Assembly (NCBI GenBank): GCA_947460245.1
Contig: CANHGL010000001.1
Span: 200,437 to 264,436 of the forward strand
DNA length: 64,000 bases
Source: Sphingobacteriales bacterium
Lineage (GTDB): Bacteria > Bacteroidota > Bacteroidia > Chitinophagales > JADIYW01
Reading direction: 5' to 3'
Part shown: positions 1 to 64,000 of the stretch, one piece after another
Position numbering within the stretch: the stretch's first letter is position 1
How the letters are laid out: each line of letters opens with the position of its first letter
Notes under the pieces: generated by a model
What the model was told of the DNA's origin: nothing
The model's database searches: none
What the model saw: the letters and a program-made list of their open reading frames with translations, nothing else
Position numbers and translations under genes: made by a program

Positions 1-733
1 TAATATAATCATACTTTACTTCCCATAAAAATAATCCCCTTGCCGGAACAGCAATCTTTACTTCTAGTGGATACACATCCTTAACAGCTTTAATTACTTC
101 CTGTTCACTCAACCTACCTTCGCCCACCATTATCAGTGCAGCTGTCATCCTTCTCACCATATTTCTCAGAAACCGATCGGCAGTAACTGTAAATACCAAG
201 CCATTATCTGATCTTTCCCAAGATGCCGACTGCAGCGTACATACTGAGGTCTTATTATCACTACCTTTCTTCTCAAAACAAGAAAAATCAAATGTGCCAA
301 ATAACTGGCTTATGCAATTATTCATTTTCTCAATATCCGGATTTGACTGGTATAAAAGAAAGCTATTATCCTCTAAAAATGGATTTTTAGCAAAATGGAT
401 AAAATATTTATATGTTCTGCTCCTCGCATCAAAACGCGCATGTAAGCCAGGATACACCTCTTTTATTCCATGAATAGCAATATCTTCTGGCAGCATACGA
501 TTGATACGGTATAAGAAATTCTCCGGCAATGTCTGATCCAAATCTAAGTGTGCGAAATATTGCTTGGCATGAACCCCAGTATCTGTTCTGCCGCAACCCA
601 CTAACTCTACAACTTGATTCAGCAGGATAGAAAGATGGAGCTCTATAACTTCCTGAACGGAAGTTGCATTCTCCTGTCGCTGCCAACCGGAATAGTTTTT
701 ACCATGATAAGAGAGCTCTAAAAAATAGCGCAT
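1..733 (-). CDS. truA: tRNA pseudouridine(38-40) synthase TruA; its 3' end runs off the window edge
   Basis: Absent from the ORF track because it is open at the window edge. Reverse-strand translation from the ATG (complement of 731-733) reads MRYFLELSYHGKNYSGWQRQ...VELVGCGRTDTGVHAKQYFAHLD...HARFDARSRTYKY...VPARGLFLWEVKYDYI. It has the GRTDxGVHA catalytic-Asp motif and a TruA-like layout. Track ORF 429..686(-) is an out-of-frame artefact inside it. Confidence 0.85.
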   Translation of the reverse strand, partial: MRYFLELSYHGKNYSGWQRQENATSVQEVIELHLSILLNQVVELVGCGRTDTGVHAKQYFAHLDLDQTLPENFLYRINRMLPEDIAIHGIKEVYPGLHARFDARSRTYKYFIHFAKNPFLEDNSFLLYQSNPDIEKMNNCISQLFGTFDFSCFEKKGSDNKTSVCTLQSASWERSDNGLVFTVTADRFLRNMVRRMTAALIMVGEGRLSEQEVIKAVKDVYPLEVKIAVPARGLFLWEVKYDYI

Positions 734-840
734 AATAGACCAACGGATAATACTGCAAGATATGGCATTTTAAGAAATTGTAGGTGAGTTCTTCTTTTAT
801 TACTAAATTTAGTGGCTGATTTTAAATTAAACCAATAATC

Positions 841-1254
841 ATGATACAGCGCATACAATCTATATATTTGAGCCTGGCAGCCATTGCCGGAGTAGTATTT
901 ATATTTCTACCATTCGGAAACATAAACAAAGAGGGCAAGATGATTGCATTAAATGCTTTAATGAATCCCATATTCTGTATATCCATAATAACAATAAGTG
1001 CTTTTGCACTTATAAGTATTTTCCTTTTTAAAAATAGAAAACTTCAAATGCGTTTTGTGCTATTAAATATTCTATTATCCTCCCTTTTGCTTTTGGTATT
1101 TATTTATGGCATATACAACCACATTCAACAAGATCAGCTGAGTCCCTCCTTCGGGGTTGTACTTCCTCTTTTTATGCTGCTTTTTAATTTCCTTGCCTAC
1201 AAAGGCATCCAGCACGATGAATTATTGGTAAAATCAATGGATAGACTAAGGTAA
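841..1254 (+). CDS. small integral membrane protein (DUF4293-like, about 4 TM helices)
   Basis: 137-aa ORF with four hydrophobic segments (LSLAAIAGVVFIFLPF, ISIITISAFALISIFLF, VLLNILLSSLLLLVFIYGI, VVLPLFMLLFNFLAY). The family name is recalled from Bacteroidota homologues and was not searched. Confidence 0.55.
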   Translation: MIQRIQSIYLSLAAIAGVVFIFLPFGNINKEGKMIALNALMNPIFCISIITISAFALISIFLFKNRKLQMRFVLLNILLSSLLLLVFIYGIYNHIQQDQLSPSFGVVLPLFMLLFNFLAYKGIQHDELLVKSMDRLR

Positions 1255-1260
1255 TACGGA

Positions 1261-2094
1261 TTAAAATTTCCAGATCTCTACATAATCCTCTTTATTTAAT
1301 CCACAGAGAACAGTCTTGCCAATTTGTATATTTTTCAGATTAGGAGTTTGCGTATATCTAGTTTCTGTAAAAGTGAGATTATCATAGCTGAAGATATAAT
1401 CGCCCTTGAGGTAATAGATTACTCCATCAATTACCCTAAGATTTTTAGTGTCAGTTATAGGAATCTGTTTTATGTAATTCCCTTGATTGTCGAATATAAA
1501 TAAGCCATCCCTTACGTCTGCTAGATAAAGCAGTATGCCTGATTCAATAATTTGTCTAGGATTTATAGACTTGCCTACAAGCATAGATAGTGTATTACTA
1601 GAAAAAATTGGCTTTTGATCTTTATCCAATTTTATAAGTCGCTGTGTTGCGACATCCCAAATCCATAAATAGTTATTATCATAGGATACCCCTACACAGG
1701 TTATGATATACGTTCCAAGCGCTAATGCATCAATCACACTTAGCTCTCTAAGCCGGTTATCGAGTTGTATTATTTTACCATAATCCGGAGAGAATAAAAT
1801 TGTCTTAAATCCATTCATACTAACTATCTGCGTGCGCTCATTAATATAAATACTGCCATACGACTGCATCAATCTGCCTTCAGCATCATATCTCTCAAGC
1901 ATCCCCTTATGCAAAAGAAAAATATCATTAGTAGTATTAATAAAAATATCCAGAGGTTTCTTAGCAATCGTCTTTATAAATGTCGGAGTAGCAGCATACG
2001 AAGAATAGGAAACCAATAGAAAAAAATACAGCAACACAACCTTTACAGATTTGTTAATAAAAAGACCATTACTTAAAGAGTATCCCTTTTTCAT
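1261..2094 (-). CDS. hypothetical secreted protein, possibly beta-propeller-like
   Basis: 277-aa ORF with an N-terminal signal-like segment (VVLLYFFLLVSYSSYAA). The sequence is beta-strand rich and repetitive (Y/I/D/G). Its start overlaps the upstream lpxH-like stop by 4 nt (2091-2094). Confidence 0.5.
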   Translation of the reverse strand: MKKGYSLSNGLFINKSVKVVLLYFFLLVSYSSYAATPTFIKTIAKKPLDIFINTTNDIFLLHKGMLERYDAEGRLMQSYGSIYINERTQIVSMNGFKTILFSPDYGKIIQLDNRLRELSVIDALALGTYIITCVGVSYDNNYLWIWDVATQRLIKLDKDQKPIFSSNTLSMLVGKSINPRQIIESGILLYLADVRDGLFIFDNQGNYIKQIPITDTKNLRVIDGVIYYLKGDYIFSYDNLTFTETRYTQTPNLKNIQIGKTVLCGLNKEDYVEIWKF

Positions 2095-2873
2095 TCAAAC
2101 TTTATTAAACGCACATCGTGCCCATCAAATTCTGCATAGTTGCAATTGAGTATCCAATCACCCAAATTTATATATCTGCTGTTGACGTTCAACTGGATAT
2201 CCATAGGTAAATGTCTGTGCCCCATCAGGAAAAAGTCATGATGCGATTGTTCTAATTTCCTGGAACAGTACTGAATCAACCATTCTTTATGTTCACCGTG
2301 AAAGACTTCTAAAGCCGGATCTGTAAAATTATGACGACTCCAGAATTGTGCAATAGCAACTCCAATATCAGGATGTAACCACCGAAACAACCACTGACAG
2401 ATTCTATTGGTGAACACTTTTTTTAAGAACTTATATTTTTTATCTCCCGGGCCAAGACCATCTCCGTGAGCAATAAATATGGACTTACCTGCACAGTCGA
2501 GAATAGTTTTATGCTTAAAGACCTTAGCCCCAATTTCTTCCTGTAAGTAATCCCCTAACCAAAGGTCATGATTACCGGTGAAAATAAAAATCTCTATTCC
2601 CCTTTCTCTTAATGTTGCCAGCTTTGCAAGGAATCTCACGAAACCCTTTGGCACCACCTTTTTATATTCAAACCAAAAATCAAAGCTATCTCCTACAAAA
2701 AAAATAGACTGTGCCTGCTCCTCTATAGAATCAAGGAAACGCAGTAATTTATGTTCACGTTCACGACTCAGCTTATTGTTGGGTGCCCCAAAATGCATAT
2801 CGGAAAGAAAATAAAGTTTCTTGTCAGATTGTAACGTTATAATATGGTGTTGTTCTTTTGTCACAGCATTCAT
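2091..2873 (-). CDS. lpxH: UDP-2,3-diacylglucosamine diphosphatase-like metallophosphoesterase (LpxH family)
   Basis: Calcineurin-type phosphoesterase motifs occur in order: LSDMHFG, FVGDSFDFW, TGNHDLW, IAHGDG, GHRHLP. The GDxFDFW spacing is typical of LpxH. Confidence 0.75.
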   Translation of the reverse strand: MNAVTKEQHHIITLQSDKKLYFLSDMHFGAPNNKLSREREHKLLRFLDSIEEQAQSIFFVGDSFDFWFEYKKVVPKGFVRFLAKLATLRERGIEIFIFTGNHDLWLGDYLQEEIGAKVFKHKTILDCAGKSIFIAHGDGLGPGDKKYKFLKKVFTNRICQWLFRWLHPDIGVAIAQFWSRHNFTDPALEVFHGEHKEWLIQYCSRKLEQSHHDFFLMGHRHLPMDIQLNVNSRYINLGDWILNCNYAEFDGHDVRLIKFE

Positions 2874-2991
2874 CTGACTCTAAATTACTAAAAATTCAGA
2901 GAATAACAGGAAAGACAAACTACAGAATAGTAAATCTACCAAACACTAAGTAGAAAGCTGAAAATTAGCTATTTTGCACATCAATAAAAAG

Positions 2992-4206
2992 ATGAAAACA
3001 AACATAGAAGGGTATATAAAAGAGGGTTTTGAAAATGTAGAATATGCCTTCAGGGAAAATTTCGATAAGAGAGGAGAAGTTGGTGCATCCTGTTGTGTTT
3101 ACTACCAAGGGGAAAAAGTAGTTGATCTCTGGGGTGGATTCAGAAATAAGTCAAAGACGGAATTATGGGAAGAGAATACGCTTGCCATTGTCTTTTCCTC
3201 TACCAAAGGTATGTCATCATTAGCCTTCTCTATATTACATTCAAAGGGTCTTATTGATTTCGAAGAAAAAGTGTCTGCTTATTGGGCAGAATTCAGCTTT
3301 AATGGTAAAGAAAATATTACTGTCCGCCAGCTGCTAGCACATCAAGCAGGGCTATATACCAATGATAAATCCTTCAGTCTAGAAATATTAAAAGATGAAG
3401 AGAAGCTGTCGAAGCAGCTTGCCAAACAAAAGCCTTACTGGACACCAGGAGAGGCACGAGGTTATCATGCATGGACTATAGCAATGTATCAAAATGAATT
3501 GTGCAAACGTATAGATCCCCTTAAACGACCATTGCACCTCTTCTTTAAAGAAGAAATAGCAGATCCATTAGGTATTGATTTTACAATAGGATGTAACGAA
3601 ACCATTACAGATAACCAAATTGCAGAGATTATTCCATTTTTGCCACTTGAGCTATTCCGAGGTGGAAACACAGACTTCCCGAGGATTGCAAAAGGAATAC
3701 TGAACCCCTTCTCTCATTTTTATAAGTCAATGCTCAATCCACCGCATGCTATAAATCTAAAAAATTTTAATAAACGTAAGTTTACTTCCATACCTAATGG
3801 ATCTGCGCATGGTTATGGAAATGCCCGTTCTATTGCGAAAGCATATAATGAATTTGCAACAGGATGCAAGGTGTTGAATATTAGGAAGGAAACATTAGAG
3901 CAATTAGAAGCACCCCCTATCTATCCTAAGGGTAGCAAAGCAGACCTAGTTTTAAATGTAGACATACCGTTCTCACTCGGATTTGCAAAGCCCTCCAGTT
4001 ATCAGCATTTCGGAAGCAGCCATAGAAGTTATGGATCTTTTGGTGCCGGCGGATCAGGTGGCTTTGCAGATCCCGATCGGGAAATTGCATTCTCCTATGT
4101 AATGAACAAAATGGGAACACACATTGCTAATGATCCAAGAGAAACGTCGCTAAGACGAGCTACTTATGATTGTATATATAAACTGGAGAGTAACGGTAAA
4201 TTATAA
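2992..4206 (+). CDS. serine hydrolase, class C beta-lactamase / family VIII esterase type
   Basis: SxxK nucleophile motif FSSTKGM near the N-terminus and a C-terminal GAGGSGGFADP box. The track ORF starts at TTG 2974; ATG 2992 (MKTNIEGY) is the more likely start. Confidence 0.7.
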   Translation: MKTNIEGYIKEGFENVEYAFRENFDKRGEVGASCCVYYQGEKVVDLWGGFRNKSKTELWEENTLAIVFSSTKGMSSLAFSILHSKGLIDFEEKVSAYWAEFSFNGKENITVRQLLAHQAGLYTNDKSFSLEILKDEEKLSKQLAKQKPYWTPGEARGYHAWTIAMYQNELCKRIDPLKRPLHLFFKEEIADPLGIDFTIGCNETITDNQIAEIIPFLPLELFRGGNTDFPRIAKGILNPFSHFYKSMLNPPHAINLKNFNKRKFTSIPNGSAHGYGNARSIAKAYNEFATGCKVLNIRKETLEQLEAPPIYPKGSKADLVLNVDIPFSLGFAKPSSYQHFGSSHRSYGSFGAGGSGGFADPDREIAFSYVMNKMGTHIANDPRETSLRRATYDCIYKLESNGKL

Positions 4207-4354
4207 TGTATTTACTGATAAGCTGTCCGCTTCAATCCTATAACATTAGCGTTTGTCAAACATATCAGATAGCTTAAAGGCTATAACCTCAAAAATGGAT
4301 GGTCTATTAGATCTGCAGTATAATACACCTACAACGACCTATAATATAAAACAA

Positions 4355-5866
4355 CTATTCCTTCGTTAAAAGACCATAACTATATACACTTTCCAATTGA
4401 TTTTCTTGAAGACCTTCTTTCGTTAAAATAGCATTCGCAGCCATCGCGCCACTAGTATATGCTGCCTCCATTAACATTGCCGGAACCGGAAGTTTTACCC
4501 AATCACCAGCCAAAAATAAAGCAGGAATTTCAGTGTGCACTGTGGGCCTCTGCTCGTATTGGTTCAAGTGAAAGGCAGGGAAGTCACTTCTGTGTTGGAA
4601 ATATTCATGTACTATCTTTAGGCCTCTTAACTCTGGAAGGAAATAATACATCTCATCCAGCAATTGTTGCTTAATAAGCGCATCATCGAAGAGATCATCA
4701 GGAAGAGAATAGGAATGTAATTCGAAAATTCCTCCATTATTTTTTACGCTCCATGCTTCGGATTCTTTCTCCATCTTATGATAGAAGGTGACGCTATCTA
4801 AAGATTTTAATCGATCAGTAAAGATGAAAAAAGGCAATGTTTTATCTTTTTCAAATCTATCCGTCCAAATTCTGAGCACCGCATATCTGTCTGTACAGCG
4901 TAGCGCATCAGTTTCTTGCTGAAACTGAGTGAACCCTTCTAGACCTTTTGAGTTTTGGATTAAAGGTTTGGCATGTTTTACATCCAGACTGAGTACACAG
5001 TAATCAAATTGCTCTCCTTGAATTAAAAATTTATTATTGCTGTATTCCAATGCATCTACACTACTATTCCTTTTTATTATACCCTTGTTTTTTATAATAA
5101 ATTCTTCTATAGGACGCAGAAAAGTATGCTCAAAGTCATCATCCAGTACATCATAAATCAATCCATCATCATTGCTCAAAAAATAAAAATGAAATCCCTT
5201 GATAAGCTCTGCAAGGCTCATTTTATGAGGCTCTGCAAAGAAAGCCCTAGCAAAACTATTAAATACCAAACGCATATTCTTGGGCATTCTTGTTTGTTTT
5301 GCAAAAGACTCAAAGCTTACACCATCATATTTTTTAAATGTTTTTTCAGGATGATAACGAAGTAGCTTTAGATATGCAATGGATAATGGATTGATGAATG
5401 TCCACAAGTTAACCACCCCCTTTTTGCGCAGGTCGAATATATTAAACCCCGGAGTATTATCAATCCCCAAAAAGCCCTGCTGTTTTCCATCCTGGTAAAA
5501 GATTACATAATCATCAATAGGGATAAGATGTTTGAAGATATCCAACTTCTTCATAAAATTCCTAAGATTGTAATACTGCCTGAAGAATGCATGGAATCCG
5601 TGTTCTACCTGTAAGGTCTCCCCATTGCTCTGAAACTTCCAAGATCCCAACTTACCTCCGAGATATTCATTCTTTTCAAAAATCGTAACCTCAAAACCGC
5701 GTTCTGATAAATTAGCAGCAGTGCTTAAGCCTGCAATACCACCACCTATTACAGCTACTTTTTTAGCAGAGGATATAACAAGCGGAAGCGAAGTGTCTAC
5801 CTTATTAATATCTACCTTATAACCCCTCAGTTTTTGTTTAATCTTCTTTTTCAGCCAGCTTCTCAT
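4355..5866 (-). CDS. FAD-dependent amine-oxidase/PDS-type oxidoreductase, candidate carotenoid desaturase (CrtU/CruE-like?)
   Basis: Dinucleotide fold VAVIGGGIAGLSTAANLSERGFEVTIFEKNEYLGGK and a C-terminal LFLAGDW...EAAYTSG motif typical of plant-type PDS, ZDS and CrtU flavoproteins. It is last in the carotenoid operon. Two in-frame ATGs exist (5917 and 5866); I chose 5866, which still overlaps the Rieske stop by 29 nt. Confidence 0.55.
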   Translation of the reverse strand: MRSWLKKKIKQKLRGYKVDINKVDTSLPLVISSAKKVAVIGGGIAGLSTAANLSERGFEVTIFEKNEYLGGKLGSWKFQSNGETLQVEHGFHAFFRQYYNLRNFMKKLDIFKHLIPIDDYVIFYQDGKQQGFLGIDNTPGFNIFDLRKKGVVNLWTFINPLSIAYLKLLRYHPEKTFKKYDGVSFESFAKQTRMPKNMRLVFNSFARAFFAEPHKMSLAELIKGFHFYFLSNDDGLIYDVLDDDFEHTFLRPIEEFIIKNKGIIKRNSSVDALEYSNNKFLIQGEQFDYCVLSLDVKHAKPLIQNSKGLEGFTQFQQETDALRCTDRYAVLRIWTDRFEKDKTLPFFIFTDRLKSLDSVTFYHKMEKESEAWSVKNNGGIFELHSYSLPDDLFDDALIKQQLLDEMYYFLPELRGLKIVHEYFQHRSDFPAFHLNQYEQRPTVHTEIPALFLAGDWVKLPVPAMLMEAAYTSGAMAANAILTKEGLQENQLESVYSYGLLTKE

Positions 5867-6842
5867 GTGTTGTAGTCTTTCTTTTCCATAATTTAATAAA
5901 CTCAAAAGTAACCTCATCTGACTTAATAAGCAGATCCTTCGCGCCTGTCTCCGCTTTTATTCGCTTATTATTTTCTAAGAAGGCAATATCTTCACGAACT
6001 ATGTTAATAGACTTACGAAGCATAAACCAACGAGCAAATGGCGGGAATAAATCAAGTATATTCTTCCATAAGGTTATCTGACACATACACACAAGGCGAT
6101 CATCTACCTGATAGAAATGCTCATAGATCACCATTCTTCTCTTTTTAAAACGGATATCTAATTTTGAAATATTTGGAAACCAAAATCCAAAATATGTTTC
6201 CACCTTCTTGTTGAATCCAAAATAGTATTTCTCGAATAGGGTCCTATCATTGTCTCTAAAATAATTTCCCACTATAGCATTTTCAGATACCTGCATATTA
6301 AAATCCATACGCTCATCCTTCAATGCTCCCATCATTCCTTTTATAGAATTCCTATGCACATGATTGATGTGATATGCATCAAACAAACTCTCTGCAACCA
6401 ACTGAAGATCTGCATCTATAAAATGGTAGTTATATACCATAGGATATTCATCCATCTCCGACATCGGTGGAATCAGAGATTCATCTATTCTAGCATCCTC
6501 ACCTATCCATACCCATACACAACGGTGTTTTATAATAACGGTATAGGCCTTTACCTTGGCACCTGCCGGAATCCGCTCTTCATTAGAAAGAGAAGGAATT
6601 CTCACGCATTTACCATCGCAATTATACTCCCAGCCATGATATCCGCATTTTATATTTTCGCCTTGAATATACCCAAGAGAGAGATTAACATTACGATGAC
6701 AGCATCGATCTTCAATCACACTTATCTTACCGCTTTCTGTCCTAAAGATTACCAGTTCCTCTCCACATATCTTCTTTTTGAGGGGATTCTGAACCTTTAA
6801 CTCGTCTTCGAGACAAGCAATATACCATTGATTTATTATCAT
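5838..6842 (-). CDS. Rieske [2Fe-2S] non-haem-iron oxygenase (PaO/CAO-like)
   Basis: Rieske ligand boxes CCHRNVNLSLG and CGYHGWEY are about 20 aa apart. A mononuclear-iron-like region DAYHINHVH follows. Confidence 0.75.
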   Translation of the reverse strand: MIINQWYIACLEDELKVQNPLKKKICGEELVIFRTESGKISVIEDRCCHRNVNLSLGYIQGENIKCGYHGWEYNCDGKCVRIPSLSNEERIPAGAKVKAYTVIIKHRCVWVWIGEDARIDESLIPPMSEMDEYPMVYNYHFIDADLQLVAESLFDAYHINHVHRNSIKGMMGALKDERMDFNMQVSENAIVGNYFRDNDRTLFEKYYFGFNKKVETYFGFWFPNISKLDIRFKKRRMVIYEHFYQVDDRLVCMCQITLWKNILDLFPPFARWFMLRKSINIVREDIAFLENNKRIKAETGAKDLLIKSDEVTFEFIKLWKRKTTTHEKLAEKED

Positions 6843-6899
6843 ACCCGAAAATACTGAATTTGAGGAATACTATTAACAAATAAGGGATAGAATTGTTGC

Positions 6900-7550
6900 T
6901 TAAGGCAGTAATACATTCAACAATCCAAAAAATAAAAACTGAATCAACAACACCACATAGGAGAACTTATTTTCTATAGCCCCATTCAATTCTCTGTAAG
7001 CATAAAACAATAGTCCTGAAATCAAATACCAGGCAATATAATTCTGGAGCGGAATTACATCTTTATTCCATTGCCAAAAATCTAACTTTATTGCTATTGG
7101 TTCTATAAAAAAATCCAGTAGTGTCATAATACCTGCAGCTATCAATGCAAAAAGAAAAGTACTGCGAATCTTACTAAGGGATCCAGATATTGCATATATC
7201 AAGAGCAACCAATTCAAACCTATAACTACGGGTACCTCTAAAATTTTAAATCCAAGATTCTCTCCGTAATAATACGTTCCAAAAATATTTCCTGTTCGTA
7301 CTCCTAGCACCTCCACAAAAAATCCTACCAGAGCGATACAAATGGAAGACCCAATAAAGACAGTATTCCATTTTTTATGAAATAATAAAAGAAAAAACGC
7401 AGTAACAGTAAGATTTAACGGCGTTAGCTTTAGAAATAGCAAACGATCTTCCGTCGAGGCAAGGCAGATTCCTGATATACCAACAATGTAAATAACTGTA
7501 AGATTAAATACAAAGACAGCGTACTTGTTATTTTTTATGAATGAGCTCAT
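6900..7550 (-). CDS. cruF: carotenoid biosynthesis membrane protein (DUF422 / CruF-like carotenoid 1,2-hydratase candidate)
   Basis: 216-aa polytopic protein with GVRTGNIFGTYYYGENLG...VPVVIGLNW and FIEPIAIKLDFWQW, which I recognise as the DUF422 carotenoid family. It overlaps the crtD-like stop by 23 nt. Confidence 0.6.
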   Translation of the reverse strand: MSSFIKNNKYAVFVFNLTVIYIVGISGICLASTEDRLLFLKLTPLNLTVTAFFLLLFHKKWNTVFIGSSICIALVGFFVEVLGVRTGNIFGTYYYGENLGFKILEVPVVIGLNWLLLIYAISGSLSKIRSTFLFALIAAGIMTLLDFFIEPIAIKLDFWQWNKDVIPLQNYIAWYLISGLLFYAYRELNGAIENKFSYVVLLIQFLFFGLLNVLLP

Positions 7551-8988
7551 CTACAATTTTAGCTGATAATACACTTAGCGGTATCCCACCCCCTGGATGA
7601 ACACTACCCCCACAGAAATATAAACCTTGAATAGTGCTACTATCATTGGCATGACGCAGAAATGCAGCAAACTTATTATTGGAACTACTCCCATAAAGAG
7701 AACCTTGATAAGAAGAAGTTTTTTGCTCAATAATACGGGGCTCTAACACATCTTCTGCATCAATCAGAGACTCAATATCCTCACCAAGAACTCTGCTTAA
7801 TTTCTCAATCACATTTTTTCTTGTTCTGGAAACCAATACATCCCAGTCCTGTCCGGTATTCGGTGGCGTATTCACCATTACAAACCAATTTTCACAACCT
7901 TTTGGTGCATCATCTTCTTTAAACTTAGAGGATATATTGATATAAATAGTGAGATCATCTGCTATTGATCGCGCTTTAAAAAATACATCAAATTCCTTTT
8001 TGTAATCATCGCTAAAGAAAATATTATGAAGCCCTAGCTGAGGAAACACTTTCTTGATGCCCAGATAAAAAACCATTGCAGACAGCGCACGAGGCTGATT
8101 CAATACCTTATCCGGACTTTTCTGTGATGGCATTAATCGCTTATAGGTGTACATTACATCCATATTACTCACAACCATATCCAAGGCCCATAATGCTCCG
8201 TCTGAAGATTTAAGCCCCTTTACTTTATTTTTTTCTGTAACTATCTCTACTATTCTGGTATTGAAATGGAAATGCACCCCCAATTCTTCAGCGAAGCGAT
8301 GAATTGCTTTTGTAATAGAATACATTCCTCCTTTAGGGAAGAATGCGCCAACATGATGCTCAAGGTGAGGGATAATATTAAGTGTGCCAGGTGCCTCATA
8401 TGGATTCGATCCATTATAAGTAGCAAATCTGTCAAAGTACTGAACCATCTTTGGATGTTTCATCCTCTTTTTGTTGGTTTCATGCATTGTATTGAATATA
8501 TCCAACGCTCCGAGCCTCGTACCTATTTTTAATAAATCAAAAGAAGTAAGTTGTATAGGATTATGAAGAAAAGCCTCTGCTGACAAATCAAAGATTTCTC
8601 TGCTTTTTTGTAGATGGTCAAGAATGACTTCCTCCTTAATGCCGAACTTGCGTTCTATATCTTGTGCAAATAAAACCGGATCAGCATCTGAATTAAACTG
8701 AGTACCGTCCTGGAAAAAATAATGCGTAATAGGATCCAATCTGTCGTAGGGGCAATAATCCGAAAATTTCTTGCCTGCCAACGCAAAGAGATCTTCAAGG
8801 TATTGAGGCATGGTAAATAAACTTGGGCCCGCATCGAAACGATACTCACCTACTTCTATTTCGGATAATTTCCCTCCCGGATAAGCATTGGCTTCGAAGG
8901 CATGGACCTCATGCCCACGAACCGCCATTCTGACTGCTGCAGATAATCCTGCAACACCTGTTCCTATAATTCCTACCTTTTTATTCAT
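7528..8988 (-). CDS. crtD: phytoene desaturase family protein (CrtD-like hydroxycarotenoid 3,4-desaturase)
   Basis: N-terminus KKVGIIGTGVAGLSAAVRMAVRGHEVHAFEANAYPGGKL...FDAGPS and C-terminus GLYFCGGSVHPGGGIP are CrtI-family hallmarks. The CrtD sub-assignment is inferred from the adjacent CruF-like gene. Confidence 0.7.
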   Translation of the reverse strand: MNKKVGIIGTGVAGLSAAVRMAVRGHEVHAFEANAYPGGKLSEIEVGEYRFDAGPSLFTMPQYLEDLFALAGKKFSDYCPYDRLDPITHYFFQDGTQFNSDADPVLFAQDIERKFGIKEEVILDHLQKSREIFDLSAEAFLHNPIQLTSFDLLKIGTRLGALDIFNTMHETNKKRMKHPKMVQYFDRFATYNGSNPYEAPGTLNIIPHLEHHVGAFFPKGGMYSITKAIHRFAEELGVHFHFNTRIVEIVTEKNKVKGLKSSDGALWALDMVVSNMDVMYTYKRLMPSQKSPDKVLNQPRALSAMVFYLGIKKVFPQLGLHNIFFSDDYKKEFDVFFKARSIADDLTIYINISSKFKEDDAPKGCENWFVMVNTPPNTGQDWDVLVSRTRKNVIEKLSRVLGEDIESLIDAEDVLEPRIIEQKTSSYQGSLYGSSSNNKFAAFLRHANDSSTIQGLYFCGGSVHPGGGIPLSVLSAKIVDELIHKK

Positions 8989-9071
8989 TTATGCTAAACA
9001 AGAGATAAAATAAATAGTTTATTCCCTCAAATACTACTTTTTTCTTCTAATTTTATTGCTAAACGATTAAC

Positions 9072-9926
9072 ATGTCAAAGATTAAAGGTGCTAATGTTCT
9101 GGTTACCGGAGGGGCAAACGGAATAGGAAAACTGATGGGGATGAAATGCCTCCAGGAAGGAGCAGCCAATCTCATCATTTGGGACATTAATGAAGAAAAT
9201 CTATTACAAACACAGAAAGAATTCTCGTCTAAGGGATATCGTAATGTATATCCATTTTTAGTAGATGTAGCAAATATTGATGACATTGAGCGATGCGCCA
9301 CTGAGGTTCTCCTGGAAATTGGCAATGTAGACATCCTTTTTAATAATGCGGGGATTGTGGCAGGAAACAAGTCATTCTGGGAATATAGTTCCAAAGACAT
9401 AGAAAAAACTATTCAGATTAATATCAGTGGAGTTATGCATGTAACCCGCGTATTTCTAAAAGATATGATTAAACAGCGTAGGGGGCATGTTGTAAATATC
9501 TCATCTGCCTCTGCACTCATCCCATTGCCTAAAGGCTCTGTATATGCCTCTAGCAAATGGGCAGTATTAGGCTGGAGTGAAAGTTTACGAATGGAATTAG
9601 AGCTGGAAGGCGGAGATTTACATGTTACAACAGTTTGTCCAAGCTATATAGATACCGGCATGTTCAAGGGTGTAAAGGCTCCTATGCTATTTCCGCTTCT
9701 GCAACCAGATGACATTGCTTCAAAAGTGATACGTGCTGTTAAGAAAAATGATATTCTGCTCCTGCAGCCCGATAACGTTAATATCGTTCCTATATTAAAA
9801 GGATTATTCCCACCAAGAATATTTGATACGGTTGCAGGGTGGCTTGGGGTTTATTCTTCTATGAATACCTTTGAAGGAAGACCTGAAGCAGATAAAGTTC
9901 CTGAAAAAAGCGTTAAGGCAAAATAA
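9072..9926 (+). CDS. short-chain dehydrogenase/reductase (SDR)
   Basis: TGGANGIGK cofactor motif, NNAG, and catalytic YASSK (YxxxK). Confidence 0.85.
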   Translation: MSKIKGANVLVTGGANGIGKLMGMKCLQEGAANLIIWDINEENLLQTQKEFSSKGYRNVYPFLVDVANIDDIERCATEVLLEIGNVDILFNNAGIVAGNKSFWEYSSKDIEKTIQINISGVMHVTRVFLKDMIKQRRGHVVNISSASALIPLPKGSVYASSKWAVLGWSESLRMELELEGGDLHVTTVCPSYIDTGMFKGVKAPMLFPLLQPDDIASKVIRAVKKNDILLLQPDNVNIVPILKGLFPPRIFDTVAGWLGVYSSMNTFEGRPEADKVPEKSVKAK

Positions 9927-9927
9927 T

Positions 9928-11310
9928 ATGGCAACTCAAACTACCTCTAAAATAAAGTCCATAATAGATAGACAAAGGGCCTTTTTTGAAAGTAATGCAA
10001 CCAGACCAATAGACTTCCGTATTGCCCAACTCAAAAAATTACGCAAAGCTATACAAGAACACGAGGAAGACATATACACGGCACTCAACAATGATTTTAG
10101 AAAATCAAAATTTGAAACTTTTGCTACAGAGATAGGTATTGTATATGAAGAGATCAGCATCATGCTGAAGCATATCAAAAAATGGACTACTCCTGATTTA
10201 GTAAAGGATACCATTACTAATTTCCCATCCCGCAACTATATCTATTCTGATCCATATGGTGTTGCGCTAATCATTGGAGCATGGAATTACCCATTCCAAC
10301 TTACACTAGCTCCCATTGTTGGAGCAATAGCAGGAGGCAATACCTGTATTATTAAACCTCCTCGTGCCGCCATCCATACATACCACGTTATCGAAAAGAT
10401 CATATCTGAAAATTTTGAAGCCGAATATATTACCGTACTTGATGAGCAATCCGACAATAAAGAGATGCTCGAATACCGTTATGATTATATCTTCTTTACA
10501 GGCGGAGTGGAGATTGGCAAGACAATAGCCAGAGCCGCTGCAGAATACCTCACGCCAACAACATTAGAGCTTGGAGGTAAGAGCCCATGTATAGTAGATA
10601 AAAGTGTAGCTATAGAAATTGCGGCAAAACGTATTGCCTGGGGAAAATTCCTGAATGGCGGACAGACCTGTGTTGCTCCCGATTATCTTCTGTTACACGA
10701 AGAAATAAAAGATAAATTCTATGTTGCATTTAAAAAAGCATTACAATCGTTCTATGGCAATGAACCTCAGGATAGTGCCGATTACCCTAGAATAATAAAC
10801 GACAGGCATTTTAATCGTCTGGCGGCTATGATTAAAGACGGAACTATAATAGTTGGCGGACAAACAGATTCAGACACCAGGTACATTGCCCCTACTATGA
10901 TAGAAATAGACTCACTAGAACATCCATTGATGAACGATGAAATTTTTGGTCCGATACTACCAGTTCTGATCATTCCATCTATTGATGAGGGTATTCAGAT
11001 TATTAAGCAATTTGAAAAACCACTGGCATTGTATATCTTTTCTGATGATTACGCTGTTCAACAAAGATGCCTGAATACACTACAATTTGGGGGAGGATGT
11101 ATTAATGACACCATTTCTCATTTTGTGAATCCCGATCTTCCTTTTGGAGGAGTCGGCAATAGTGGTAATGGCGCTTACCACGGCAAATATAGCTTTGACA
11201 CTTTTACCCATAAGAAAGCTATATGCCACAAGGTAACCTGGCCGGATATTCCTATGCGCTATCCACCCTATCACGGAAAATTAGGATTAGTGAAACAGGT
11301 AATGAAATAA
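9928..11310 (+). CDS. aldehyde dehydrogenase, class-3-like
   Basis: ELGGKSP, catalytic-Cys box GGQTCVAPDY, and EIFGP. ATG 9928 lies 1 nt after the SDR stop; the track start at 9871 is an upstream extension. Confidence 0.85.
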   Translation: MATQTTSKIKSIIDRQRAFFESNATRPIDFRIAQLKKLRKAIQEHEEDIYTALNNDFRKSKFETFATEIGIVYEEISIMLKHIKKWTTPDLVKDTITNFPSRNYIYSDPYGVALIIGAWNYPFQLTLAPIVGAIAGGNTCIIKPPRAAIHTYHVIEKIISENFEAEYITVLDEQSDNKEMLEYRYDYIFFTGGVEIGKTIARAAAEYLTPTTLELGGKSPCIVDKSVAIEIAAKRIAWGKFLNGGQTCVAPDYLLLHEEIKDKFYVAFKKALQSFYGNEPQDSADYPRIINDRHFNRLAAMIKDGTIIVGGQTDSDTRYIAPTMIEIDSLEHPLMNDEIFGPILPVLIIPSIDEGIQIIKQFEKPLALYIFSDDYAVQQRCLNTLQFGGGCINDTISHFVNPDLPFGGVGNSGNGAYHGKYSFDTFTHKKAICHKVTWPDIPMRYPPYHGKLGLVKQVMK

Positions 11311-11312
11311 GA

Positions 11313-12839
11313 TTAATTATTGTAATCAACATACCCAAAGGAATAGGGTGCCAAACGAACGACAGCATCTTCTAAAAACTCTTCTCGCAAAACAACAGCC
11401 TTAAGTTTATCAGGATAATCCTTTTCATAATTAGTTTTTCCTGCAGTTGCGTAAGGATATTTGGCATCAACTGCATAAATATGTATAGGCGACTTTCTAA
11501 CTACATCTACCTTAAACTGAATTTCTTTACCTGACCTATTAATAAAGTATAGGTAAGTTTTATGCAACTTTTTATTATGGTATGCCTTGCATATAAAATT
11601 AGCCTTTACCGAAGCATCTTCACAATAAACTACCTCTTGTGTTTTATACATACCTGAATCCAATGTAGAAGACAGAAACTTAAAAGCAAAATATTGAACA
11701 GATGCATGATTGCCTCCTTTGCTGTAAACAGGCGCAAGCTTTCCTTGTTGCCTGGATATCAGGCCCTCCATGGAATGCAGACAGGTTAATTCAAAAATAT
11801 CTTTCGACTGACTATTCAGATCCAAAAGAGAAAGGAAATTTTCTGCAACATATGCACCCTGCATAAAGGTGTTATCGAGATAGTTTAGATTACCTATATT
11901 CCACTCTGTTAGCCATATCTTTCTATCCTTACCATATACAGAAGTAAAATTATCACTAAGTCTGGAAAGATTATTAGTTTGGAAGGGCGCTAAGCTTAAG
12001 AGATTTCTTAAATATACCTTATCAAAATAAGTATCCTTATCGCAAGCTGCACAATCTTGATAAGGATGCCATGTATATGCCTGATAGAAATTTTCTTTTG
12101 CTAATGTCTGATTCCATGAATACATAAATCTGCTTCTGGTGCTTTTTTCTTCAGTAGCAACACCATCTCCTGCAACAACTGCCACTCTTAGTTCCGGAAA
12201 ACGTTTATGAATAGCGTGAGCTGTAGATCTTACTTTGTCTATATAAGTTTTAGCATCGGGGAATTTACTTCTATATTCCATCAAGCTGAATTCATTACCC
12301 AGCTCTATACCCAGCACCGGAATATTATTCTTTTGAAGTGTTTCTATTACAAAAAGAACTTCTGAAGTAGTGCCTGTAAGTAAATTCGCACAATACACTG
12401 CCTTTGCTCCAACCAGCTTGCAGAGGCGCATGTAGTTATATAAAATATTCTCTTGTCGCTTATTTTGCTCCATGTAAAGGGTACCCAATCCCGCAGGAAT
12501 TTCACTTACCCTATAGCCATAGACAGGTAATTCCGGATGGTAATAATTTGCCACTGTGCCTCCAGGGAAACGAAGAGATGCCGGATGTAGCTCTCTCAGC
12601 AGCTGAACAAATCCGGAGTCTTTATCTAACTCGCGTTTTAATGCAAATCCAATATTAATTCCAAATATATTTCTATTTACTGAAGAAGAAAAAGTGTCTT
12701 TTAGCGCAATAGAAACAGGAATAGAAATGGGTGCCGTATCGATAACATCCTCTTCATTCTTTCTATTATTACAAAGACAATCCCTTAAGACAAACAAGGC
12801 AATAATAGAAAAAATAAGCGTTTTATACCTGTAATACAT
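11313..12839 (-). CDS. secreted glycoside hydrolase, clan GH-A (TIM barrel) candidate
   Basis: Signal-like N-terminus. LRFPGGTVANYY, IELGNEFS (acid/base NE) and IWLTEWNIG (nucleophile E) occur in the spacing expected for clan GH-A enzymes. It is the last gene of the polymer operon. Confidence 0.5.
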   Translation of the reverse strand: MYYRYKTLIFSIIALFVLRDCLCNNRKNEEDVIDTAPISIPVSIALKDTFSSSVNRNIFGINIGFALKRELDKDSGFVQLLRELHPASLRFPGGTVANYYHPELPVYGYRVSEIPAGLGTLYMEQNKRQENILYNYMRLCKLVGAKAVYCANLLTGTTSEVLFVIETLQKNNIPVLGIELGNEFSLMEYRSKFPDAKTYIDKVRSTAHAIHKRFPELRVAVVAGDGVATEEKSTRSRFMYSWNQTLAKENFYQAYTWHPYQDCAACDKDTYFDKVYLRNLLSLAPFQTNNLSRLSDNFTSVYGKDRKIWLTEWNIGNLNYLDNTFMQGAYVAENFLSLLDLNSQSKDIFELTCLHSMEGLISRQQGKLAPVYSKGGNHASVQYFAFKFLSSTLDSGMYKTQEVVYCEDASVKANFICKAYHNKKLHKTYLYFINRSGKEIQFKVDVVRKSPIHIYAVDAKYPYATAGKTNYEKDYPDKLKAVVLREEFLEDAVVRLAPYSFGYVDYNN

Positions 12840-14157
12840 CCTTCTGAAGATTAGGTAAATGGTATTTCTTATAAAGACTCTCTTTTACTCTATAATATTC
12901 TACAATCAGCATGAATAACATTAAAGAGAAGGGGCTATAGAATACACTTCCGGAGAAGAGAGACTGAATAAATATAGTGCCACAACCCAAAAGCCCGGTA
13001 TTAAATAGTACGTCTTTTCTGAAATATTTTACCTTTCTAAATACATAAATTGGATATAAGAATAGAGAATAAGTAAAGGTAACCCCAACTATACCCTGCG
13101 ACAAAAGGCCTCCTACAATCCCAATATCTGATAAGATTACATTTCCTACATTAAACAACATCACAGTTCTTTTTGGGCAACCAATTCCAAAGAAAATATA
13201 CTGAGGGTGTTTTAAAAAATAATTGTAGACTACGGCCATCTCCGTCCATCGCATGTCTGCAGAGCCTTCCCCTGTTTTTTTACCCAAGAAGAACTTCAGG
13301 AACATTATATACATATCTGCAGTAAAGTATATGATCTTCGGGTTAATCCAATATGCAATCAGAATAATTGTTCCTGCAACTATTGCAATAGAAAAAAGTT
13401 TTTTGAAAATTTTATGCCATTTCAGCATAATAAACATATATAGAAACATAGGAACTACCTCTGAGACTAACTCCGTTCTACCCTTATCAATGAATACCTG
13501 ATATGCAATCAGAATCAACCAAAGGAATAAACTTACCAAATTTCCTTTGATAATATAATCCAGGAAATAATACACCATTCCAAATATTAAAAAGGCACTT
13601 GAGAAGCGATAGAGATACCCTCCCTTAGATGGGTTATAGCCCACAAGGCCTTCTCCTAGGGAATCTTTAAATGACTCCGGACTTATTGTAAGCGATATAT
13701 ATGTGTAGAGGAAAAAGCAAAACCAACAAAGAATAATATTGGCGTAGACATACTGTTTGATGGTGATTTTATGTGTCCTGATCATGTAATAGATCAAACT
13801 ACACATCACTATAAAAAATCTTCCAGATAGGTTAAATAATGCCTTAAAGATCTTTACGCCAAACACGGAATGTACAACGATTGCGTTATAGAAAGGCATA
13901 AGCAAAGCCAAAAAGATCATTATATCAAGAGGATTGAGTTCTTTTAGTTTAAAAATCTTGTAGTAATAATATAGCCCAGTAAAAATGAAGATAAAAGGCA
14001 TACCCATTACCATTAACAACCCTATAGTAGCATTCGCAGAATTAAACTGAAGCAATACATTACTGGTAAAGAGCAAACTGAATATAAAAATACCAAGTAC
14101 TTTCAGCTCAAAGTTAGGCTGATCTCTGGTATATAAAGTTTTATATAAAATATTCAC
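12823..14157 (-). CDS. polytopic membrane protein, Wzy-like polymerase / O-antigen-ligase-like candidate
   Basis: 444 aa with at least 10 hydrophobic helices. GTG start overlaps the upstream stop (GTGA). The function is inferred only from topology and the Wzx/Wza context. Confidence 0.4.
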   Translation of the reverse strand: MNILYKTLYTRDQPNFELKVLGIFIFSLLFTSNVLLQFNSANATIGLLMVMGMPFIFIFTGLYYYYKIFKLKELNPLDIMIFLALLMPFYNAIVVHSVFGVKIFKALFNLSGRFFIVMCSLIYYMIRTHKITIKQYVYANIILCWFCFFLYTYISLTISPESFKDSLGEGLVGYNPSKGGYLYRFSSAFLIFGMVYYFLDYIIKGNLVSLFLWLILIAYQVFIDKGRTELVSEVVPMFLYMFIMLKWHKIFKKLFSIAIVAGTIILIAYWINPKIIYFTADMYIMFLKFFLGKKTGEGSADMRWTEMAVVYNYFLKHPQYIFFGIGCPKRTVMLFNVGNVILSDIGIVGGLLSQGIVGVTFTYSLFLYPIYVFRKVKYFRKDVLFNTGLLGCGTIFIQSLFSGSVFYSPFSLMLFMLIVEYYRVKESLYKKYHLPNLQKDVLQV

Positions 14158-15812
14158 TGCTTCTTTTTTATCAATAAGAACGGAGTAAAATTACCTGTTT
14201 TTTGTTCAATAAAACCATATTGTTCTGGATACTTAAGCATATTAAACAATGCGGTATCCTTTTGAATATTATATAATTGACTCAATGTTGGTGTAACATA
14301 GACAATATCTATGTTATTCTTTTTTATAATATCGCTGATCAGCAAATATCTATTTCTATAATAGATTTCATTATAATTAATGAAGTTAGGAGATAATAAA
14401 TTTGTCATATACCCCTCTACATCAAAGACGCGGACACTATCCGTGGTTTTTATTTCATGTTGTATATACCGTAGCGTAGTAAGGTTACATAGACTTTTCT
14501 GTTTTCTGAATAAATCAAAAAATTTAAAATCTTTTGCAGCAGGTGAAATGAAAAGCCATATAGATACTATGAATATCATATTTTGAATAGGGTTTTGAAT
14601 CTCCTCGGAACAGGAAGAAATCAGAAGTGCTATTAACCATAATAGCAAGGGCACTTGTAGGACAAGATAGTGCTGTCTTGGGTAAGCATATAGACAAGCT
14701 ACTACAGAAGGAATCGCCAAAATCAGTAACATAAATAAGGTAAAAATATTCTCTCTAAAGATATACTTTAGGCGTATATATTTATTGGCAGACATCCGTG
14801 CAGAAAGGAAATAAATTATCCATAAAAGTATACAACCTATCCAAACCATACTACTATCATACTTAGGAAATATACAGGTAAAGAAACTAAAAATGATTTT
14901 TCCTAATTCAATAAAATAGTTAGAAAAATTATGTAGAATATGCTGGAAAAATTCAGCAGGGTTGGTCATTAGGATTTCCTGCAAAGTAGTGGCATCCTTA
15001 AACTGCTGCTGTATAAGATTTGGAAAATCAAGCCAAAAAATATTATCAAGATGATGCCGTTCATTATATCCCCATGCATAATGTTGTAAAAAAACTCTTA
15101 ATCCTCTGCCGCTATCTCCATTATTAAATGGTGTTTTTAGAAAAATATAGATAAATAAACACCCCAGGAGCAGCACTCCAAAAATTATCCATTCTTCCAT
15201 AGAATGCTCTTTTCTAAAATAAAATGCGATTATCAGAACTAATACGAAAGAAATCAAGAAAGCAATAAAAAGCTCAGGCCTAGCATAAGCGCAGATTAAA
15301 AAAGAAAAAGAAATCCATATCAGCTTGGGGAGTAAAGTCTTCTTGTATTTGGCAACAATGATTCCTGTTAACAAAACTATTACACAGAAATGAGAAACTC
15401 TTGGCCATACCGGTAGATTGATATAGGAGGACAGGAAGAATAGAGACAGGATGAAAGACAATAACCTATTCACACCAGAAGATAACAATGCCACAAAAAA
15501 TCCAATAGAAATAAATATTGTTGTCAGTTTAAAATTGAAATAATATAGTGTAACCTTATCGCTGATAAAAACAGAAAGAAATTTATACCAGAGTGAATAA
15601 GAAGGACCCCATGTCTTAGGAATATGATCAAACAACGCCACACCCCTTTGTAGATAGAGCGCTTCATCCCAAAATAACACATCCATGTGCTGCTCAAGAT
15701 TCCATGTAATGCTGATCCCACAGATTACCAGCAAGAAGACACCGAGAAAGGCGAATCTGTCCCAAACTAGATAATTTTTTTCTGTATATCTATTTATACT
15801 CTGCCAATGCAT
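14154..15812 (-). CDS. polytopic membrane protein, GT-C fold (ArnT/PMT-like) glycosyltransferase candidate
   Basis: 552 aa with many TM helices. It has an acidic first-loop motif VLFWDEALYLQRG resembling the DE/DxD loop-1 motif of GT-C enzymes, plus a soluble C-terminal domain. It overlaps the upstream gene by 23 nt. Confidence 0.4.
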   Translation of the reverse strand: MHWQSINRYTEKNYLVWDRFAFLGVFLLVICGISITWNLEQHMDVLFWDEALYLQRGVALFDHIPKTWGPSYSLWYKFLSVFISDKVTLYYFNFKLTTIFISIGFFVALLSSGVNRLLSFILSLFFLSSYINLPVWPRVSHFCVIVLLTGIIVAKYKKTLLPKLIWISFSFLICAYARPELFIAFLISFVLVLIIAFYFRKEHSMEEWIIFGVLLLGCLFIYIFLKTPFNNGDSGRGLRVFLQHYAWGYNERHHLDNIFWLDFPNLIQQQFKDATTLQEILMTNPAEFFQHILHNFSNYFIELGKIIFSFFTCIFPKYDSSMVWIGCILLWIIYFLSARMSANKYIRLKYIFRENIFTLFMLLILAIPSVVACLYAYPRQHYLVLQVPLLLWLIALLISSCSEEIQNPIQNMIFIVSIWLFISPAAKDFKFFDLFRKQKSLCNLTTLRYIQHEIKTTDSVRVFDVEGYMTNLLSPNFINYNEIYYRNRYLLISDIIKKNNIDIVYVTPTLSQLYNIQKDTALFNMLKYPEQYGFIEQKTGNFTPFLLIKKKQ

Positions 15813-16788
15813 GCCTTAAGTCCTCTTGCACAAATATACTTCTTATTTTTCTGCCTTCCGCGTTAAGGTGATAGTAGGTGTCATAAAATAATGAGTCGGC
15901 AAATACATAACGAGAAGGACTGCCGTACACAGGCAATTTATATGCATTCATAAGCGCATATAGCTGAGCAATCGCTTCACTGTTATTATTAAAGGAAGTG
16001 GATTGATAAGCCGGAAATAGAATACAAAACCGAACTCCTTTCTTTTTAAATAGTTCACTTTTATGCGCTAAGAATGTGAGTACTGAAGTATTCACGGGAG
16101 CTCCTATTTTGGGCATAGCTATAAATGGAACTGGTTGTTTTTCGAGGTGCAATACGGCATCTCCATAAGCATTAAAATTATGACGCACATAAACACCATA
16201 ATCTTTTTCATAACGGTGCCTATAATTACCAGGCAGATACTGAATATACTTGTCGTGCAAATATCTCGGGAGATACATCATCACATGACGCCATTGATCT
16301 TTCTCTATCATGTTATATCCATTAGGGTATACATCAATCAGCGTATGCAATAACTCTGCTTGTCCATCTGCCATTTCATTGTTGAAGTCCCAGAAATTCT
16401 CATACTCTGGCATCAACACCACAATATCGTCTCTTCTGGCAAGCCTGAGCGCATTGTTCACTTCAAACTTCAATCCCAAACCACCATGTACCGCAGTATT
16501 AATACAAGATATCCCCAGAGAATCATAAATAAGTTTGCTATCTATTCCAAAATTAACATTAGATCCACCTACCCAAAAAATAAGTGGTTTGCCGGGATTT
16601 ATTTGTTTAGTACGCTCTGCCAGTATTATTTTATCACCAAAAGAAAAGAGAATATTTTTAGTAGATGTTGGCGGCAGCAGAAGGCCTAAAAAGATAATAC
16701 CCAAAAAGAATATACCATATAATAATATCTTTAGGACAAACCTTCTTATCCCTGAACTCATTGCTATTTTATCTTTAGTTCCCTGCAT
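15790..16788 (-). CDS. MBOAT partner protein, DltD/AlgJ/SGNH-like (pair 1)
   Basis: One N-terminal TM helix, then WVGGSNVNFGID (Ser block) and a C-terminal DTYYHLNAEG (His block). It starts 2 nt after the MBOAT gene. Confidence 0.5.
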   Translation of the reverse strand: MQGTKDKIAMSSGIRRFVLKILLYGIFFLGIIFLGLLLPPTSTKNILFSFGDKIILAERTKQINPGKPLIFWVGGSNVNFGIDSKLIYDSLGISCINTAVHGGLGLKFEVNNALRLARRDDIVVLMPEYENFWDFNNEMADGQAELLHTLIDVYPNGYNMIEKDQWRHVMMYLPRYLHDKYIQYLPGNYRHRYEKDYGVYVRHNFNAYGDAVLHLEKQPVPFIAMPKIGAPVNTSVLTFLAHKSELFKKKGVRFCILFPAYQSTSFNNNSEAIAQLYALMNAYKLPVYGSPSRYVFADSLFYDTYYHLNAEGRKIRSIFVQEDLRHALAEYK

Positions 16789-16790
16789 AT

Positions 16791-18224
16791 TTAAAATTGG
16801 AAATAGATAAACTGTCGACTATCAAAAACACCAAATAATATAATACAAGCCGTCATCACGATGTAAATGCTCCAACGTATGATTGCAGGTTGCTTGTGGA
16901 ACCAATTCCATAGATCCGGTTTTAGTTCTACATAGAATAAAAACCATAAAGAGCCGATCAATACTATTAAATCTAATCCTGTAAACTTCCAGAATTTCAG
17001 ATAAGCAAAACCTTTCATTAAATAAGCTAATGGAGCCGTTATCCCATCCAAAGAATGCCCAAGTATAAACAAGGCCTGCCCCACATCTTTAGCTCTGAAA
17101 AACGTCCAGGCTGCAGCAACCAAAATAAATGTAATAAGCCACTGAAAAAAACTCGGCATCCTGAAATTTTTGAAGAGACCTTTACACCACCATGCTATCA
17201 ATACAAAACTGCCATGTAATGCACCCCAGACAATAAACGTCCAGTTTGCTCCATGCCATAGGCCACTGACTAAAAAAACGATAAAGACATTTATATATCT
17301 TCTGGTTGCCGAAATACGATTCCCTCCTAAAGGGATATATAAATAGTCTCTAAACCACGAGGATAAAGATATATGCCAACGCTTCCAGAATTCATCAATA
17401 CTCTTACTGGTATAGGGCGCATTGAAGTTTTCCATAAGATTAATCCCCATCGTTCTTGCCGACCCTCGGGCAATATCTGAATAACCGGAGAAGTCGCCAT
17501 ATATCTGTATCGTAAAACACAGAATCGATATAATCATTGGGAATCCCATAAATAAATCAGGCTTGAAGAATACAGGATCTGCTAGTAATGCTATTTTATC
17601 CGCGATAACACATTTCTTAAAAAACCCCCATAACATCAATCTCATTCCGCTTACCACATTAGCGTAATCAAACCTTTGCGCTGTGTGCAATTGATGAATA
17701 ATATTCTGTGGACGCTCTATAGGTCCTGCCACTAATTGAGGATAAAATAGCACATAGAGTGCATAGTATCCTAAATGACGTTCTGCCTTTTGATTACCTC
17801 TGTATACCTCTATAGTATAACTCATTGCCTGAAACGTATGAAAGGAAAGACCAATAGGCAAAATAATATGGAGTAATGGGATGGGCGTAGTAGAAATGTG
17901 AAGGCTTTGTAGTAATAGATTCACATTATCTATAAAAAAATTATAATACTTAAATACCGCCAACACACCGATATTAGCCATCAAGCTTAAAATAAGATAG
18001 AATTTTTTGCGTGCGGCTTCTTTTGTTGTTTCTAACAATATACCAGCAGCATAATCTATAACAATAGTAAATAGCAGTATAAAAATGTATACCGGGATAA
18101 AGAACATGTAAAAACAAATACTTGCCAGCAACAGATGGACCCACCTGTACTTATGCGGCAACAGATAATATAGTATAGATACTATCGGAAAAAAGAAAAG
18201 AAATTCTATAGAATTGAATAACAT
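16791..18224 (-). CDS. MBOAT family O-acyltransferase (AlgI/DltB-like), copy 1
   Basis: MLFNSIEF N-terminus, WKRWHISLSSWFRDYLYIPLGGNR, and the conserved-His box SGLWHGANW. Confidence 0.85.
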   Translation of the reverse strand: MLFNSIEFLFFFPIVSILYYLLPHKYRWVHLLLASICFYMFFIPVYIFILLFTIVIDYAAGILLETTKEAARKKFYLILSLMANIGVLAVFKYYNFFIDNVNLLLQSLHISTTPIPLLHIILPIGLSFHTFQAMSYTIEVYRGNQKAERHLGYYALYVLFYPQLVAGPIERPQNIIHQLHTAQRFDYANVVSGMRLMLWGFFKKCVIADKIALLADPVFFKPDLFMGFPMIISILCFTIQIYGDFSGYSDIARGSARTMGINLMENFNAPYTSKSIDEFWKRWHISLSSWFRDYLYIPLGGNRISATRRYINVFIVFLVSGLWHGANWTFIVWGALHGSFVLIAWWCKGLFKNFRMPSFFQWLITFILVAAAWTFFRAKDVGQALFILGHSLDGITAPLAYLMKGFAYLKFWKFTGLDLIVLIGSLWFLFYVELKPDLWNWFHKQPAIIRWSIYIVMTACIILFGVFDSRQFIYFQF

Positions 18225-18251
18225 ACAGAGAGATGCAATACAGCAAATATG

Positions 18252-20168
18252 CTAATATTTTAGCAGTTTTCTCGCTGTTGTGCCATCGGTGGTTTTAAAT
18301 ATTACAAGATATTCTGCCGAAGGTAAATTCTTTATATAAAGTATATCTTCGTTCAAACCCTTTTGACGAAGGCCAAAGTCTTCCTTTTGCATCAGCCTGC
18401 CTTGCGTATCATAGACTTCTATGAACAACTGATCTGTAGCCTTCATAAAATACTGAAATCTTACATAGCTATTGGAAGGGTTAGGATACATACTCATCAA
18501 CTCCACAGCTTTCTGTAAGGTTCTTACTCCAACCGGAAGACCACTATTTCTGGGATTGTAAGGTGCAAGTGAAGGAAATGATCTTGGCGTAAATGCCGGA
18601 CCCTGATAAGCTTTTAAGTGATTCTCTCCCTGGACGGTACACCATGTTGACAAGAAGTTCTGATGTGTATTAGCTGTTGAAACTGAATCTGTCTCCCAAT
18701 AATCGCAACAAACACTATTAGGGGTAATATCAATAACACAATACCCCTGTGATTTCAACTTAATGTATCTCAGATTTAAATTATTACTATACATGTATGC
18801 TTCTGCATTAGGCAATACATCTCCCTCCACCACATTATCAGCTACAAATTCCACGGCAGCACTTCCAGCACCGGTAGTAGGATCATAGGGAACTACACCA
18901 CCTGGAATATCAAAAGCCATAGCCACGTGAATATCTCCACTTAAGACCACTACATTTTTGATATTGTATTGATTAATGGTATCGATAATTTTCTTACGGT
19001 CCAGTGGATTAGCGTCCCAGCCTTGCACCTGATGAAATGGAAAACCTCCAATCCCTTTGTAAAAATAGCTCGAGAATACCACCTGATTGGCTAATATCTT
19101 CCATTTGGCATTTGAAGTCTTTATCTGATTCGCCATCCATTCCATCTGTCGCTTACCATGCATGGTTCTATCGGGAGTATCATAAAGTAAAGGATCCTGC
19201 CCGATAAGCATCATATTGATAAACTGACTATCTGTATTAAAAACACTACGCTGGATTCGGTCTTCTGTATAAATAATATCCGCAAGGTTCCCCACGCTCT
19301 GTGTAAAGTTGATAATATTAGTCCTCGATGTATCCTCCCGCATCGGAATCCATTCCTTAAACACCTTGATTGCATTGGCTTTGCGGGCTGCCCACGTACC
19401 CTGTGAGGCGGGCCGATGATTCTCCGATGTATCTGCAAAGGCATCATTGGCAAATTCGTGATCATCCCAGATAACTACCATAGGATACTGCTGATGCAAA
19501 TTCCGTAACGAAGGATCAAGCCTATACCACGCATAGCGCTGCCTGTAGCTGGTTAAGTCGTAAGCATCATACTCAGGGAATGTTCTTCGGTTTATGGTGT
19601 CTACACCTCCGCCCTTGTGACCATACTCATAGATATAATCTCCATAGTGGATAATAAGATCAACATCGTTTCTGTTTTTTAAAATACTATAGGCGTTGAA
19701 ATACCCAAATTCATAATTGGAACATCCCACAAAACCAATACGAAGACTGCTGACATTTCCTGCGGGAAGCGTTTTTGTTCTTCCGCGCTGTGAAAGTCTG
19801 CCCATAGCTTCAAACTCATAATAATAATTTATTCCAGGCTGCAATCCTGTTACATCTACTTTTACTGTATAGTCCCTGGATGCATCTGTAGTCAGCAAAC
19901 CGTTGGCCAAGATATTCTGCATAGCAGTATCTGTGGCTACGCGCCATTTCACCTCTACACTAGATGAATCCGTGGTTACACGTGTCCATATAATCACGCG
20001 ATCATTCAGCGGATCTCCGGAGGCTACACCATGGTAAAAGGGCTGAATAGTGGAATCTAAATCCGAACGATCGTTAGGATATGAAGTACTGGCATATACC
20101 TGACCCGTTGAAAGCCACAAAGTAAAAAATAAATAAAACAACCGACTTAATGACCTCATCCAAAGCAT
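18252..20168 (-). CDS. PhoD-family phosphodiesterase / alkaline phosphatase D with T9SS C-terminal sorting domain
   Basis: PhoD metallophosphatase core (HYGDYIYE, VVIWDDHEFANDA, LSGDIHVA). The C-terminal ~80 aa (MYPNPSNSYVRFQYF...LVIFKT) form a T9SS type-A CTD. The track start is TTG 20213; ATG 20168 gives the signal peptide MLWMRSLSRLFYLFF. Confidence 0.8.
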   Translation of the reverse strand: MLWMRSLSRLFYLFFTLWLSTGQVYASTSYPNDRSDLDSTIQPFYHGVASGDPLNDRVIIWTRVTTDSSSVEVKWRVATDTAMQNILANGLLTTDASRDYTVKVDVTGLQPGINYYYEFEAMGRLSQRGRTKTLPAGNVSSLRIGFVGCSNYEFGYFNAYSILKNRNDVDLIIHYGDYIYEYGHKGGGVDTINRRTFPEYDAYDLTSYRQRYAWYRLDPSLRNLHQQYPMVVIWDDHEFANDAFADTSENHRPASQGTWAARKANAIKVFKEWIPMREDTSRTNIINFTQSVGNLADIIYTEDRIQRSVFNTDSQFINMMLIGQDPLLYDTPDRTMHGKRQMEWMANQIKTSNAKWKILANQVVFSSYFYKGIGGFPFHQVQGWDANPLDRKKIIDTINQYNIKNVVVLSGDIHVAMAFDIPGGVVPYDPTTGAGSAAVEFVADNVVEGDVLPNAEAYMYSNNLNLRYIKLKSQGYCVIDITPNSVCCDYWETDSVSTANTHQNFLSTWCTVQGENHLKAYQGPAFTPRSFPSLAPYNPRNSGLPVGVRTLQKAVELMSMYPNPSNSYVRFQYFMKATDQLFIEVYDTQGRLMQKEDFGLRQKGLNEDILYIKNLPSAEYLVIFKTTDGTTARKLLKY

Positions 20169-20253
20169 ATATACACCAAATATACGGTAATTTTTTAGTG
20201 CCCTTGTGATCAAGACTTCAAATTTGGACTAAAAAATAAATAGGTATCGTTAT

Positions 20254-21246
20254 TTAACATTTTTTGCTTTCGAAAACTTTTCTAAATACAGCCTCATGTT
20301 GCCATGCAGCCGTTTCCCAACTAAAATACTGAGCCCGATGGATAGCCGCACTGCTCAATTTAGTATGTAAATCTTTATTAGACATAATTTCATGGATAGC
20401 AGAACGGATAGACGTAACAGACAGAGGATCTACCAATAATCCTGCTTGCTGAATAATTTCCGGACATGCCGAAGTGTTGCTTGTAATTACAGGAGTACCA
20501 CAAGCCATTGCCTCTAGTAGAGGCATCCCAAAACTTTCGTGTAAGGACGGAAAAATAAAAGTATAAGCCCCCTTCATATATGCCGCAACTTGTTCCGAAC
20601 TGAGCACTTCGTCAATAATAGTAATCTTTTTATCTGTGATGGATTTATTATAGCCTGGACATATCACCACAAGTGGGAGTTTTTCAGAATACGCTATTGA
20701 TTGATAGGCTTCTATTATTCTATCTACATTTTTTTTAGGCTGGTATGCTGAAACATGCAAAAGGTAATCCTTACTAGTTGTGGACGGATTAAACCAGCGC
20801 TTTTCATAGCCATGGTAAATCACGGCTATCTGTTCTGACCGCATACCAAGGCACTTTATCAATTCTTCCTTCGCATATTCAGAAACAGTGATAATTTGTG
20901 CCACCTTATACTTATACACCATCCATACCATCCACCTTCGGATAGCAGTAAATAAACCTTTTATCTTCTCTGATAATGTAGAGAAGTTATAGCTTAGAGG
21001 AGTAGATAGTATAGCAGCACCATGAAGGGTAATGACCCAAGGGATATTACTACTTAGTATTTTTCTATTAGGATATCTCGCCCCTGTACAAGTAGGATCC
21101 CATATCACATCCACATCTGGCAGCGCATCATCACTAGAGAAAAAGAAAATCTGATTTCCAAACTCTTTAAGATGAGCAACCACATTGTCTGTATAGAGTC
21201 TTACACTCGTTGCAGGATATTTTGATTGGAATATGCCTATTCGCAT
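20254..21246 (-). CDS. glycosyltransferase family 4 (GT-B)
   Basis: ESFGMPLLEAMACGTPVITS (E-x7-E region) in the C-terminal domain. Confidence 0.8.
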   Translation of the reverse strand: MRIGIFQSKYPATSVRLYTDNVVAHLKEFGNQIFFFSSDDALPDVDVIWDPTCTGARYPNRKILSSNIPWVITLHGAAILSTPLSYNFSTLSEKIKGLFTAIRRWMVWMVYKYKVAQIITVSEYAKEELIKCLGMRSEQIAVIYHGYEKRWFNPSTTSKDYLLHVSAYQPKKNVDRIIEAYQSIAYSEKLPLVVICPGYNKSITDKKITIIDEVLSSEQVAAYMKGAYTFIFPSLHESFGMPLLEAMACGTPVITSNTSACPEIIQQAGLLVDPLSVTSIRSAIHEIMSNKDLHTKLSSAAIHRAQYFSWETAAWQHEAVFRKVFESKKC

Positions 21247-21249
21247 AAC

Positions 21250-22428
21250 TTATTTTTTCATTTTTTCTCGCAATGCCGTCATAGGATATTCAAAGTACTT
21301 ATATACCAGTATTGAAATCAATATAGACCCTACAAAGTAGATTGCAAATAATACTATGTTTTCTAAATCTGTTGACGGCGTATATACTTTGTCAATTATA
21401 AATGCGACTACACTTCTGTGGAAGATGTAAATAGAATAGGAGATAAGACTAATCATTGTAATAAACCTTGAGAAAATAGTCACTTTATTCATCTTAACTT
21501 CTTTCATATAGACAGTCAGACTGAGTGATGCAAGCCCTGATAACAAGAGAAAAAAAGTTATAGATGCTATTGGAAAAAATTGCAAAGAGCGCTGCTCTCT
21601 TATACCGGGCATTATAGCGGTATAAAAGTAGATGAAGTATATAATTATGCTCACCATAAATACAACTCCAAATACATTTCTGTATTTTTTGAAGACTTCA
21701 GGATAATAAAAGTTAATCCATGCCGCGAATATCCCGAATGCAATAGTATCTAATCTAAAGAAACTCATGCGGGTCATATCTAACCAAGTCAATTTAGAAT
21801 CAACTGTGTATAATGCTACCCTCAACATCGTGGACAATACAAAGAACAAGAAAATGCCCAATAGCATATTCCTTTTGATGTGTTTCCCATGGAGCAGATC
21901 CACCTTACATAATCTATGTATTACCAACAAAAAAATCGGGAATAATAAATAGAACCACTCCTCAATACATAGCGTCCACGATTCCTCCATGAAAAAGGGT
22001 GGTGGAGTGGCTATAGTCTGACAAAAAAACAGATTAGCCAGGAATTGTAGTTTCAAAAACATGATTTTTCCTCCGAGCGACCAAAGTATTGCAGTAATTA
22101 TTAAAACTAAATAGTAATTAGGCAGAGTTCTGAACCATCTTCGTATCCAAAAATTATAGGCTGTTGTTAGCGTAAAAGACTGTTCTTTTTCGTAAAGTTT
22201 AATGAGAATCATTCCAATCAGAAAGCCACTTAAAACAAAAAACAAATCCATTAGCCAGAAACCCAATACAGAGACAAAATCATTAAAAATCGGAAAGAAA
22301 TGCATTTTAGATCGCCCATGTGCATAGAGCACTATCAATATACCTACACCCCTCATTATATCGAAACCATATACTCGATTTGAGTAATCGACCTCTATAG
22401 TGAAAATCTGTTTAAGCTTGGAGAGCAT
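21250..22428 (-). CDS. acyltransferase family 3 (OafA/WecH-like membrane O-acyltransferase)
   Basis: 392 aa, about 10 TM helices. N-terminal FDIMRGVGILIVLYAHG matches the AT3 R/H signature. Confidence 0.75.
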   Translation of the reverse strand: MLSKLKQIFTIEVDYSNRVYGFDIMRGVGILIVLYAHGRSKMHFFPIFNDFVSVLGFWLMDLFFVLSGFLIGMILIKLYEKEQSFTLTTAYNFWIRRWFRTLPNYYLVLIITAILWSLGGKIMFLKLQFLANLFFCQTIATPPPFFMEESWTLCIEEWFYLLFPIFLLVIHRLCKVDLLHGKHIKRNMLLGIFLFFVLSTMLRVALYTVDSKLTWLDMTRMSFFRLDTIAFGIFAAWINFYYPEVFKKYRNVFGVVFMVSIIIYFIYFYTAIMPGIREQRSLQFFPIASITFFLLLSGLASLSLTVYMKEVKMNKVTIFSRFITMISLISYSIYIFHRSVVAFIIDKVYTPSTDLENIVLFAIYFVGSILISILVYKYFEYPMTALREKMKK

Positions 22429-22457
22429 AGCAGCTAAAGATAAAAATATTTTGCCGA

Positions 22458-23810
22458 TCAGGCTGACTTACGATTAGATATAAATGGGAGATACATCAAG
22501 GTATATCCAAATTTTCGCTTTATATAAACTACCCCTATGATATTCCATGCAATCATACTGATTGTATTAGCAAATGCGGCACCTGAAATACCATACTTTG
22601 GAATCAAGAGAAGACTTACAAAAATATTCATTACAGCACCAAAGAGAGAAATATTCCTAAACTGCTTATGATGCCCCGTTGCATTTAGCAGTTGTGCCAC
22701 AGGTCCGCATAGCGTGTTAAAAATCTGACCTGCGGTAAGAACAGAAAGAGCAAATGCACCCGTCATGAATGCAGAACCATACAGCCACATTATATACTTC
22801 GAACAAAAGAAGAGTAAAAGAAAAATAGGCAAACTTAAAAGAAAGATCAACTTGGCAAACTTCTGTATTATGCGTTGCACTTCTGCATGTTGTCCTTGTG
22901 TATAAAGCTGGGTAATTTTTGGCTGTACAGTAGTATTTAATGCAACAAGAAATGTAGCCGCCAGCATAGAAATATTGGTACAAGTCTTATAGATACCTAC
23001 CTGATCTGTTCCGACGCCAAAAGCCTTGAGTAAAAAAACATCTGCACTATTGACTACTAAAAAAGCAGCGTATGTTATAAACATTGGATATGCTATTGCT
23101 AAAATCTCTTTATCCTTTACCTCTACCAGTATGGGCTCTTCTTTAGAGGGCTTAATAAAATATTTATATATGGGAATCAAGGAGAATAACCAGGGCAACA
23201 AACATAAAGTAGTCCAATGCAAATAAATCGGATTATTGCTATTAAAGTAAAAATAAGTAATCAGAAATAAGATAATTATTCGGATGACCGTTGGAGTAAT
23301 CAGCGACACATTGGCAGCATGCGCCTTTAATAATGCTCTAAGGCTAAAATTATTTAACTCTCCGAGCACAAGAAAAGGAAGAAAAAAAGCAGAATAGCGG
23401 AATACAAAAAGCATATCCGGCTCCTTCCAATATGCTGATAAATAGGGGGCTATAACAAACAAAAAAATACCTCCTATAACAGAGAAATAAATAATCAGTC
23501 TATTTGCTCTTTGTAAAATTCTATAGGCTGTCTTCAGGTTATATCGTTCGCGATATTCTGGAATCAACTTCTGTAGTGCATCTTTTATTCCAAAATTGAT
23601 GAGCATTGCAAGGATACTCATCACTGTAACTAGAAGGGTAAGTCGGCCTGAAGCTGTTGCACCGTAAAATCTTGCAATCAGTATTCCAGATATAAAACGT
23701 AAACCTTGCACCAGAAGTAAAGTAAGTGCGGTGGAAAGGCTTCCTTTCAGGATAAAACTGAAGTTTTTGTCCTGCAGAAGTTGGTGTATCTTTTCTTTAA
23801 TTGTATACAA
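22458..23810 (-). CDS. wzx: Wzx-type oligosaccharide/polysaccharide flippase (MOP superfamily)
   Basis: 450 aa, about 12-14 TM helices, with typical RfbX/Wzx N-terminal (LKGSLSTALTLLLVQGLRFISGILIARF) and C-terminal regions. It is the first gene of the 12.5-kb minus-strand operon. The start codon is TTG. Confidence 0.7.
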   Translation of the reverse strand: MYTIKEKIHQLLQDKNFSFILKGSLSTALTLLLVQGLRFISGILIARFYGATASGRLTLLVTVMSILAMLINFGIKDALQKLIPEYRERYNLKTAYRILQRANRLIIYFSVIGGIFLFVIAPYLSAYWKEPDMLFVFRYSAFFLPFLVLGELNNFSLRALLKAHAANVSLITPTVIRIIILFLITYFYFNSNNPIYLHWTTLCLLPWLFSLIPIYKYFIKPSKEEPILVEVKDKEILAIAYPMFITYAAFLVVNSADVFLLKAFGVGTDQVGIYKTCTNISMLAATFLVALNTTVQPKITQLYTQGQHAEVQRIIQKFAKLIFLLSLPIFLLLFFCSKYIMWLYGSAFMTGAFALSVLTAGQIFNTLCGPVAQLLNATGHHKQFRNISLFGAVMNIFVSLLLIPKYGISGAAFANTISMIAWNIIGVVYIKRKFGYTLMYLPFISNRKSA

Positions 23811-23922
23811 ATTATATGTGCTAGTATATGTGTTGTAAAAATAGGCATTGTATTTAATCGATGTACATGGCTATTTTTTATTATTTTTAAGCGCAGATAG
23901 CAACGGTAACCAAATATTAGGC

Positions 23923-25434
23923 ATGCTTTTTAACTCATTACATTTCTTACTGTTCTTTCCCATCTTTTGTTATCTCTATTTTTCGGTACCAAAAAAGCAT
24001 CAATATAAAGTGTTGATAGCCGGAGGGTATTACTTTTACGGGAACTTCAGTCCTTTCTTTGCCATCATTCTATTCATTATTACTTGTAATGATTTCTTTT
24101 CTGCGAAAATGATGGACAGGGAAGACTCCCAGCAAAAGAAAAAGAAATGGCTATACTTGAGTATGCTTGGTAATCTGGGTATTTTATTCGCTTTCAAATA
24201 CCTTGATTTTGTAGATGACAATATTCGTGCGCTATTACAAGTATTTCATATTGTTTGGGTTGTTCCTGAGCCCTGGTTTAACACCTGGATAGTACCCGTA
24301 GGTTTATCTTTTCTTACTTTTCAATCACTAAGCTATACTATTGACGTTTACAAAGGTCTCACGAAAGCAGAAACGCAATTTGGTTATTTTGCTGCCTTTA
24401 CTGCTTTTTGGCCGGTAATGGTAAACGGTCCGATTGAAAGGGCTAAGAACCTACTACCACAGATCCGACAAACGCATGATTTCAATTATGATAATATGCG
24501 AAAGGGATTAATAAGAATGACATGGGGCTTATTTAAGAAAGTGGTAATTGCAGACAGACTCTCCTTTTATGTAAATGACATGTATAGTCATTATAACGAA
24601 GTGAGCGGATGGACCATCTGGATGGGTGCTTTCTTCTTCCTGCTACAGGTATATTGCGACTTCTCCGGCTACTCTGATATTGCATTAGGCGCTGCGAAAG
24701 TTATAGGTATTGACGTAATGGAAAACTTCAGAAGACCCTTCTTCTCTAAAAACCTTGCAGATTTCTGGACACGCTGGCATATCTCCTTGTCGACCTGGCT
24801 TACTGACTATGTATTTTTCTATCTCGGGGCCTATAAAGCAAGTAGCATAAAAGTGGTCTTTAATGTAATTTTTGTACTCGCGCTATGTGGCCTATGGCAT
24901 GGTGCCAACTGGCCTATGGTTATCTCTTTTACAATGGTGGGTATCTGCATGGCTATCCGTTATTTATGGCAAAACAATGTAGTAAAAGCAATTCGTCCTA
25001 GTAACATCTATAGCCTCTTTAGTCGTTATTTCCCTGGATGGGCGCATAGTATACTCACCATTCTTATCTTTTTATTCTGCTTCTTATTATTTAGAGTATA
25101 CAGTGCACAGGTTACTATTAACCATATGCATCCCGAGACTTATACAGAATGGACTACCATAGCAGGATCTCTCTATGGAAAGCTTTTCCACCTCTTATCT
25201 GCTAATTATTTCAAGGAATTGATATTGATTAAGGGCATTATTGCTTTTATTCTATTGATCATTTTTATTGTCATCTTATTCCTCACCGAAGCGTTGATTG
25301 GCGACAGAAAGATAGAGGATGTATTATTAGGTCAGGATAGAATACAGGGTTGGTCAATCTATGCGGTACTACTGATATGTATTATATGGTTTGGTATTTT
25401 TAACAACACCACATTCGTTTATTTTCAATACTAG
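23923..25434 (+). CDS. MBOAT family O-acyltransferase (AlgI/DltB-like), copy 2
   Basis: MLFNSLHF N-terminus at ATG 23923 (the track ORF starts at TTG 23848), WTRWHISLSTWLTDYVFFYLG, and the conserved-His box CGLWHGANW. Confidence 0.85.
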   Translation: MLFNSLHFLLFFPIFCYLYFSVPKKHQYKVLIAGGYYFYGNFSPFFAIILFIITCNDFFSAKMMDREDSQQKKKKWLYLSMLGNLGILFAFKYLDFVDDNIRALLQVFHIVWVVPEPWFNTWIVPVGLSFLTFQSLSYTIDVYKGLTKAETQFGYFAAFTAFWPVMVNGPIERAKNLLPQIRQTHDFNYDNMRKGLIRMTWGLFKKVVIADRLSFYVNDMYSHYNEVSGWTIWMGAFFFLLQVYCDFSGYSDIALGAAKVIGIDVMENFRRPFFSKNLADFWTRWHISLSTWLTDYVFFYLGAYKASSIKVVFNVIFVLALCGLWHGANWPMVISFTMVGICMAIRYLWQNNVVKAIRPSNIYSLFSRYFPGWAHSILTILIFLFCFLLFRVYSAQVTINHMHPETYTEWTTIAGSLYGKLFHLLSANYFKELILIKGIIAFILLIIFIVILFLTEALIGDRKIEDVLLGQDRIQGWSIYAVLLICIIWFGIFNNTTFVYFQY

Positions 25435-25438
25435 GGAA

Positions 25439-26521
25439 ATGACAAAAAAAATACTGAAAAATATAATTATTCTATTGTGCATCATATTGCTGCTATCCAC
25501 ACTAATAAATATGACACTTCCATTTTATTGGGGTGATACAACACAAACACTAAAATTTGATTTTTATAAAAAGAATAGCGAAAAATTTAATGCCGTATAT
25601 CTTGGCGGTAGCTTAGAATACCGACATGTTGACCCTTATGTTATAGACAGTGTACTTCAAAAGAAAGGCTATGATTTTCGCTCCTTTAATATTGCTGCCG
25701 ACGGACACACTATTATAGAAGAGATGACAGATCTTGACGGATTACTAGCCGTACATAATCCAGATCTGAAATATATATTTTTCAGCATCAGTAGTGAGCC
25801 ATATTTTTTTCCTGCTAATTTGCACACTAGCAAATGGGTTTCCTGGCATTCTGCCAAGTCAACTATTCATGCTTTAAAAATTATTCCTACACTTCCCGAC
25901 GACTTGAGAACACGTGTGAAGTTCTGCTATTTCTATGTGATAAGCTGGTTGGAAAACCTATTCAAGTTGGGACAAATGCCCGAAGTGATTCGCTACTACT
26001 CCCAAAGAGACACCTATAATAAAAACTACCTGGGAACTAAAGAAAACGGATTTTATCCATATGACGATGAAGAAAGTCATTCTTTTATGGAATACAAATG
26101 GGAAGACACACTAATACGTAAATCAAAGGAAGAATACATCAACAATTCCTCCAAAAGGGATAGCTTAACTAATGACATTATATCTAGTTTTGAAAATTAC
26201 AAAGACGCTGATAAGGCAAATGCCGCAATGGTAGCCTTATGCATGGAAGCTTATAAGAAATGTGCAAAAAAGGGAATTCAATTATTTTTTATTCTGCCGC
26301 CACGCGCCAGGACTAATTATACTCTTCTGCTTCCTGTATTTAATACAATGCCGGAGGGAAGCAAGATAGAAGTTGCAGACCCCAGAAAATACCCTAAATA
26401 TTATGAGGTAGATTATGGCTATAATTTCCATCATTTAAATGATAAAGGCGCACGGCTACAAAGCATAGACATGGCTAAACAGCTAGTGGAACTAATGAAA
26501 GTCCAACGAGATACACTATAA
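25439..26521 (+). CDS. MBOAT partner protein, DltD/AlgJ/SGNH-like (pair 2)
   Basis: ATG 25439 lies 4 nt after the MBOAT stop. N-terminal TM helix, VYLGGSLEYRHVD (Ser block) and YNFHHLNDKG (His block). The layout matches the pair-1 partner. Confidence 0.5.
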   Translation: MTKKILKNIIILLCIILLLSTLINMTLPFYWGDTTQTLKFDFYKKNSEKFNAVYLGGSLEYRHVDPYVIDSVLQKKGYDFRSFNIAADGHTIIEEMTDLDGLLAVHNPDLKYIFFSISSEPYFFPANLHTSKWVSWHSAKSTIHALKIIPTLPDDLRTRVKFCYFYVISWLENLFKLGQMPEVIRYYSQRDTYNKNYLGTKENGFYPYDDEESHSFMEYKWEDTLIRKSKEEYINNSSKRDSLTNDIISSFENYKDADKANAAMVALCMEAYKKCAKKGIQLFFILPPRARTNYTLLLPVFNTMPEGSKIEVADPRKYPKYYEVDYGYNFHHLNDKGARLQSIDMAKQLVELMKVQRDTL

Positions 26522-26531
26522 CCATAAGAGA

Positions 26532-27029
26532 TTAAATCTCACCCACCACCTGATGCACCTTAAAGGTATAATAGCGTTGATACAGATAAGAAAAGGTAAT
26601 TACAAAAATCGCAGCAAAGAGTTTCGATGGCAGTGGATAAAAATGGAATACTTCTATAAATATTTTTATAAAACCTATATTCAGCAACGTACAAATAAAA
26701 ACACCTGAAAGATACCTGAATAACTGGAGCCTCACATGCACCGGAGAATTCACCCATACCACATATCTGCTCATATAAAAACCTGTAGGAAAACTCAAGC
26801 CGAAAGAAATAAAGAATGCAGCAATATGTGGACTAAAGGTGTAAAAGGGCGTTTTGAAGTTTTGCTCATGGAATAGATAATGATAGGCAATGTAGAACAC
26901 TAACGTATCTAAAAATAAATTGATACCTCCACATGCCATATATAAATACTCCTGTTTCGGAATAAACTTAAAGAACCAACTTCTAATTAGCAATAATGAT
27001 TGCCTTATGAAATCCGCCATTATGATCAT
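26532..27029 (-). CDS. GtrA family membrane protein
   Basis: 165 aa with 4 TM helices. The LYMACGGINLFLDTLVFYI opening and the size fit GtrA-like proteins. It is the last gene of the wza-PKS operon. Confidence 0.6.
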   Translation of the reverse strand: MIIMADFIRQSLLLIRSWFFKFIPKQEYLYMACGGINLFLDTLVFYIAYHYLFHEQNFKTPFYTFSPHIAAFFISFGLSFPTGFYMSRYVVWVNSPVHVRLQLFRYLSGVFICTLLNIGFIKIFIEVFHFYPLPSKLFAAIFVITFSYLYQRYYTFKVHQVVGEI

Positions 27030-27068
27030 AACTGTAATTGAACTGCAAAGCTAATCAACTTCATCATT

Positions 27069-27755
27069 TTATTTACTTTTCAATAAATCCTGGATAGTTA
27101 AATGATGTAAATCCACATTAATCATTTGATTACTAGATACGCAACAGGAGTAATGTACATTAACATTAAGTGGCTGAAAAAACAACAATCTGCCATCACA
27201 ATATATCTTATCTGAATATTTTACTCCTAAAGATATGCCTTCATTATAATCTACCTGCGTTTTTGATAAGACCTCCACACCTCTGCCATCACATTTTATA
27301 GCACTCTCTTTTATCGCCCAAAAATCAAAGAAAGCAGTTATTTTATTGTCAGCAGCTTCTATCAGCGCCCACTCATTATCACTAAAATACTTTCTAAATA
27401 AAAGATAATCGAGCTGCCGATGTTTCTCTATATCTATCCCGACTTTGGCAGACTGTGAAACTGCCAACATTACATATTCTCCCGAATGCGAAATATTAAA
27501 ATCTATGTTCCCTTCAATATATGGCCTATCTTTCTCTGTTAATTGTAACTGATGCACGCTGAAAGGAATATCCATGTGTTTGAATGCATATGACAATAAC
27601 ATTTTTCCTAAAAGAGACGCCTGTGCACTTTCCCAATGTTTGTAAGCTTTTATTTCTAACTGAATAGGTACTGGTAAATCACTAAGACATTGCTGAAAGT
27701 CTTTTTCTTCCAATCGCTGGGAATAATTAAGACAGTAGAGTTGTATATTATCCAT
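27069..27755 (-). CDS. 4'-phosphopantetheinyl transferase, Sfp type
   Basis: VGIDIEKH (Mg site) and FWAIKESAIKCDG (W/F-x-x-KE-S/A-x-x-K). ATG 27755 is preferred over the track TTG 27764. Confidence 0.8.
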   Translation of the reverse strand: MDNIQLYCLNYSQRLEEKDFQQCLSDLPVPIQLEIKAYKHWESAQASLLGKMLLSYAFKHMDIPFSVHQLQLTEKDRPYIEGNIDFNISHSGEYVMLAVSQSAKVGIDIEKHRQLDYLLFRKYFSDNEWALIEAADNKITAFFDFWAIKESAIKCDGRGVEVLSKTQVDYNEGISLGVKYSDKIYCDGRLLFFQPLNVNVHYSCCVSSNQMINVDLHHLTIQDLLKSK

Positions 27756-27790
27756 AGATCCCAAACGATAAATTTAATAACTACTCTACT

Positions 27791-30700
27791 TTAATTTTCC
27801 TGCTTATTAATGGAAGGCAGGCGCTTATCTATTTTCTTAAACCATCGCATTAAAATACCATCTTGAGCCTTGATTTCGTGCCAATCTTGCTGATTATTAT
27901 CTGCCATTTCTTGTGCAAACATAACATCAGCTAATGTTACTGCCTGAGTGGTATCTACTGCTCCACCTCCAAAAAAAGTTTCTAATAAATACTGATATAA
28001 ATCTGAAGGAGTATTGTATTGATGAAGAACCTGCATGCTTAATTCAGCGTCTACATGTTTTTCCATTAAACTTAAAAACTCACCGCTCATCATGCTATCA
28101 AATCCTTGCTCCCGATAAGTTTTATGAAGATCTACCTTCTGGCCTGCTTGCAGCCCCAATACTTTGGCTGCTTCAAGTTGCATATACGCTAATAAAGTCT
28201 CCCGTGTAGCCCTTTTAGCAGGGATACTTATCTCCTGACGAACGGCTGTTGTAGCTAAATATGTTGTTGTCTTGTGCATAAACACAGGATCATCCCAGTA
28301 TACCCTTCTGTCCCAAGCGTAAGTAGGCAACTGCACGCGATTGATGCTTTTGCCGCCATATAACCTTTGCCAGGCTATAGAGATCCCTGTAGTATATAAT
28401 TGTTGTAGCGTTTCATTAAAATACTGAACATCTTCTGTGTCTTTTTTAGCCGAGGACAACCAAACTCCATTTGAATCTGTATTGGTCTGCTTAGCCAAAC
28501 TTATTAAGACAGGATTAGGCCCAACCTCTAAGTAGATGGAGACACCCATAGTATGCTGGATCCATTGGATACCGGCTGCAAACTGCACAGCACCACGTAT
28601 ATGATTGGCAAAATAAGTAGCAGTTAGATCCTCCACGTTTAGCGGTTTACCTGTAAGATTGGATATCACCGGAATCTCAGGCTGTCTAAATCTAAACTGC
28701 TGAACATATACTGTGAAGTCTTCCAGTATCGGCTCCATTAAATGGGAATGGAAAGCATGAGAAACATTTAATGCTATTGCTCTTATCTTTTTTTCTTTAA
28801 GCTGCTCTACAAATTGTTCTACCGCTTTTTTATTTCCGGATATCGTACAGTTTTTAACTGAATTTACTGCAGCAAGATCTATAGCCGTTCCTTCCAGAAG
28901 CGGCCTTAAGTCTTCGGCACTACAGAAAACAGAGGCCATGCCGCCTTCTTGCTGTGGCAGTGTATTCATGAATGTTGCTCTGGCTACTACTAGCTTAAGT
29001 GCATCTGATACATCCATTGCATTAGCTACCGCCAATGCTACAATTTCTCCAATACTATGACCTATCAATACAGTGGGCTGAACGCCATAGTGCATCCATA
29101 ATTTGGCCATTGCATATTCTACCACAAATAATGCCGGCTGAGTAAACTTTGTCTGATGAATCAAATTACTGTCACCGTCCTGTTGCCATAGTATATCTTT
29201 TATTGATACGCCAAGAAGCGGGCGAAGAACAAGATCACACTCCTCTACCGAATTTCTAAATACTTCAAATCCGTCATAGTACCCTTGAAACATTCCAAAA
29301 TACTGAGCGCCCTGTCCAGTAAATAAAAAAGAAAGCTCCTTCCCGCCACGTAACTCAGGATTAGAGACTATATAGCTATTCGATACTACACCATTTAGAA
29401 ATGATCCTAAACCATCTTGCAATTCTTCTTTTGTATTTCCTAAAATAGATAATGCATAATCAAAATGATTCCTGCCAGTTTGGAGCGTGTTGCATATCTC
29501 TGTTAAAGTGTATCTATCCCATATATTGACATTATTTAAATATCGCTGTGCTATTCCTCTAAGACTATCCTGATTCTTGGCACTAATGATAAAATGAAAT
29601 GGACCTACTGTATCTTCCGATTTACATTTCGGCTTAGGCGCTTCAAAAATCATATGTACATTAGTGCCGCTGTATCCCGATAGATTTATAGCAACAGCAA
29701 TAGGCTTATCAGAATTGGAAAGATCAACGGGTACTGTAGAAACACAGGTATTTATTTTATCCCACTCCACATCCTCGTTCAGTGTATTGATATTGATCTG
29801 TGCAGGAATTCTTTTATTGCGAACAATCTCTATCAGCTTAAACAGCATCGGCATTCCGGTTGCTGCTTCCAGGTGCCCGATATTTGCCTTTACAGAGCCA
29901 ACATAAATTGGCGTATTCCTTCCTAGATAGCCTTCGTGAATAGACTGAATCTCTATTGCATCTGTAAATCTATTTCCTATACCATGCGACTCCACATAAA
30001 GAATATCCTCTGCCGATAGTCCGGAATCCTTAAGTGCTTCCTTTATTGCCAAAGTGATTACTTCCGGATTGGGAGCTGTGAATCCATTGCTGCTTCCATT
30101 GTGCTTTACTGCAGAACCTTTAATAACTAACTCTATATTGTCATTATCTCGTTCTGCATCGCTTAATCGCTTTAACAAGGCGACGCCACAACCCTCCCCT
30201 CTAATATAACCATCCCCATCATTAGCGAACGCTTTACACTGATCAGAAGAAGAAAGTGATCCTAATTTAGAGAGTCCGACAAACATCTCTGGTGTCAATA
30301 ATAAGTTAGCAGAAGATACTACTGCTAAGTCAATCGTATTCTTTTGTAAATCTTCTTTTGCGAGATGCAATGCCAAAACTGTAGATGCGCAGGCCGCATC
30401 CACATTATAGCTTGGACCCGTAAAATCATAACTAAAAGAAACACGACCACCGGCAGTTCCGAATAAGATACCTGTCGTATCATATACATCTACAAGTTCT
30501 AAATTGCCACTTCTAAATCTCGCTGAAATATAATCTGAATTGCCAAGCGCTATATACACTCCTGTGTTGCTTCCTTTCAGGCTTTCAGATGGTATCGCTG
30601 CATTTTCGAAAGCTTCATAAACAACTTCCAGCACCATACGTTGCAATGGATCTAAGGACTTTGCTTCACGTGGTGCAATAGAAAAAAAAGCGGCATCGAA

Positions 30701-31042
30701 ACTCCGTACGTCATTTTCTAACAAAGTGGCAAACCTTGCATTCGTCTTTCCAGGCTTATGCTCATCGGAGTCATAAATGGAGTCTATATCAAATCTATCT
30801 ACTGGAAATTTCCTGGATACCGATTTCTCGGCTTGCAAGAGCCTCCATAGTTGCTGGGTAGTATCTATATTATCAGGTAAGCGAACGCCACATCCAACTA
30901 TGGCAATTGCCTCTTTTTGTTCAGAAAATACTGTTGAAATTGTATGTTCTTTTACAGCAGCTAACTGACCTTCCAATGTCTTAATTTTTATTAGAGACTT
31001 CTGGAGCACCTGTTGCATCTGCTGTAATTGTTCGTTCGTCAT
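27791..31042 (-). CDS. type I polyketide synthase module 2: N-docking coiled coil, KS-AT-ACP, no TE
   Basis: KS: VDAACASTVLAL (Cys ~218), ESHGIGN, NIGHLEAATG. AT: GHSIGE and SHAFHS. ACP: GFDSMMSGEF. The N-terminus MTNEQLQQMQQVLQKSLIKIKTLEGQL is coiled-coil-like. About 70 aa of unassigned tail follow the ACP. Confidence 0.9.
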   Translation of the reverse strand: MTNEQLQQMQQVLQKSLIKIKTLEGQLAAVKEHTISTVFSEQKEAIAIVGCGVRLPDNIDTTQQLWRLLQAEKSVSRKFPVDRFDIDSIYDSDEHKPGKTNARFATLLENDVRSFDAAFFSIAPREAKSLDPLQRMVLEVVYEAFENAAIPSESLKGSNTGVYIALGNSDYISARFRSGNLELVDVYDTTGILFGTAGGRVSFSYDFTGPSYNVDAACASTVLALHLAKEDLQKNTIDLAVVSSANLLLTPEMFVGLSKLGSLSSSDQCKAFANDGDGYIRGEGCGVALLKRLSDAERDNDNIELVIKGSAVKHNGSSNGFTAPNPEVITLAIKEALKDSGLSAEDILYVESHGIGNRFTDAIEIQSIHEGYLGRNTPIYVGSVKANIGHLEAATGMPMLFKLIEIVRNKRIPAQININTLNEDVEWDKINTCVSTVPVDLSNSDKPIAVAINLSGYSGTNVHMIFEAPKPKCKSEDTVGPFHFIISAKNQDSLRGIAQRYLNNVNIWDRYTLTEICNTLQTGRNHFDYALSILGNTKEELQDGLGSFLNGVVSNSYIVSNPELRGGKELSFLFTGQGAQYFGMFQGYYDGFEVFRNSVEECDLVLRPLLGVSIKDILWQQDGDSNLIHQTKFTQPALFVVEYAMAKLWMHYGVQPTVLIGHSIGEIVALAVANAMDVSDALKLVVARATFMNTLPQQEGGMASVFCSAEDLRPLLEGTAIDLAAVNSVKNCTISGNKKAVEQFVEQLKEKKIRAIALNVSHAFHSHLMEPILEDFTVYVQQFRFRQPEIPVISNLTGKPLNVEDLTATYFANHIRGAVQFAAGIQWIQHTMGVSIYLEVGPNPVLISLAKQTNTDSNGVWLSSAKKDTEDVQYFNETLQQLYTTGISIAWQRLYGGKSINRVQLPTYAWDRRVYWDDPVFMHKTTTYLATTAVRQEISIPAKRATRETLLAYMQLEAAKVLGLQAGQKVDLHKTYREQGFDSMMSGEFLSLMEKHVDAELSMQVLHQYNTPSDLYQYLLETFFGGGAVDTTQAVTLADVMFAQEMADNNQQDWHEIKAQDGILMRWFKKIDKRLPSINKQEN

Positions 31043-31048
31043 TCAGGA

Positions 31049-34000
31049 TTAATTTACCTTATCGCTTAATTGTTTTAAGAGCTCCTCTAAGCTCAGCGCT
31101 TCTACTTCCGATTCGATAGCAGATTTTTCTTTTACTTCCATCAGACTTGCAACACTATTAAATTGTTGTTCTATTTTCAATTCTTTCGCCAGAAAGTCTG
31201 CTAATTTATTAACAGTAGGATAGGACCAGATAACAGAAACATTTAAACTTACTTTAAGGTCTTTCTGTAGTTTATTTTTAATCTGCAAAGCTAACAAGGA
31301 ATCAATACCATAACTCTTAAAGGTGTCCTCCTCTCTGATCTTGTGTTGATTTATTTTTGTTACAGAGGCGATAGCTTGTTTTATCTCTTGCTTTAAATAT
31401 TTAGTTGCTGCAGACAAATTAGCAAACGTCATGGATGTCGTATCCTCCGGAGTTTCGGTAGCTGCACTCAACACTTTAGATAAAATAAAATTATTTTTTA
31501 CATCCGGATTGCTGGCGACCCAATGATCGAAGTTAATATCCGCTGCTATAATCTGATCCAAATTACTCAAGAATAGTTTATCGAAATAATGATGTAATGC
31601 TGCGGAAGGAATGGGAACTAACCCAGATCCCTCGAGACGTTTTCCCCGATTATCATGACGCGCAGCCAATCCGACATCTGCAATAGTACCCCAATTTACA
31701 GACAAGCCCGCCATGTGATTCTTCCTTCTGAATGCAACCAATGCATCCAGAAAAGTATTAGCCGCTGCATAGTTGCTTTGTCCTGCCGAACCCAACACAC
31801 CGACTATAGAAGAATAGACTACAAAAATATCCAGGCTATCTCCTGGGAATAGGCGATGTATATTCCATGCACCATTTGCTTTAGGATATAAGGTATGATT
31901 GAACTTATCTTCTGTGCTATTCTCCAGCAATGCATCATCCAGTACTCCTGCTGCATGAAATACTCCTTTGATTTCCGGATGCATTTTTCGTATTTCTTCT
32001 ATGGTGTGCTGAAGGGTGTCAAAATTGGCAACGTCCGTAATATAAGAATGTATATGTACTCCGGCCAAAGCCTCTGCTTCTTTTTGTATAGCTGCTTTAA
32101 ATCCACTTCTACTTAATACAGCAATATGTCTCGCTCCTTTTTCCGCGAGCCACTTCACAGTTTCAAATCCCAGTCCATCATTACCTCCAGTTACAATATA
32201 GGTGGCCTCTGATGAAATGGTTTTCCCTAGCTCCTGATTTTCAGATTGTATAATGGCTGGTGCATATACTTCACTACCCCGAAGCGCCAACTCTTTATAT
32301 AGGGGGTCTGCAAAAGCAAGTGAAGGAATATTATTTATCTCCGTTTCTTTTATTTGTGCTGACAAATCTAATTGCACAAATTCCACGTTTGAATATTCGT
32401 ACTGCAGCGTTCTTATAACACCCGTCAACAAAGCTGCATTGAGATTTATCTGCTTATCCTCCGCAACATCCTTTAGTATATTAGCTCCATTAGTGATGGT
32501 AACTACCTTCAACTTTTTGTCGCCAAAATATTGTAGTATCCTTTGTAAAGATCCCACTCCTGAATTATAAGAGCAATTATAGATATCCTCTTTATGTAAA
32601 CTGCCAAGATGAAGGATACACGTAGCTTCTATACCAATAAGGTTCTCCTCTACACCTACTACACTAACTTCGCAACCCATCTCTAATAATCTATTCTCTA
32701 CTTCCTGATAATAGCCGTATGCATCTTCTATAATTAATATCTTTTGGGCAGATAGTTTAGGTTTTATCACTATGCTATTCCAATGTATCTCAAATAAATT
32801 TTCTTTTATACTAAACTGACTTTTCAATGACGCTTCCGTCAGCTTCTGTTCTACCTCTATCCAGTATCGTTCTTTTTGCCAGGCATAAGTTGGCAGCTCT
32901 ACAAATGCACCAATAGATGGATAAATGTTCTTCCAGTCAAATGGAACACCGCAAGAAAACAATGCTGTATAGTTCTTATAAAACTCTATTTGCTCGTTTC
33001 TGTCTCTTACATAAGAACCTATCACTTCGGAATTATTACTGACATCTTGTAAGTTCTCCTGAATAGCCATGAGAAGCGTAGGATGCGGGCTCATCTCTAT
33101 ATACACTGCATTATTGAGAGATGCAATGCTTTGTATAGCATTACCAAATTGAACAGGATTTCTCAAGTTATTACCCCAATATGCTGCATCCAATTCCTCT
33201 CCGCTCTTTATTTGATTAAATGCTGTTGAATAAAATTGAATAGAAGAATTTTTTGGCTGTATATTTTGAAGGCTACTTTTTAATTGCACTCTGATGTTAT
33301 CCATCTGAGGAGAATGGGATGCTACATCTACTTTTACTTTTCTGTTAAACCTTCCTTCTGCTTCCAGCTTGGAAAAAATCTCATCCAATGCGTGTGGATC
33401 ACCGGATAACACAGTGGCATTCTTACTATTCATTACGGCTACAGATAACTTGTCCTCATAGCCCTTCAAATATTCATTCGCTTCTTCCACCGTCAAATCT
33501 GTAGCACCCATTTCTCCTCTTCCACTTACCTGCTGCATCAAGTTACTACGCGTGATAATAATCTGTGCTGCTTCGTGTAGCGAAATATTTCCGGCAACAT
33601 AAGCAGCAGCTACTTCTCCCATACTATGTCCAACAACGATATCCGGAAACACACCCTTGCTCATCCATAAACTTGCCAATGCTATCTCTACAGCCACCAA
33701 TGCTGGCTGTACAATACCTATCTCGTTTAAACGAGAATGCTGTTCTTCTTTTTCAAGTTCTTCTAGTAAATCCCAGTCTACATATTTTTTATATACTGTA
33801 TTAATTTCCTCCAAGGTTGCCCTATAGACCACCTCCTGTTGCATTAAAGCGTTGCCCATCTGAGCCCACTGTGCGCCCTGACCGGGAAAAACAAAAACTG
33901 TTTTAGGTTCATCTTCTTGGTCAAATATTTTTTTGCTCTCGTAAGTTGCCGCTGAGACAAAATCACTCAACTGCTCTTCTAATTCTGCTTTATTTTTTGC

Positions 34001-35509
34001 TACGAACACCTCACGCACAGGAAAGTGCGTTCTGCGCAAAGCAGCCATAGCGCAAATATCCTCGAGAAGATAATCTGAATGAGTAATAAAATCGAGATAC
34101 TTTTTTACCAGTGCAATAAGTGCTTCTTCGTTTTTTGCCGACAAGGGAAGTATGAAGATATCATCTCTAACCTTATCTGTTTTTTCTGATGAAAGCGCCG
34201 GAGCTTCCTGTATGATAGCATGTGCATTGGTTCCGGTTATTCCGAATGTATTAACCCCGGCAATACGCGGTTTATTATCCGGCCATGGCATTGGCTCCTT
34301 AGGTATAGTAAGTCCTATATCATCCCATGCAACTTTAGGATTTGGATGATCGAAGTGCAAGCTAGGAAGAATCATATTATGTTGAATAGATACAACTGTC
34401 TTCAACAAACCCGCTAAGCCCGCTACAGCTTCTGTATGACCAAAATTAGTTTTAACAGAGCCTGCATAAATCTTATCTTCTTTAGTGCGATGATCCGAGA
34501 ATGCATTCCATATAGATTTTATTTCTGCGGGATCGCCAGCCTTCGTTCCAGTTCCGTGTGCTTCTACGTATATAATATCATTCGGGTCGATACCAGAACG
34601 TTGTATGGCTTTTCGAATCATCACCTCTTGCGTGGTAGCACTTGGTGCAAAAAGATTCTTGTGGGATTGACCGTCGCTATTGCAAGCTGTAGATAAAACC
34701 ACTGCATGAATTCGATCGCCTGCTTTAACTGCATCACTTAATCTTTTTACAATAATCATGGCGGCACCTTCACTGCGCACATAGCCTGTAGAACGTTCAT
34801 CACCAAACCTACATTCTCCATATTCAGAAAGCAATCCTGAGCGCGAATAGCCAATAGAGACAAAGAAATCTGTTATCGTATTGGAGGCCCCTACAAAAGC
34901 CATATCGCACTCTCCCGTATTTAAGCTCTGAGAAGCAATGTTAAGTGCTACCAAAGAGGAGGAACAGGCAGTATCTACTGTAAGAGAGGGACCTTGCAAA
35001 TTAAAGATATAAGATAACCTTCCTGATAATGCATAACGTCCACTTCCGGTAGTAGCATATACATCAATATCCTGATTACCATCTTTAAGCCTATGCTCAT
35101 AATCGCTGGTCCAGTTACCTACGAATACCCCTGTATTAGAACCTTGTAATACCTCATCTGTCAACCCTGCATTTTCTATAGACTCCTGGGTAACCTCTAA
35201 CAGCAAGCGCTGCGCAGGATCTATTTTTTCAGCCTCTAATGGAGAGATATTAAAGAACGCTGCATCGAAATACTCTACATTTTCTATGAAGCCTCCACGC
35301 TTAGTGATAATCTTATTCTTCTCTCTGTCCTTATTCACTAAGGCATCGAGATTAGGGATACGCGAAGCAGGATAATCAGTTATAGCATCTGTCTTATTAA
35401 TCAACAACTTCCATAAATCATCCAAAGAGTGAACGCCTCCCGGGAATCGACACCCGATGCCTATAATAGCCAAGGGTTCCAACCTGATATTGTTTAATTC
35501 CGGGTTCAC
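31049..35509 (-). CDS. type I polyketide synthase module 1: KS-AT-KR-ACP
   Basis: KS: VDTACSSSLVAL (Cys ~182), EAHGTGT, NFGHTEAVAG. AT: GHSMGE and VASHSPQM. KR: YIVTGGNDGLGFE, AAGVLDDA, SSIVGVLGSAGQSNYAAAN. ACP: YGIDSLLALQ. The start codon is GTG, and the stop lies 6 nt before the module-2 ATG. Confidence 0.9.
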   Translation of the reverse strand: MNPELNNIRLEPLAIIGIGCRFPGGVHSLDDLWKLLINKTDAITDYPASRIPNLDALVNKDREKNKIITKRGGFIENVEYFDAAFFNISPLEAEKIDPAQRLLLEVTQESIENAGLTDEVLQGSNTGVFVGNWTSDYEHRLKDGNQDIDVYATTGSGRYALSGRLSYIFNLQGPSLTVDTACSSSLVALNIASQSLNTGECDMAFVGASNTITDFFVSIGYSRSGLLSEYGECRFGDERSTGYVRSEGAAMIIVKRLSDAVKAGDRIHAVVLSTACNSDGQSHKNLFAPSATTQEVMIRKAIQRSGIDPNDIIYVEAHGTGTKAGDPAEIKSIWNAFSDHRTKEDKIYAGSVKTNFGHTEAVAGLAGLLKTVVSIQHNMILPSLHFDHPNPKVAWDDIGLTIPKEPMPWPDNKPRIAGVNTFGITGTNAHAIIQEAPALSSEKTDKVRDDIFILPLSAKNEEALIALVKKYLDFITHSDYLLEDICAMAALRRTHFPVREVFVAKNKAELEEQLSDFVSAATYESKKIFDQEDEPKTVFVFPGQGAQWAQMGNALMQQEVVYRATLEEINTVYKKYVDWDLLEELEKEEQHSRLNEIGIVQPALVAVEIALASLWMSKGVFPDIVVGHSMGEVAAAYVAGNISLHEAAQIIITRSNLMQQVSGRGEMGATDLTVEEANEYLKGYEDKLSVAVMNSKNATVLSGDPHALDEIFSKLEAEGRFNRKVKVDVASHSPQMDNIRVQLKSSLQNIQPKNSSIQFYSTAFNQIKSGEELDAAYWGNNLRNPVQFGNAIQSIASLNNAVYIEMSPHPTLLMAIQENLQDVSNNSEVIGSYVRDRNEQIEFYKNYTALFSCGVPFDWKNIYPSIGAFVELPTYAWQKERYWIEVEQKLTEASLKSQFSIKENLFEIHWNSIVIKPKLSAQKILIIEDAYGYYQEVENRLLEMGCEVSVVGVEENLIGIEATCILHLGSLHKEDIYNCSYNSGVGSLQRILQYFGDKKLKVVTITNGANILKDVAEDKQINLNAALLTGVIRTLQYEYSNVEFVQLDLSAQIKETEINNIPSLAFADPLYKELALRGSEVYAPAIIQSENQELGKTISSEATYIVTGGNDGLGFETVKWLAEKGARHIAVLSRSGFKAAIQKEAEALAGVHIHSYITDVANFDTLQHTIEEIRKMHPEIKGVFHAAGVLDDALLENSTEDKFNHTLYPKANGAWNIHRLFPGDSLDIFVVYSSIVGVLGSAGQSNYAAANTFLDALVAFRRKNHMAGLSVNWGTIADVGLAARHDNRGKRLEGSGLVPIPSAALHHYFDKLFLSNLDQIIAADINFDHWVASNPDVKNNFILSKVLSAATETPEDTTSMTFANLSAATKYLKQEIKQAIASVTKINQHKIREEDTFKSYGIDSLLALQIKNKLQKDLKVSLNVSVIWSYPTVNKLADFLAKELKIEQQFNSVASLMEVKEKSAIESEVEALSLEELLKQLSDKVN

Positions 35510-35555
35510 GTAATAAATTTAATTAAATTGTTTGTATTTAAAGGACAACAGCGCC

Positions 35556-36614
35556 TTACTGATTTGCCATACGAAGCCTATCTTCCTCTCTACCATCTTG
35601 CACTGCTTTGCTCAACATCAGAGGAATAATAATCAAAACCAAACTCGCTACTATACCAATTGCCGTATACAGCAATTTACTTAAATATTTAGGAGCTGTG
35701 GAGAACATCGGGTCATCCACTGTTCTTACAATATTATTCTGTGGCGTGAGTCCTACTTTTGCATTCTCTCTGGACATACTCGCATCATTGTATAAAATAC
35801 TCAATGAAGCCAAATCCTGCATTAGTTTCTGTTGCGCTATAACATTCTCTCTCTTCTTGTTAAATATATTTATATCCTGTGATGCTGCTATCAATTGCTG
35901 CTTATTCGCAATTGCATTTGATATGGAATCCACTCTTCTTGAGGTATTCTCAAATGTGGTTTTTGCATTCTCTACTTGTTTATTCTGATAAAACTGTATC
36001 GTATATTTCAGCATAGCTGCACCAAGCTGTTTAGATAGCTCATAATCCGGAGTTTCCACTTCTGCCCTTATCATCCCGGTAGGAAGATCCAACTCTGCAG
36101 TCATCAAGCCATCGCTAAAATCATCATACATAGTAGAGAACAAATCCATCTCTTTCTTGCTAATTTCCCTTATAGAGTTAGCGGTGAACTTAAAGCCTTT
36201 CAACTCTGGATCATCTTCAAAACCATCGTCGTACTTATAGGCATGCATGTAAACATTAGCAATTTTTTCTCGCTTTCCATTGACTTCCATATCGGATAAC
36301 ATCGCATTGAGAAAGATAAATCTGGAGCTAAAGATTCCTGTTAATACATCATTAGATGAACCTCCGGAAAAAGAAATGCCCATCATAGACATGATACCCC
36401 CCATAGCACTGGCCTTGGAATCAACAGCATTAAACGAAATGTTTGCAATGTAAGTAGGCGGCGTAAGCTTAGCATAGAAATAGCCTCCTAAGGTTAATAC
36501 AAGCACCCCAACAACGGATATATACCATCGCTTCAATATGTATACTAAATAACTTTTAAGGGATTCTAATACATCCACTAACCGTATATCTTCTTCCGAA
36601 AATTGCTCTTGCAT
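35556..36614 (-). CDS. Wzz-type chain-length determinant protein (no tyrosine-kinase domain)
   Basis: Wzz N-terminal region (DIRLVDVLESLKSYL, then a TM helix), a long coiled-coil periplasmic segment and a C-terminal TM helix (LLYTAIGIVASLVLIIIPL). No Walker A/B motifs and no Tyr-rich tail. ATG 36614 lies 4 nt after the wza stop. Confidence 0.65.
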   Translation of the reverse strand: MQEQFSEEDIRLVDVLESLKSYLVYILKRWYISVVGVLVLTLGGYFYAKLTPPTYIANISFNAVDSKASAMGGIMSMMGISFSGGSSNDVLTGIFSSRFIFLNAMLSDMEVNGKREKIANVYMHAYKYDDGFEDDPELKGFKFTANSIREISKKEMDLFSTMYDDFSDGLMTAELDLPTGMIRAEVETPDYELSKQLGAAMLKYTIQFYQNKQVENAKTTFENTSRRVDSISNAIANKQQLIAASQDINIFNKKRENVIAQQKLMQDLASLSILYNDASMSRENAKVGLTPQNNIVRTVDDPMFSTAPKYLSKLLYTAIGIVASLVLIIIPLMLSKAVQDGREEDRLRMANQ

Positions 36615-36618
36615 ACGT

Positions 36619-39063
36619 TTATTTTTTAAGCACAAATATTAAGGTCAGCGTAGTAGCTATAGATGTCACTGCTGCGATAACACTCGGCAAAACTATATTC
36701 CAGTTTAATACAGACTCAGGTCCTTTCGGTGGCTTAGGTGCTTTATTCTTCATTTCCACTGTAATCAAAGCACCTTCCACATCTACTGTTGGATAATCTT
36801 TTATTCCTATGAAAGAGTGCGTATAATCCACTTTTCTGTTGGGATAAATAACCAAGGTAGAATTTTTATTAGCTCCCTTCTTAAAGCCTCCTCCATAATG
36901 TTTAATATACCATCTAGCACTTTTTCCGGGAACAAACTTACCGCTTACTGTTTCAGCGCTATCCAATTCAGGATATCGTATGGCACCTCTTATACTCACC
37001 AGCTGATTTACCGTTGGAATATCAATAGAATCTCCATTCTTTAAGAACATATTTGCCCTAGATAAGGTATCTCCAAACGCTTCATTGAGTTGAAAAATCG
37101 TTTTATTCAATGCTTTATCTGTTCGGGTTAAAGCCGCATTTTTTATAAAAGCATACGTCGTTAATCCACCGGCACGTTCAATTAAATCTAAAACCCTCTC
37201 ATGTTTATCGAGAATAGGATATACCCCAGGATACTTTACTTCTCCGGTAATAGTAACTGTCATCTGTTCATCAAAGCCATAAGCCTTACGCACGAAAACT
37301 TTATCCATCGGCGATAAAATAAACCCTTTGGATGTTTCATCCAGCTCAAGATTAGAGCCAATGGTAATGGTCTGAACCAATGCGCGCTGTGGCATGAATT
37401 TCTGTGCAGCAGAGGAGTCAATATTAATTACCCTCGAAATTTCTATTTTTGAATTTGCGGCCTCTTTTTTAAATCCTCCGGCATAAAATAATAAATCATT
37501 CAATGTCATACCCTCAGTATACTGCATCGTGTCTGATTTAATAACAGAACCGTCTATGGTAACCACAAATTTCTCAACGAAATTATCCTTTGAAAAAATC
37601 TGAATATTATCAAAACGTCTGAGCAGAATATTATCTGCACTTGTTTCGCTTTCCAAAATATTCTTCAATGAAAACTTCTGATTAACATAGGTATTGTTTT
37701 CCAGCGTTCTATTGATATAGGCTCTATCAAGATAAGCATCCAGTTTTATGCCTCCGGCCATCTTGATTACATCTGAAATTCTGTATCCTTCCTTCAACTC
37801 GTATTTACCCGGATAACGAACTGTACCGCTGATTTCGATATAGTTTTCTATTCCACCCGGTACTGAAGTAATGGTAACTACATCACCATCTTTTAAATCA
37901 AAATCCTTTCCGGACTTTATCAGTTGATCATAATCTATATCTAAAATCTGCGACTGATCATTACTGATTCTTGTAATCTGTATAGTTTTGGTATATGCTT
38001 CCGGAGCAAACCCTCCAGAAAAACGAATAAGTGTAGAGAGCTTCTCATTGTCTAATAACTCATAGCTGGATGGCCTACGAACAGCCCCCATCACTTTTAC
38101 TAGTTTCTTTTGTGTAGATACGTAAATGAAATCTCCTTTCTGAAGATAGAAGTTTTCCAACAGTAAAGGATTAAACAAAAACTCATAGACATCAAAACGT
38201 TTGATGGTTTTACCATCTCTTCTCACCTGAATATCTCTGACGCTACCAATATCTGTAATTCCGCTGGCTGCGTTGATGGCATTATATACCGAGTTCACCG
38301 CTGGAATCTGATACGTTCCTGGTGTAATTACTTCTCCAACAATATTAACCTCAATAGTCCTTGCATAATTCAATGCAATTTCATATTTAGTATTAGCAGG
38401 ATCAATGAAGGTGGCTAATCGCTTGCCTATTTGCGCCTTAACTGCCCCAAAGGTGAGTCCTTTTACATATACTCTACCAAACTCCGGTATTTGAATATAA
38501 CCATCTTCATTTACTTTAAATTTATTGTTGTAGTCTGCATCTCCATAAACAGAAATACTAATCTCATCCCCAACACCCAATACATAACTATCGGGAGCTT
38601 TTGCATCTGATGATTTAACAAATAAAGCCAGCTTACCTGTGCCAAAAAAATCATGTCCGAAAATACCTTTTGAAAGCGCTTCTTTATTGGTCTGTTTAAT
38701 GCGCTCTTGCTCCTGAGAAAGCGTTAACAATAAGGAATCTTTTGTTGCTTTAATTTGCAACAACATCTGTATCATATCCTGAGGTGCTAATCCAAGGTCT
38801 AACTTTGAATTCTGACTTTGATCCGCTTTATCTTTCAGGTACTTCTGAACGGCGGTAGGATCCAAGCCCAATAACTGCAATTGCGATAAACTTGAATTCA
38901 CAGCTGGACTGCTGAAACTCATTGACTGTAATTGCTTAGCTGCGCCTGCTGCAGCTGCAGTAACTCCTGTACCGGTTAAAGCACCAGAAAAATTTCCAAG
39001 GCTTTGGGAATGCATCGCCATTACCGAACAGAGCAGGAAACACAGCGTAACAAATTTTCTCAT
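36619..39063 (-). CDS. wza: outer-membrane polysaccharide export protein (Wza family, multiple SLBB domains)
   Basis: Signal peptide MRKFVTLCFLLCSVMAMHSQ. Poly_export-like YVLGVGDEISISVYGD, followed by repeated SLBB-like units (V.V.G.V..PG.Y.......L.D.I..AGG). Confidence 0.8.
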   Translation of the reverse strand: MRKFVTLCFLLCSVMAMHSQSLGNFSGALTGTGVTAAAAGAAKQLQSMSFSSPAVNSSLSQLQLLGLDPTAVQKYLKDKADQSQNSKLDLGLAPQDMIQMLLQIKATKDSLLLTLSQEQERIKQTNKEALSKGIFGHDFFGTGKLALFVKSSDAKAPDSYVLGVGDEISISVYGDADYNNKFKVNEDGYIQIPEFGRVYVKGLTFGAVKAQIGKRLATFIDPANTKYEIALNYARTIEVNIVGEVITPGTYQIPAVNSVYNAINAASGITDIGSVRDIQVRRDGKTIKRFDVYEFLFNPLLLENFYLQKGDFIYVSTQKKLVKVMGAVRRPSSYELLDNEKLSTLIRFSGGFAPEAYTKTIQITRISNDQSQILDIDYDQLIKSGKDFDLKDGDVVTITSVPGGIENYIEISGTVRYPGKYELKEGYRISDVIKMAGGIKLDAYLDRAYINRTLENNTYVNQKFSLKNILESETSADNILLRRFDNIQIFSKDNFVEKFVVTIDGSVIKSDTMQYTEGMTLNDLLFYAGGFKKEAANSKIEISRVINIDSSAAQKFMPQRALVQTITIGSNLELDETSKGFILSPMDKVFVRKAYGFDEQMTVTITGEVKYPGVYPILDKHERVLDLIERAGGLTTYAFIKNAALTRTDKALNKTIFQLNEAFGDTLSRANMFLKNGDSIDIPTVNQLVSIRGAIRYPELDSAETVSGKFVPGKSARWYIKHYGGGFKKGANKNSTLVIYPNRKVDYTHSFIGIKDYPTVDVEGALITVEMKNKAPKPPKGPESVLNWNIVLPSVIAAVTSIATTLTLIFVLKK

Positions 39064-39086
39064 TATAAATGGACTTATTGAACTGG

Positions 39087-39094
39087 CAAAGTTA
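39087..39094 (-). promoter_or_regulatory. candidate Bacteroidota -7 promoter box (TAacTTTG) for the wza-wzz-PKS operon
   Basis: The plus strand reads CAAAGTTA, which is TAACTTTG on the minus strand and matches TAnnTTTG. It lies 23 nt upstream of the wza ATG. No clear -33 element was seen. Confidence 0.35.
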
Positions 39095-39172
39095 ATAAAA
39101 CTAAGTGTTAAATATGCAGTCGAATACGATTAAAGGGAGCATGCAGACCTAAGTAATCTTACCTTTTTCCTG

Positions 39173-39180
39173 TATTTTTG
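39173..39180 (+). promoter_or_regulatory. candidate -7 promoter box (TATTTTTG) for mnmE
   Basis: Matches TAnnTTTG, 22 nt upstream of ATG 39202. Confidence 0.35.
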
Positions 39181-39201
39181 TACTTCAGACACCATAACAG
39201 A

Positions 39202-40572
39202 ATGCTAAAAGACCAATTCACAGATACTATAGTAGCCCTATCTACCCCACAGGGGGTAGGCGCCATCGGTGTTATTCGACTATCCGGCAAGGAGGCATTA
39301 TCTTTAGTAGGTGGGCATTTCAAGGGAAAAAACCTCCTGAAGCAGCCTTCCCATACGCTACACGTTGGAAAATTTATAGCCAAAGGAAAGCTTATAGATG
39401 AGGTGGTCGTTAGCCTTTTTCTGGCGCCCTCCTCCTATACCAAAGAAGATGTAGTGGAGATTTCCTGCCATGGATCTCCATTTATACAACAGAAAATCAT
39501 GGAAGCACTGCTCGATAGTGGGGCTCGGGGTGCCAAACCCGGAGAGTTTACCCTTCGTGCCTTTCTGAATGGGCGATTCGACCTCTCTCAGGCAGAAGCG
39601 GTTGCCGATCTAATTACCTCCGACAGTGAGGCATCACACCAAAGTGCACTGCAGCAGATGAAAGGTGGCTTTTCATTAGAGATAAAACAGCTGCGCGAGC
39701 AGCTTATACATTTTGCCTCTATGATAGAACTGGAGCTCGACTTCAGCGAAGAAGATGTAGAATTTGCAGACCGGGAGAAGCTACAATCCCTTATTAACGC
39801 CATACAGCTGGTGATTCAGAAACTTATTCATTCTTTTAAGCTGGGGAATGTTATCAAGCACGGCGTACAGGTGGCTATTGTGGGCAAACCCAATGCGGGA
39901 AAGTCGACCTTATTGAATGCTTTACTGAATGAGGAGCGCGCCATAGTTTCCGAAATTGCCGGCACTACGCGAGACACCATAGAAGAAACGCTAAACATTA
40001 ATGGCATTCTTTTTCGATTTATCGATACTGCAGGCATACGCAGCTCTTCTGATGTTATAGAATCTTTGGGTATTGAGAAGACAATGCAGAAGATACAAAC
40101 AGCATCCGTGGTGTTATATGTATTTGATGTTACTACAACAGATAAGGAAGCATTACAAGAAGCAATAGACAACTTACCGCATGAGCATTTGCTTTTAATT
40201 GGCAACAAAGCAGATTATTCTACAGCTGAAGCGCTGCAAAAGAAATTTGAAGGTATGCAGTCTATTCTTTTTATCTCTGCTAGGGAGCTGGGGAACATTG
40301 ACGAACTGAAGAATACACTATCCGGCATGGTGCTGGATAGCAGTGTACATACTGAATCTACAGTGGTTACCAATGTGCGACATTATGAAGCGTTGAAGGA
40401 CTGCAATACTGCACTCGAAAACGTATTGCATGCACTTGAAAAAGACATACCCGGCGACTTCCTCGCACAGGATATTCGCTATGCATTAAATGCACTTGGA
40501 GAAATTACCGGCGACATTACCACTGATGATTTGCTCGACAATATCTTTACCAAGTTTTGTATCGGAAAGTAA
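39202..40572 (+). CDS. mnmE: tRNA uridine-5-carboxymethylaminomethyl modification GTPase MnmE
   Basis: DTIVALSTPQGVGAIGVIRLSG N-terminus. G1 GKPNAGKSTLLN, G3 DTAGIR, G4 GNKAD. C-terminal FCIGK. Confidence 0.95.
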   Translation: MLKDQFTDTIVALSTPQGVGAIGVIRLSGKEALSLVGGHFKGKNLLKQPSHTLHVGKFIAKGKLIDEVVVSLFLAPSSYTKEDVVEISCHGSPFIQQKIMEALLDSGARGAKPGEFTLRAFLNGRFDLSQAEAVADLITSDSEASHQSALQQMKGGFSLEIKQLREQLIHFASMIELELDFSEEDVEFADREKLQSLINAIQLVIQKLIHSFKLGNVIKHGVQVAIVGKPNAGKSTLLNALLNEERAIVSEIAGTTRDTIEETLNINGILFRFIDTAGIRSSSDVIESLGIEKTMQKIQTASVVLYVFDVTTTDKEALQEAIDNLPHEHLLLIGNKADYSTAEALQKKFEGMQSILFISARELGNIDELKNTLSGMVLDSSVHTESTVVTNVRHYEALKDCNTALENVLHALEKDIPGDFLAQDIRYALNALGEITGDITTDDLLDNIFTKFCIGK

Positions 40573-40596
40573 TAAAACAAATCAAACAGAACACAA

Positions 40597-41424
40597 ATGA
40601 CAGGATTAGGAATATCTATTTTTTGGTTAGGATTAGCATTGATTGTTGGAGCTCTTGGAAGGCACAGAAATATTGGTTTCTTTTTCGCCTTTCTATGGGC
40701 CATATTACTTTCTCCAATAATTGGCTTAGCTATTACCTTATTTTCCGCAAAAAAGGTAGACCATGAATCTCAGAGGAGCAGTATACTAAATCAGCTGGAA
40801 CAACTCAGCAATCTCAAAGAAAAAGGTATTATCAGCGATACACAATTTGAGAGAGAGAAGATTAACCTGCTAGACCAATTCAATCATCCAGCTTCAGAGG
40901 GATACACTTCTAAAAGGAATCATTTTATGGGGTTGCTTCTGTTTTTTATAGTACTCATTGGTATTGTTTTTGGGGCAAGATATTACCTAGAGCAGAAGCA
41001 TAAAAAAGAAGACACTGAAACCCAGCAGCCAATAACTGAAGATATTGTTACGGATCAAACTACCGCAACAACAAGCGGATTTGGTTATATCTCCGGAAGA
41101 ATGTATTATCCAAGTGAAGGGATTCCAGATTTTATAAAACTGAAATTTGAAAATGTAAATACCGGCGAGATTATAGAACTTGACGGAGCAAATGTAGATG
41201 ATGATTATAATTATACCATAAAACTGCCAGTAGGTTCTTACTATGTTTTTGAAGATGGATTCCCTCCCGTTGTTACTGAAGATGAAAATACTTCAGCAGA
41301 AAGCGATAAGTCTTATTATACGTACTCCTGTGCTGGAGAAAGCGGCACTGGAAAAAAAATGGTACTTGTGAAACCCAATCAAACAAGCGGAAATATAATT
41401 CCATGTGGTGAAGGCTACGAATAA
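40597..41424 (+). CDS. membrane protein with SHOCT domain and C-terminal beta-sandwich-like domain
   Basis: Two N-terminal TM helices, a SHOCT-like LEQLSNLKEKGIISDTQFEREKINLL segment, a third TM helix, then GYISGRMYYPSEG...YNYTIKLPVGSYYVF (carboxypeptidase-regulatory-like). Confidence 0.55.
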   Translation: MTGLGISIFWLGLALIVGALGRHRNIGFFFAFLWAILLSPIIGLAITLFSAKKVDHESQRSSILNQLEQLSNLKEKGIISDTQFEREKINLLDQFNHPASEGYTSKRNHFMGLLLFFIVLIGIVFGARYYLEQKHKKEDTETQQPITEDIVTDQTTATTSGFGYISGRMYYPSEGIPDFIKLKFENVNTGEIIELDGANVDDDYNYTIKLPVGSYYVFEDGFPPVVTEDENTSAESDKSYYTYSCAGESGTGKKMVLVKPNQTSGNIIPCGEGYE

Positions 41425-41429
41425 AAAAA

Positions 41430-41452
41430 GCCCGTGGTTGTACACCACAGGC
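41430..41452. terminator. hairpin between convergent genes (possible bidirectional terminator)
   Basis: GCCCGTGG-ttgtaca-CCACAGGC is an 8-bp stem with one mismatch. It is preceded by an A-run and followed by an AT-rich tract, between the stops at 41424(+) and 41477(-). Confidence 0.4.
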
Positions 41453-41476
41453 CAAATAATAAAATGATATCTTGTA

Positions 41477-41851
41477 TTACATCGTATGGAAATTCACACT
41501 CTTAGTGCTGGTATTTCCGGTATGGTCTTCTGCACCTACGACTAACTTATATTGCGTGGCAGCATCCACCAATTCGAATATTTCATTAACACTTGCATTG
41601 GCATGTGTGTCTATGTCTGCATCCACAATAGTATCGCTGGTGGCTGTTTTGATAATAGCAAAACTATACCCGTGTAAATCTTCATCGGTTACTGTGAACG
41701 ATACTGTTACAGAATCACCGGCATTGAACATCTGATTCTCTGTTGGAGAAGCAATCGTAATTACCGGAGCAGTGGTGTCATTTTCTTTTTTAGTACAGGC
41801 AAAAGCAATAAGAAATGCAGCTGCCATTACGAGGATTGAATATTTTTTCAT
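41477..41851 (-). CDS. small lipoprotein, Ig-like/DUF4625-like
   Basis: Lipobox LIAFAC. APVITIASP...GDSVTVSFTVTDEDLHGYSF resembles short Ig-fold lipoproteins found next to OM transport genes. The family name is from memory only. Confidence 0.45.
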   Translation of the reverse strand: MKKYSILVMAAAFLIAFACTKKENDTTAPVITIASPTENQMFNAGDSVTVSFTVTDEDLHGYSFAIIKTATSDTIVDADIDTHANASVNEIFELVDAATQYKLVVGAEDHTGNTSTKSVNFHTM

Positions 41852-41877
41852 GATTGAACGTTTTTGATTTGTTGTAA

Positions 41878-42813
41878 TTAATGATTTATTGTAGTTAACT
41901 TATTTTTTCTTTTTATCTCATAACGAAGCGTGGCACTTACACCCGTCTTCTGTAAGATAGTTTTTTCGGAGGTATTCTGTGCTACTGGCTGAAATAAATT
42001 AGCCATAACAATAAACCCTCTGTATCCAACCTGGATGCCTATGTTTGCGCTGACCATCCAGGAACCTGACAGGGGTTGACGTATAGCATTCTTCAGATTC
42101 TTCTGTGCAATATCTGAGCGAACTCCGAGCATCGGGGTGATAGTGCATCCCTTAGTAAAATAATGCGTATAGTTTGCAGATAGCTGATAGGTATACAGAT
42201 GTCCATATCGTATACGGTCTTTATTATACATATTCAGTTTTACCAAAGCAGCATTCACCAACCCCCAGTTCTTAATACTCAGGCTGTACATTCCTGAACA
42301 ATAATATGCAACCGATTGTGTGCCAAAATTAAAGTCTTGCAACAGCTGATTACTAGAGGCTCTTTTGCTGCCTGTTGGAAAACTCATCCCGTATCCGAGA
42401 TAAAGAGCATGTCCGGCTTTCCTTTTGCCTGATCTCTGTGCCGCATAAACTCTGAAATTGGAAAACAACATCAGATCGCCCAAACCCATCTTTTTTTCGT
42501 GTAAATCAGGTGTATTCTGATCTTGCAAATGATAGTCGTTGAACATCCAGATAAGTGGCAAAGAAAGGCGTATATCTACCCATTTCTTCGGAGCATAGGA
42601 TATAAAATAAGATTGCGACAGCACCTGTGTGCGTTTCATATTGACATCCGAAGTCAGGTATTTAACATTCCGATACTGTGTTGAAACCCCAACAGTAGAT
42701 TGTGGTTGTAAAGATAATACATCCATATTCATTACTGCAGGAGAACAACTACATAAATCACAGGCATATGCTTTACTTATACAGCATAGCACTGCTAAAA
42801 TATATTTATACAT
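41878..42813 (-). CDS. outer-membrane beta-barrel protein with N-terminal CDLCSCS motif
   Basis: Signal peptide, then ACDLCSCS. Alternating aromatic/polar strands run through the rest and it ends in an aromatic-rich C-terminus. This resembles MetA-pathway/transporter-type barrels. Confidence 0.45.
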   Translation of the reverse strand: MYKYILAVLCCISKAYACDLCSCSPAVMNMDVLSLQPQSTVGVSTQYRNVKYLTSDVNMKRTQVLSQSYFISYAPKKWVDIRLSLPLIWMFNDYHLQDQNTPDLHEKKMGLGDLMLFSNFRVYAAQRSGKRKAGHALYLGYGMSFPTGSKRASSNQLLQDFNFGTQSVAYYCSGMYSLSIKNWGLVNAALVKLNMYNKDRIRYGHLYTYQLSANYTHYFTKGCTITPMLGVRSDIAQKNLKNAIRQPLSGSWMVSANIGIQVGYRGFIVMANLFQPVAQNTSEKTILQKTGVSATLRYEIKRKNKLTTINH

Positions 42814-42840
42814 TTTTTGATTTTTTAGGTAAATAATAAT

Positions 42841-43224
42841 TTAACCTAAAACGGATGGAGGTCTAAGGAGTGTATGCACATAACCCTCGGCTATGTCACT
42901 TGAATAAAGTGTATATTTTATCGGAACAGATAGTGTCTCTGTGTCTAATGACTGATGACTTATTTTCCCAAAAAAGAGTTCCACTTCTTTCCACTTTACA
43001 CTCGTAACAGAAAAAGGATTGCTGTTGTCTTGAGCTTCAGCATTTACCATTGTTTTCCCGAGGTGACACTTACCATGACAGCAGGAATTCTTGACTTGTT
43101 TGTTGACACAGTATCGTTCTGTGATGGCTTTTTCATTGAGTTTATACAGCAACAAAAAGGTAGTCTCCTGCATCGTAGTGAGCAAAAAAAACAGAGAGAA
43201 AACTACTGCGCTGAATACTTTCAT
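42841..43224 (-). CDS. small membrane-anchored Cys/His-motif protein
   Basis: 127 aa with one N-terminal TM or signal helix, then RYCVNKQVKNSCCHGKCHLGK. I recognise no family. Confidence 0.4.
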   Translation of the reverse strand: MKVFSAVVFSLFFLLTTMQETTFLLLYKLNEKAITERYCVNKQVKNSCCHGKCHLGKTMVNAEAQDNSNPFSVTSVKWKEVELFFGKISHQSLDTETLSVPIKYTLYSSDIAEGYVHTLLRPPSVLG

Positions 43225-43263
43225 TGGTTCCTATAGATTAGACGACAAAATAAAAGAAAACAT

Positions 43264-44523
43264 TTATCTATTCTCTATCGCACTATAAGGACGTAACGTA
43301 GCGCCGGTATAGATTTGACGCGGACGACCAATAGGCTCTTTGTTTTCCTTCATTTCTTTCCACTGCGCCACCCAGCCCGGTAGTCGGCCTAAAGCAAATA
43401 ACGGAGTGAACATTTCTGTCGGGAAGCCAATAGCATTATAGATAATTCCAGAGTAAAAGTCTACGTTGGGATATAATTTTCTGGATACAAAATAATCGTC
43501 ATGCAGTGCTGCTTTCTCCAGTTCCATGGCGATGGTTAGTTTTTTATCGGTTAAGCCTAAATCCGCCAGCACATCATCGCATGATTTTTTAAGGATCTTA
43601 GCACGTGGATCAAAATTCTTGTACACACGATGACCAAATCCCATCAAACGGAACCCTGAAGCTTTATCTTTCGCCATTGCCACAAACTTGGAAGTATCGC
43701 CTCCATCTTTCTCTATGGCCTCTAGTTGCTCTAACACAGCCTGGTTAGCACCACCATGAAGCGGACCCCATAATGCACTGATACCCCCGGTTACAGAGGC
43801 ATAAATATTAGCATTGGAAGAACCCACTAAACGTACTGCCGAAGTAGAACAATTTTGTTCATGATCTGCATGTAGAATTAACAATTTATCCATGGCATCT
43901 ACTACGGCAGTTGATGCAGTCTTGCCAAAAGCCATGTGTAAGAAGTTACTTACGTAGTCGAGGCTTTTATCATTCGGTATAAAATCCAGTCCTTGTGTAT
44001 TGCGCATCACCATAGCGGTAAGCACAGGGAATTTTGCCAGTATGTTGATGATGGTTTCTTCGCTTGCCTTCGCTGCATCTTTTGCATACACGCCGGAAAG
44101 TGCTACCGTTACGGCAGCCAGCTGTGCCATGGGATGTGTTCCTTTTGGCATGGCCTTAAGAATAGCGCTTACTTCAGCAGGTACGTCTGAATGGGCTTTC
44201 AATTTATCATTAAAATCCTCCAGTTGCGCCTTGGTAGGTAATTCCCCATACAGCAATAAATAGGCTACTTCTGTAAACTTAGATTGCTCTGCAAGTTCAG
44301 CAATATCGTATCCGCGATAACGCAGAATACCTTCTTCTCCATCCAAAAACGTAATAGCGCTTTTAGTAGCTCCGGTATTTTTATATCCGAAGTCTAAAGT
44401 CACCAATCCTGTATCATCTCTCAGGTTGGAAATATCCATACCCGGTTCATTTTCAGTACCAATAATTACCGGACATTCCGATGATTTTCCGTTGTACGAT
44501 ACGATAATTTTATCTTCAGCCAT
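43264..44523 (-). CDS. gltA: citrate synthase
   Basis: GFGHRVYKNFDPRA, HADHEQNCSTS, GPLHGGAN. Confidence 0.95.
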   Translation of the reverse strand: MAEDKIIVSYNGKSSECPVIIGTENEPGMDISNLRDDTGLVTLDFGYKNTGATKSAITFLDGEEGILRYRGYDIAELAEQSKFTEVAYLLLYGELPTKAQLEDFNDKLKAHSDVPAEVSAILKAMPKGTHPMAQLAAVTVALSGVYAKDAAKASEETIINILAKFPVLTAMVMRNTQGLDFIPNDKSLDYVSNFLHMAFGKTASTAVVDAMDKLLILHADHEQNCSTSAVRLVGSSNANIYASVTGGISALWGPLHGGANQAVLEQLEAIEKDGGDTSKFVAMAKDKASGFRLMGFGHRVYKNFDPRAKILKKSCDDVLADLGLTDKKLTIAMELEKAALHDDYFVSRKLYPNVDFYSGIIYNAIGFPTEMFTPLFALGRLPGWVAQWKEMKENKEPIGRPRQIYTGATLRPYSAIENR

Positions 44524-44616
44524 AGTTGTAAATGAGGTTATAAAAATACAAAAAGATTGATGTAAATAAAGATTAAGATATTATTATAAGGAGAGAAGAT
44601 GGATAGGTTTAGCATT

Positions 44617-45555
44617 TTACCGAGTTTGCAGCTCATTATGAACCACTATTTGCCTTACAGGCATATACCTCGGCACTAGACCAGCCCTCAGTAATATCTT
44701 GGAAGCCTTTACCCTGCACAAGAAGTTAGAGAAGCCTTTGCCTACCAACTCTGGATTTCTACCCAAGACCAGATTGACAGGACATTGTAGGGGATAGGAA
44801 AAATCATAGATACTCTGTTGGGATGGAAGGTAAGCTGTACCACCTTGACTCACTTTCAACACCTTCAAGGAAGACAGTAACTTCGCAGTTTCCGTATTGT
44901 CTTCGCTGATCTTGTTATAAGGAATGAAGCCAATGCTGTTCGGATTGCGTTTTACATATTCTATGACTGCGGTCGTATTTTTCACCACCAATGCATTTTT
45001 GAAACTTGCGGCAGCGATGGACGCTTTATTAGCAATAAAACTTGGTATACCCGACTGCTCATTATCGAATATAAGACGTACTGTGCTATTTGCTTTTAGG
45101 TAATTTTTAATAGCCCCCACGTCTATTGCAGAATCTTTAAAAGAGACATTCGCAATAACAGCTACGGCAGTGTAAGCAAAGATATTTTCTGTAATCTCTA
45201 TTTTCTGATGCTGTTGGCTGCTTTCTTTTTCTTTCGCTGTTAATGCCCTGCAGACGATCATAGAAGTTATCTCTCCATTTATAAAGTTACTGATGATTTT
45301 ATCCTGTGGTTGAAATCTTAGCTGCACATCTGCATTAGTATTTTCATGCTCATAGATTTGCTTCAACTGTCCCAAGATATCACTAACACTCTCATCTGTA
45401 GCGATAGTGATAGTACCGCTATTCCAGTCGTTATAAACCGTATCTTTTTTTTTCATTTGACATGCACCAAAAAGAAAAAGGATAGGAATACTGCTTATCA
45501 GCAGGATACGAAATTTTCGATTACTGTACGTTGCTCTGTTTTTATTGAATAGCAT
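44617..45555 (-). CDS. PstS-like periplasmic substrate-binding lipoprotein (PBP type 2)
   Basis: Lipobox LFLFGAC after ATG 45555. A PBP-like fold is suggested by GTITIATDES...IGFIPYN...LVLGRNP. The ligand is not determinable. Confidence 0.5.
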   Translation of the reverse strand: MLFNKNRATYSNRKFRILLISSIPILFLFGACQMKKKDTVYNDWNSGTITIATDESVSDILGQLKQIYEHENTNADVQLRFQPQDKIISNFINGEITSMIVCRALTAKEKESSQQHQKIEITENIFAYTAVAVIANVSFKDSAIDVGAIKNYLKANSTVRLIFDNEQSGIPSFIANKASIAAASFKNALVVKNTTAVIEYVKRNPNSIGFIPYNKISEDNTETAKLLSSLKVLKVSQGGTAYLPSQQSIYDFSYPLQCPVNLVLGRNPELVGKGFSNFLCRVKASKILLRAGLVPRYMPVRQIVVHNELQTR

Positions 45556-45784
45556 CTTGTTCTTCTTTAAACATGGCATAGGCTCTGTACGCTCTGAATA
45601 AGCCATATATTAGAATTACTCCACCAAATGCAAAGCTCATTTCTTTACTCAGAAATGTTAGCACTTCTGGATGCAGAAAAAGAAATAAGGCTAATAGACA
45701 GTATCCCACTGCTATTGCCATACGTAAAATAAAACCTGAATTTTTAAAGTATTCCATAGTATAAAAATAAATAATCTGCTTCAT
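45542..45784 (-). CDS. small two-TM membrane protein
   Basis: 80 aa with two hydrophobic helices. It is co-directional with, and overlaps, the downstream lipoprotein gene. Confidence 0.4.
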   Translation of the reverse strand: MKQIIYFYTMEYFKNSGFILRMAIAVGYCLLALFLFLHPEVLTFLSKEMSFAFGGVILIYGLFRAYRAYAMFKEEQDAIQ

Positions 45785-45809
45785 CTTTTCTCAGAATTCA
45801 AACACCCAT

Positions 45810-45841
45810 AAAATAAAAATCCTCACGCAAGGTGAGGATTC
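45810..45841 (-). terminator. rho-independent terminator after tonB
   Basis: AATCCTCAC-gcaag-GTGAGGATT perfect 9-bp stem. On the minus strand it is followed by TTTTATTTTAT, 20 nt downstream of the tonB stop. Confidence 0.7.
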
Positions 45842-45860
45842 TATTCTTTTAATTGAACAT

Positions 45861-46670
45861 CTATTGGAGCTTAAAGGTAACAGGTAAGGTATAGTATACC
45901 TTAACAGTTTTTCCACGCTGTGATCCGGGAGTCCATTTTGGCATAGCCTTCACAACTCGCACTGCTTCATCTCCACAGCCTCCACCAACTCCATCTTTAA
46001 GAACGAGTGGATCACGAACGGTACCGTCTGTATCAATATAAAATTTCACAATTACTTTTCCTTCCAGTCCATTTTCACGAGCCAATGAAGGATAGCGTAT
46101 ATTCTTTTGCAAGAACTTCATAAGTTCTGGCACACCGCCAGGATATCCGGGCATTACTTCTGCCCTGTCAAAGATTTCAGGCTCTTTAGGTGCTTCAGGT
46201 GCTCCTGGGCCAGAACCTTTATCTTCTATAATAGCCTTGGCGTTTATATCCCCTTCCTGAGTACTGGAAGCAACTTGCGTTTCCTTAATTTCTTCTACCT
46301 TGGTTATAGGAATCTCTTCAGCCACCTTCTCATCTTCCTTAGCAATCATCTCCACAAACTTAATTGTTGGTCGCACAGGTGGTGGTGGTGGTGGTGGTGG
46401 TGGCGCCTCTACCGGTGGTGGTGGTGGCGGTAATTCCACGTCTGTCATTTCTAAAGAAATCTCTTTTTCTTTTTTATTAGAAGTTAGAAAAGAGAATATA
46501 TTGAACTGAGAAGAAAGGACAACGAATAAGAAAAACCCTATGGCAATTAATATACCTCTGAGTTTATTCCTTTCCACGAGCTTTCTTAACTCATAAGCAC
46601 CATAGGCCTTATTTCTCCCTTCGAAGATAATATCATCCCATGATGCATTGTTATAATTAGTGTTGTTCAT
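45861..46670 (-). CDS. tonB: energy transducer TonB
   Basis: N-terminal TM anchor, proline spacer PPPPPPVEAPPPPPPPPPVRP, and a C-terminal TonB_C domain (YPSLARENGLEGKVIVKFYIDTDGTV). Confidence 0.9.
   Translation of the reverse strand: MNNTNYNNASWDDIIFEGRNKAYGAYELRKLVERNKLRGILIAIGFFLFVVLSSQFNIFSFLTSNKKEKEISLEMTDVELPPPPPPVEAPPPPPPPPPVRPTIKFVEMIAKEDEKVAEEIPITKVEEIKETQVASSTQEGDINAKAIIEDKGSGPGAPEAPKEPEIFDRAEVMPGYPGGVPELMKFLQKNIRYPSLARENGLEGKVIVKFYIDTDGTVRDPLVLKDGVGGGCGDEAVRVVKAMPKWTPGSQRGKTVKVYYTLPVTFKLQ
46378..46430. repeat. (GGT)n trinucleotide tract (two runs) encoding the TonB proline spacer
   Basis: GGT x8 at 46378-46403 and GGT x4 plus GGCGG at 46414-46430. On the coding strand these are CCA/CCG proline codons. 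Confidence 0.9.
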
Positions 46671-46709
46671 TCCGTTTCTCGGTTTTAGTTTAACTAATAT
46701 CGGGCTTGT

Positions 46710-47291
46710 TTATTTTCCCGGTGCCGTTTCGGAGGTAGCAAATGATTTTACCTGACCTCCATTAGCGATAGCCTCTTTTTCAATATCAGAAAGATCCTGA
46801 ATAGCATAGATCTTTGTTTTGGTAATATCAATCTCATCCAAAATATCAACCATATTCTTATAGTTCGCATCATCGGAGAGTTTTACCAGAACAATAATCT
46901 GATTGTCTCCCTTTTCATCATCACCATGAATAGCCTTTACCTTTTTCTGTTTATCGAGAATAATTTGTCGTATTCCCTGAGCAGAGTAATCAGTAGTTTT
47001 TAAACCGGCAACATGCAAGCCTTCATAATACCAAACCTTATTGTCCTTATCGGCAATCAGATTTAAAACTTTAGACTCTTTTACATCTTGTTTTTCTTTC
47101 ACGTCTTTTTTAGGCATTGCCAAGTCCATGGCTACAGGCTTGGACAATGAAGTCGTTAACATGAAGAAGGATATTAACAAGAACGCCAAATCTACCATTG
47201 GGGTTAGATCGACGCGGGTGGACAATTTCTTAGAGCGTTTACCGCCTTTTTTACCATGCCCACCCCCTTGGGAGGTATCTATATCTGCCAT
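46710..47291 (-). CDS. exbD: ExbD/TolR family biopolymer transport protein
   Basis: Basic N-terminus, then VDLTPMVDLAFLLISFFM (ExbD TM signature) and a periplasmic domain. Confidence 0.85.
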   Translation of the reverse strand: MADIDTSQGGGHGKKGGKRSKKLSTRVDLTPMVDLAFLLISFFMLTTSLSKPVAMDLAMPKKDVKEKQDVKESKVLNLIADKDNKVWYYEGLHVAGLKTTDYSAQGIRQIILDKQKKVKAIHGDDEKGDNQIIVLVKLSDDANYKNMVDILDEIDITKTKIYAIQDLSDIEKEAIANGGQVKSFATSETAPGK

Positions 47292-47343
47292 AATATTCTT
47301 TTATTTAAGGAAACACCACACCGTGGCTGTTTCAATTAAAAAT

Positions 47344-47973
47344 TTAATCGTTATTGCCTTCCAAAGAGGTGATGATATTAAAGCTGTATACATCTTTTTC
47401 TTTCATCACTTCAATTACCCGCTGAACAGCTTTGATATTAGAAGTTTTATCTCCTTTTATGGCAAATTTTAATTTATTGATATCGTCATCTGCATAGGCA
47501 TAGCGTGCCGCCATAATCCATTCTCCTAATTGATTATCCGTTGAATCTTTTGGGATTCCCGGGAATTTATAATCCTGCAATTGTTCCGGTTTAATAGCTA
47601 CCATCTGGGGAATTGACTGTATAGGCACTCCAATCAGTTCTAAATTGCCAAACTGATTTTTCTGCTGTTGAGTCATTGCCGCAACATTTGGGTATTTGTC
47701 ACCGTACTTTGCAATGATCTTATCTAAAACCTCTATTCTTCGCTTAGGAATGGACATATTTAAATATGCATTACCTGCCTTGTCGACAGAGATGGTGATA
47801 ATATCTTCCTTTACCTTTTGTTCTGCACGAGAGGTAGGAATATCAATAGGTACTAATTGAGAAGGGCGGAATTTTGCCGTAAGAATGAAAAAAGTAAGCA
47901 ATAGAAAAGCCACATCACACATCGCGGTCATGTCTACTATAGTACTTTTACGAGGAACTTTTATTTTTGGCAT
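47344..47973 (-). CDS. exbD: ExbD/TolR family biopolymer transport protein
   Basis: VDMTAMCDVAFLLLTFFIL TM signature. It is the second ExbD paralogue in the operon. Confidence 0.85.
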   Translation of the reverse strand: MPKIKVPRKSTIVDMTAMCDVAFLLLTFFILTAKFRPSQLVPIDIPTSRAEQKVKEDIITISVDKAGNAYLNMSIPKRRIEVLDKIIAKYGDKYPNVAAMTQQQKNQFGNLELIGVPIQSIPQMVAIKPEQLQDYKFPGIPKDSTDNQLGEWIMAARYAYADDDINKLKFAIKGDKTSNIKAVQRVIEVMKEKDVYSFNIITSLEGNND

Positions 47974-47997
47974 TTTCCTAAATTTTTAATCTATGTA

Positions 47998-48810
47998 TTA
48001 ATGTTTCCTCGAAGCAAATGATTGAGATAAGCTGTAGCCTATTTCGTCAATTCCATAGGTTAACTTATCAATCTTACTAGTAAAGAGGTTGTACATAATA
48101 ATAGCAATAGCAGAGGTAAAAATACCTAATGCTGTATTGATCAAAGCTTCAGAGATACCAGAAGCCAAAGCAGCTGGATCCGGAGAGCCAGAAGTTGCCA
48201 AAGCAGCGAACGCTTTAATCATACCAATTACCGTTCCTAAAAGAGCGATTAAGGTACCTACAGAAGCAATAGTTGCTAAAATTGGCAAGTTTTGTTCTAA
48301 TGCAGGAAGTTCCAAAGCAGTAGATTCTTCTACTTCTTGTTGGATAGCCAATACTTTCTTCTCTCCTTCGAGTTCTGTATTTTTTTCCATTTCAGCATAT
48401 TTTAAAAGACCAGCTTGAACAACATTAGCTACAGCGCCCTTTTGTTTGTCGCATTCTGCCAATGCTCCGTTGATATCATTTCCTGCAAGTTTTGCTTTAA
48501 CACTACGAAGGAAGTTTTCCAGGTTACCTGTACCTGCAGCCTTACCAATGGTCAAATGTCTTTCGATAGAGAAAGTAATAACAACGATAAACATGGTCAT
48601 CAGGAAAGGAACGATTACACCACCTTTATAGATAATACCCATATAATCTCCAGGATTAGGTTCTTTCCTTAAAGAATCTTTAAAGTGAGACAGATTTCCG
48701 AAAACAAAGTGGAAGATTAATTCGGATACGATTAATGCCACTATCATTACTAAAAATGGAGGTACTGAAAATCCGCTTTTTGCGGTGTTTGTTTTTTGTC
48801 CTTGAGCCAT
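47998..48810 (-). CDS. exbB: MotA/TolQ/ExbB proton-channel protein
   Basis: Three TM helices and a C-terminal MotA_ExbB core (LPILATIASVGTLIALLGTVIGMI...ISEALINTALGI). ATG 48810 is preferred over TTG 48819. Confidence 0.9.
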   Translation of the reverse strand: MAQGQKTNTAKSGFSVPPFLVMIVALIVSELIFHFVFGNLSHFKDSLRKEPNPGDYMGIIYKGGVIVPFLMTMFIVVITFSIERHLTIGKAAGTGNLENFLRSVKAKLAGNDINGALAECDKQKGAVANVVQAGLLKYAEMEKNTELEGEKKVLAIQQEVEESTALELPALEQNLPILATIASVGTLIALLGTVIGMIKAFAALATSGSPDPAALASGISEALINTALGIFTSAIAIIMYNLFTSKIDKLTYGIDEIGYSLSQSFASRKH

Positions 48811-49069
48811 GATTGTCAATTTAAGTTTAAAATGATGTTGATTTTAGATGATTAAGGGGGTAAATTTATACTATTTTTTGGTTTATTCTATATTTTTTGA
48901 ACGAAAAATAGGTGAATTTATTGCCTTGGCAAAGACCTCGCTTTCTTATGTTCCAAGGGGTGATTGTAGTCACTCATTCCGATACCTGAGTTAAATTTTT
49001 ATAGATTTAAGTGTGGGTTGATTAAATAGTTAGTCTTCCCTTCCTTGGTATGGCTAAACTCGACATCTT

Positions 49070-49285
49070 ATGAAGAAAATAATCTATTGTGAATGTGGTT
49101 GGGCGGGCAGCCCAGAACAATTGGAGCAAATGCCTACCATTAATAATGAATTTAGCAGGGTTTGTCCCCGATGCGGAGAGGGTATGCTTCCTGACCCCGT
49201 GGAGGTTCACGAAGAAACATTTAGTCTTATAATGAAACAACAGTTGCAGGAAATGGAAGACCTACAAGAGCAAGAAGATGAGTAA
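49070..49285 (+). CDS. small zinc-ribbon protein with acidic tail (hypothetical)
   Basis: 71 aa with CECG...CPRCG (four Cys ligands) and an acidic C-terminus EMEDLQEQEDE. The overlapping antisense ORF 49022..49240 has no such features. Confidence 0.4.
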   Translation: MKKIIYCECGWAGSPEQLEQMPTINNEFSRVCPRCGEGMLPDPVEVHEETFSLIMKQQLQEMEDLQEQEDE

Positions 49286-49304
49286 TAGAACCCCCGATTA
49301 TAAG

Positions 49305-49607
49305 TTAGTTGTTGGGTGCTCCTGCATCTATCCAACAGAGGATGGAGTTCTTCTCTGTAGATGACAAAGTTCTTCCTTTAGGCATAGAGCCGTCTGCAAT
49401 TACCGAATATACAGACGATTTTCTTGCACTTACATTAGCATACCCTGTATATTGTGTACCATGACAACCTGAACATGAAGCCAATAAGGGCGCAACATCT
49501 GTAGTATAGGATTTTGCGGGACCACTGCAATCTGCAGTATAGTTGGCGGATTTTTTGCAAGAAATTATCAGCGCTGCAAAAATGATAATAAAGAATATTT
49601 TTTTCAT
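49305..49607 (-). CDS. lipoprotein with one planctomycete-type cytochrome c (PSCyt1-like) CxxCH domain
   Basis: Lipobox LIISC. DVAPLLASCSGCHG...DGSMPKG...ILCWIDAGAPNN shows CxxCH, a distal Met-Pro and a W-x-x-x-GA ending. Confidence 0.6.
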   Translation of the reverse strand: MKKIFFIIIFAALIISCKKSANYTADCSGPAKSYTTDVAPLLASCSGCHGTQYTGYANVSARKSSVYSVIADGSMPKGRTLSSTEKNSILCWIDAGAPNN

Positions 49608-49675
49608 ATCTCAAATATAACTAATCAAACTATAGAGCTGGCGCTTTGGTTGTTAGAAAAAGTTAAGTAGCAATG

Positions 49676-50680
49676 CTACTCCTTGCCTTTTTGTGCAGCT
49701 TTCTTTTTTGCTCTTTTCTCTTTTCGTTCTGCCTTTGCATCTTTACCTACCCCCCAGGTTCTGGAAATATTGAATCCAATATGTATATCTCCCTTCCAAA
49801 AATTACCGGTGGTTCTGCGCAAGAATCCACTTTCATACATAGCCTGAGCATTAGTAATTTGGAATTGAAATACATGACCTCCAGTTACCACATCCAATCC
49901 TATTGCAAAGATGTCTTTGTTGTAGCCATTATTTTTGTTATCGTTGATATTTCTGTAGTATTCTGCAAGAAGAGAGAGCCTCTTGGAAGCTTTTACTTTA
50001 AAGCCCATACCTAAAGAAAAAACAGTATTGGGGTCTGCACTGGTTGCCACCAGATTAAAGTGCGTTACGGTAGGCGTGAGCTGAAAAGAAAAATATTCAT
50101 TGAATTTACGCGCCATGATTAACTGAAAAGCATAGGACATCCTGGAAGTAAAATAATTTTTCCTGCTAGGATCCTGCCATTTTAGAGAATTAATGGCCAT
50201 ATCTGCATACAATGCCATACTAAATGGCATACCTTTTTTCTTCTGGTCTACAAAACGGTATTTGGTGTAGAAATCATAGGTTTTTTCGAATGTACTCCTA
50301 GATGCTCCAATACTAAGATTATCCAGAATTCCATATTCGAACGACATCCGCATGGAGGCCTGATCTAATCCAAAAAAGTCTCTCCATCCTCCCGCCTTTA
50401 CAGAACCAAAACGGTGAGAGATAATAAAAGCCATCGTTTTCTTATTGATGGTTTCTGTAGTCTGACCGTTAATGAGATGAGTTCCGCCAAAAGTATTATA
50501 CACCATTTCTTTCTTTGGTTTTTTTACCACAGAGGAAGCAGCAGCTGGCGGAATATCATTAAGCATATCCATTAAATTTTCACCTGAGGGAGAATTAACC
50601 CGAGCGGAATCATTACTCTGAGCATACAAGTTATATGCAGACAAACTTATACATAGCGCAAGTAAAATGTTTTTCTTCAT
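49676..50680 (-). CDS. DUF5777-like outer-membrane beta-barrel protein
   Basis: Signal peptide. TFGGTHLINGQTTE...FIISHRFG...FFGLDQASMRMSFEYG...SIGASRS matches my memory of the DUF5777 family. Lys-rich C-terminal tail. Confidence 0.55.
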   Translation of the reverse strand: MKKNILLALCISLSAYNLYAQSNDSARVNSPSGENLMDMLNDIPPAAASSVVKKPKKEMVYNTFGGTHLINGQTTETINKKTMAFIISHRFGSVKAGGWRDFFGLDQASMRMSFEYGILDNLSIGASRSTFEKTYDFYTKYRFVDQKKKGMPFSMALYADMAINSLKWQDPSRKNYFTSRMSYAFQLIMARKFNEYFSFQLTPTVTHFNLVATSADPNTVFSLGMGFKVKASKRLSLLAEYYRNINDNKNNGYNKDIFAIGLDVVTGGHVFQFQITNAQAMYESGFLRRTTGNFWKGDIHIGFNISRTWGVGKDAKAERKEKRAKKKAAQKGKE

Positions 50681-50735
50681 TGTTCTGAATTTGAAATAAG
50701 AAAACCCCTACATAGAGATTTCTGGGGTTAATTAA

Positions 50736-51287
50736 TTACCGTTGGAATAGTGTAAGTGTTCCACTTACATATAAATCTATAACATCGCTGATTTTCTTTA
50801 CATAATCAGAGGATATTTTGATTTTAAAATCAGAGAGCTTAACATTAAACTGTGCTTTAACAATTATCTTACCGCTATCTATGATGATTTTACCACGCTG
50901 TTTGATTTTCTTTGTCACCCCATGAATAGTTAAATCACCCTCCACTATTACATCATAAGTTCCATTTTTGGCATAATCTTTCACCCCGTTAACTACCCCG
51001 GAAAGCGTAGCATTAGGATAGGCATCTGTCTCCAAATATTTATCATTAAAATGCTCTTTCATCGCTTCTTTTTCAAATTCAAAACTCTTCATCATTACCT
51101 TACAGGCAATATTTCCTGTGGCCGGATCCAGTATGATATTAACATCTTTGTTGCTAGATTCCAATTGCTCCATAGGAGTGTCTGAAATAAATTTAATTAC
51201 CCCACTGCGGGTAAAATACTTGGTTTGTGCTTGTACCGAAAGCAAACACATACACATTAAAAAAAATAGGCTGTTTATCTTTTTCAT
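50736..51287 (-). CDS. YceI family periplasmic (polyisoprenoid-binding-like) protein
   Basis: Signal peptide. The YceI-type pattern is IKFISDTPMEQLESSNKDV...KVMMKSFEF...HFNDKYLETDAYPNATL...LTIHGVTK. Confidence 0.7.
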   Translation of the reverse strand: MKKINSLFFLMCMCLLSVQAQTKYFTRSGVIKFISDTPMEQLESSNKDVNIILDPATGNIACKVMMKSFEFEKEAMKEHFNDKYLETDAYPNATLSGVVNGVKDYAKNGTYDVIVEGDLTIHGVTKKIKQRGKIIIDSGKIIVKAQFNVKLSDFKIKISSDYVKKISDVIDLYVSGTLTLFQR

Positions 51288-51296
51288 AATTATTAT

Positions 51297-51686
51297 TTAG
51301 TTATCTAATTTTCCTTGGCTAATCCAATCTGTAATCAATTGCAAATTACATTTAGCCAATTTCGTGCCCCCTTTTGGCATGGGTGAAACTGAGCCATCCT
51401 GATTAATAGAACCCGTGAATGCGCTTTGGCTATTCTGAAGGTATGCCGTTAGGTTTGCGTAACTATCCAGTTTTATATTACTTCCCAGAATTGGAGCATT
51501 AGAAGTACTATGGCACGCATAACAATTTGCATTTAGCACGGGAGCAACATCATTTACATAAGATATAGCTCCTGTTTTACAAGGAATATTTCCGTATAAG
51601 TTATCTTCTTTATCATAATAACAAGCAGTAAAAACCACTGATGCAAAAACTGAAATGAAGAATACACTAAGCTTATATCTTTTCAT
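51297..51686 (-). CDS. lipoprotein with one PSCyt1-like CxxCH domain
   Basis: Lipobox VFTAC. DVAPVLNANCYACHS...LDSYANL...SPMPKGG...LITDWISQG. ATG 51686 is preferred over 51713, which overlaps the upstream gene. Confidence 0.6.
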   Translation of the reverse strand: MKRYKLSVFFISVFASVVFTACYYDKEDNLYGNIPCKTGAISYVNDVAPVLNANCYACHSTSNAPILGSNIKLDSYANLTAYLQNSQSAFTGSINQDGSVSPMPKGGTKLAKCNLQLITDWISQGKLDN

Positions 51687-51691
51687 AGATT

Positions 51692-52129
51692 TTATTTTGA
51701 TAAGATTATACATTGGTCTAGTTTAATTTCTGCAGGGATCATAAACATGTCATCGATAATAGTGTATCCGGAATATGCTCCTTTTACTTTCACAGACTGC
51801 CCAGCTTTTAATATTGTCGCCTCTTTAATACCCTCTGCAGAAAGTGCATTAACGATTATAAATTTCCCTTTTTGATCAAATATTATTTTTATAGCATTCG
51901 AGTCTGATTCTACTTTATTAACAACTCCAGTTATCTCCATGATTTTATTCTTATAGACTGAATCTGCAGACATTGCATTTTTTTCAAAGCTGTTGAGGAT
52001 TTCTACTTCTGTTGCTACGATGTCTGTTGCCTTACTGCTCACTTTCTTCACCGGAGCAAAATACATATACAATCCGTACCCTACAGCTAATACTACTAAA
52101 ACAAAAACTATGGAAAATATTTTTTTCAT
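51692..52129 (-). CDS. membrane-anchored OB-fold protein (tRNA_anti-like family)
   Basis: N-terminal TM helix, then EILNSFEKNAMSADSVYKNKIMEITGVV...KAGQSVKVKGAYSG...IKLDQCIIL, the pattern I associate with PF12869-type OB-fold proteins. Confidence 0.55.
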   Translation of the reverse strand: MKKIFSIVFVLVVLAVGYGLYMYFAPVKKVSSKATDIVATEVEILNSFEKNAMSADSVYKNKIMEITGVVNKVESDSNAIKIIFDQKGKFIIVNALSAEGIKEATILKAGQSVKVKGAYSGYTIIDDMFMIPAEIKLDQCIILSK

Positions 52130-52137
52130 ACGCTAAT

Positions 52138-55100
52138 TTATTCTTTTATGAATGAACCCAGAAAGTTATCTTCTCCGAAATTCACTTTTAACACATATAC
52201 GCCTCTGGCCAAGTCTTCTGCATGTATTTCAAATGCCTGTCCTTTCTGGAGTCTGGATGTTACACAATAGACTTCATTTCCCATTATACCCATTATAGAA
52301 ACTGTAGCCTCGCCACTCTTATCCGGCACTATAACGAATTGACCTTTGTTTGGATTCGGATATAATTGAATTCTAGCATTTACATTATTGACTATAGCCG
52401 TCAACGCGCAGGTATTAATAGAAATATCACTACCATTGTCATTTCCCGTCACTCCATCATTATTACTTATCACTCTGATTCTGTAATGAGTTCCTCTCGC
52501 TAATCCGGATGGAAGTGTTACGTTAATTGGACTGCTTGTTCCATATCCAATAGTTAGTGGACTATTGAAACTGCCTGAAGTATCAGATAATTGCACCAGG
52601 AATGGTCCGGTTAAAGTACCTGTAGTGGTGTAGGCAACTGTCATACTATAAGAAGTATTTTGACAGTAAGGTCCAGCGCTTACACTTGCAGAAGTTGAAA
52701 TAGTAGGCGAACAGATATTACTTGTGATAACTACTGAATCTTTAGATGATGTACATGGTGAATTGGAAATTGTCCAGACAAATTTATTCTGTCCCACGCC
52801 TAACCCAGAAACACTACTTGTAGGGCTGGAAGAACTGGAAATAGTTCCGCTTCCACTCAACAATATCCATATTCCAGTACCCACTGTAGGAGTATTTCCA
52901 GCCAAAACAGCAGTTGTACCACAAACCGTTTGATCTACCCCTGCATTGGCAACTGTTGGAGTTGCTGTTCTCGTAATTATTACCGTATCGCTGGAAGATA
53001 TACATGGTGAATTGGAAATTGTCCAAACAAACTTATTCTGTCCAACACCTAATCCTGTAACTCCGCTTGCAGGGCTGGATGGTATAGTTATTGTTCCGCT
53101 ACCACTCGCCAATGTCCAAACTCCTGTACCTGAAACCGGCGTATTTCCGGCCAAGGTTGCCGAAGTTCCACAAACAGTTTGATCAGCTCCTGCATTAGCA
53201 GTTGTAATAGACCCTGATTGTATGATGACTACCGTATCGTTGGAAGATGTACATGGTGAATTGGAAATTGTCCAGATAAACTTATTCTGTCCGACACCTA
53301 AACCCGTAACTCCGCTGGTTGGACTCGATGGAATATTTATAGTTCCGCTACCACTTACTAGAATCCATACTCCTGTTCCCACTGTTGGAAGATTTCCAGC
53401 CAAAACAGCAGTAGTACCACAAACCGTTTGATCCACTCCTGCATTGGCTACTGTTGGAGCTGCCGCTCTGGTAATTATCACTGTATCCGTAGATGGTGTA
53501 CACGGAGGATTAGCAATCGTCCAAACGAATTTATTCTGTCCAATACCTAACCCGGCAATACCGCTTGAAGGGCTTGAAGGGGTAGTAATCGCTCCTGAAC
53601 CAAATACAAGTGACCAAGAACCAGTTCCTACTGTTGGTGCATTACCAGCTAAAGTAGCTGTAGTGCTACACACCGATTGATCTACTCCGGCAATAGCCGC
53701 TGTAATAGTTCCAGATTGTGTAATCAATACTGTATCACTAGAAGACGGACATGGCGAATTACTGATAGTCCAAATAAATTTATTTTGACCAACTCCTAAA
53801 CCCGTAATACCGCTAGTTGGACTAGTTGGTGAAGTAATCGTTCCAGTGCCACTTAATAATGTCCATGTTCCAGTGCCCACTGTTGGTGTATTTCCGAAAA
53901 GAGTAGCAGTATTGCTACATGCTGTTTGATCAATACCAGCATTAGCCACAGTTGGTGGCGCTACACCTGTAATAGAAACTGTATCTCTGGAGATGCAAGA
54001 GCCATTGCTAATAGTCCAGATAAATTTATTTTGTCCAACCCCTAGTACTGTAATACCGCTGGTAGGGCTGGATGGATTAGTTATTGTTCCGGTGCCATTT
54101 AATAATGTCCATATTCCTGTACCTATCGTTGGTGCATTTCCTGCTAAGGTAGCTGAAGTTCCACACACGGATTGGTCTACTCCGGCATTAGCTACAGTTG
54201 GTATGGCAGTGGCTGTAATAATTACTGTGTCTCTGGAAACACAAGAGCTATTACTGATAGTCCAAACAAATTTATTTTGACCAACTCCTAATACAGTAAC
54301 ACCACTTGTAGGGCTAGATGGTGAAGTGATAGTACCACTGCCACTGATTAGTGACCAGATTCCAGTGCCAACTGTAGCAGTATTTCCCGCTAAGGTTGCT
54401 GTGGTTCCGCACACAGACTGGTCTGCTCCAGCTATTGCAGGAGTCGGTGCTGCTGTAGCCGTAATAACTACAGTATCTCTGGAAACACAAGAGCCATTGG
54501 AGATAGTCCAGATAAATTTATTTTGTCCAACCCCTAGTACTGTAATACCGCTGGTAGGGCTGGATGGAGTCGTAATCGTTCCAGTGCCACTTAATAATGT
54601 CCATGTTCCAGCGCCCACTGTTGGCGTATTTCCAGCTAGGGTAGCTGTAGTACCACATATAGATTGATCAGCACCTGCACTGGAAACAGTTGGATTAAGA
54701 TTTATAGTTAAGTTCGTTCCATTGTCTGCACCTGTAATAACTGGGGTGCTAGAAACTACACGAATCCTATATTGAGTTCCTGCAGTTGCAGGTAATGGAA
54801 CTGTAGTGGTAATAGTTCCTGCTGCAGTAGAAGTTACCGAACCTAAAGTAGTAGGGGTTGTAAATGAACCCGTTGCACTGGAAAGCTGAGCTGTAAATAC
54901 ATTGCCTGCATTGTATGCTCCTGAAATAGTATAAGGAATACTTACCCCTGTCTGCCCTGCACAAAAAGGACTTCCTGAGATAGTTCCCGTGGTAATGGAA
55001 GCACCTGCAGCAGCCGAAAATACAGCAGATTTCGTATAGATATAGTCTCCAATATCATTTCTGTTATTATTAGCAGCATTACCGGATGTATAGAAAGTTA

Positions 55101-55557
55101 TATTACCGATATCAGTCAATGGGGCTGTCCATGAAAAATTAAATGATTTTGAATTAGCAACTAACCCTCCGTTATTAGTATGTGTAATATTCGTTTTGCC
55201 TCCACTCGTCAGTTTTTGTGTTGAAGCAGCATCTGTAATCGTCAGCGTGCCTGCATCTGTATTAGAAGTATTTAGTGCTTCAAAGTCAAACCCAAAAAGA
55301 GGGAATCCGGACTGTGCAACAGTTACAGTAATATTATAGGTTTGCCCCAGCACATAACCAGAACCCGGAATGTTTGTTGTAATAGTGGTACTGCCCACCC
55401 CTGAATTTACGGCATAGGAGCTATGGCAGCTGGTGCAATTTCCTTCACCAGGAGATGAACTCTTTCCTGCAACACCGTTTGAACTTCCATTAGCAATCTC
55501 TCTTATTAAAAAGATTACAAATAATAAAGGCAATATGCGCTTCAAAAATATAGCCAT
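52138..55557 (-). CDS. 1139-aa T9SS-secreted surface protein: N-terminal CxxCH domain, 2 bracketing Ig-like domains, 8 tandem repeats, T9SS CTD
   Basis: Signal peptide. GEGNCTSCHSS lies at aa 38-47 inside a ~180-aa beta-rich domain. Homologous ...YRIRV.S...G.DNG... domains sit at aa ~185-289 and ~950-1050. Eight repeats span aa 290-948. The C-terminus IQLYPNPNKGQFVIV...GVYVLKV is a T9SS type-A sorting domain. Confidence 0.8.
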   Translation of the reverse strand: MAIFLKRILPLLFVIFLIREIANGSSNGVAGKSSSPGEGNCTSCHSSYAVNSGVGSTTITTNIPGSGYVLGQTYNITVTVAQSGFPLFGFDFEALNTSNTDAGTLTITDAASTQKLTSGGKTNITHTNNGGLVANSKSFNFSWTAPLTDIGNITFYTSGNAANNNRNDIGDYIYTKSAVFSAAAGASITTGTISGSPFCAGQTGVSIPYTISGAYNAGNVFTAQLSSATGSFTTPTTLGSVTSTAAGTITTTVPLPATAGTQYRIRVVSSTPVITGADNGTNLTINLNPTVSSAGADQSICGTTATLAGNTPTVGAGTWTLLSGTGTITTPSSPTSGITVLGVGQNKFIWTISNGSCVSRDTVVITATAAPTPAIAGADQSVCGTTATLAGNTATVGTGIWSLISGSGTITSPSSPTSGVTVLGVGQNKFVWTISNSSCVSRDTVIITATAIPTVANAGVDQSVCGTSATLAGNAPTIGTGIWTLLNGTGTITNPSSPTSGITVLGVGQNKFIWTISNGSCISRDTVSITGVAPPTVANAGIDQTACSNTATLFGNTPTVGTGTWTLLSGTGTITSPTSPTSGITGLGVGQNKFIWTISNSPCPSSSDTVLITQSGTITAAIAGVDQSVCSTTATLAGNAPTVGTGSWSLVFGSGAITTPSSPSSGIAGLGIGQNKFVWTIANPPCTPSTDTVIITRAAAPTVANAGVDQTVCGTTAVLAGNLPTVGTGVWILVSGSGTINIPSSPTSGVTGLGVGQNKFIWTISNSPCTSSNDTVVIIQSGSITTANAGADQTVCGTSATLAGNTPVSGTGVWTLASGSGTITIPSSPASGVTGLGVGQNKFVWTISNSPCISSSDTVIITRTATPTVANAGVDQTVCGTTAVLAGNTPTVGTGIWILLSGSGTISSSSSPTSSVSGLGVGQNKFVWTISNSPCTSSKDSVVITSNICSPTISTSASVSAGPYCQNTSYSMTVAYTTTGTLTGPFLVQLSDTSGSFNSPLTIGYGTSSPINVTLPSGLARGTHYRIRVISNNDGVTGNDNGSDISINTCALTAIVNNVNARIQLYPNPNKGQFVIVPDKSGEATVSIMGIMGNEVYCVTSRLQKGQAFEIHAEDLARGVYVLKVNFGEDNFLGSFIKE
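52714..54690 (-). repeat. 8 tandem in-frame coding repeats of 246-249 nt (82-83 aa)
   Basis: Unit consensus: TVANAG.DQ.VCGTTATLAGN.PTVGTG.W.L.SGSGTI..PSSPTSG.TGLGVGQNKF.WTISN..C.S..DTV.IT. Anchors ACATGGTG recur at 52753, 53002 and 53251, giving a 249-nt period. Confidence 0.95.
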
Positions 55558-55575
55558 AGATTTCTACTTAAAACT

Positions 55576-56250
55576 TTAATTATTTGGGGCACCGGCAGTC
55601 ACCCATTTTCGTATCTGTGTCAATTTACATGGAGATAATTGTACTTGGCCTTTTGGCATTGGCGAACAACCAGCATAATTGATAGTACATTCTAGTTTCC
55701 CATTATCTACATAAGTTTTAATATTAGCATAGCTATCCAGTATTATACTTCCTCCAGAACTCGGTGCATTTGAAGTACTGTGACATCCGTAACAACTATT
55801 CTGGATAATAGGCTTGATAGTCGCACTATAGGTTATGTTGGTGGAATCACATGGACCTGCGCAATCCACCCCTATTTTCATCCCTTGACTTACCCAATCC
55901 TTTATCAATTGAATCTGCTCTGCAGTGAAACTGGCATACGGTGCCGGCGGCATACGGTTAGATCCTGTTTCCTGTATAATATCTGTTAGAAGCTGTCCTG
56001 AAATAGTAGATCTAATATGATTGTAGGAATCTAAAACAATACCCTCACGGCGAGATATATTATCATGGCAACCGGATTTGGCACAGCCTGAAGCAAGGAG
56101 AGGTAATATCTCCTCTTCAAAGCAAACACTGTCTTTAACATTCTGTGTAGGATTATTTGCAATAGGTTGCACGACAGGTTCATGCTTACATTGCATGAAA
56201 GAAAGAGTTACAACTAAAGCAACGAAAAAGGCACATATTCTGCTTTTCAT
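55576..56250 (-). CDS. lipoprotein with two PSCyt1-like cytochrome c domains
   Basis: Lipobox-like SFMQC. Domain 1: ILPLLASGCAKSGCHD...NRMPP...LIKDWVSQG (C-x4-CH). Domain 2: CYGCHS...LDSYANI...SPMPKGQ...IRKWVTAGAPNN. It is the first gene of the operon. Confidence 0.6.
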   Translation of the reverse strand: MKSRICAFFVALVVTLSFMQCKHEPVVQPIANNPTQNVKDSVCFEEEILPLLASGCAKSGCHDNISRREGIVLDSYNHIRSTISGQLLTDIIQETGSNRMPPAPYASFTAEQIQLIKDWVSQGMKIGVDCAGPCDSTNITYSATIKPIIQNSCYGCHSTSNAPSSGGSIILDSYANIKTYVDNGKLECTINYAGCSPMPKGQVQLSPCKLTQIRKWVTAGAPNN

Positions 56251-56549
56251 AAAATAGGGATTAAATATTAATTACGGCTTTACCAGTATAGACTTAACCT
56301 AGCGAAACAAATTAAAAAATTATTAAAACGCTAACTTAGTCTACATTAAATTTAGAATCTTTTTTTCTTAAAAAGTTTTAAAATTCCTAGACGAGACAAC
56401 CTTTAGCTAATTTTTAACAGTTTTGTAAAAACAAAATAAGATGATTTGGTTTTTGGTAAAAATTACGAGATCGTTAATTAAAAAAGGCGAATATGCCCTC
56501 TTTAACCAAAGTCATTTTACTGTTAAGGGCACATCTCTCTATTTTACCT

Positions 56550-56557
56550 TATCTTTG
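56550..56557 (+). promoter_or_regulatory. candidate -7 promoter box (TATCTTTG) for hflX
   Basis: Matches TAnnTTTG, 17 nt upstream of ATG 56574. Confidence 0.35.
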
Positions 56558-56573
56558 TAAATACCTATAAACA

Positions 56574-57776
56574 ATGAGTAGTCCGACAAAAACAACAGAA
56601 GTTAGTCCGATAGTAGAAGAGCGCGCTGTCTTGGTGGGTATTATTCGCGATAACCAAAGTGCAGAACAGATAGAAGAATATTTAGAAGAACTCGCCTTTC
56701 TGGCTGAGACAGCAGGTGCTGTAACTTTAAAAAAATTCACTCAAAAATTGAAGCATCCAGATGTGCGCTACTTTGTAGGCTCAGGAAAATTGGAAGAGAT
56801 AAAACTCTATAATGAGTTTGCAGAAATCAATACAGTTATTATAGATGATGAAATCTCTCCTGCACAGCAACGAAATTTAGAAGCTGAACTGAAGTGTAAG
56901 ATATTAGACAGAACAAGTTTAATTCTGGACATATTTGCTATGCGCGCACAAACAGCACAAGCACGCACCCAGGTAGAGTTGGCTCAGTTGCAATACCTAT
57001 TGCCACGGCTTAAAGGATTGTGGACACACTTAGAACGTCAGCGAGGTGGAATCGGTATGCGCGGGCCAGGTGAAAAAGAAATTGAAACAGACCGACGGGT
57101 TATTAATGATAAGATTTCTAAACTTAAACACGACTTAGAAACCTTAGACCGTCAGGAATCTACGAGAAGAAAAACACGTGGGGAGCTCATTCGTGTTGCG
57201 CTGGTAGGCTATACCAATGTCGGCAAGTCAACCATTATGAACCTGTTGAGCAAAAGTGAAGTATTGGCAGAAAATAAACTATTTGCAACACTGGATACTA
57301 CGGTAAGAAAAGTAGTGATAGATAATGTTGCCTTTCTACTCAGCGATACCGTAGGTTTTATCCGCAAGCTTCCCCACAAACTTATTGAAAGTTTCAAATC
57401 TACTTTGGATGAAACCAAAGAGTCGGATATCATTGTTCATGTGGTAGACGCTTCGCATGAAAATTTTAATGATCATATTAATGTAGTCAATGAGACCTTA
57501 TCTGAACTGAATGTAACACGGCAACCAAGGTTGATAGTATTCAATAAGATGGATTTATATCGTGAAAAATATTTTGATAAATATCTTCCGGAAGATATTA
57601 AAAGAGAGCTGTCCGAAGAGTTTGAAAAAAATATGCGAAGCAGGATGAATACCAATTGCGTATTCATCTCCGCCACCAATAAGGAAAATATTGAAGAACT
57701 TCGAAATACTATGGTTCTGATGGTTCAGGATATGTATCACAAGCGCTATCCCTACAAGACCAATTTTTATAACTAG
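56574..57776 (+). CDS. hflX: GTPase HflX
   Basis: HflX N-terminal domain (DEISPAQQRNLE...ILDRTSLILDIF), GYTNVGKSTIMN, SDTVGFI, NKMD. Confidence 0.95.
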   Translation: MSSPTKTTEVSPIVEERAVLVGIIRDNQSAEQIEEYLEELAFLAETAGAVTLKKFTQKLKHPDVRYFVGSGKLEEIKLYNEFAEINTVIIDDEISPAQQRNLEAELKCKILDRTSLILDIFAMRAQTAQARTQVELAQLQYLLPRLKGLWTHLERQRGGIGMRGPGEKEIETDRRVINDKISKLKHDLETLDRQESTRRKTRGELIRVALVGYTNVGKSTIMNLLSKSEVLAENKLFATLDTTVRKVVIDNVAFLLSDTVGFIRKLPHKLIESFKSTLDETKESDIIVHVVDASHENFNDHINVVNETLSELNVTRQPRLIVFNKMDLYREKYFDKYLPEDIKRELSEEFEKNMRSRMNTNCVFISATNKENIEELRNTMVLMVQDMYHKRYPYKTNFYN

Positions 57777-57821
57777 GCACGATACCTAATTATCTAATTC
57801 AGTATTTATTATCTTTACAAG

Positions 57822-58397
57822 ATGGAAAATAAAATACGCGCCATTCTTAATGCTTCGATAGCTGTGAAACAACAGTTATTGCAAGATGATCAACTCATCC
57901 ATACTATTAATGAAGTGAGCACTGCAATGGTGAACTGCTTTAAGCAGGATGGTAAGATTCTTTTTTGTGGAAATGGTGGCTCAGCAGCAGATGCTCAACA
58001 CCTTGCTGCAGAGTTTTCTGGAAGATTCTATAAAGACAGAGCCCCACTATATGCAGAAGCGCTTCATGTAAATACTTCTTATATAACAGCTGTTGCCAAT
58101 GATTACAGCTATAATGAAATATATGCGCGATTGGTAAAAGCGAAAGGAAGAAAGGGTGATATACTAGTAGGATTATCTACCTCAGGAAATTCTCAGAATA
58201 TTATCGAGGCATTTAAGGTTGCTAAAGAAAGAGAAATGGTAGTAGTTGGACTAACCGGAGAGACTGGCGGGAAGATGAAACAGTATTGCGATTATCTGAT
58301 TAATATTCCCTCTGCAGACACACCGCGCATTCAGGAATGCCACATTACGGTTGGTCATATTATTTGTCAATTAGTTGAAGAAAACTACTTTGGATAA
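57822..58397 (+). CDS. gmhA: D-sedoheptulose-7-phosphate isomerase (SIS domain)
   Basis: CGNGGSAADAQHLAAEF and LSTSGNSQN. Confidence 0.9.
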   Translation: MENKIRAILNASIAVKQQLLQDDQLIHTINEVSTAMVNCFKQDGKILFCGNGGSAADAQHLAAEFSGRFYKDRAPLYAEALHVNTSYITAVANDYSYNEIYARLVKAKGRKGDILVGLSTSGNSQNIIEAFKVAKEREMVVVGLTGETGGKMKQYCDYLINIPSADTPRIQECHITVGHIICQLVEENYFG

Positions 58398-59070
58398 TAC
58401 CCCGGTAATCATATTAGCAGGAGGTTTTGGTACGCGCCTTAGCACGCTTGTTAAAGATGTGCCTAAGCCAATGGCAGATATCAACGGAAAGCCCTTTCTA
58501 CACTATATTTTTCAGTCTCTACAAAAACAAAATCTACAAAAAGTTATTCTTTCTGTTGGACACCTTAAGGAGGTTATTCAGGATTTTTTTAAGGATCAAT
58601 ACCTTGGAATCGAGGTTCAGTATGCCATCGAACAAGGACCACTTGGTACAGGAGGTGGAATCCAGAACGCCTTTACGTTAGTGGAGGACGATGCCTATGT
58701 AATAAACGGTGATACCTATTTTGAAATTCCTCTGGCCAATTTAAAGCGTGTGAATACCGATATCACTATTGCCTTGAAACCGATGCTGCATTTTAACCGA
58801 TATGGTACTGTAAGTTTAAATACAGCAAATCGCGTAATCGCATTTCATGAAAAGAAAGAATGTGCTGAAGGCCTCATTAACGGTGGCATTTATTATTTCA
58901 AAAAATCTCTCTTTGAGAAGATATCAACGGATAGAAAATTCTCTTTTGAAAAAGAAGTGTTGGAAAAACATTTAAATGCTATCACTATCCAGGGGATGAT
59001 ATTCGATAACTATTTTATAGATATTGGCATACCCGAAGATTATCAAAAAGCACAACTAGACTTTAAATAA
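58375..59070 (+). CDS. hddC: sugar-phosphate nucleotidyltransferase, D-glycero-D-manno-heptose-1-phosphate guanylyltransferase candidate
   Basis: VIILAGGFGTRL and GTGG motifs. The sub-assignment comes from the gmhA/gmhB/hddA context. The start is uncertain (TTG at 58375 or TTG at 58390); either overlaps the end of gmhA. Confidence 0.7.
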   Translation: MKKTTLDNTPVIILAGGFGTRLSTLVKDVPKPMADINGKPFLHYIFQSLQKQNLQKVILSVGHLKEVIQDFFKDQYLGIEVQYAIEQGPLGTGGGIQNAFTLVEDDAYVINGDTYFEIPLANLKRVNTDITIALKPMLHFNRYGTVSLNTANRVIAFHEKKECAEGLINGGIYYFKKSLFEKISTDRKFSFEKEVLEKHLNAITIQGMIFDNYFIDIGIPEDYQKAQLDFK

Positions 59071-59074
59071 CCCT

Positions 59075-59614
59075 ATGGAGCCCTTAAAAATAGATGCTTC
59101 ATGGACACTCTTCTTAGACAGAGATGGGGTTCTTAATAAAAATATCGAAGGGAGCTATGTCCTTGATTGGGAACAATTTGAGTTTCTTCCGGGTGTATTG
59201 GAAATACTGCCTGAGTTTGCTAAGCTCTTCCAAAGAATCATCATTGTCACTAACCAGCAGTGTATCGGAAAGGGGCTGCTTACAGAAACCGGATTAGAAG
59301 AAATCCATACCCATATGCTAAACCTGATTACCTTAAACGGTGGAAGGGTAGATGCAGTCTATTTTGCCCCAGGATTAGAAAATGAGCAGAATCTGCTGCG
59401 TAAGCCAAAACCAGGAATGGCCTTATTGGCACAAAAAAACTTCCCAGAGATTAACTTTCAGCACGCTGTAATGGTAGGCGATAAGGACAGTGATATAGTA
59501 TTTGGCAAAACAGTTGGGATGACAACTTTCTATTTATCAAATAGTTGTGAAATAAACTTAAGTGCCGACTATCAAATATCTACCCTAAAAGAGCTACTAA
59601 CGCATCTCAAATAA
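59075..59614 (+). CDS. gmhB: D-glycero-D-manno-heptose-1,7-bisphosphate phosphatase (HAD-IIIA)
   Basis: LFLDRDGVLN (DxDGV), TNQ, RKPKPGM, VGDKDSD. Confidence 0.85.
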   Translation: MEPLKIDASWTLFLDRDGVLNKNIEGSYVLDWEQFEFLPGVLEILPEFAKLFQRIIIVTNQQCIGKGLLTETGLEEIHTHMLNLITLNGGRVDAVYFAPGLENEQNLLRKPKPGMALLAQKNFPEINFQHAVMVGDKDSDIVFGKTVGMTTFYLSNSCEINLSADYQISTLKELLTHLK

Positions 59615-59707
59615 TAACCTATTCAATTTATGGCATAACTATTGATTCTTAAAGATTGAATTGTTATATTTGGATTTACGACTCTTGTGAGAGCGGAAAT
59701 ATTAGAG

Positions 59708-60076
59708 ATGAAGAAAACATTTACATACCTGCTTATTCTATTCGTATTGGGCGTAGTTACACCTTGTAGGGCTGCCTATACCTTTGAGACAAGCTCCTTT
59801 GAAACAAAATATGGGGAAAGGGATTTGGTAAATATTTATCCTAATCCAATGGTTAATGATGCAAGCATTAAAATAAGTGAAGAGGTTGATTTGGAGAAGA
59901 GTAAAGTTGTGGTAGTATTCTATAATATGGTGGGTAGTGAAGTTTACCATACCAGTCCATTCAAGGAAGATGTAGAAAAAATCACCCGGGAAATGTTTAG
60001 GAATGCGGGAATCTATTTTTACCAGTTAAAAGTAGACGACAAGGTAGTATCTACAGGCAGAATCACTATTAAATAA
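59708..60076 (+). CDS. small secreted protein consisting mostly of a T9SS type-A C-terminal sorting domain
   Basis: Signal peptide MKKTFTYLLILFVLGVV. VNIYPNPMVNDASIKI...GIYFYQLKVDDKVVSTGRITIK. Confidence 0.65.
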   Translation: MKKTFTYLLILFVLGVVTPCRAAYTFETSSFETKYGERDLVNIYPNPMVNDASIKISEEVDLEKSKVVVVFYNMVGSEVYHTSPFKEDVEKITREMFRNAGIYFYQLKVDDKVVSTGRITIK

Positions 60077-60100
60077 GCAATTATTTTTAAAATAATATAA

Positions 60101-60133
60101 AAGGAGTCTTATTAAACAGAGACTCCTTTTTTA
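60101..60133 (+). terminator. rho-independent terminator
   Basis: AAGGAGTCT-tattaaac-AGACTCCTT perfect 9-bp stem followed by TTTTATTT, 25 nt after the stop at 60076. Confidence 0.75.
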
Positions 60134-60235
60134 TTTAAAAAGGCTTTGGTTTTTTCTGAAGAACAAACTGAAAGAATCATTGTTATATTTCTAATCTGTC
60201 AATTCACATTACGCTTTAACTGTTATTTTTTTGAG

Positions 60236-60243
60236 TATTTTTG
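60236..60243 (+). promoter_or_regulatory. candidate -7 promoter box (TATTTTTG) for the LuxR-type regulator
   Basis: Matches TAnnTTTG, 18 nt upstream of ATG 60261. It lies inside the track ORF's TTG-initiated N-terminal extension. Confidence 0.35.
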
Positions 60244-60260
60244 TTGGCACTTACACTATC

Positions 60261-60914
60261 ATGATAAAGATTATTATTGCAGATGCTCAGTACCTCGTCC
60301 GATTTGGACTGCAAAATCTTTTATCTACAAATAAAGACTTTAACATTGTGGGAGAAGCAGAAAACTCCAAGGAATTATTTTCATTGTTAAAGCAATTCAC
60401 TCCCGAGGTAATCATCTTTGATTATAACAGTGAGGAAAAATTTAGTCTCGAAGATGTAGAAGCCATTAAAAAGCTATATCCCACTTCTAACTTTCTGATT
60501 ATATCAGCAGATGCATCCAAATCTAATATCTATAAAATTATAGAATCCGGTGCTATCAGCTTTTTAACCAAAGAGTGCGATAAAGAAGAAATCATTGGGG
60601 CCATCTACGCCACAGCAAAGAAAGAAAAATTCCTTTGCCATAAAGTCATAGATATTATTATTGAAAAACATATCCACGAAGGAGAAGACAATTGCAAGGC
60701 ATTCAATTTATCACTCAGGGAAACTGAGATTATAAAACTTACTGCCAAGGGTTGGACTGCTAAGATTATTGCAGGACACCTTTTTCTTAGCACCCATACG
60801 GTTTATACCCACAAGAAAAATATTATGAAAAAACTAAAAATCAACTCTTCCTCTGAGATGATTATATATGCCATCCAAAATGGATTAATCTCAAAAGAGG
60901 AGATGGTGGCTTAA
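60261..60914 (+). CDS. response regulator transcription factor, NarL/FixJ (LuxR HTH) family
   Basis: Receiver domain (IIIADAQ..., VIIFDYN, LIISADAS, AISFLTK). C-terminal LuxR HTH (LSLRETEIIKLTAKGWTAKIIAGHLFLSTHTVYTHKKNIMKKL). Confidence 0.85.
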   Translation: MIKIIIADAQYLVRFGLQNLLSTNKDFNIVGEAENSKELFSLLKQFTPEVIIFDYNSEEKFSLEDVEAIKKLYPTSNFLIISADASKSNIYKIIESGAISFLTKECDKEEIIGAIYATAKKEKFLCHKVIDIIIEKHIHEGEDNCKAFNLSLRETEIIKLTAKGWTAKIIAGHLFLSTHTVYTHKKNIMKKLKINSSSEMIIYAIQNGLISKEEMVA

Positions 60915-60950
60915 TCATACCAATCCTTTTATATCAGTAAGTCTTAATAC

Positions 60951-62078
60951 ATGCATAAATTATTCCTCCTACTGATAACTTGCTTGTTAATCACTATTAG
61001 CTGCAAGCATAATAACACCGAGGAAGTATTTCACTTTGACTCCGAAAAATCATTCCTTTATAACAATACAGGGTTGTCTGATTCTGCAAAAATTGGTAAA
61101 CAGATTTTCTTTGATACTTCGCTTTCAGAACCTAGCGGAATTAGCTGTGCAAGTTGCCACTCTCCTATGGTTGCGTTTTCTGACCCCAGGCATACCGATT
61201 TTTCTATGGGTGCTTCTCACCAACAGGGCCATAGAAATGCTCCTGCTATAAGTTATATGTCCTATGCACCCAATAGAAGAAATGAAATTGTTCGAGGTGT
61301 GCTGGAAACAGTAGGAGGTTTTTTTTGGGATGGTAAAGCGGAATTTTTAAATCAACAGGCTTTATTTCCACTTACTAATTCATCCGAGATGAATAACCCT
61401 AATTTTGGTGTCATTGCGGAAAAAATAAAGAAGGCTCCCTACTACCGTGATTTACAGAAACTCTTTGGAAAGGCAGCTCTGGCAGATAGCCAGACCATAG
61501 TTTTATATACTGTATTATGCCTACAATCCTTTCAGCAATCTGTACAAGTAAATCCATTCAGTAGTAAATTTGATTACTATCTGCAAGGAAAAGTAAAACT
61601 AAGTGAACAAGAGCTAAGAGGCATGAAACTTTTCAATGATACCACCAAAGCCAAATGCAGTATTTGTCATTTAAGCACCCCAACCAGTTATGCTTCAACC
61701 AATAAAGTTCTATTTACAGACTTTTCCTATGATAATATAGGACTGCCTAAGCATCCAGCACTTAAAAACCTACCAATAGATAGTGGTATTGGTAAGTTTG
61801 AAATACATAATAAAATGGATATTGGCCGATTCAAAACACCTACACTTAGAAATGTCGCTATTACAGCACCATACATGCACTCCGGTATCTTCCACACGCT
61901 TGAGGAAGTTTTAGAATTTTATAATGAACGGGACAATAATCCTAAATTTGCTCCTCCCGAAGTTCCGAACACTATGAACAAAGAATTCATGGGAAATCTT
62001 GGATTGACAAAACAGGAAATAGATGATATCATTGTATTCTTAAAAACCCTGACCGACGGGTATGAAATAAAAAAGTAA
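60951..62078 (+). CDS. di-haem cytochrome c peroxidase (CCP/MauG family) lipoprotein
   Basis: Lipobox ITISC. Haem sites CASCHS and [25 protein letters not shown] signature. Confidence 0.9.
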
Positions 62079-62108
62079 ATTCAATTTTTAAAATATAACT
62101 AAAGAAAA

Positions 62109-62414
62109 ATGAAAAAAGCACTCCTAATAGCAATGATCGCACTAACAATAGCAGCGTGTACACACAAGACAGCTACCGTCGTTAGCGAAGTAGCTACAAA
62201 GACTTCCAATGCAAATGTAACGCAAGCACAATTTGAAGAAGGGAAAAAGGTGTATGAACAATACTGTGGCAAATGCCATGCATTAAAATCCCCCGGAGAT
62301 TTTACCGCAGACCGCTGGGTTAAACTTATTGATAGAATGGCAGGTCGTGCAAGAATTGATGAAGCTCAAAAACAACAAATCTATAATTACGTATCAGTTA
62401 ATGCAGCGAATTAG
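62109..62414 (+). CDS. small c-type cytochrome lipoprotein
   Basis: Lipobox IAAC. CGKCHAL haem motif and a downstream Met (LIDRMAG). Confidence 0.75.
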   Translation: MKKALLIAMIALTIAACTHKTATVVSEVATKTSNANVTQAQFEEGKKVYEQYCGKCHALKSPGDFTADRWVKLIDRMAGRARIDEAQKQQIYNYVSVNAAN

Positions 62415-62425
62415 TCTGTTGAAAT

Positions 62426-63448
62426 TTATACTGTCCAGGTAGTTAATCCCTCTGTTGTTAAGTTGTAGTTCATTACAGAGCCTCCAAAGCTTGAGAGCTC
62501 CTTTATTAATTGATATTTGTGTATATAAGGCGCATAAAAAATCATAAATCCTCCGCCACCAGCACCAGATATTTTACCTCCGGTAGCGCCTGCACTCAAG
62601 GCAGCAGCATAGATAGCATCAATAGAAGGATTTGAAATCCCTTCTGCCATTAATTTTTTATGCTCCCAGCCGTCATGTAATATCTTGCCTATGCTGTCTA
62701 CTTCTCCTTTAAGGATAGCTTCCTTCATTAATAAACTTTGCTCTTTTAACTGATGCATAGCCCCTATGGAACTTTCCTTATTGGCATTTACATTATCCGT
62801 CTGCTGCTTAATAATTTCTGAAGACAAACGGGAGGTCTGTGTGTAGAACAGCACCAGATTATGCTCCAGCTCCTGTAGAAATTTGGTCTTTATCCTCAAC
62901 GGGTTTACTATAACCTTATCATTATTATAAAACTCCATGTAATTAACGCCACCAAATGTAGCAGCATACTGATCCTGTTTCCCACCAGCCATCTTAAGGT
63001 CTTCTCGCTCTATAGAATATGCAAGATGAGCTATGTCATATTCTCCTAAGGGCAACTTCAACCACTCTACAAATGCCCCAACAATAGCGACAACCAAAGT
63101 TGAGGAGGATCCAAGTCCTGATCCCGGAGGTGCATCTACATAGGTATTGAGTTCAAACGATAGCGGTTTATGGATAAAGTCCTTCACAATTCTATTATAT
63201 ACGCCTTTCAACAGATTCAATACACCATCGATAGCTAAATATTCTTCGCTATTTAATACAATGCGCTCATTTCTATCAATCGCATTCAAAACAATTTTTC
63301 CATCTGAAGTTGGCTTAATACTCGCGTAAGCATAAAGACTGACTGTAGCATTCAGAATAGCCCCTCCATAGATATCAGAATAGGGAGACACGTCTGTTCC
63401 GCCACCGGCAAGACCAATACGTAAAGGTGCTTTACTACGAATAATCAT
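62426..63448 (-). CDS. hddA: GHMP kinase, D-glycero-D-manno-heptose-7-phosphate kinase candidate
   Basis: SKAPLRIGLAGGGTD N-terminus, GHMP ATP motif PPGSGLGSSSTLVVA, and C-terminal KISGAGGGGF. Confidence 0.8.
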   Translation of the reverse strand: MIIRSKAPLRIGLAGGGTDVSPYSDIYGGAILNATVSLYAYASIKPTSDGKIVLNAIDRNERIVLNSEEYLAIDGVLNLLKGVYNRIVKDFIHKPLSFELNTYVDAPPGSGLGSSSTLVVAIVGAFVEWLKLPLGEYDIAHLAYSIEREDLKMAGGKQDQYAATFGGVNYMEFYNNDKVIVNPLRIKTKFLQELEHNLVLFYTQTSRLSSEIIKQQTDNVNANKESSIGAMHQLKEQSLLMKEAILKGEVDSIGKILHDGWEHKKLMAEGISNPSIDAIYAAALSAGATGGKISGAGGGGFMIFYAPYIHKYQLIKELSSFGGSVMNYNLTTEGLTTWTV

Positions 63449-63465
63449 GCAACAAATTTACAAAT

Positions 63466-64000
63466 TTATTGGAGATTTATAGCTGACGCTATCTTATGTA
63501 TGCTTTCAAGCATAGCAGACCAGGAGTACTTCTGCTTCTCTTCAAGAATATATTGGACAAACTCCTGTTCCTTAGCTTCATCATAGAATCTGTAGATAGC
63601 ATTGGCTACTGCCTCTGCAGATGGCTCTACTACAAAGCCTACTTTATTATCAGGAACAATTTCCGGTAACCCACCCACATTCGTAACAATCATAGGCTTA
63701 TTAAAATGATAGCAGATTTGGGTGACGCCACTTTGTGTAGCATGTTTATAGGGCTGCACTACCACATCTGCAGCACAGAAATAAGTCGCCACTTCATTGT
63801 CCGGAATAAAACGTGTATGCTGTACTACACTATCCTGAAGCTGTAGGGATTGAATAAGCTGCTCATAATAATCTTTATTAGAATAATATTCGCCGGCAAT
63901 GATTAACTCTATATTCGAATCCTTTAATCGCTCTGATGCCATTGCATGTAATAACAAATCTAATCCTTTATAATCCCTAATCAAACCAAAGAATAGAATG
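63466..64000 (-). CDS. glycosyltransferase family 4 (GT-B), C-terminal half; the N-terminus lies beyond the window
   Basis: The frame stays open to the window edge (…FGLIRDYKGLDLLL…). The C-terminal domain has VVQPYKHATQSGV and GGLPEIV, typical of GT4. The track M at 63984 is internal. Confidence 0.75.
   Translation of the reverse strand, partial: ILFFGLIRDYKGLDLLLHAMASERLKDSNIELIIAGEYYSNKDYYEQLIQSLQLQDSVVQHTRFIPDNEVATYFCAADVVVQPYKHATQSGVTQICYHFNKPMIVTNVGGLPEIVPDNKVGFVVEPSAEAVANAIYRFYDEAKEQEFVQYILEEKQKYSWSAMLESIHKIASAINLQ

Follow-up and report, generated by a model that had tools for sequence, protein, structure and literature searches.

A remodelled MBOAT and its DltD-fold partner, usually encoded beside a small polyketide synthase in Chitinophagales, may transfer a polyketide rather than acetate

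The 64-kb stretch of DNA analysed here (the window) carries two plus-strand genes, encoding a membrane-bound O-acyltransferase, MBOAT1 (23923..25434, 503 aa), and a protein with a single transmembrane (TM) segment, partner1 (25439..26521, 360 aa), which together converge on the minus-strand genes GtrA-PPTase-PKS2-PKS1-PCP-Wza. The MBOAT1 reading frame extends from an ATG at 23923 (MLFNS...) to a TAG stop at 25432-25434, and its first five residues (M1-L2-F3-N4-S5) show no variation across the family. The ATG of partner1, at 25439, lies 4 nt past MBOAT1, and its reading frame ends at 26521, leaving a convergent gap of 10 nt to the end of the GtrA reading frame at 26532; an intrinsic terminator was looked for in this gap and none was found. 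The ORF list and the sequence confirmed this arrangement as it had been described in the initial annotation, together with the motifs quoted there (RWHISLSTW at residues 284-292 and CGLWHGANW at 322-330 of MBOAT1, GGS at 56-58 and NFHHLN at 329-334 of partner1), and the gene identities, an MBOAT and a single-TM, SGNH-like protein of DltD fold, were upheld. One public gene call for partner1 (P0001) is 336 aa long, starts 24 codons late and lacks the TM anchor; the 360-aa form is backed by 60 homologues.

The minus-strand operon opens with a Wza-type polysaccharide export protein (36619..39063) that contains a Poly_export domain and five SLBB stretches. It is followed by a PCP/Wzz-like protein (35556..36635), conserved between Wza and PKS1, whose sequence indicates a TM segment at either end and a coiled-coil middle, and which matched no Pfam or NCBIfam family. 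PKS1 (31049..35509) has the order KS-AT-KR-ACP and no loading module, and PKS2 (27791..31042) is KS-AT(HAFH)-ACP, with Ser983 in the motif GFDSMM and a conserved tail roughly 60 aa long (1025-1083); by Pfam and by their active-site Cys, His and Ser, both are cis-AT modular type I PKSs of the form KS-AT-(KR)-ACP. Downstream of them are a 4'-phosphopantetheinyl transferase (27069..27764; PF01648 and PF22624, with weak matches to the AusB, HetI and AcpT models) and, as the final gene, a small membrane protein of the GtrA family (26532..27029; PF04138). Pfam bore out the earlier statements that PKS2 ends in an ACP with no release domain and that the PPTase is of the Sfp type, and likewise the GtrA assignment. 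An AF2 model of the PKS2 ACP with its tail had a pLDDT of 42, too low to be informative. In PKS2, Met and Glu at positions +1 and +5 from the ACP serine were considered as a DltC-like signature and dropped, because no computed result stands behind the signature. Glu+5 is common in ACPs.

The description of this PKS as lacking a thioesterase (TE) holds for the window, in which an HMM built from 39 TE orthologues found no thioesterase homologue, but it is peculiar to this genome, since in related loci a discrete type II TE lies near 25 of the 39 partner genes for which 3 kb or more of the downstream DNA is available. The best matches of the relatives' TE are RifR, RedJ, SrfD and YbtT, that is, the type II family. 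A second HMM, built from 56 ACP segments, found no stand-alone ACP in the window, and the PKS ACPs are its sole carrier domains. The window also contains no dltA- or dltC-like gene (adenylating enzyme, stand-alone carrier) and so does not have the make-up of a DltB operon.

Genes for glycan assembly lie on the other side of the pair, all on the minus strand. A flippase of the Wzx/MurJ type (22458..23810), identified by Pfam, is divergent from MBOAT1 and next to it in most loci, and the family scan placed a GT4 glycosyltransferase (20254-21246) and an AT3 acyltransferase (21250-22428) beyond it (20254..22428). A second pair (15790..18224) consists of MBOAT2 (16791-18224), which has the sequence YIPLGGNR and the C-terminus FIYFQF, and of the single-TM protein partner2 (15790-16788). 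We rejected a clear assignment of partner2 to the partner1 family, because the match was marginal and confined to the C-terminus (E about 0.003-0.01 in a database of 18 sequences). Three conserved proteins (11313..15812), two of 552 and 444 aa with about nine TM segments each and one of 508 aa with one, as counted from sequence, had no Pfam or NCBIfam match; they co-occur in loci L007, L014, L023-25, L028 and L030 and probably serve the locus as polymerase or glycosyltransferase-like components. The scan of the locus genes brought up no initiating phosphoglycosyltransferase.

MBOAT1 belongs to the MBOAT superfamily by its score against PF03062 (67 bits, with a gathering cut-off of 27) and by both conserved histidines, which lie in the motifs RWHISLS (24772..24792; His286, equivalent to DltB His289) and GLWHGANW (24889..24912; the catalytic His326, equivalent to DltB His336); the equivalences come from an alignment to the DltB structure 6BUG, and both histidines are invariant in 100 MBOATs. 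The DltB structures 6BUG and 8JEM match it at E about 1e-21, and against the DltB model TIGR04091 it scores 138.5 bits, far under the 375 cut-off for an equivalog. The protein falls in a discrete clade comprising some 90 clusters and is 35% identical to MBOAT2 of the same locus. It runs about 113 aa past the match to the DltB model, with two extra hydrophobic segments there (at about 428 and 474), and ends in the acyl-shuttle motif FVYFQY (residues 498-503, 25414..25431), which contains Tyr500. The form F-x-Y-F-Q-[FY] is found at the extreme C-terminus of 39/39 orthologues from the loci and of 67/68 database members. The FxYxxF motif was defined in PMC12148441 and shown there experimentally for PatA and DltX; PatA/AlgI-type MBOATs, in which the shuttle is fused, use acetyl-CoA, and DltB has no fused shuttle, this part being split between DltB and DltX (PMC12148441). 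Clustering of the MBOATs with AlgI and PatA had been named beforehand as an outcome contrary to a polyketide role, and this is in part what we observed, in that both MBOATs of the locus end in a fused FxYxx[FY] and do not show the DltB/DltX split.

In another region the MBOAT1 clade has a motif of its own. Residues 292-305 (24796..24837) read WLTDYVFFYLGAYK in place of the canonical WF[RK]DYxYIPLGG[NS]R, a motif after the first catalytic His that is defined empirically, as a trait shared by MBOAT2 and the 30 nearest MBOATs outside the clade. WLTDYxF[FY]YLGAYK is present in 68/68 full-length proteins of the clade, including those with no nearby PKS, and the canonical motif is kept by the 30 nearest outgroup MBOATs, by MBOAT2 and by the MBOATs that adjoin wider-family partners; MBOAT1 thus lacks the motif expected of PatA/AlgI-type MBOATs. 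The replaced stretch corresponds in the alignment to residues 295-312 of DltB (HC helix), the docking site of DltC; the DltC contacts are those given in PMC11035591. Residues 293-336 hold 9 of the 15 fixed clade differences of MBOAT1, a count to be read with the expectation that differences fixed in both groups cluster in the most conserved region anyway.

Partner1 gave no Pfam, NCBIfam or PDB sequence match, including searches of the PDB with phmmer and with a 37-sequence profile, and we therefore rejected a sequence-level link to DltD; comparison of folds is the sole link. The AF2 model (pLDDT 92.5) has a TM anchor at helix 2-26 and a periplasmic domain of DltD fold. The best 12 Foldseek matches are all DltD, with probabilities of 0.99-1.0 and E values of 5e-5 to 2.5e-3 at TM-scores of only about 0.38, and the first non-DltD match has a probability below 0.2; PatB (7tlv) is at rank 43 with a probability of 0.13, and AlgJ and AlgX are not in the top 50, so that the closest structural match is DltD and not one of these three. 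Partner1 has the features of an SGNH hydrolase-like protein, namely a block I Ser, a conserved Asn and a block V His, and the Pfam SGNH models did not match it. The nucleophile Ser58 lies in block I, GGS (25604..25612), and His332 in block V, NFHHLN (26423..26440). Their spacing fits Ser74/Asp373/His376 of L. plantarum DltD; the DltD triad is incomplete, as Asn329 occupies the position of the Asp.

This active site is what separates the partner1 clade from a wider family of proteins of the same length and topology. S58 and H332 are invariant in all 58 sequences of the clade and all 136 representatives of the wider family, and N84 is nearly so (133/136 wider-family representatives). The wider family has GSS, E116 and D329, whereas the clade has GGS, S116 and N329 (N in 58/58 members versus D in 128/136 representatives) and new invariant residues D88, H90, R291 and H331. 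The wider family comprises more than 2500 clusters at 50% identity and has no Pfam or NCBIfam model, scans of its members against both collections being empty. In the contexts inspected, mainly Bacteroidota-type loci, its members always lie beside an MBOAT ending in FIYFQF, a canonical one, in ordinary polysaccharide loci (O-antigen or EPS) without PPTase or PKS, whereas the partner1 clade is tied to PPTase, TE and PKS. In view of these contexts, a DltD-like fold does not by itself identify a carrier-dependent system.

Linkage of the pair to the PKS/PPTase operon, as seen in the window, extends across a deep clade. Of 35 distinct related loci, 27 encode an Sfp-type PPTase no more than 9 kb downstream of the partner; a type II TE usually accompanies it, and often both PKS genes do as well. 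The other 8 loci have no nearby PPTase. All relatives are MAGs of one order-level lineage (Chitinophagales), so that shared ancestry inflates such counts. Among the 30 partner genes that are followed by 8 kb or more of sequence, a set to which four loci contribute two genes each, 22 have the PPTase, 20 the TE and 14 PKS2, at partner identities of 31% to 71%. The neighbourhood is still in place at 31% partner identity, even though some loci have insertions (AT3, a paralogue of the 552-aa protein; GtrA varies in its presence) or tandem duplications (L041, L043), or have lost flanking glycan genes. About half of the relatives have GtrA between PPTase and partner.

The linkage is not obligate in either direction. 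In seven loci (L002, L004, L006, L023, L024, L030 and L041) no PKS is adjacent, yet the PPTase lies beside the MBOAT pair, in most cases together with the TE. The flanking genes in L002 and L006 are housekeeping genes, and the four-gene unit MBOAT1-partner1-PPTase-TE of L002 adjoins ExbB-ExbD-TonB-PBP-citrate synthase, a block that is found 17 kb away in the window. Conversely, L052 and L053 have the PKS operon followed by housekeeping genes and no pair. A reciprocal scan led us to reject the notion that PPTase-TE has a tighter bond with the MBOAT pair than with the PKS; breakpoints on both sides of PPTase-TE are as expected of one large co-inherited cluster. The ORFs around PPTase-TE in L002, L006, L022, L023, L030 and L041 include no carrier, and an 84-aa ORF of L004 was rejected as an ACP. 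Three short proteins consisting of an ACP and a tail (P0217, P0222, P0224) proved to be frameshifted PKS2 fragments from error-rich contigs.

These data lead us to propose that MBOAT1 works together with partner1 as a trans-membrane O-acyl relay of two proteins, of the bacterial MBOAT-SGNH type. The cytoplasmic face of MBOAT1 would bind a thioester donor; His326, with His286, would hand the acyl group to Tyr500 of the protein's own FVYFQY shuttle at the outer face; and Ser58 of partner1, with His332, would take it and esterify a hydroxyl of a surface glycoconjugate, presumably built and exported by the products of the locus (Wzx, GT4, the polytopic proteins without family matches, PCP and Wza). 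The succession His326, Tyr500, Ser58 and acceptor is well supported by the shuttle end of MBOAT1 and the DltD-fold partner, and with the donor left aside we have high confidence in this relay, given the sequences, the fold and the published mechanism.

The donor is the less certain part. We propose that it is an acyl group tethered to Ppant and not acetyl-CoA; most simply, it would be the 3-oxo-5-hydroxyacyl product of diketide extension on the terminal ACP of PKS2 (Ser983), so that the pair would both off-load a PKS that has no release domain and decorate the polymer, and the type II TE of relatives would act as an editing enzyme. Direct transfer from ACP to MBOAT is offered tentatively, and so is the explanation as a whole, the relay fed by a Ppant-tethered donor, which we regard as a serious possibility that falls short of probable. 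An alternative that we rate as possible but somewhat doubtful is that MBOAT1 transfers acetyl or another short acyl group from CoA in the ordinary way; the PKS would then contribute some other portion of the same glycoconjugate, such as a lipid aglycone or anchor that the type II TE sets free, and all of these genes would share one cluster without a direct hand-off between them.

The features of the two proteins divide between these explanations. The fused FxYxx[FY] shuttle is a trait of the acetyl-CoA-using PatA/AlgI group and counts against a carrier donor, the only proven carrier-dependent MBOAT being DltB, which lacks it (PMC12148441). The score of MBOAT1 far below the DltB cut-off and the absence from the window of dltA- and dltC-like genes count in the same direction; its identity to the canonical MBOAT2 fits an ordinary transferase, and the occurrence of the wider partner family in ordinary glycan loci means that a carrier protein cannot be deduced from a DltD fold. 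On the other hand, acetyl-CoA as donor leaves unexplained the loss of WF[RK]DY..IPLGG[NS]R in this clade only and the loss of the triad Asp and of E116 from the partner. The motif replacement in 68/68 proteins at the stretch aligned with the DltC-docking helix, and the co-variation of the active site of the partner clade with this motif, suggest, indirectly, a carrier donor.

The neighbourhood is similarly two-sided. The PPTase synteny in 27/35 loci and the retention of the PPTase beside the pair where the PKS is absent suggest a carrier donor, and an acetyl-CoA-fed pair would give no account of why PPTase-TE stays with it once the PKS is gone. The window has the PKS ACPs as its only carriers and no TE to free the polyketide, the TE of relatives being type II; the conserved 60-aa tail after the PKS2 ACP is a feature that docking to a partner downstream would lead one to expect; and ordinary acylation could come from the canonical MBOAT pair and the AT3 that the locus already has. 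All of these were counted in favour of a carrier donor. Linkage that is broken on either side of PPTase-TE, relatives that come from a single lineage, and a discrete TE in most of them, which could release the polyketide, were counted against it, and a lipid primer made by the PKS is conceivable given that the locus genes scanned include no initiating phosphoglycosyltransferase. The original suggestion that the pair moves an ACP-bound polyketide onto a glycan has accordingly gained from the synteny, the rewritten docking-helix motif and the rebuilt partner centre, and has been weakened by the fused shuttle, the wider family, the TE and the non-obligate linkage.

It is unlikely, in our judgement, that the relay draws on a carrier or thioester other than the PKS2 ACP, whether the fatty-acid AcpP, a carrier encoded elsewhere or a longer acyl-CoA, with MBOAT1-partner1-PPTase-TE being self-sufficient and the PKS accessory. 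The four-gene unit of the seven loci without an adjacent PKS, including that of L002 beside ExbB-ExbD-TonB-PBP-citrate synthase, would be accounted for in this way, as would a donor-side motif that is remodelled even where no PKS is nearby; but neither the PKS-less loci inspected nor the window has a stand-alone carrier gene, the apparent short ACPs are PKS2 fragments, and the PKS may sit elsewhere in those draft MAGs. That the pair has no functional tie to the PKS, and that gene order was simply inherited in one Chitinophagales lineage with neutral drift of the clade, is very improbable: the origin of all loci from one order-level group of MAGs and the expected position of fixed differences in the most conserved region agree with it, but it sits poorly with a neighbourhood kept to 31% partner identity through insertions, duplications and lost glycan genes, and with two proteins that altered their most conserved catalytic and donor motifs together.

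One of the closest known systems is the Dlt pathway, in which the DltA/DltC carrier protein system, the MBOAT DltB, the shuttle microprotein DltX and the SGNH protein DltD bring about D-alanylation of teichoic acids. Both pair an MBOAT with a single-TM SGNH protein of DltD fold, follow the relay logic of His, Tyr, Ser and polymer, and have Ppant chemistry next door (here a PPTase and carrier domains), and the remodelled stretch of MBOAT1 aligns with the DltC-docking helix of DltB. Unlike the Dlt system, however, MBOAT1 has its shuttle fused and not on a DltX microprotein, scores 138 bits against a cut-off of 375, and lies in a locus without a DltA-type adenylating enzyme or stand-alone carrier; partner1 has no DltD Pfam match and carries Asn at the Asp position of the triad; the host is a Gram-negative member of the Bacteroidota; and the candidate donor is the ACP of a modular PKS.

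The acetyl-CoA-dependent systems PatA/PatB, AlgI/AlgJ/AlgX/AlgF and WssH/WssI share with the pair a C-terminal FxYxxF shuttle on extra C-terminal helices, a separate extracytoplasmic SGNH-type partner with an N-terminal TM helix, and a location in a polysaccharide locus. They differ in that the MBOAT1 clade has replaced WF[RK]DYxYIPLGG[NS]R throughout, in that partner1 is nearer to DltD than to PatB by Foldseek probability, and in that an association with PPTase, TE or PKS is undescribed for them (PMC12148441). A different kind of precedent is found in mycobacteria. There, PapA5 with Mas, and the Pks13 TE acting onto trehalose, off-load PKS products onto hydroxyl acceptors. As proposed here, the polyketide goes straight from a terminal ACP to an alcohol or sugar, without hydrolysis; in contrast to these soluble or cis-acting, cytoplasmic enzymes, the MBOAT would also carry it across the membrane.

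Published work sorts bacterial MBOAT-SGNH relays into two groups, those that use acetyl-CoA and a fused Tyr shuttle (PatA, AlgI, WssH) and DltB, the sole user of a carrier protein, with its separate DltX (PMC12148441). The MBOAT1 clade combines a fused shuttle, a DltD-fold partner, a rewritten donor-side motif and a conserved PPTase/type II TE/PKS neighbourhood, and the pair represents a distinct, remodelled lineage, usually beside a small PKS, that may use a polyketide rather than acetate as its acyl group. If the donor is an ACP, the dichotomy between acetyl-CoA/fused and carrier/DltX relays would be broken, polyketides would have a new route of release from an assembly line without a release domain, and a new class of acylated surface polymers would exist in a group abundant in activated sludge and freshwater. 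That this is the first carrier-protein-dependent MBOAT outside Dlt, the first to off-load a modular PKS, and the source of a polyketide-decorated capsule- or EPS-like polymer in Chitinophagales is a prospect we view with some doubt. Searches of the literature for a PKS together with an MBOAT, or with Wza/Wzx, in Bacteroidetes returned nothing relevant, nor any description of such a supercluster. Even if the donor is acetyl-CoA, the uncharacterised PKS-plus-Wza/Wzx supercluster stands, and so does a very large MBOAT-partner family, unannotated in Pfam and NCBIfam.

The initial annotation had described an MBOAT gene with a gene for a single-TM protein 4 nt downstream, the two converging on a PKS operon, and had proposed that this DltD-like pair moves the ACP-bound polyketide onto an extracytoplasmic glycan. 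The arrangement was as described. MBOAT1 (23923-25434, plus strand; 67 bits against a Pfam MBOAT cut-off of 27) starts with ATG at 23923 and has its stop codon at 25432-25434; the gene for the single-TM protein, partner1, starts with ATG at 25439, and 10 nt separate its ORF end (26521) from that of the minus-strand GtrA gene (26532). Every motif that had been quoted was found in the translated sequence. Pfam models identified GtrA (26532-27029, minus strand), an Sfp-type PPTase (27069-27764), PKS2 (KS-AT-ACP; 27791-31042) and PKS1 (KS-AT-KR-ACP; 31049-35509), and the head of the operon carries a Wza exporter and a protein of PCP/Wzz-like topology. The genes left of MBOAT1 encode Wzx, AT3, GT4, a PhoD-like phosphatase that carries a T9SS tail, another MBOAT-partner pair (MBOAT2 and partner2) and three conserved unknown proteins.

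MBOAT1 and MBOAT2, which share 35% full-length identity, both matched DltB structures with E values of 1e-21 to 1e-27. The DltB equivalog model scored 138 bits for MBOAT1 and 146 bits for MBOAT2, far below its cut-off of 375. Both proteins end in a hexapeptide FxYxx[FY] (FVYFQY in MBOAT1, FIYFQF in MBOAT2), which was found at the extreme C-terminus of 39 of 39 MBOAT1 orthologues from the related loci and 67 of 68 database members. The tyrosine of this acyl-shuttle motif is auto-acetylated in PatA, and in the Dlt system the motif is carried by a separate microprotein, DltX, and is absent from DltB itself (PMC12148441). Architecturally, both MBOATs therefore fall into the fused-shuttle group, with PatA, AlgI and WssH, and outside the group of DltB. 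MBOAT2 has the canonical YIPLGGNR motif, and its single-TM partner2 has a GGS block and a YHLNAEG block (15790-18224) and only marginal similarity to partner1; this pair is also present in three related loci (L002, L010 and L033).

No match to partner1 was detected in Pfam, NCBIfam or PDB sequences, even with a 37-sequence profile. An AF2 model built from the 37-sequence alignment (pLDDT 92.5, pTM 0.90) shows a TM helix at the N-terminus (residues 2-26) and an alpha/beta domain into which a large helical region is inserted. When the model was compared with the PDB by Foldseek, the first 12 matches were all DltD (6pfx, 3bma, 6o93, 7dxm; probability 0.99-1.0, E values of 5e-5 to 2.5e-3), and all others had a probability below 0.2, PatB among them at 0.13. 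The TM-scores against DltD structures were low (approximately 0.38), so we refer to a DltD-like fold without claiming membership in the DltD family. The invariant residues S58 (of GGS), G89, S118, N329 and H332 are spaced as are Ser74, Gly104, Gln133, Asp373 and His376 of Lactobacillus plantarum DltD, with the triad Asp replaced by an invariant Asn (N329). Partner1 thus has its fold in common with DltD, but differs from it in sequence and in the triad. The public gene call for partner1 (P0001, 336 aa) begins 24 codons past the conserved start and so lacks the TM anchor (25439-25510).

The published acyl-shuttle mechanism, taken together with the motif, predicts a relay from His326 to Tyr500 of MBOAT1, then to Ser58 of the partner, and finally to the acceptor. 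We consider it very probable that MBOAT1 and partner1 function as such an MBOAT-SGNH acyl-tyrosine relay, O-acylating an extracytoplasmic acceptor, most plausibly a glycoconjugate from the surrounding Wzx/GT4/PCP/Wza genes. In relay terms, the system resembles both PatAB and Dlt.

MBOAT1 belongs to a discrete clade of about 90 clusters with at least 48% identity, beyond which scores drop to 42% identity or less. Immediately after the first of the catalytic His residues, each of the 68 full-length proteins in the clade carries TWLTDY[VIL]F[FY][YFP]LGAYK[AS] in place of the canonical [ST]WF[RK]DY.YI[PS]LGG[NS]R found in the 30 nearest outgroup proteins, in MBOAT2, and in MBOATs beside partners of the wider family. 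The rewritten stretch aligns with DltB residues 295-312, the horizontal HC helix, in which Met302, Val305, Ile306, Met309 and Lys312 make up the surface on which DltC docks where the cytoplasmic tunnel opens (PMC11035591); in PatA, conserved arginines line the putative acyl-CoA pocket on the cytoplasmic-tunnel face (PMC12148441). Nine of the 15 fixed differences between the clade and the outgroup fall within residues 293-336. MBOAT1 is a non-canonical member of the fused-shuttle group.

Partner1 is part of a very large unannotated protein family: when 1.84 billion representatives were searched with a profile, 2547 clusters matched at E ≤ 1e-3, of which 1459 also passed E ≤ 1e-10, and no model in Pfam or NCBIfam covers the core domain. 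The partner1 clade (58 members) has G-G-S58 in block I, Ser at position 116 and Asn at position 329, where 136 representatives of the wider family have G-S-S58, Glu (119 of 136) and Asp (128 of 136), respectively. D88, H90, R291 and H331 are new invariants of the clade, with none in the wider family. The clade is thus set apart within the family, with its active site rebuilt. The sequences show that MBOAT1 and partner1 have jointly altered the motifs, on the donor side and at the catalytic center, that are otherwise best conserved; we infer that the joint change may reflect a switch of donor or of acyl group. In the three wider-family contexts examined, all partners adjoin an MBOAT in ordinary polysaccharide loci and neither a PPTase nor a PKS was found nearby, arguing that the DltD-like fold is general to a class of MBOAT partners and is no marker of carrier-protein dependence.

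Scanning species-representative genomes with the partner yielded 37 loci, and exact-match look-ups added seven more with clade members, one being the window's own scaffold, an ENA metagenome entry to which the window is identical; gene content was scored by tblastn with the window proteins and a relative's TE. The initial annotation had tied the MBOAT pair to the PKS operon, and a PPTase was indeed located within 9 kb in 27 of the 35 distinct loci that extend downstream from the partner by 3 kb or more. Of the 30 partner genes followed by 8 kb or more of sequence (four loci give two each), 22 were accompanied by a PPTase, 20 by a TE and 14 by PKS2. The linkage spans partner identities of 31% to 71% and persists despite insertions (AT3, a paralogue of a 552-aa protein), presence or absence of GtrA, and duplications. 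In L041 (8502-13723) both genes of the pair are duplicated in tandem; L034, L035 and L043 have an extra copy of the partner alone, placed ahead of the MBOAT in the order partner-MBOAT-partner.

The tie is not obligate, however. Seven loci have a PPTase, usually with a TE, beside the pair without an adjacent PKS. In one of them (L002; MAG GCA_020636535.1, 11173-20224), MBOAT1-partner1-PPTase-TE adjoins an ExbB-ExbD-ExbD-TonB-PBP-citrate synthase block that in the window lies at 41477-48819, approximately 17 kb away, indicating that the PKS1-PKS2-PCP-Wza segment and Wzx-GT4 are missing from that locus; both MBOAT pairs are kept. A reciprocal scan of metagenomes with the PKS2 ACP and its tail recovered the full arrangement in L055, L057, L060/62, L065, L069 and L073, PKS operons followed by housekeeping genes in L052 and L053, and more distant, solitary PKS2-like genes in L070 and L072. 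The linkage is therefore strong yet not obligate, and is broken on both sides of PPTase-TE. The relatives are all Chitinophagales, Saprospirales or Sphingobacteriales MAGs, and because they come from one order-level lineage, shared ancestry adds to the synteny counts. Two long metagenome contigs (L050, L051) carry the same cluster with so many frameshifts that the public protein sets contain short 'ACP' and 'KS' entries that are spurious.

The PKS had been described as TE-less, which was correct for the window, where PKS2 ends in an ACP (Ser983) and a 60-aa tail and an HMM search of the entire 64 kb detected no TE and no carrier domain beyond the PKS ACPs; most relatives, though, encode a discrete TE between PKS2 and the PPTase. 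Comparison with L005 and 38 other loci placed this gene (12268-12969 in L005) at what is a 26-nt gap in the window (27765-27790), showing that the TE is dispensable or encoded elsewhere in the genome. Its best solved relatives are the type II thioesterases RifR, RedJ, SrfD and YbtT. Such enzymes usually have an editing function but, as RedJ illustrates, can also discharge a finished product; the thioesterase of the relatives therefore neither rescues nor kills the off-loading hypothesis.

The PKS2 ACP has GFDSMM in place of the usual GxDSL. The tail (residues 1025-1083; 27794-27970), GGGxIDTTQA...DWHEIK...LLRWFKKIDKKLP, shows strong conservation that extends to the remotest loci (present in L005, L008, L010, L012-16, L025-33, L038 and L043) and may serve in docking to a downstream partner or in membrane association; its AF2 model (pLDDT 42) was too poor to interpret. 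Since there is no loading module, the active Cys is present in both KS domains and the PKS2 AT has HAFH, two modules primed with acetate would yield a small 3-oxo-5-hydroxyacyl chain, not far in size from the acyl groups handled by acetyl or D-alanyl relays. The PKS1 AT shows VASH (33314-33325) where malonyl-specific ATs, and also that of PKS2, show HAFH, and its extender is therefore perhaps other than malonyl-CoA.

Conservation of the PPTase, TEII and PKS neighborhood, retention of PPTase-TE by the pair where no PKS is adjacent, the rewritten docking-helix motif of MBOAT1 together with the rebuilt active site of partner1, PKS ACPs as the sole carriers in the window, and a PKS without a cis release domain all point to a Ppant-tethered PKS acyl group as the donor, and we tentatively favor direct transfer from the PKS2 ACP to MBOAT1, which is quite possible if short of probable. 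Plain transfer of an acetyl or short acyl group from CoA onto a PKS-containing glycoconjugate is only slightly less probable: the fused-shuttle architecture is so far known only from acetyl-CoA users, the wider partner family occurs in ordinary genomic contexts and the relatives carry a TE, all of which count against the Ppant donor, but the canonical MBOAT pair and AT3 in the same locus could cover ordinary acylation. Supply by another carrier or another thioester donor is improbable. That the pair is functionally unlinked to the PKS is very unlikely in view of the conserved neighborhood, even though the non-obligate linkage and the phylogenetic non-independence of the loci also weigh against a PKS donor. 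That an MBOAT off-loads a modular PKS and attaches its product to a surface polymer, the most novel of these readings, is possible but less likely than not. In the literature covered, which was incomplete, neither a PKS-Wza-Wzx supercluster from Bacteroidetes nor any MBOAT other than that of Dlt that depends on a carrier was described.

The PhoD-like phosphatase with the T9SS C-terminal sorting domain (18252-20213) lies inside the glycan locus, and is kept there in many relatives (L008, L010, L013, L014, L026, L033, L051, L055). The three conserved proteins encoded at 11313-15812, two polytopic (552 and 444 aa, approximately nine TM each) and one with a single TM (508 aa), had no match in Pfam or NCBIfam and may be polymerases or components of GT-C type. 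They accompany the locus in L007, L014, L023-25, L028 and L030; in some loci the gene for a paralogue of the 552-aa protein separates the partner from the PPTase. A carotenoid-type gene set upstream of the glycan locus (4355-8988) encodes two amine-oxidase/phytoene-desaturase-like flavoproteins, a Caroten_synth protein and a Rieske oxygenase.

What the first reader, a model, noticed from the sequence alone, without database searches (positions are those of the whole stretch)
26532..39063. Modular type I PKS transcriptionally wired into a Wza/Wzz polysaccharide-export operon
Seen in sequence: six genes run co-directionally on the minus strand. They are wza (39063->36619), a Wzz-like chain-length protein (36614->35556, 4-nt gap), PKS-1 KS-AT-KR-ACP (35509->31049, 46-nt gap) and PKS-2 KS-AT-ACP (31042->27791, 6-nt gap). 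An Sfp-type PPTase (27755->27069) and GtrA (27029->26532) complete the set. I see no hairpin terminator or TAnnTTTG box inside the block; the only such box is upstream of wza (39087-39094).

Established knowledge: Wza and Wzz act on polysaccharides, while modular PKSs build carrier-bound acyl chains. The two are normally in separate loci.

Inference: the polyketide may be (a) an acyl decoration on the exported polymer, (b) the lipid aglycone or anchor of an exported glycolipid, or (c) a co-exported small molecule.

I cannot judge novelty without database searches. The arrangement is not one I recognise from characterised capsule, EPS, heterocyst-glycolipid or PUFA systems.
Basis: partly seen in the sequence, partly recalled or inferred. 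Interest (0 to 1): 0.85.

Follow-up and report, generated by a model that had tools for sequence, protein, structure and literature searches.

The report
PKS cassette inside a polysaccharide-export locus
An uncultured Chitinophagales bacterium carries a two-module polyketide synthase inside a polysaccharide-export gene cluster, beside a membrane acyl-transfer enzyme pair, and this recurring arrangement suggests, without proving, that the exported sugar polymer is decorated with a polyketide-derived acyl group.

Summary
The six genes are real, at the stated coordinates and with the stated domains. The "Wzz" is a kinase-less polysaccharide co-polymerase recognisable only by fold. The claim of a single TAnnTTTG box is wrong.

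The adjacency is not accidental. wza-PCP-PKS1-PKS2 is contiguous in 13 of 37 related genome loci, all uncultured Chitinophagales-type MAGs, and survives rearrangement in a distant relative (L026).

The block abuts an MBOAT with a C-terminal acyl-Tyr shuttle motif (FVYFQY) and an unannotated protein with a DltD fold. This pair is followed by Wzx, an AT3 acyltransferase and GT4, and further on by Wzy-like, GT-C-like and glycoside-hydrolase genes, so the locus spans 11.3-39.1 kb. In an independent sample anchored on the DltD-like gene, 14 of 22 evaluable loci have a PPTase and/or PKS within 10 kb. Two of them (L047, L048) have a PPTase, one with a type II thioesterase, but no PKS.

Best reading (confidence about 0.4): a Dlt-like pathway in which the PKS-2 ACP thioester, rather than DltC, feeds the MBOAT/DltD-like pair to esterify the polymer. 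Rivals are a lipid anchor or a free small molecule.

Precedents exist (WcbR/RkpA, the F. psychrophilum wfp genes, Dlt). I found no paper describing PKS-to-MBOAT coupling. New variant of a known kind.

The parts
36619..39063 (-). Wza-type outer-membrane polysaccharide export (OPX) protein, 814 aa. It has a signal peptide, a Poly_export domain, 5 SLBB domains and a C-terminal hydrophobic helix.
   Evidence: Pfam PF02563 5e-18 and PF10531 2e-46; termini read; orthologues 68-72% identical in 13 syntenic loci.
39077..39094 (-). Promoter-like motif TAACTTTGCCAGTTCAAT, lying upstream of the wza ATG at 39063.
   Evidence: A near-identical motif recurs upstream of gtrA.
35556..36614 (-). Two terminal TM helices, a periplasmic alpha/beta base with a long helical hairpin, and no kinase domain.
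   Evidence: No significant Pfam hit. AF2 pLDDT 80. The Foldseek top 50 are all PCPs, led by KpsE at 8e-8. TM helices. The ATG lies 4 nt after the wza stop.
31049..35509 (-). PKS-1, KS-AT-KR-ACP, 1486 aa. KS has Cys182/His/His. The AT has GHSMGE and a non-canonical VASH motif. The KR is B-type (LDD). The ACP has a GIDSL site. There is a C-terminal docking tail (LSLEELLKQL). There is no loading domain and no N-terminal docking element.
   Evidence: Pfam; motifs; VASH and the tail are conserved in all orthologues.
27791..31042 (-). PKS-2, KS-AT-ACP, 1083 aa. It has an N-terminal coiled-coil docking region. KS has Cys218/His353/His390. The AT is malonyl-type (GHSIGE...HAFH). The ACP serine is Ser983. 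There is no KR, DH, ER or TE. A family-specific post-ACP tail, DWHEIK..D..L.RWFKK.DK, is present.
   Evidence: Pfam; motifs; closest solved relatives are CurL and DEBS; the tail is conserved in all 37 orthologues and found only in this family.
27069..27755 (-). Sfp-type 4'-phosphopantetheinyl transferase, 228 aa.
   Evidence: Pfam PF01648 and PF22624. It is adjacent to PKS2 and/or the MBOAT/DltD-like pair in most relatives, including the PKS-less loci L047 and L048.
27037..27053 (-). Promoter-like motif TAGCTTTGCAGTTCAAT in the 39-nt PPTase-gtrA gap.
26532..27029 (-). GtrA-family small membrane protein, a putative polyprenyl-phosphate-sugar flippase component. It is accessory: present in many relatives but absent from some.
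   Evidence: Pfam PF04138 3e-10; distribution.
25439..26521 (+). u376, a DltD-like (SGNH-like) extracytoplasmic acyltransferase partner of MBOAT1, 360 aa from M17. It has an N-terminal TM anchor. Ser58 (GGSLEYRH) and Asn329/His332 (YNFHHLN) are invariant.
   Evidence: No Pfam or PDB sequence hit. The family has 67 clusters, all annotated hypothetical. AF2 pLDDT 92.9. The Foldseek top 12 are all DltD, with probability 1.0 (11 of 12; rank 12 is 0.99) and TM-scores of 0.32-0.40. Invariant residues.
23923..25434 (+). MBOAT1, a membrane-bound O-acyltransferase. It has the RWHISL catalytic-His motif and a C-terminal acyl-shuttle hexapeptide, FVYFQY. Its stop is 4 nt before the u376 start.
   Evidence: Pfam PF03062; TIGR04091 DltB 5e-40, below its cut-off; its only solved sequence relatives are DltB structures at 8e-22; the C-terminal motif is conserved in 14 orthologues.
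22458..23810 (-). Wzx-type (MOP/Polysacc_synt) flippase, divergent from MBOAT1.
   Evidence: Pfam PF01943, PF01554 and PF03023. It is the conserved neighbour of the MBOAT/u376 pair in nearly all related loci.
21250..22428 (-). AT3-family (Acyl_transf_3) membrane acyltransferase.
   Evidence: Pfam PF01757 2e-21.
20254..21246 (-). GT4 glycosyltransferase.
   Evidence: Pfam PF00534 1e-26; conserved next to Wzx.
18252..20213 (-). PhoD-like phosphodiesterase/phosphatase with a type IX secretion C-terminal sorting domain. It is conserved inside the locus, and its role there is unexplained.
   Evidence: Pfam PF09423 2e-80 and PF18962; conserved in L001-3, 7, 13, 33, 52, 54 and 56.
16791..18224 (-). 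MBOAT2, a second MBOAT ending in the shuttle motif FIYFQF. It is accessory and absent from relatives L052 and L054.
   Evidence: Pfam PF03062 1.5e-24; C-terminus; absence in relatives.
15790..16788 (-). u332, a TM-anchored SGNH/DltD-like partner of MBOAT2 (WVGGSN ... DTYYHLN).
   Evidence: TM helix and sequence. It matches the u376-family HMM at E=2.4e-4 over the C-terminal His region. This assignment is weak.
14154..15812 (-). u552, a polytopic membrane protein (about 12 TM helices) with a C-terminal soluble domain. It is a candidate GT-C-type glycosyltransferase, which is an inference.
   Evidence: No Pfam hit; hydropathy; conserved in L008, 19, 50, 52, 54, 56 and 66.
12823..14157 (-). u444, a polytopic membrane protein (9-10 TM helices). 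It is a candidate Wzy-type polymerase, which is an inference.
   Evidence: No Pfam hit; hydropathy; conserved in L050, L054 and L066.
11313..12839 (-). u508, a secreted protein with clan GH-A-like motifs (GIELGNEF, WLTEWN). It is a candidate locus-associated glycoside hydrolase.
   Evidence: Sequence; weak PDB hits to GH51 arabinofuranosidases at E about 0.013; conserved in L050 and L066.

Best explanation
The 11.3-39.1 kb region is one Wzx/Wzy-type exopolysaccharide locus. It contains an OPX (Wza), a PCP, Wzx, a Wzy-like protein, GT4, a GT-C-like protein and a glycoside hydrolase. A carrier-protein-based acyl-supply cassette is built into it.

Proposed mechanism:
1. The Sfp-type PPTase converts the two PKS ACP domains to their holo forms. 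This follows from established knowledge of the family.
2. PKS-1 (KS-AT-KR-ACP) extends a starter once and reduces it to a D-3-hydroxyacyl thioester. The starter is unknown. It may be acetyl obtained by self-priming, or an acyl group from fatty-acid synthesis.
3. Matched docking tails pass the chain to PKS-2 (KS-AT-ACP). PKS-2 adds one malonyl unit and stops, leaving a 5-hydroxy-3-oxoacyl thioester on its ACP. With an acetyl starter this would be 5-hydroxy-3-oxohexanoyl. The product is inferred from domain content.
4. PKS-2 has no release domain. I propose that its ACP thioester is the donor for MBOAT1, as D-alanyl-DltC is the donor for DltB.
5. MBOAT1 moves the acyl group through the membrane onto the Tyr of its own C-terminal FVYFQY motif.
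6. The membrane-anchored DltD-like protein u376 takes the acyl group on Ser58 and esterifies the polysaccharide, or its lipid-linked repeat unit, on the periplasmic side.
7. The polymer leaves through the PCP/Wza pair.

What is shown: the gene content, the folds and motifs, and the conserved neighbourhood. What is inferred: the donor-acceptor pairing of PKS-2 ACP with MBOAT1, the chain length, and the identity of the acceptor.
For: (1) Recurrence of the linkage. wza-PCP-PKS1-PKS2 is contiguous in 13 of 37 orthologous loci. PKS2-(TEII)-PPTase-(GtrA) | u376-MBOAT | Wzx-GT4 occurs in at least 14 of them.

(2) Both linkages survive rearrangement. In L026 (PKS2 47% identical), wza-PCP-PKS1 sits on one arm and PKS2-TEII-PPT-u376-MBOAT-Wzx-GT4 on the other. 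The second arrangement is also present in the deepest branch, L032.

(3) Unbiased reciprocal sample. Among loci anchored on u376, 14 of 22 evaluable ones have a PPTase and/or PKS within 10 kb. In L047 and L048 the PPTase, and in L047 also a type II thioesterase, stays next to MBOAT-u376 although no PKS is nearby. These enzymes service carrier proteins and have no role in acetyl-CoA-dependent O-acetylation.

(4) Fold and sequence relatives. The u376 fold matches only DltD, and the only solved sequence relatives of MBOAT1 are DltB structures. Dlt is the one MBOAT/SGNH pathway known to use a phosphopantetheinyl carrier thioester (PMC12148441).

(5) MBOAT1 carries the acyl-Tyr shuttle motif and the catalytic-His motif, so it looks like a competent trans-membrane acyl shuttle.

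(6) PKS-2 never has a fused TE in about 100 family clusters. It carries a conserved, family-specific tail after the ACP that could be a hand-off element.

(7) This window has lost the discrete TEII while both PKS genes keep all catalytic residues. That argues TEII has an editing role rather than being the obligatory release step.

(8) MBOAT1-u376 is the conserved pair, whereas MBOAT2-u332 is accessory.
Against: (1) MBOAT1 is of the PatA/AlgI type, with the shuttle motif fused. Those systems are described as using acyl-CoA donors and lacking a carrier protein (PMC12148441). An ordinary O-acetylation role therefore needs no PKS.

(2) Eight of 22 u376-anchored loci have no PPTase or PKS within 10 kb.

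(3) PKS2 orthologues with the same tail occur alone or in 3-PKS arrays, with no EPS or MBOAT genes within 10 kb. The tail therefore cannot be shown to be an MBOAT-docking element.

(4) Most relatives encode a type II thioesterase beside PKS2, which could release a free acid.

(5) No test of physical ACP-MBOAT interaction was possible.

(6) The Foldseek TM-scores of u376 against DltD are modest (0.32-0.40), and its catalytic acid residue is not assigned.

(7) All the sequences come from uncultured MAGs. There is no chemistry, transcript or mutant data.
Confidence: 0.4

Rival explanations
1. Lipid part of the polymer. The PKS pair extends a fatty-acyl starter into a hydroxy/oxo long-chain acyl group. 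This becomes the lipid aglycone or reducing-end anchor of an exported glycolipid or lipid-anchored polysaccharide, analogous to what is proposed for WcbR/RkpA in capsule loci. Under this reading the MBOAT/DltD-like pairs and the AT3 protein only O-acetylate the glycan from acetyl-CoA.
For: - Type I PKS genes in capsule loci are an established precedent (PMC3908369).
- The best structural match of the PCP is KpsE, which handles lipid-anchored capsule.
- The locus has few recognisable glycosyltransferases and no initiating phosphoglycosyl transferase.
- Relatives with an extra fully reducing module (KS-AT-DH-ER-KR-ACP) upstream of PKS1-PKS2 suggest that chain building can be part of the system.
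- PKS-1 has no loading module, which is compatible with a fatty-acyl starter.
- The fused shuttle motif on the MBOATs fits acyl-CoA use (PMC12148441).
Against: - No KpsMT ABC transporter, KpsC/S, or any cytoplasmic acyltransferase that could move an ACP-bound chain onto a sugar or glycerol is present in the window.
- The locus has Wzx and a Wzy-like protein, which is an undecaprenyl-linked pathway that needs no special anchor.
- This reading does not explain why the PPTase and TEII stay next to the MBOAT/DltD-like pair where the PKS is absent.
Confidence: 0.22
2. Cytoplasmic acylation of a sugar precursor. The ACP-bound short hydroxy/oxo-acyl chain is transferred in the cytoplasm onto a nucleotide-sugar or lipid-linked repeat unit. 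This would be a type I version of the F. psychrophilum wfpC-G system, which puts 3,5-dihydroxyhexanoyl on an amino sugar.
For: - The wfp locus uses two KSs, one KR and one ACP to make a C6 dihydroxyacyl substituent on an O-antigen sugar in another Bacteroidota member (PMC6519341). The same acyl group occurs in V. cholerae O100 (PMC12024518).
- The enzymatic inventory here is close to that set: two KSs, one KR and carrier domains.
Against: - The locus and window contain no PglD/LbH-type N-acyltransferase and no amino-sugar aminotransferase or dehydratase genes.
- Only one of the two keto groups could be reduced by the encoded domains.
- The conserved neighbours are extracytoplasmic transfer proteins, not cytoplasmic ones.
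Confidence: 0.1
3. Co-regulated free small molecule. The PKS product is released as a free 5-hydroxy-3-oxo acid, either by the type II thioesterase present in relatives or by spontaneous lactonisation or decarboxylation. It would then act as a dihydropyrone or methyl ketone, serving as a signal, surfactant or matrix additive that is merely co-expressed with the EPS.
For: - A discrete thioesterase sits beside PKS2 in nearly all EPS-linked relatives.
- A delta-hydroxy-beta-keto thioester is chemically prone to lactonise (established polyketide chemistry).
- PKS2 orthologues also occur outside EPS loci, alone or in 3-PKS arrays.
Against: - The window lacks the thioesterase yet keeps intact PKS genes.
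- The recurrent embedding between wza-PCP and the MBOAT/DltD-like-Wzx block, preserved through rearrangement, is more than co-regulation usually requires.
- PPTase and TEII without a PKS sit beside the MBOAT pair in L047.
Confidence: 0.18
4. Accidental adjacency. The PKS cassette is a mobile or recently inserted secondary-metabolite cluster with no functional relation to the polysaccharide genes.
For: - PKS2 orthologues occur in unrelated contexts in some clades.
- GC content is slightly higher across the PKS genes (0.39-0.40) than in the flanks (0.35-0.37).
Against: - The same order is conserved in 13 or more species-level genomes with protein identities down to 60%.
- Both halves of the linkage persist in relatives at 44-47% identity.
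- The association is reciprocal from the u376 side.
- There are no mobile-element genes at the borders.
Confidence: 0.05

Closest known systems
Dlt pathway of teichoic-acid D-alanylation (DltA, DltC, DltB, DltX, DltD)
   Same: - It pairs an MBOAT (DltB) with a membrane-anchored DltD-fold protein that moves an acyl group from the cytoplasm onto an extracytoplasmic glycopolymer.
- The donor is a thioester on a phosphopantetheinylated carrier.
- Transfer goes through an acyl-Tyr intermediate in an FxYxxF-type hexapeptide.
- Here MBOAT1 matches DltB structures, u376 matches only DltD structures, and a PPTase is a conserved neighbour.
   Different: - There is no DltA adenylation enzyme, no small DltC and no separate DltX.
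- The shuttle motif is fused to the MBOAT, as in PatA/AlgI.
- The proposed donor is an ACP domain of a modular PKS carrying a polyketide chain rather than D-alanine.
- The host is Gram-negative, and the acceptor is presumed to be a Wzx/Wzy-type polysaccharide.
- MBOAT1 scores far below the DltB equivalog cut-off, 138 against 375 bits.
PatA/PatB, AlgI/AlgJ/AlgX and WssH/WssI-type MBOAT-SGNH polymer O-acetyltransferases
   Same: - The MBOAT has a fused C-terminal acyl-Tyr shuttle motif and a separate extracytoplasmic Ser-His transferase.
- The genes lie inside polymer-biosynthesis loci (PMC12148441).
   Different: - Those systems are described as using acetyl-CoA, without a carrier protein or PPTase.
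- Their partners are PatB/AlgX-type SGNH proteins, whereas u376 resembles DltD specifically.
- This module is recurrently linked to PKS, PPTase and TEII genes.
WcbR (Burkholderia) and RkpA (Sinorhizobium): type I PKS/FAS in capsule loci
   Same: A type I PKS is encoded inside a surface-polysaccharide biosynthesis and export cluster, and is thought to provide a lipid component for the polymer (PMC3908369).
   Different: - Those are ABC-transporter (KpsMT/KpsE/KpsD-type) capsule systems of Proteobacteria, with a single large PKS.
- Here the pathway is of the Wzx type, the PKS is a docked bimodule (KS-AT-KR-ACP plus KS-AT-ACP), and the conserved partner is an MBOAT/DltD-like pair.
- Direct sequence relatedness to WcbR/RkpA was not tested.
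Flavobacterium psychrophilum O-antigen wfpC-wfpG genes (3,5-dihydroxyhexanoyl on Qui2NAc4N)
   Same: - It is a Bacteroidota glycan locus encoding two ketosynthases, a ketoreductase and a carrier protein.
- These are predicted to build a short hydroxylated acyl chain that ends up on the polysaccharide (PMC6519341).
- It is the closest match for the predicted carbon skeleton, if the starter here is acetyl.
   Different: - The wfp proteins are discrete type II proteins, and transfer is cytoplasmic N-acylation by a PglD-like enzyme.
- Here the enzymes are type I modular, only one keto group can be reduced, no PglD-like gene is present, and the neighbouring transferases act outside the cytoplasm.
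Mycobacterial PKS-to-sugar acylation (e.g. Pks2/PapA1 in sulfolipid-1)
   Same: PKS-bound acyl chains are off-loaded directly onto sugar hydroxyls by a dedicated acyltransferase instead of a thioesterase. This rests on my own knowledge. NCBIfam does list Pks2 among the better-scoring models for PKS-1.
   Different: - Transfer there is cytoplasmic, by PapA-type condensation-like enzymes, onto trehalose, and export goes through MmpL.
- No MBOAT or DltD-like step is involved, and the acceptor is not a polysaccharide.

Membership tests
Dlt D-alanylation system | DltA: a D-alanine-specific adenylation enzyme (AMP-binding) | tested here: not met
   No AMP-binding domain protein was found among the ORFs scanned across the 64-kb window (>=90-100 aa).
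Dlt D-alanylation system | DltC: a small stand-alone phosphopantetheinyl carrier protein | tested here: not met
   The only carrier domains in the window are the two PKS ACPs. An HMM search of all ORFs of at least 45 aa found no stand-alone carrier.
Dlt D-alanylation system | DltB: an MBOAT with a catalytic His | tested here: inconclusive
   MBOAT1 hits DltB structures at 8e-22 and has the RWHISL motif. However, it scores 138 bits against TIGR04091, whose cut-off is 375. It is a homologue, not an equivalog.
Dlt D-alanylation system | DltD: a membrane-anchored SGNH-like transferase | tested here: met
   The u376 AF2 model (pLDDT 92.9) has DltD as all 12 of its top PDB matches, with probability 1.0 (0.99 for rank 12) and TM-scores of 0.32-0.40. 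It has an N-terminal TM anchor and invariant Ser58 and His332. There is no sequence-level hit.
Dlt D-alanylation system | DltX: a separate microprotein carrying the C-terminal FxYxxF acyl-Tyr motif | tested here: not met
   The motif is fused to the MBOAT C-terminus (FVYFQY).
MBOAT-SGNH polymer O-acyltransferase pairs (PatAB/AlgIJ type) | An MBOAT with a fused C-terminal hexapeptide carrying an invariant Tyr | tested here: met
   MBOAT1 ends in FVYFQY and MBOAT2 in FIYFQF. The motif is conserved in 14 orthologues. It is defined in PMC12148441.
MBOAT-SGNH polymer O-acyltransferase pairs (PatAB/AlgIJ type) | An adjacent extracytoplasmic SGNH-family partner with a Ser-His-Asp triad | tested here: inconclusive
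   u376 and u332 are adjacent to their MBOATs and TM-anchored. u376 has invariant Ser and His candidates, but the acid residue is not assigned: the motif reads NxxH where DxxH is expected. The fold matches DltD rather than PatB or AlgX.
MBOAT-SGNH polymer O-acyltransferase pairs (PatAB/AlgIJ type) | An acyl-CoA (acetyl-CoA) donor with no carrier protein | not testable with these tools
   Only the genomic context speaks to this. The PPTase, TEII and PKS neighbours argue for a carrier-dependent donor, but this is inference.
cis-AT modular type I PKS | KS-AT-(reductive domains)-ACP modules with active-site residues and inter-subunit docking elements | tested here: met
   Domains. Cys/His/His in both KSs, GHSxG in both ATs and DSL-type serines in both ACPs. 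The closest solved structures are CurL and DEBS. Conserved C- and N-terminal docking-like tails are present.
cis-AT modular type I PKS | A loading module and a terminal release domain (TE or R) | tested here: not met
   PKS-1 begins directly with the KS at residue 11, and PKS-2 ends with the ACP plus a 60-aa tail. Relatives carry a discrete type II TE that this window lacks.
WcbR/RkpA-type capsule PKS systems | Association with ABC-transporter capsule export (KpsM/KpsT, KpsC/KpsS) | tested here: not met
   No ABC-transporter or KpsC/S-like protein was found in the window. A Wzx flippase is present instead. The PCP does resemble KpsE in fold.
WcbR/RkpA-type capsule PKS systems | Sequence orthology of the PKS to WcbR/RkpA | not tested
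Family hits below 43% identity are generic PKSs.
Heterocyst-glycolipid (Hgl) and PUFA-type synthases | KS-CLF pairs, tandem ACPs, FabA-type DH, a terminal thioester reductase, and DevBCA export | tested here: not met
   None of these domains are present in PKS-1 or PKS-2. PfaA and HetI models score far below their cut-offs.
Wzx/Wzy-dependent polysaccharide pathway | A Wzx flippase, a Wzy polymerase, a PCP and an OPX | tested here: inconclusive
   Wzx and OPX are supported by Pfam, and the PCP by fold. Wzy is inferred only from the polytopic topology of u444. No initiating phosphoglycosyl transferase is present in the window.

The most novel reading that the evidence does not exclude
A Dlt-like trans-envelope acylation route in a Gram-negative lineage, in which the terminal ACP of a modular type I PKS is the direct acyl donor to an MBOAT. 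This would give an exopolysaccharide esterified with a polyketide (5-hydroxy-3-oxoacyl) group. It would be the first MBOAT shown to off-load an assembly-line PKS, and a new chemical class of polysaccharide decoration.
Probability: 0.33. Interest if true: 0.8.

Novelty: new variant of a known kind. Interest (0 to 1): 0.6.

Why it matters
If the PKS ACP feeds the MBOAT, three fields would connect.

1. PKS off-loading would gain a new release logic: a membrane O-acyltransferase in place of a thioesterase.
2. For MBOAT/SGNH polymer acylation, the carrier-protein donor would stop being a peculiarity of the Gram-positive Dlt pathway.
3. Exopolysaccharide chemistry would gain polyketide esters as a new way to tune hydrophobicity, charge or cross-linking of the matrix.

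The carriers are Chitinophagales/Saprospirales-type bacteria recovered repeatedly from activated sludge and freshwater metagenomes. In those settings EPS properties plausibly affect floc structure, which is an inference. The work also assigns folds to two previously unannotated protein families: a DltD-like family of 67 clusters and a PCP family of 69 clusters.

Even on the conservative reading, this locus is a defined and recurrent target for testing how acyl groups other than acetyl reach surface polymers.

Tried and rejected
- 'DltB-like MBOAT implies an ACP donor' as a stand-alone argument. Rejected, because both MBOATs carry the fused PatA-type shuttle motif, and generic MBOATs also hit the DltB model.
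- 'PKS-2 has no release enzyme in this family.' Rejected as a general statement, because relatives carry a type II thioesterase between PKS2 and the PPTase. It holds only for this window.
- Stand-alone carrier proteins with the PKS-2 tail, which might have explained the PKS-less MBOAT-PPTase loci. None were found locally or among 1.84 billion representative proteins. The short hits begin mid-domain at residue 1 and are probably truncated fragments; their contig positions were not given.
- u376 and u332 as close paralogues. BLASTP shows no similarity, and only a weak profile match exists.
- Sequence-only identification of the PCP and of u376. Pfam, NCBIfam and PDB phmmer/hmmsearch all failed. 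Structure prediction was needed.
- Linking PKS-less u376 loci and solitary PKS2 loci to the same genomes. The look-ups returned metagenome or Logan contigs rather than the MAG records, so genome-level co-occurrence stays untested.
- Heterocyst-glycolipid and PUFA synthase membership. Rejected on domain content.
- A KpsMT-type export route, suggested by the KpsE-like fold. No ABC transporter is present in the window.
- Literature searches for MBOAT together with polyketide synthase and polysaccharide, and for Chitinophagales PKS/EPS. Nothing relevant was found.
- The sigma-70 promoter scan. It found fewer sites than the shuffled expectation (43 against 59.7) and is not informative for Bacteroidota.

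Full report
OBSERVATION

Pfam confirms the following:
- an 814-aa Wza-type OPX protein (Poly_export plus five SLBB domains);
- PKS-1 as KS-AT-KR-ACP (1486 aa);
- PKS-2 as KS-AT-ACP (1083 aa);
- an Sfp-type PPTase;
- a GtrA-family protein.

The junctions are 4, 46, 6, about 35 and 39 nt.

The "Wzz" gene has no significant sequence-family hit (Pfam Wzz E=0.14). Its homologues form a small unannotated family of 69 clusters. An AF2 model (pLDDT 80) matches only polysaccharide co-polymerases: KpsE at 8e-8, then the periplasmic part of Wzc, then WzzE/WzzB. It has two terminal TM helices and no kinase domain. It is therefore a PCP of undetermined subclass.

Eleven minus-strand matches fall inside the block, and the window-wide count (88) is what chance gives (79 +/- 7.6). 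The two intergenic boxes, upstream of wza and in the PPTase-gtrA gap, share an extended motif, TA(A/G)CTTTGC(C)AGTTCAAT. So gtrA probably has its own promoter. No convincing internal terminator was found. Co-transcription is plausible from the gaps but cannot be tested here.

EXTENT OF THE LOCUS

The block is only the upstream third of a larger polysaccharide locus running from 11313 to 39063.

Immediately downstream, on the opposite strand and converging on gtrA, lie two genes:
- MBOAT1 (23923-25434);
- an unannotated 360-aa protein, u376 (25439-26521), starting 4 nt after the MBOAT1 stop.

The minus-strand genes then continue as follows:
- a Wzx-type flippase;
- an AT3 acyltransferase;
- a GT4 glycosyltransferase;
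- a PhoD-like phosphodiesterase with a T9SS sorting domain;
- a second MBOAT, with its own TM-anchored partner u332;
- a 12-TM protein, u552 (GT-C-like by inference);
- a 9-10-TM protein, u444 (Wzy-like by inference);
- a secreted clan-GH-A-like protein, u508.

Upstream of wza the genes are unrelated housekeeping: mnmE, citrate synthase and TonB-ExbBD. No initiating phosphoglycosyl transferase and no ABC transporter is present in the window.

THE PKS

Both KS domains have the Cys/His/His set.
- The AT of PKS-2 is malonyl-type (GHSIGE...HAFH).
- The AT of PKS-1 has GHSMGE with a non-canonical VASH motif, conserved in all orthologues. I do not call its substrate.
- The KR has the LDD motif of B-type reductases.
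- PKS-1 starts directly with its KS and has no loading module.
- PKS-1 ends in a conserved acidic tail (LSLEELLKQL..), and PKS-2 starts with a coiled-coil region. This is the usual signature of a docked pair.
- The closest solved relatives are CurL and DEBS modules, so this is a canonical cis-AT assembly-line PKS.

From the domain content, the enzyme-bound end product is a 5-hydroxy-3-oxoacyl thioester on the PKS-2 ACP. The starter, and hence the chain length, is unknown.

After its ACP, PKS-2 carries a 60-residue tail with the motif DWHEIK..D..L.RWFKK.DK. The tail is conserved in all 37 orthologues. In an exhaustive search of 1.84 billion representative proteins it occurs only in this family.

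COMPARATIVE EVIDENCE ANCHORED ON PKS-2

PKS-2 defines a sharply bounded family. About 100 clusters share the architecture at 43-67% identity, nearly all from Chitinophagales/Saprospirales/Sphingobacteriales-labelled MAGs. The next hits are generic PKSs at about 30%.

A scan of one genome per species returned 37 orthologous loci. tblastn and phmmer mapping gives these results:
- mnmE | wza-PCP-PKS1-PKS2 is contiguous in 13 loci.
- PKS2-(TEII)-PPTase-(GtrA) | u376-MBOAT | Wzx-GT4 occurs in at least 14 loci.

On an NJ tree of PKS-2 the EPS-linked context fills the main clade. It reappears on two deep branches:
- L026 (47% identity) has wza-PCP-PKS1 on one arm and PKS2-TEII-PPTase-u376-MBOAT-Wzx-GT4 on the other, with mnmE between them.
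- L032 (44% identity) has PKS1-PKS2-TEII-PPTase-u376-MBOAT-Wzx-GT4.

Both linkages therefore survive rearrangement and deep divergence.

The linkage is not universal.
- One clade has solitary PKS2 genes among housekeeping genes (L024, L037 and others).
- Another clade has three-PKS arrays, with a fully reducing KS-AT-DH-ER-KR-ACP module followed by PKS1 and PKS2, and no EPS genes within 10 kb.
- L016 and L017 have the PKS pair with PCP and wza 8-10 kb away on the other strand.

THE MBOAT PAIR

u376 has no Pfam, NCBIfam or PDB sequence match. It belongs to a family of only 67 clusters, all annotated hypothetical. Its AF2 model is confident (pLDDT 92.9). All 12 of its top PDB matches are DltD, with probability 1.0 (0.99 for rank 12) and E-values of 3e-5 to 7e-4. 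The TM-scores are modest, 0.32-0.40. It has an N-terminal TM anchor, an invariant Ser58 (GGSLEYRH) and invariant Asn329/His332 (YNFHHLN).

The only solved sequence relatives of MBOAT1 are DltB structures (8e-22). Both window MBOATs end in FVYFQY or FIYFQF, and this is conserved in every orthologue. This is the acyl-Tyr shuttle hexapeptide described for PatA-type MBOAT/SGNH systems. In the Dlt pathway the same motif sits on the separate microprotein DltX (PMC12148441).

That paper also states that Dlt is the MBOAT/SGNH system that uses a carrier-protein thioester, while the fused-motif systems use acyl-CoA. The motif therefore shows that MBOAT1/u376 is a competent trans-membrane acyl-transfer pair. 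It does not tell us the donor.

MBOAT2/u332 is absent from close relatives such as L052 and L054, so it is accessory. MBOAT1/u376 is the conserved core.

RECIPROCAL, UNBIASED TEST

The PKS2-anchored sample is biased by construction, so I anchored a second sample on u376. It consists of five look-ups of distant homologues and one metagenome scan giving 26 loci, all mapped with phmmer.
- Of 22 loci with enough downstream sequence to judge, 14 have a PPTase and/or PKS within 10 kb and 8 do not.
- Among close relatives the split is 11 to 3. Among distant ones it is 3 to 5.

L047 and L048 are the most telling. There the order is GT4-Wzx | MBOAT-u376 | PPTase, and in L047 a type II thioesterase follows the PPTase. 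No PKS lies within 10 kb.

A PPTase and a type II thioesterase both service carrier proteins, and neither has any role in acetyl-CoA-dependent O-acetylation. Their persistence beside the MBOAT/DltD-like pair is the strongest argument that this module depends on a carrier-bound acyl donor.

No stand-alone carrier gene was found in those loci. The carrier would have to be encoded elsewhere, possibly by the solitary PKS2 genes. I could not test that idea, because the look-ups did not return the MAG records.

A CORRECTION FOUND ON THE WAY

In relatives, 700-880 bp separate PKS2 from the PPTase. This space holds a 232-aa type II thioesterase (PF00975, E=3e-29 and 1e-36).
- It is present in 22 PKS2-anchored loci and 8 distinct u376-anchored loci (L058 and L059 are duplicates).
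- The window has no copy anywhere (no phmmer hit; best tblastn E=0.49).
- The PKS2 stop and the PPTase ATG are only about 35 nt apart in the window.

The canonical cassette is therefore PKS1-PKS2-TEII-PPTase-(GtrA), and this window has lost TEII. Both PKS genes are intact here, so the thioesterase appears dispensable. That fits an editing role rather than product release. A copy elsewhere in the genome cannot be excluded.

INTERPRETATION

High confidence (about 0.8): the PKS cassette is a functional part of the polysaccharide locus.

Preferred mechanism (about 0.4): a Dlt-like pathway in which the PKS replaces DltA and DltC. The steps are as follows.
1. The PPTase activates the ACPs.
2. PKS-1 and PKS-2 build a short or medium 5-hydroxy-3-oxoacyl chain.
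3. The PKS-2 ACP thioester is the donor for MBOAT1.
4. MBOAT1 acylates its own C-terminal Tyr on the outer face of the membrane.
5. u376 takes the acyl group on Ser58 and esterifies the polymer or its lipid-linked repeat unit.
6. The polymer leaves through the PCP and Wza.

Rival readings:
- a lipid aglycone or anchor, as proposed for WcbR/RkpA (0.22). This is helped by the KpsE-like PCP and the scarcity of glycosyltransferases, and hurt by the absence of any ABC transporter or cytoplasmic lipid acyltransferase;
- a free small molecule released by TEII or by lactonisation (0.18);
- cytoplasmic acylation of a sugar precursor, as in the F. psychrophilum wfp system (0.10). No PglD-like or amino-sugar genes are present;
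- accidental adjacency (0.05).

COMPARISON WITH KNOWN SYSTEMS

The system works most like Dlt, but it is not a member. DltA, DltC and DltX are absent, and MBOAT1 is far below the DltB equivalog cut-off.

It meets the motif criterion of PatA-type MBOAT/SGNH pairs. It differs from them in having a DltD-fold partner and carrier-servicing neighbours.

PKS genes in glycan loci have precedents:
- WcbR/RkpA (PMC3908369);
- the type II wfpC-F genes, which make a 3,5-dihydroxyhexanoyl sugar substituent in another Bacteroidota member (PMC6519341). The same acyl group occurs in V. cholerae O100 (PMC12024518).

I found no paper in the searchable library that links an MBOAT to a PKS in a polysaccharide context, and none on Chitinophagales PKS-EPS loci. 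The library is incomplete, so this is absence of evidence only.

VERDICT

I rate this a new variant of known kinds, with interest 0.6. Everything mechanistic beyond gene content, folds and synteny is inference. All sequences come from uncultured organisms.

Noticed in passing
window 27756-27790; compare L001:13271-13987, L033:13248-13946, L047:11777-12652: A type II thioesterase gene (PF00975, about 232 aa) lies between PKS2 and the PPTase in 22 PKS2-anchored and 8 u376-anchored related loci. It is cleanly absent from this window, where the two genes are about 35 nt apart and no copy exists within the 64 kb.
   Followed up: yes
window 57822-59614 (+) and 62426-63984 (-): These look like genes for a GDP-heptose-type nucleotide-sugar pathway: SIS/GmhA-like, NTP_transferase, HAD/GmhB-like, a GHMP kinase and a GT1 fragment at the window edge. 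In relative L043 a GT4 and a GHMP kinase sit directly beside the PCP and wza genes, so these may feed the same polymer.
   Followed up: partly
window 18252-20213 (-): A PhoD-like phosphodiesterase with a type IX secretion sorting domain is conserved inside the EPS locus in at least nine related loci (L001-3, 7, 13, 33, 52, 54, 56). Its role is unexplained. It might indicate a phosphodiester-containing, teichoic-acid-like polymer.
   Followed up: partly
window 39077-39094 (-) and 27037-27053 (-): A shared 17-18-nt motif, TA(A/G)CTTTGC(C)AGTTCAAT, occurs upstream of wza and of gtrA. It extends the Bacteroidota -7 box and is possibly a locus-specific promoter or regulator site.
   Followed up: partly
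L008, L019, L023, L028/L042, L034, L035, L046: Some relatives have a third, fully reducing module (KS-AT-DH-ER-KR-ACP, about 2100 aa) upstream of PKS1-PKS2. In L008 and L019 this array is still followed by TEII-PPTase, AT3, u376-MBOAT and Wzx. In the others no EPS genes lie within 10 kb.
   Followed up: partly
window 16791-18224 and 15790-16788 (-): A second MBOAT (ending FIYFQF) has its own TM-anchored SGNH/DltD-like partner, u332. The pair is absent from close relatives L052 and L054, so it appears to be an accessory insertion giving this genome two MBOAT pairs plus an AT3 in one locus.
   Followed up: partly
window 4355-8988 (-): A carotenoid biosynthesis cluster: two CrtI-like FAD oxidoreductases, a Rieske oxygenase and a Caroten_synth-family protein.
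   Followed up: no
window 9072-11310 (+): A short-chain dehydrogenase and an aldehyde dehydrogenase, with overlapping ORFs, converge on the last EPS gene (u508). Their relation to the locus is unknown.
   Followed up: no
window 31049-35509 (-), AT domain around residue 730: The PKS-1 AT has a VASH specificity motif in place of HAFH (malonyl) or YASH (methylmalonyl). It is invariant in all 25 PKS1 ORFs examined. The extender, or a dual starter/extender role, is unassigned.
   Followed up: partly
window 49676-51287 (-): A DUF5777 membrane beta-barrel protein next to a YceI-like protein, with no apparent relation to the finding.
   Followed up: no

Follow-up and report, generated by a model that had tools for sequence, protein, structure and literature searches.

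Two adjacent genes in the analysed window (the whole stretch of 64,000 nt) encode PKS-1 and PKS-2, an intact bimodular cis-AT polyketide synthase (PKS), which is tentatively assigned as the acyl-chain source of a cell-surface glycan pathway acting through an MBOAT/DltD-like protein pair. Since PKS genes with neither a loader nor a release domain lie in a polysaccharide-export operon, next to a membrane acyl-transfer pair resembling that of D-alanylation, their product probably ends up on an exported surface glycan and not as a free compound. The first-pass annotation had described a stand-alone two-module PKS; comparison of related loci revealed instead one length variant of a cassette that is operonic with Wza and PCP genes.

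Locus organization

The operon starts with wza, which is divergent from mnmE, and has the order Wza-PCP-PKS1-PKS2-PPTase-GtrA. It faces the genes for the MBOAT and its DltD-like partner, which are followed by Wzx, AT3 and GT4. The evidence for each feature is given in brackets.

36619..39063, (-), Wza-type outer-membrane polysaccharide export protein, Poly_export + 5 SLBB (Pfam, locus tables)
35556..36635, (-), PCP/Wzz-like protein (Pfam, TM prediction, locus comparisons)
31049..35509, (-), PKS-1, KS-AT-(psiKR)-KR-ACP and C-terminal docking peptide (Pfam, sequence, orthologue alignment, PDB)
34349..35479, (-), KS1, residues 11-387 (Pfam, sequence, orthologue alignment)
32963..33898, (-), AT1, residues 538-849 (Pfam, orthologue alignment, PDB, PMC7327777, PMC6490886)
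31679..32206, (-), KR, residues 1102-1277 (Pfam, orthologue alignment)
31190..31390, (-), ACP1, residues 1374-1440, GIDSL serine (Pfam, orthologue alignment)
31052..31147, (-), PKS-1 C-terminal docking peptide, …LSLEELLKQLSDKVN (kept in orthologues)
27791..31042, (-), PKS-2, N-terminal docking helix, KS-AT-ACP and tail (Pfam, sequence, family alignments, PDB, AF2)
30932..31036, (-), PKS-2 N-terminal docking helix, residues 3-37 (AF2; kept in A1)
29789..30913, (-), KS2, residues 44-418 (Pfam, family alignments)
28382..29329, (-), AT2, residues 572-887 (Pfam, family alignment)
27977..28198, (-), ACP2, residues 949-1022, GFDSMM (Pfam, family alignment, AF2)
27794..27976, (-), PKS-2 conserved tail, residues 1023-1083 (family alignments, AF2, helix calculation)
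27069..27764, (-), Sfp-type 4'-phosphopantetheinyl transferase, PPTase (Pfam, NCBIfam)
26532..27029, (-), GtrA-family membrane protein (Pfam, locus tables)
25391..26521, (+), TM-anchored DltD-like partner of the MBOAT (TM prediction, family search, structure model, Foldseek)
23848..25434, (+), DltB-like MBOAT (Pfam, NCBIfam, PDB matches, motif inspection)
22458-23810, (-), Wzx flippase (Pfam, locus tables)
21250-22428, (-), AT3 acyltransferase (Pfam, locus tables)
20254-21246, (-), GT4 glycosyltransferase (Pfam, locus tables)

The PCP/Wzz-like protein, which has no significant Pfam match (Wzz only, E = 0.14), carries two TM helices around a periplasmic region read as putatively helical, and its position between Wza and the first PKS gene is conserved. 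The PPTase gene lies directly downstream of PKS-2; in relatives, a type II thioesterase (TE) gene intervenes. The GtrA gene, the last of the operon, is found in 11 loci (10 related loci and the present window), and the block of Wzx, AT3 and GT4 (20254..23810) is conserved beside the PKS cassette. A second MBOAT pair is also present within the window.

The PKS-1 ORF (1486 aa, GTG start) has exactly the boundaries given by the first-pass annotation and is separated by 6 nt from that of PKS-2 (1083 aa). Pfam analysis (E-values of 1e-9 to 1e-87; residue ranges as listed, with the ACP2 match at 958-1019) confirmed the proposed domain orders, KS-AT-KR-ACP and KS-AT-ACP, and matched no DH, ER, TE, R or C domain in either protein. 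All of the motifs quoted earlier were found, and the Cys/His/His triads are intact in KS1 (DTACSSS / EAHGTGT / NFGHTE) and in KS2 (Cys217, His352, His389; DAACAST / ESHGIGN / NIGHLE), where HGIGN in place of HGTGT is invariant across the PKS-2 family. No catalytic residue is missing, the active-site motifs of KS, AT, KR and ACP all being present.

AT1 contains GHSMGE and the previously reported VASH, on which its extender had been left without assignment. This can now be narrowed, as VDVASHS is family-invariant in the orthologue alignment and is the motif of the alpha-substituted-malonyl AT class (PMC7327777, PMC6490886), and the best scores of PKS-1 against the PDB are to the methylmalonyl-using DEBS and MAS. 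The AT1 extender is probably an alpha-substituted malonate, most likely methylmalonyl; given this class and these matches, the product is therefore probably 4-alkyl-branched. The earlier assignments of AT2 as malonyl-type and of the KR as B-type are supported: GHSIGE and HAFH, both family-invariant, indicate a malonyl-CoA type for AT2, and established KR fingerprint rules predict a B1-type KR with a D-hydroxyl product because of its LDD motif and YAAAN without Pro.

The suggestion that a docking pair fixes the module order is supported by the conserved PKS-1 C-terminus, the predicted PKS-2 helix at residues 3-37, and the alignment of PKS-2 to CurL (PDB 4mz0), its best solved match for KS-AT; this alignment already covers PKS-2 from residue 8 on, ahead of the KS. 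CurL, a cis-AT module of the curacin pathway with class 2 docking domains, is internal to a long secondary-metabolite line, whereas PKS-2 is terminal and has HGIGN and an amphipathic tail. PKS-1, the first module, lacks an N-terminal docking coil.

The PKS-2 tail was rightly described as an unassigned extension without a TE, R or condensation domain, but it comprises 61 rather than about 70 residues. According to AF2, it is mostly disordered with one C-terminal helix at residues 1062-1073 (nt 27824-27859), the disordered linker being followed by the conserved motif DWHEIK…D…L..WFKK.DK. The helix is amphipathic and cationic (hydrophobic moment of ~0.6, net charge of +3 to +5). A cryptic TE or R domain was looked for here, gave no Pfam match, and is ruled out, the tail being too short and unstructured. 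In the loci examined, HGIGN and the cationic amphipathic tail helix are confined to the terminal module. On sequence grounds, the PKS-2 terminal modules are a distinct family, the ~100 members of which were recovered only from Chitinophagales-type Bacteroidota.

The conserved cassette and its missing functions

In related loci, the cassette consists of Wza-PCP-PKS-[type II TE]-PPTase adjoining MnmE, beside MBOAT/DltD-like, Wzx, GT4 and AT3 genes, and it appears restricted to Chitinophagales/Saprospirales-type Bacteroidota. Two or three PKS modules are adjacent in the loci resolved and scattered elsewhere; some relatives add a fully reducing, MAS/PpsC-like module, and the first modules have no docking coils in the loci compared. 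Wza-PCP is found immediately upstream of the first PKS gene across 43-100% PKS-2 identity (L004, L081, L082), even where one PKS module remains at the site. Among 43 PKS-2 loci, the accompanying families are PPTase (24), TE (24), PCP (20), Wza (18), DltD-like (17), MBOAT, Wzx and GT4 (15 each), and AT3 (12), all counts except that of TE including the present window. In about half of the PKS-2 loci, no MBOAT gene lies within 10 kb, its place being taken in some by AT3 genes (L024).

A scan of nearly every window ORF of at least 120 aa found no loading module and no AMP-binding/FAAL, thioesterase or carrier-protein match. The claim of a PKS with no loader and no cis release domain thus holds, and a 3-oxo-5-hydroxyacyl thioester follows logically as the ACP-bound end product. 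The loader is absent from every version of the cassette, and no FAAL, ACP or KAS III family recurs across the 43 loci. The reported lack of a thioesterase is true for the window, in which the TE of relatives used as a tblastn query had no match, and an independent assembly (L006) confirmed it for the present lineage; it is not true for the cassette, as a discrete type II TE directly follows PKS-2 in 26 related loci. TE loss is specific to the present lineage, and a discrete TE is otherwise a standard cassette part. The TE of relatives, the matches of which include TesA, RedJ and FAS TEII, would be an accessory editing enzyme, so that the present lineage could do without it; loss of the TE with the rest intact fits such a role.

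Proposed transfer of the acyl chain to a glycan

The MBOAT, the true start of which is likely near 23923, contains the catalytic-His motif FWTRWHISLS and a C-terminal FVYFQY, read as an acyl shuttle after PMC12148441. Its only solved relatives are DltB, with RWHxSLS retained and the C-terminal FxYxx[FY] shuttle present. The partner protein (likely start, 25439; Ser58 and His332 invariant) belongs to a family of 67 protein clusters, and all of the source names given are Chitinophagales, Saprospirales or Bacteroidota. Its model (pLDDT 92) has DltD as all of the top 12 Foldseek matches and nothing else significant, with low TM-scores (0.33-0.39). In one locus (L083), the genes of the two carrier-protein enzymes, TE and PPTase, still adjoin the MBOAT/DltD-like/Wzx/GT4/AT3 genes, although the 10 kb to each side contain no PKS gene. 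The DltB-like motifs, the partner fold and this linkage strengthen the earlier suggestion of a trans-acting MBOAT.

In the pathway proposed here, KS1 would be primed in trans, because it has neither a docking coil nor an upstream partner, by a short acyl group from its own decarboxylated extender or by an acyl-CoA or acyl-ACP. The extender loaded by AT1 would be a malonate with an alpha substituent, probably methylmalonate, and reduction by the B-type KR would give a D-3-hydroxy-2-alkyl intermediate. The docking pair would pass this chain to KS2 for one malonate extension, and the chain would halt as 3-oxo-5-hydroxy-4-alkylacyl-S-ACP2 because PKS-2 lacks a KR or TE. The cationic amphipathic helix may tether ACP2 to the cytoplasmic membrane on its inner side, where the phosphopantetheine-bound chain would enter the MBOAT tunnel; the catalytic His would then transfer it to the Tyr of the FVYFQY shuttle on the periplasmic side. 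From this Tyr, the acyl group would pass to the DltD-like protein, on its Ser, and then to a glycan flipped by Wzx and exported via PCP/Wza.

All of the links in this scheme are drawn from synteny and fold similarity, and its closest model is Gram-positive D-alanylation (DltA, DltC, DltB, DltX, DltD). DltB/DltD is the only characterised pathway of MBOAT/SGNH type in which a carrier-protein thioester supplies the acyl group, and the systems have in common a phosphopantetheinyl carrier protein beside a DltB-like MBOAT with a catalytic His, a TM-anchored partner for which DltD is the sole significant structural match, and the logic by which an acyl group leaves a thioester in the cytoplasm for a polymer outside it (PMC12148441). 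In contrast to the Dlt pathway, DltA and a free DltC are missing from the present locus, the ACP of a type I PKS would serve as the carrier and acyl donor, and there is no DltX because the MBOAT has a fused shuttle as in PatA/AlgI. The host is a Gram-negative bacteroidote with Wzx/PCP/Wza instead of teichoic acids, and the acyl group would be a polyketide rather than D-alanine.

A precedent in Bacteroidota is the O-antigen of Flavobacterium psychrophilum, which bears a 3,5-dihydroxyhexanoyl group; in its surface-polysaccharide locus (wfpC-wfpG), two KS and a KR working on a dedicated ACP are predicted to build this short hydroxyacyl decoration, which is transferred from ACP to sugar (PMC6519341). 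However, the enzymes there are discrete (type II), and a UDP-amino sugar is acylated by a soluble PglD-like N-acyltransferase, whereas the present locus combines a modular type I PKS with membrane acyltransferases and its product probably has a methyl branch. With only one KR, the last keto group would also stay in the present product.

Several points count against glycan acylation. The fused shuttle is typical of acyl-CoA-using PatA/AlgI, not of the DltX-dependent DltB type, and ordinary O-acetyltransferases are frequent in EPS loci. The nearly universal type II TE could be the real release enzyme, and glycan-bound beta-keto esters would be chemically unstable. The second MBOAT pair and the AT3 in the window, the low DltD TM-scores, the missing MBOAT near about half of the PKS-2 loci, and the lack of an initiating phosphoglycosyl transferase in the conserved part of the locus point the same way.

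Alternative products

A rather unlikely alternative is a lipid moiety: a long-chain fatty acyl-CoA or acyl-ACP would prime the first KS, and the PKS would add one to three units, giving a long-chain hydroxy/oxo acid, or a hydroxy-ketone if hydrolysis by the TE and decarboxylation follow. As the lipid part of a glycolipid or a capsule anchor, this would be glycosylated by GT4, flipped by Wzx and exported by PCP/Wza. The loader missing from all versions, the first modules without docking coils, the MAS/PpsC-like module of relatives, the high PKS-1 score against MAS, the TE matches to TesA, RedJ and FAS TEII, the single conserved GT, and a membrane-binding tail suited to a hydrophobic product are consistent with it. 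A lipid role has been proposed for the WcbR/RkpA PKSs of proteobacterial capsule loci and shown for mycobacterial Pps/Mas lipids. Like the present genes, WcbR/RkpA (Burkholderia wcb, Sinorhizobium rkp-1) are type I PKSs among capsule biosynthesis and export genes, have no cis release domain, and make a product thought to serve the polysaccharide (PMC3908369). The present cassette differs in its docked multi-protein line ending in KS-AT-ACP, in Wzx/Wza/PCP, MBOAT/DltD-like, TEII and PPTase, and in HGIGN of PKS-2 versus the intact HGTGT of WcbR/RkpA. The latter each consist of one fully reducing module, and their capsule loci are of the ABC-transporter (KpsMT/KpsCS) type and include an AONS-like transferase. 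The mycobacterial PpsA-E/TesA (phthiocerol) and Mas systems share loader-less KS-first modules, KS-AT-KR-ACP and terminal KS-AT-ACP, a discrete type II TE (the TesA-like match) and a cell-envelope product. Pps requires a FAAL (FadD26), Pap acyltransferases and an MmpL exporter; these are absent here, and the taxonomic and genomic contexts are unrelated. Neither the ORFs scanned nor the family table contained a FAAL/acyl-CoA ligase, an AONS-like transferase of RkpG/WcbT type, KpsC/S or an ABC exporter. A lipid product would also leave the MBOAT/DltD-like pair, which tracks TE and PPTase, without a role, its anchor length would shift with a module number that differs between close relatives, and the cargo of Wza/PCP is polymers, not lipids.

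A free small molecule is unlikely. The ACP2-bound chain would delta-lactonise to a 4-hydroxy-5,6-dihydro-2-pyrone, or a beta-keto acid would decarboxylate to a hydroxy-ketone, with the type II TE as the releasing enzyme of relatives and spontaneous release in the present lineage; the neighbouring glycan genes would reflect co-regulation or chance. By domain logic, the delta-hydroxy/thioester geometry is as lactonisation needs, and the TE that follows PKS-2 in relatives has off-loading enzymes (RedJ, FAS TEII) among its own relatives. However, the PKS is intact here yet the TE is absent, the Wza-PCP operon is kept over deep divergence with the PKS genes translationally close-packed with it, no signal/antibiotic-type regulator, receptor or efflux gene recurs in the 43-locus family table, and a soluble product needs no conserved membrane-targeting tail. 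The spontaneous delta-lactonisation proposed earlier is chemically possible, and nothing was found in its favour. Decay of the PKS pair into a non-functional remnant after TE loss is very improbable: the TE is missing solely in this lineage, and a frameshifted relic of ACP and tail in another MAG (L078) shows that such genes can decay, but the TE gene may lie on another part of the 285-kb contig or of the genome, both ORFs are full length, all catalytic and docking residues are conserved, and the PPTase is kept directly downstream.

Gene Content and Conserved Neighborhood of the PKS Locus

The two-gene PKS occupies the span claimed for it in the first-pass annotation, as two adjacent minus-strand ORFs with 6 nt between them. 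Transcribed divergently from mnmE, the operon has the order Wza, PCP-like protein, PKS-1, PKS-2, Sfp-type PPTase and GtrA, and it converges on a plus-strand MBOAT gene and the gene of its TM-anchored partner. The MBOAT pair is followed by genes for Wzx, an AT3 acyltransferase, a GT4 glycosyltransferase and a T9SS-secreted PhoD, and then by a second MBOAT pair and more membrane proteins. The central features are:

36619–39063, minus strand, Wza
35556–36635, minus strand, PCP-like protein with two TM helices
31049–35509, minus strand, PKS-1 (1486 aa)
27791–31042, minus strand, PKS-2 (1083 aa)
27069–27764, minus strand, Sfp-type PPTase
25391–26521, plus strand, TM-anchored, DltD-like partner of the MBOAT
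23848–25434, plus strand, MBOAT

The G–C content of the PKS region (0.39–0.40) is slightly above that of its flanks (~38% for the window), and T9SS C-terminal sorting domains are present in the window, which derives from a Bacteroidota genome. Among the components of a Wzx/Wzy-type locus with OPX/PCP export, Wza (Poly_export and SLBB domains), a two-TM PCP and a Wzx flippase were found, the Wzz Pfam match of the PCP-like protein being non-significant (E = 0.14); a polymerase and an initiating transferase were not identified for this locus. Even at relaxed thresholds, no significant Pfam or NCBIfam match was obtained for the PCP-like protein, the DltD-like partner, the 332-aa SGNH-like partner of the second MBOAT, or three further proteins of 552, 444 and 508 aa. 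Searching the PDB by sequence gave no match for the PCP-like protein or for the DltD-like one.

Gene neighborhoods were compared in 43 PKS-2-bearing loci by tblastn and all-against-all clustering.

Table. Genes neighboring PKS-2 in 43 PKS-2-bearing loci; the window is included in every figure except that for the thioesterase.
Gene, number of loci
PPTase, 24
Discrete thioesterase, 24 (window not counted)
PCP-like, 20
Wza, 18
mnmE, 18
MBOAT partner (DltD-like), 17
MBOAT, 15
Wzx, 15
GT4, 15
AT3, 12
GtrA, 11
PhoD, 7

No recurring FAAL, acyl-CoA ligase, free ACP or KAS III family was found among these 43 loci. The Wza-PCP genes immediately precede the first PKS gene over the full range of identity (e.g., in locus L004, at 43%, and in L081). 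In one genome, represented by L082 and L085, Wza-PCP precede a single fully reducing module, and PKS-2 stands alone ~100 kb off on the same contig.

Modules, Priming and Chain Release

Pfam analysis bore out the proposed domain orders, KS-AT-KR-ACP for PKS-1 and KS-AT-ACP for PKS-2, with DH, ER, TE, R and C domains absent; the stretch of ~250 residues between the AT of PKS-1 (AT1) and the KR has no DH signature and fits a KR structural subdomain. All of the motifs quoted in the first-pass annotation were recovered, namely the active-site Cys and both His of each KS, GHSxGE in both ATs, VASH in AT1 and HAFH in the AT of PKS-2, LDD and YAAAN in the KR, and the serine of both ACPs. According to Pfam and motif analyses, the proteins have the core features of a cis-AT modular type I PKS (KS with Cys-His-His, in-line AT with GHSxG, Arg and specificity motif, ACP serine), and their nearest solved structures are ordinary cis-AT modules. 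PKS-2 is closest to CurL in the PDB search; for PKS-1, DEBS modules and mycocerosic acid synthase (MAS), both methylmalonyl users, outrank CurL as the best matches. A docking pair had been proposed to fix the module order, and such elements are indeed predicted: the C-terminal LSLEEL.K.L..KV of PKS-1 is conserved, a helix is modeled at residues 3–37 of PKS-2, and the CurL alignment begins at residue 8, upstream of the KS.

The AT1 motifs GHSMGE and VDVASHS are invariant in 17 orthologues. The VDVASHS motif, which belongs with ATs for alpha-substituted malonates (PMC7327777), and the DEBS/MAS matches place AT1 in the alpha-substituted class, and a 4-alkyl (methyl) branch is probable in the finished chain; the AT1 motif has also been found in an isobutyrylmalonyl AT (PMC6490886). 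The Asp of the KR LDD motif is invariant across orthologues, and no Pro follows the catalytic Tyr; by established fingerprint rules, the KR would be B1-type and yield a D-hydroxyl.

PKS-1 lacks a loading module, as claimed: the protein begins 10 residues ahead of a KS with Cys, not Gln, and no AMP-binding protein or further ACP was found in the window ORFs scanned. Two modules are present in the window, L007/L008 and L004, an extra KS-AT-DH-ER-KR-ACP module lies upstream of PKS-1 in L014/L081, L025, L001 and L003, and PKS-2 is solitary in L079 and L085. The first modules of the three-module relatives likewise start with a KS. Since the first module is KS-first and free of a coiled-coil dock in every case (window PKS-1, L007, L004 and the fully reducing modules), and downstream modules are docked, the absence of a loader is a property of the family rather than an accident of the window. 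The PKS-1 orthologues of L009, L010, L013, L016, L021, L024, L022 and L035 do have an N-terminal coiled-coil dock, though their upstream gene is that of the PCP; the module with which they pair presumably lies elsewhere, as with the scattered modules of L082/L085.

About 100 full-length relatives of PKS-2 (90%-identity clusters) share 43–67% identity and are all 1057–1101 aa in length. Their source names, where given, are without exception Chitinophagales, Saprospirales, Sphingobacteriales or unclassified Bacteroidota MAGs, and generic PKSs with 30–37% identity follow beneath them in the match list. A search of genome contigs with the single PKS-2 protein gave no match, and an alignment query did give matches. 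In an alignment of 19 members, the N-terminal helix, Cys217, HGIGN (replacing HGTGT), GHSIGE, HAFH, the ACP serine and a C-terminal motif, DWHEIK…D…L..[FY]K+.D, are invariant. A scan of 85 loci revealed that HGIGN is confined to the PKS-2 family, the more than 100 other KS domains all having HGTGT, and that full-length members pair the tail motif with HGIGN with few exceptions (L027, L038 and L071 do not match this pattern). Locus L030 was rejected as a PKS-2-only locus, given that a further KS, with HGTGT, follows Wza-PCP on the other strand at the edge of the locus. A frameshifted and stop-interrupted relic of the PKS-2 ACP and tail (…QGFDSMMSGEFL… / …LLRWFKKIDSKL) was found at ~9990–10340 of L078, the MAG of which also has an intact PKS-2 (L052).

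The lack of a cis release domain was upheld, with no Pfam match past the ACP of PKS-2 (ACP2). The tail that follows has 61 residues and, in the AlphaFold prediction (mean pLDDT 82), is mostly disordered (residues 1025–1051), with the helix 1062–1073 as its single element; the length, the disorder and the absence of matches after the ACP rule out a cryptic TE or R domain. The helix is strongly amphipathic (hydrophobic moment ~0.6), with a net charge of +3 to +5 in nearly all members, and may act as a membrane-binding or docking helix. A tail-only phmmer search against 1.84 billion representative proteins gave seven matches, mostly PKS-2 members or short proteins that we take to be PKS-2 fragments, two of the seven being weak, partial matches in larger proteins; the possibility that free carrier proteins elsewhere bear the tail was considered and set aside on this result.

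The statement that the PKS has no thioesterase holds for the window, where tblastn detected none and no PF00975 or alpha/beta-hydrolase was present among the ORFs scanned, and fails for its relatives. In 26 related loci, including the closest relatives, L007 and L008, a gene for a PF00975 protein of ~230 aa lies directly between PKS-2 and the PPTase. It encodes a type II thioesterase that matches surfactin TEII, RifR, RedJ, ClbQ, YbtT, FAS TEII and TesA. The independent Logan assembly of the window lineage (L006) has the same PKS-2-PPTase-GtrA order and likewise no TE. A PKS that is fully intact without the TE favors an accessory editing role for this enzyme; possibly it is the release enzyme, or a copy lies elsewhere in the genome.

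The MBOAT and DltD-like Pair and the Putative Fate of the Acyl Chain

The best NCBIfam model for the MBOAT is DltB (TIGR04091; 4.9 × 10−40, under the equivalog cut-off), its sole PDB relatives are DltB, and the catalytic-His motif is kept (FWTRWHISLS, for FW.RWH.SLS). Its partner has an N-terminal TM anchor and an AlphaFold model with a pLDDT of 92, for which Foldseek ranks DltD in each of the first 12 places (probability 0.95–1.00, the first seven 1.00), at low TM-scores of 0.33–0.39, with no significant match other than DltD. Ser58 and His332 are invariant in the DltD-like family, which comprises 67 clusters with given source names that are all Chitinophagales, Saprospirales or Bacteroidota. 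Thus, a DltB-homologous MBOAT with its catalytic His and a DltD-type extracytoplasmic partner are both present, and no free DltC, DltA or DltX was found in a scan of window ORFs above ~100 aa, a size that DltX does not reach.

The MBOAT ends in FVYFQY and the second MBOAT (16791–18224) in FIYFQF, both at the extreme C-terminus and conserved in orthologues. Both sequences match the C-terminal FxYxxF acyl-shuttle motif, so that each protein combines shuttle motif and catalytic His as in the PatA/PatB, AlgI-type systems. In the mechanism defined together with this motif, His takes the acyl group off a cytoplasmic phosphopantetheine thioester and delivers it to a periplasmic Tyr, from which it goes to Ser of the SGNH partner (PMC12148441). 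In Dlt, the acyl group is donated by the carrier protein DltC and the Tyr resides on the microprotein DltX, and non-Dlt MBOAT/SGNH pathways are described as using acyl-CoA and hence lacking a carrier protein (PMC12148441). In the window, the only carriers are the PKS ACPs, and the shuttle motif is part of the MBOAT itself. Locus L083 has a DltD-like homologue with 35% identity, and its genes are arranged as AT3-AT3-sulfotransferase-GT4-Wzx, MBOAT-DltD-like, PPTase-TE; the 10 kb to each side contain no PKS gene. TE and PPTase, which have carrier proteins as their only substrates, thus remain beside the MBOAT module. Judging from this synteny, the acyl donor of the MBOAT could be a carrier-protein thioester.

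The reading that we prefer, tentatively, is a surface-glycan pathway with a PKS-supplied acyl chain. The chain, with a length set by its presumed primer, would stay on the carrier until transfer at the membrane, and would pass from ACP2 through the His and Tyr shuttle of the MBOAT to Ser of the DltD-like partner, and then to the putative acceptor, a glycan exported by Wzx, PCP and Wza. Gene content, conserved synteny and the assignments of folds and motifs are the established part of this reading. As a precedent, the O-antigen of F. psychrophilum carries a 3,5-dihydroxyhexanoyl group, a short hydroxyacyl decoration built on a dedicated ACP by a Bacteroidota polysaccharide locus, with gene roles that are predicted (PMC6519341).

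The main rival, in which a fatty-acyl primer is turned into a lipid moiety or anchor, appears rather unlikely. Such a product is known for mycobacterial Pps/Mas and has been proposed for the WcbR/RkpA PKSs of proteobacterial capsule loci (PMC3908369), of which the cassette would then be the Bacteroidota counterpart, the WcbR/RkpA enzymes themselves being poorly understood. In contrast to the single KS-AT-DH-ER-KR-ACP protein, Kps-type locus and AONS-like transferase that mark these systems, the window PKSs have no DH or ER, and an ABC exporter, KpsC/S and an aminotransferase-class transferase were not found among the ORFs scanned, although cassette relatives do have one fully reducing module. 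The free lactone suggested in the first-pass annotation, or a decarboxylated ketone, is unlikely and accounts for neither the Wza-PCP operon nor the membrane tail; that the PKS is a decaying remnant is highly improbable.

Returning to the glycan pathway, a wider proposition, which we put forward guardedly, is that the locus may represent the first non-Dlt, carrier-protein-fed MBOAT/SGNH envelope acylation. A modular type I PKS would replace DltA/DltC, its terminal ACP would be held at the membrane by the amphipathic helix, and a beta-keto-delta-hydroxy polyketide would pass to the DltB-like MBOAT and the DltD-like transferase, giving Chitinophagales bacteria a 'polyketidylated' exported polysaccharide with side chains tuned in length by module number. 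If true, the pathway would be a counter-example to the acyl-CoA-only rule for non-Dlt MBOAT/SGNH systems (PMC12148441) and would establish a chemically new type of decoration on the surface glycans of abundant environmental and wastewater Bacteroidota. It would also provide testable roles for the HGIGN terminal module, the membrane-targeting tail and the 'missing' release domain, and would join assembly-line polyketide synthesis with cell-envelope polymer acylation, fields that seldom meet. No description of the cassette, the HGIGN terminal-module family or the DltD-like family was found in the literature. Capsule loci with PKS genes are already known, as is ACP-dependent acylation of glycans, so the cassette does not constitute a categorically new system; a demonstrated hand-off from carrier protein to MBOAT would make it far more notable.

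Other Genes of the Locus and Its Surroundings

The second MBOAT (477 aa) and its TM-anchored partner (332 aa, with GGS…YHLN motifs) are encoded at 15790–18224 on the minus strand and occur only in the window's version of the locus; in a profile comparison, the partner matched the DltD-like family weakly (probability 32%). Next to this pair (11313–15812, minus strand) are the three proteins without family match, two of them polytopic (552 and 444 aa, about nine hydrophobic segments each) and one (508 aa) with a single N-terminal segment. Judging from topology, the former could be GT-C-like or Wzy-like and the latter secreted, and all three are probably part of a variable distal end of the glycan locus. 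The PhoD-family phosphodiesterase (18252–20213, minus strand), which bears a T9SS C-terminal sorting domain, adjoins GT4 in the window and in six related loci; its substrate could be a phosphodiester-containing polymer, or it could simply serve to scavenge phosphate.

Between GT4 and AT3, two divergent versions of the cassette have a sulfotransferase (L030, 19675–20541; L083, 4710–5528) that is absent from the window, suggesting a sulfated product in some lineages. Heptose-nucleotide genes (SIS/GmhA-like, NTP-transferase, HAD/GmhB-like and GHMP kinase) are located at 57822–63448 in the window, at 15831–18686 in L085, 2.5–5 kb from the solitary PKS-2, and at 19304–21496 in L080, where they adjoin PCP/Wza. 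Their recurrence near pieces of the cassette hints at a glycan with heptose.

A carotenoid-type set (4355–8988, minus strand), consisting of two amine-oxidase/phytoene-desaturase-like proteins, a Rieske oxygenase and a PF04240 protein, is followed by an SDR and an aldehyde dehydrogenase (9072–11310). Further T9SS cargo is encoded at 52138–55557 (minus strand; 1139 aa, with a PKD-like domain) and 59687–60076 (plus strand; 129 aa), and an ExbB/ExbD/TonB set is found at 45861–48819.
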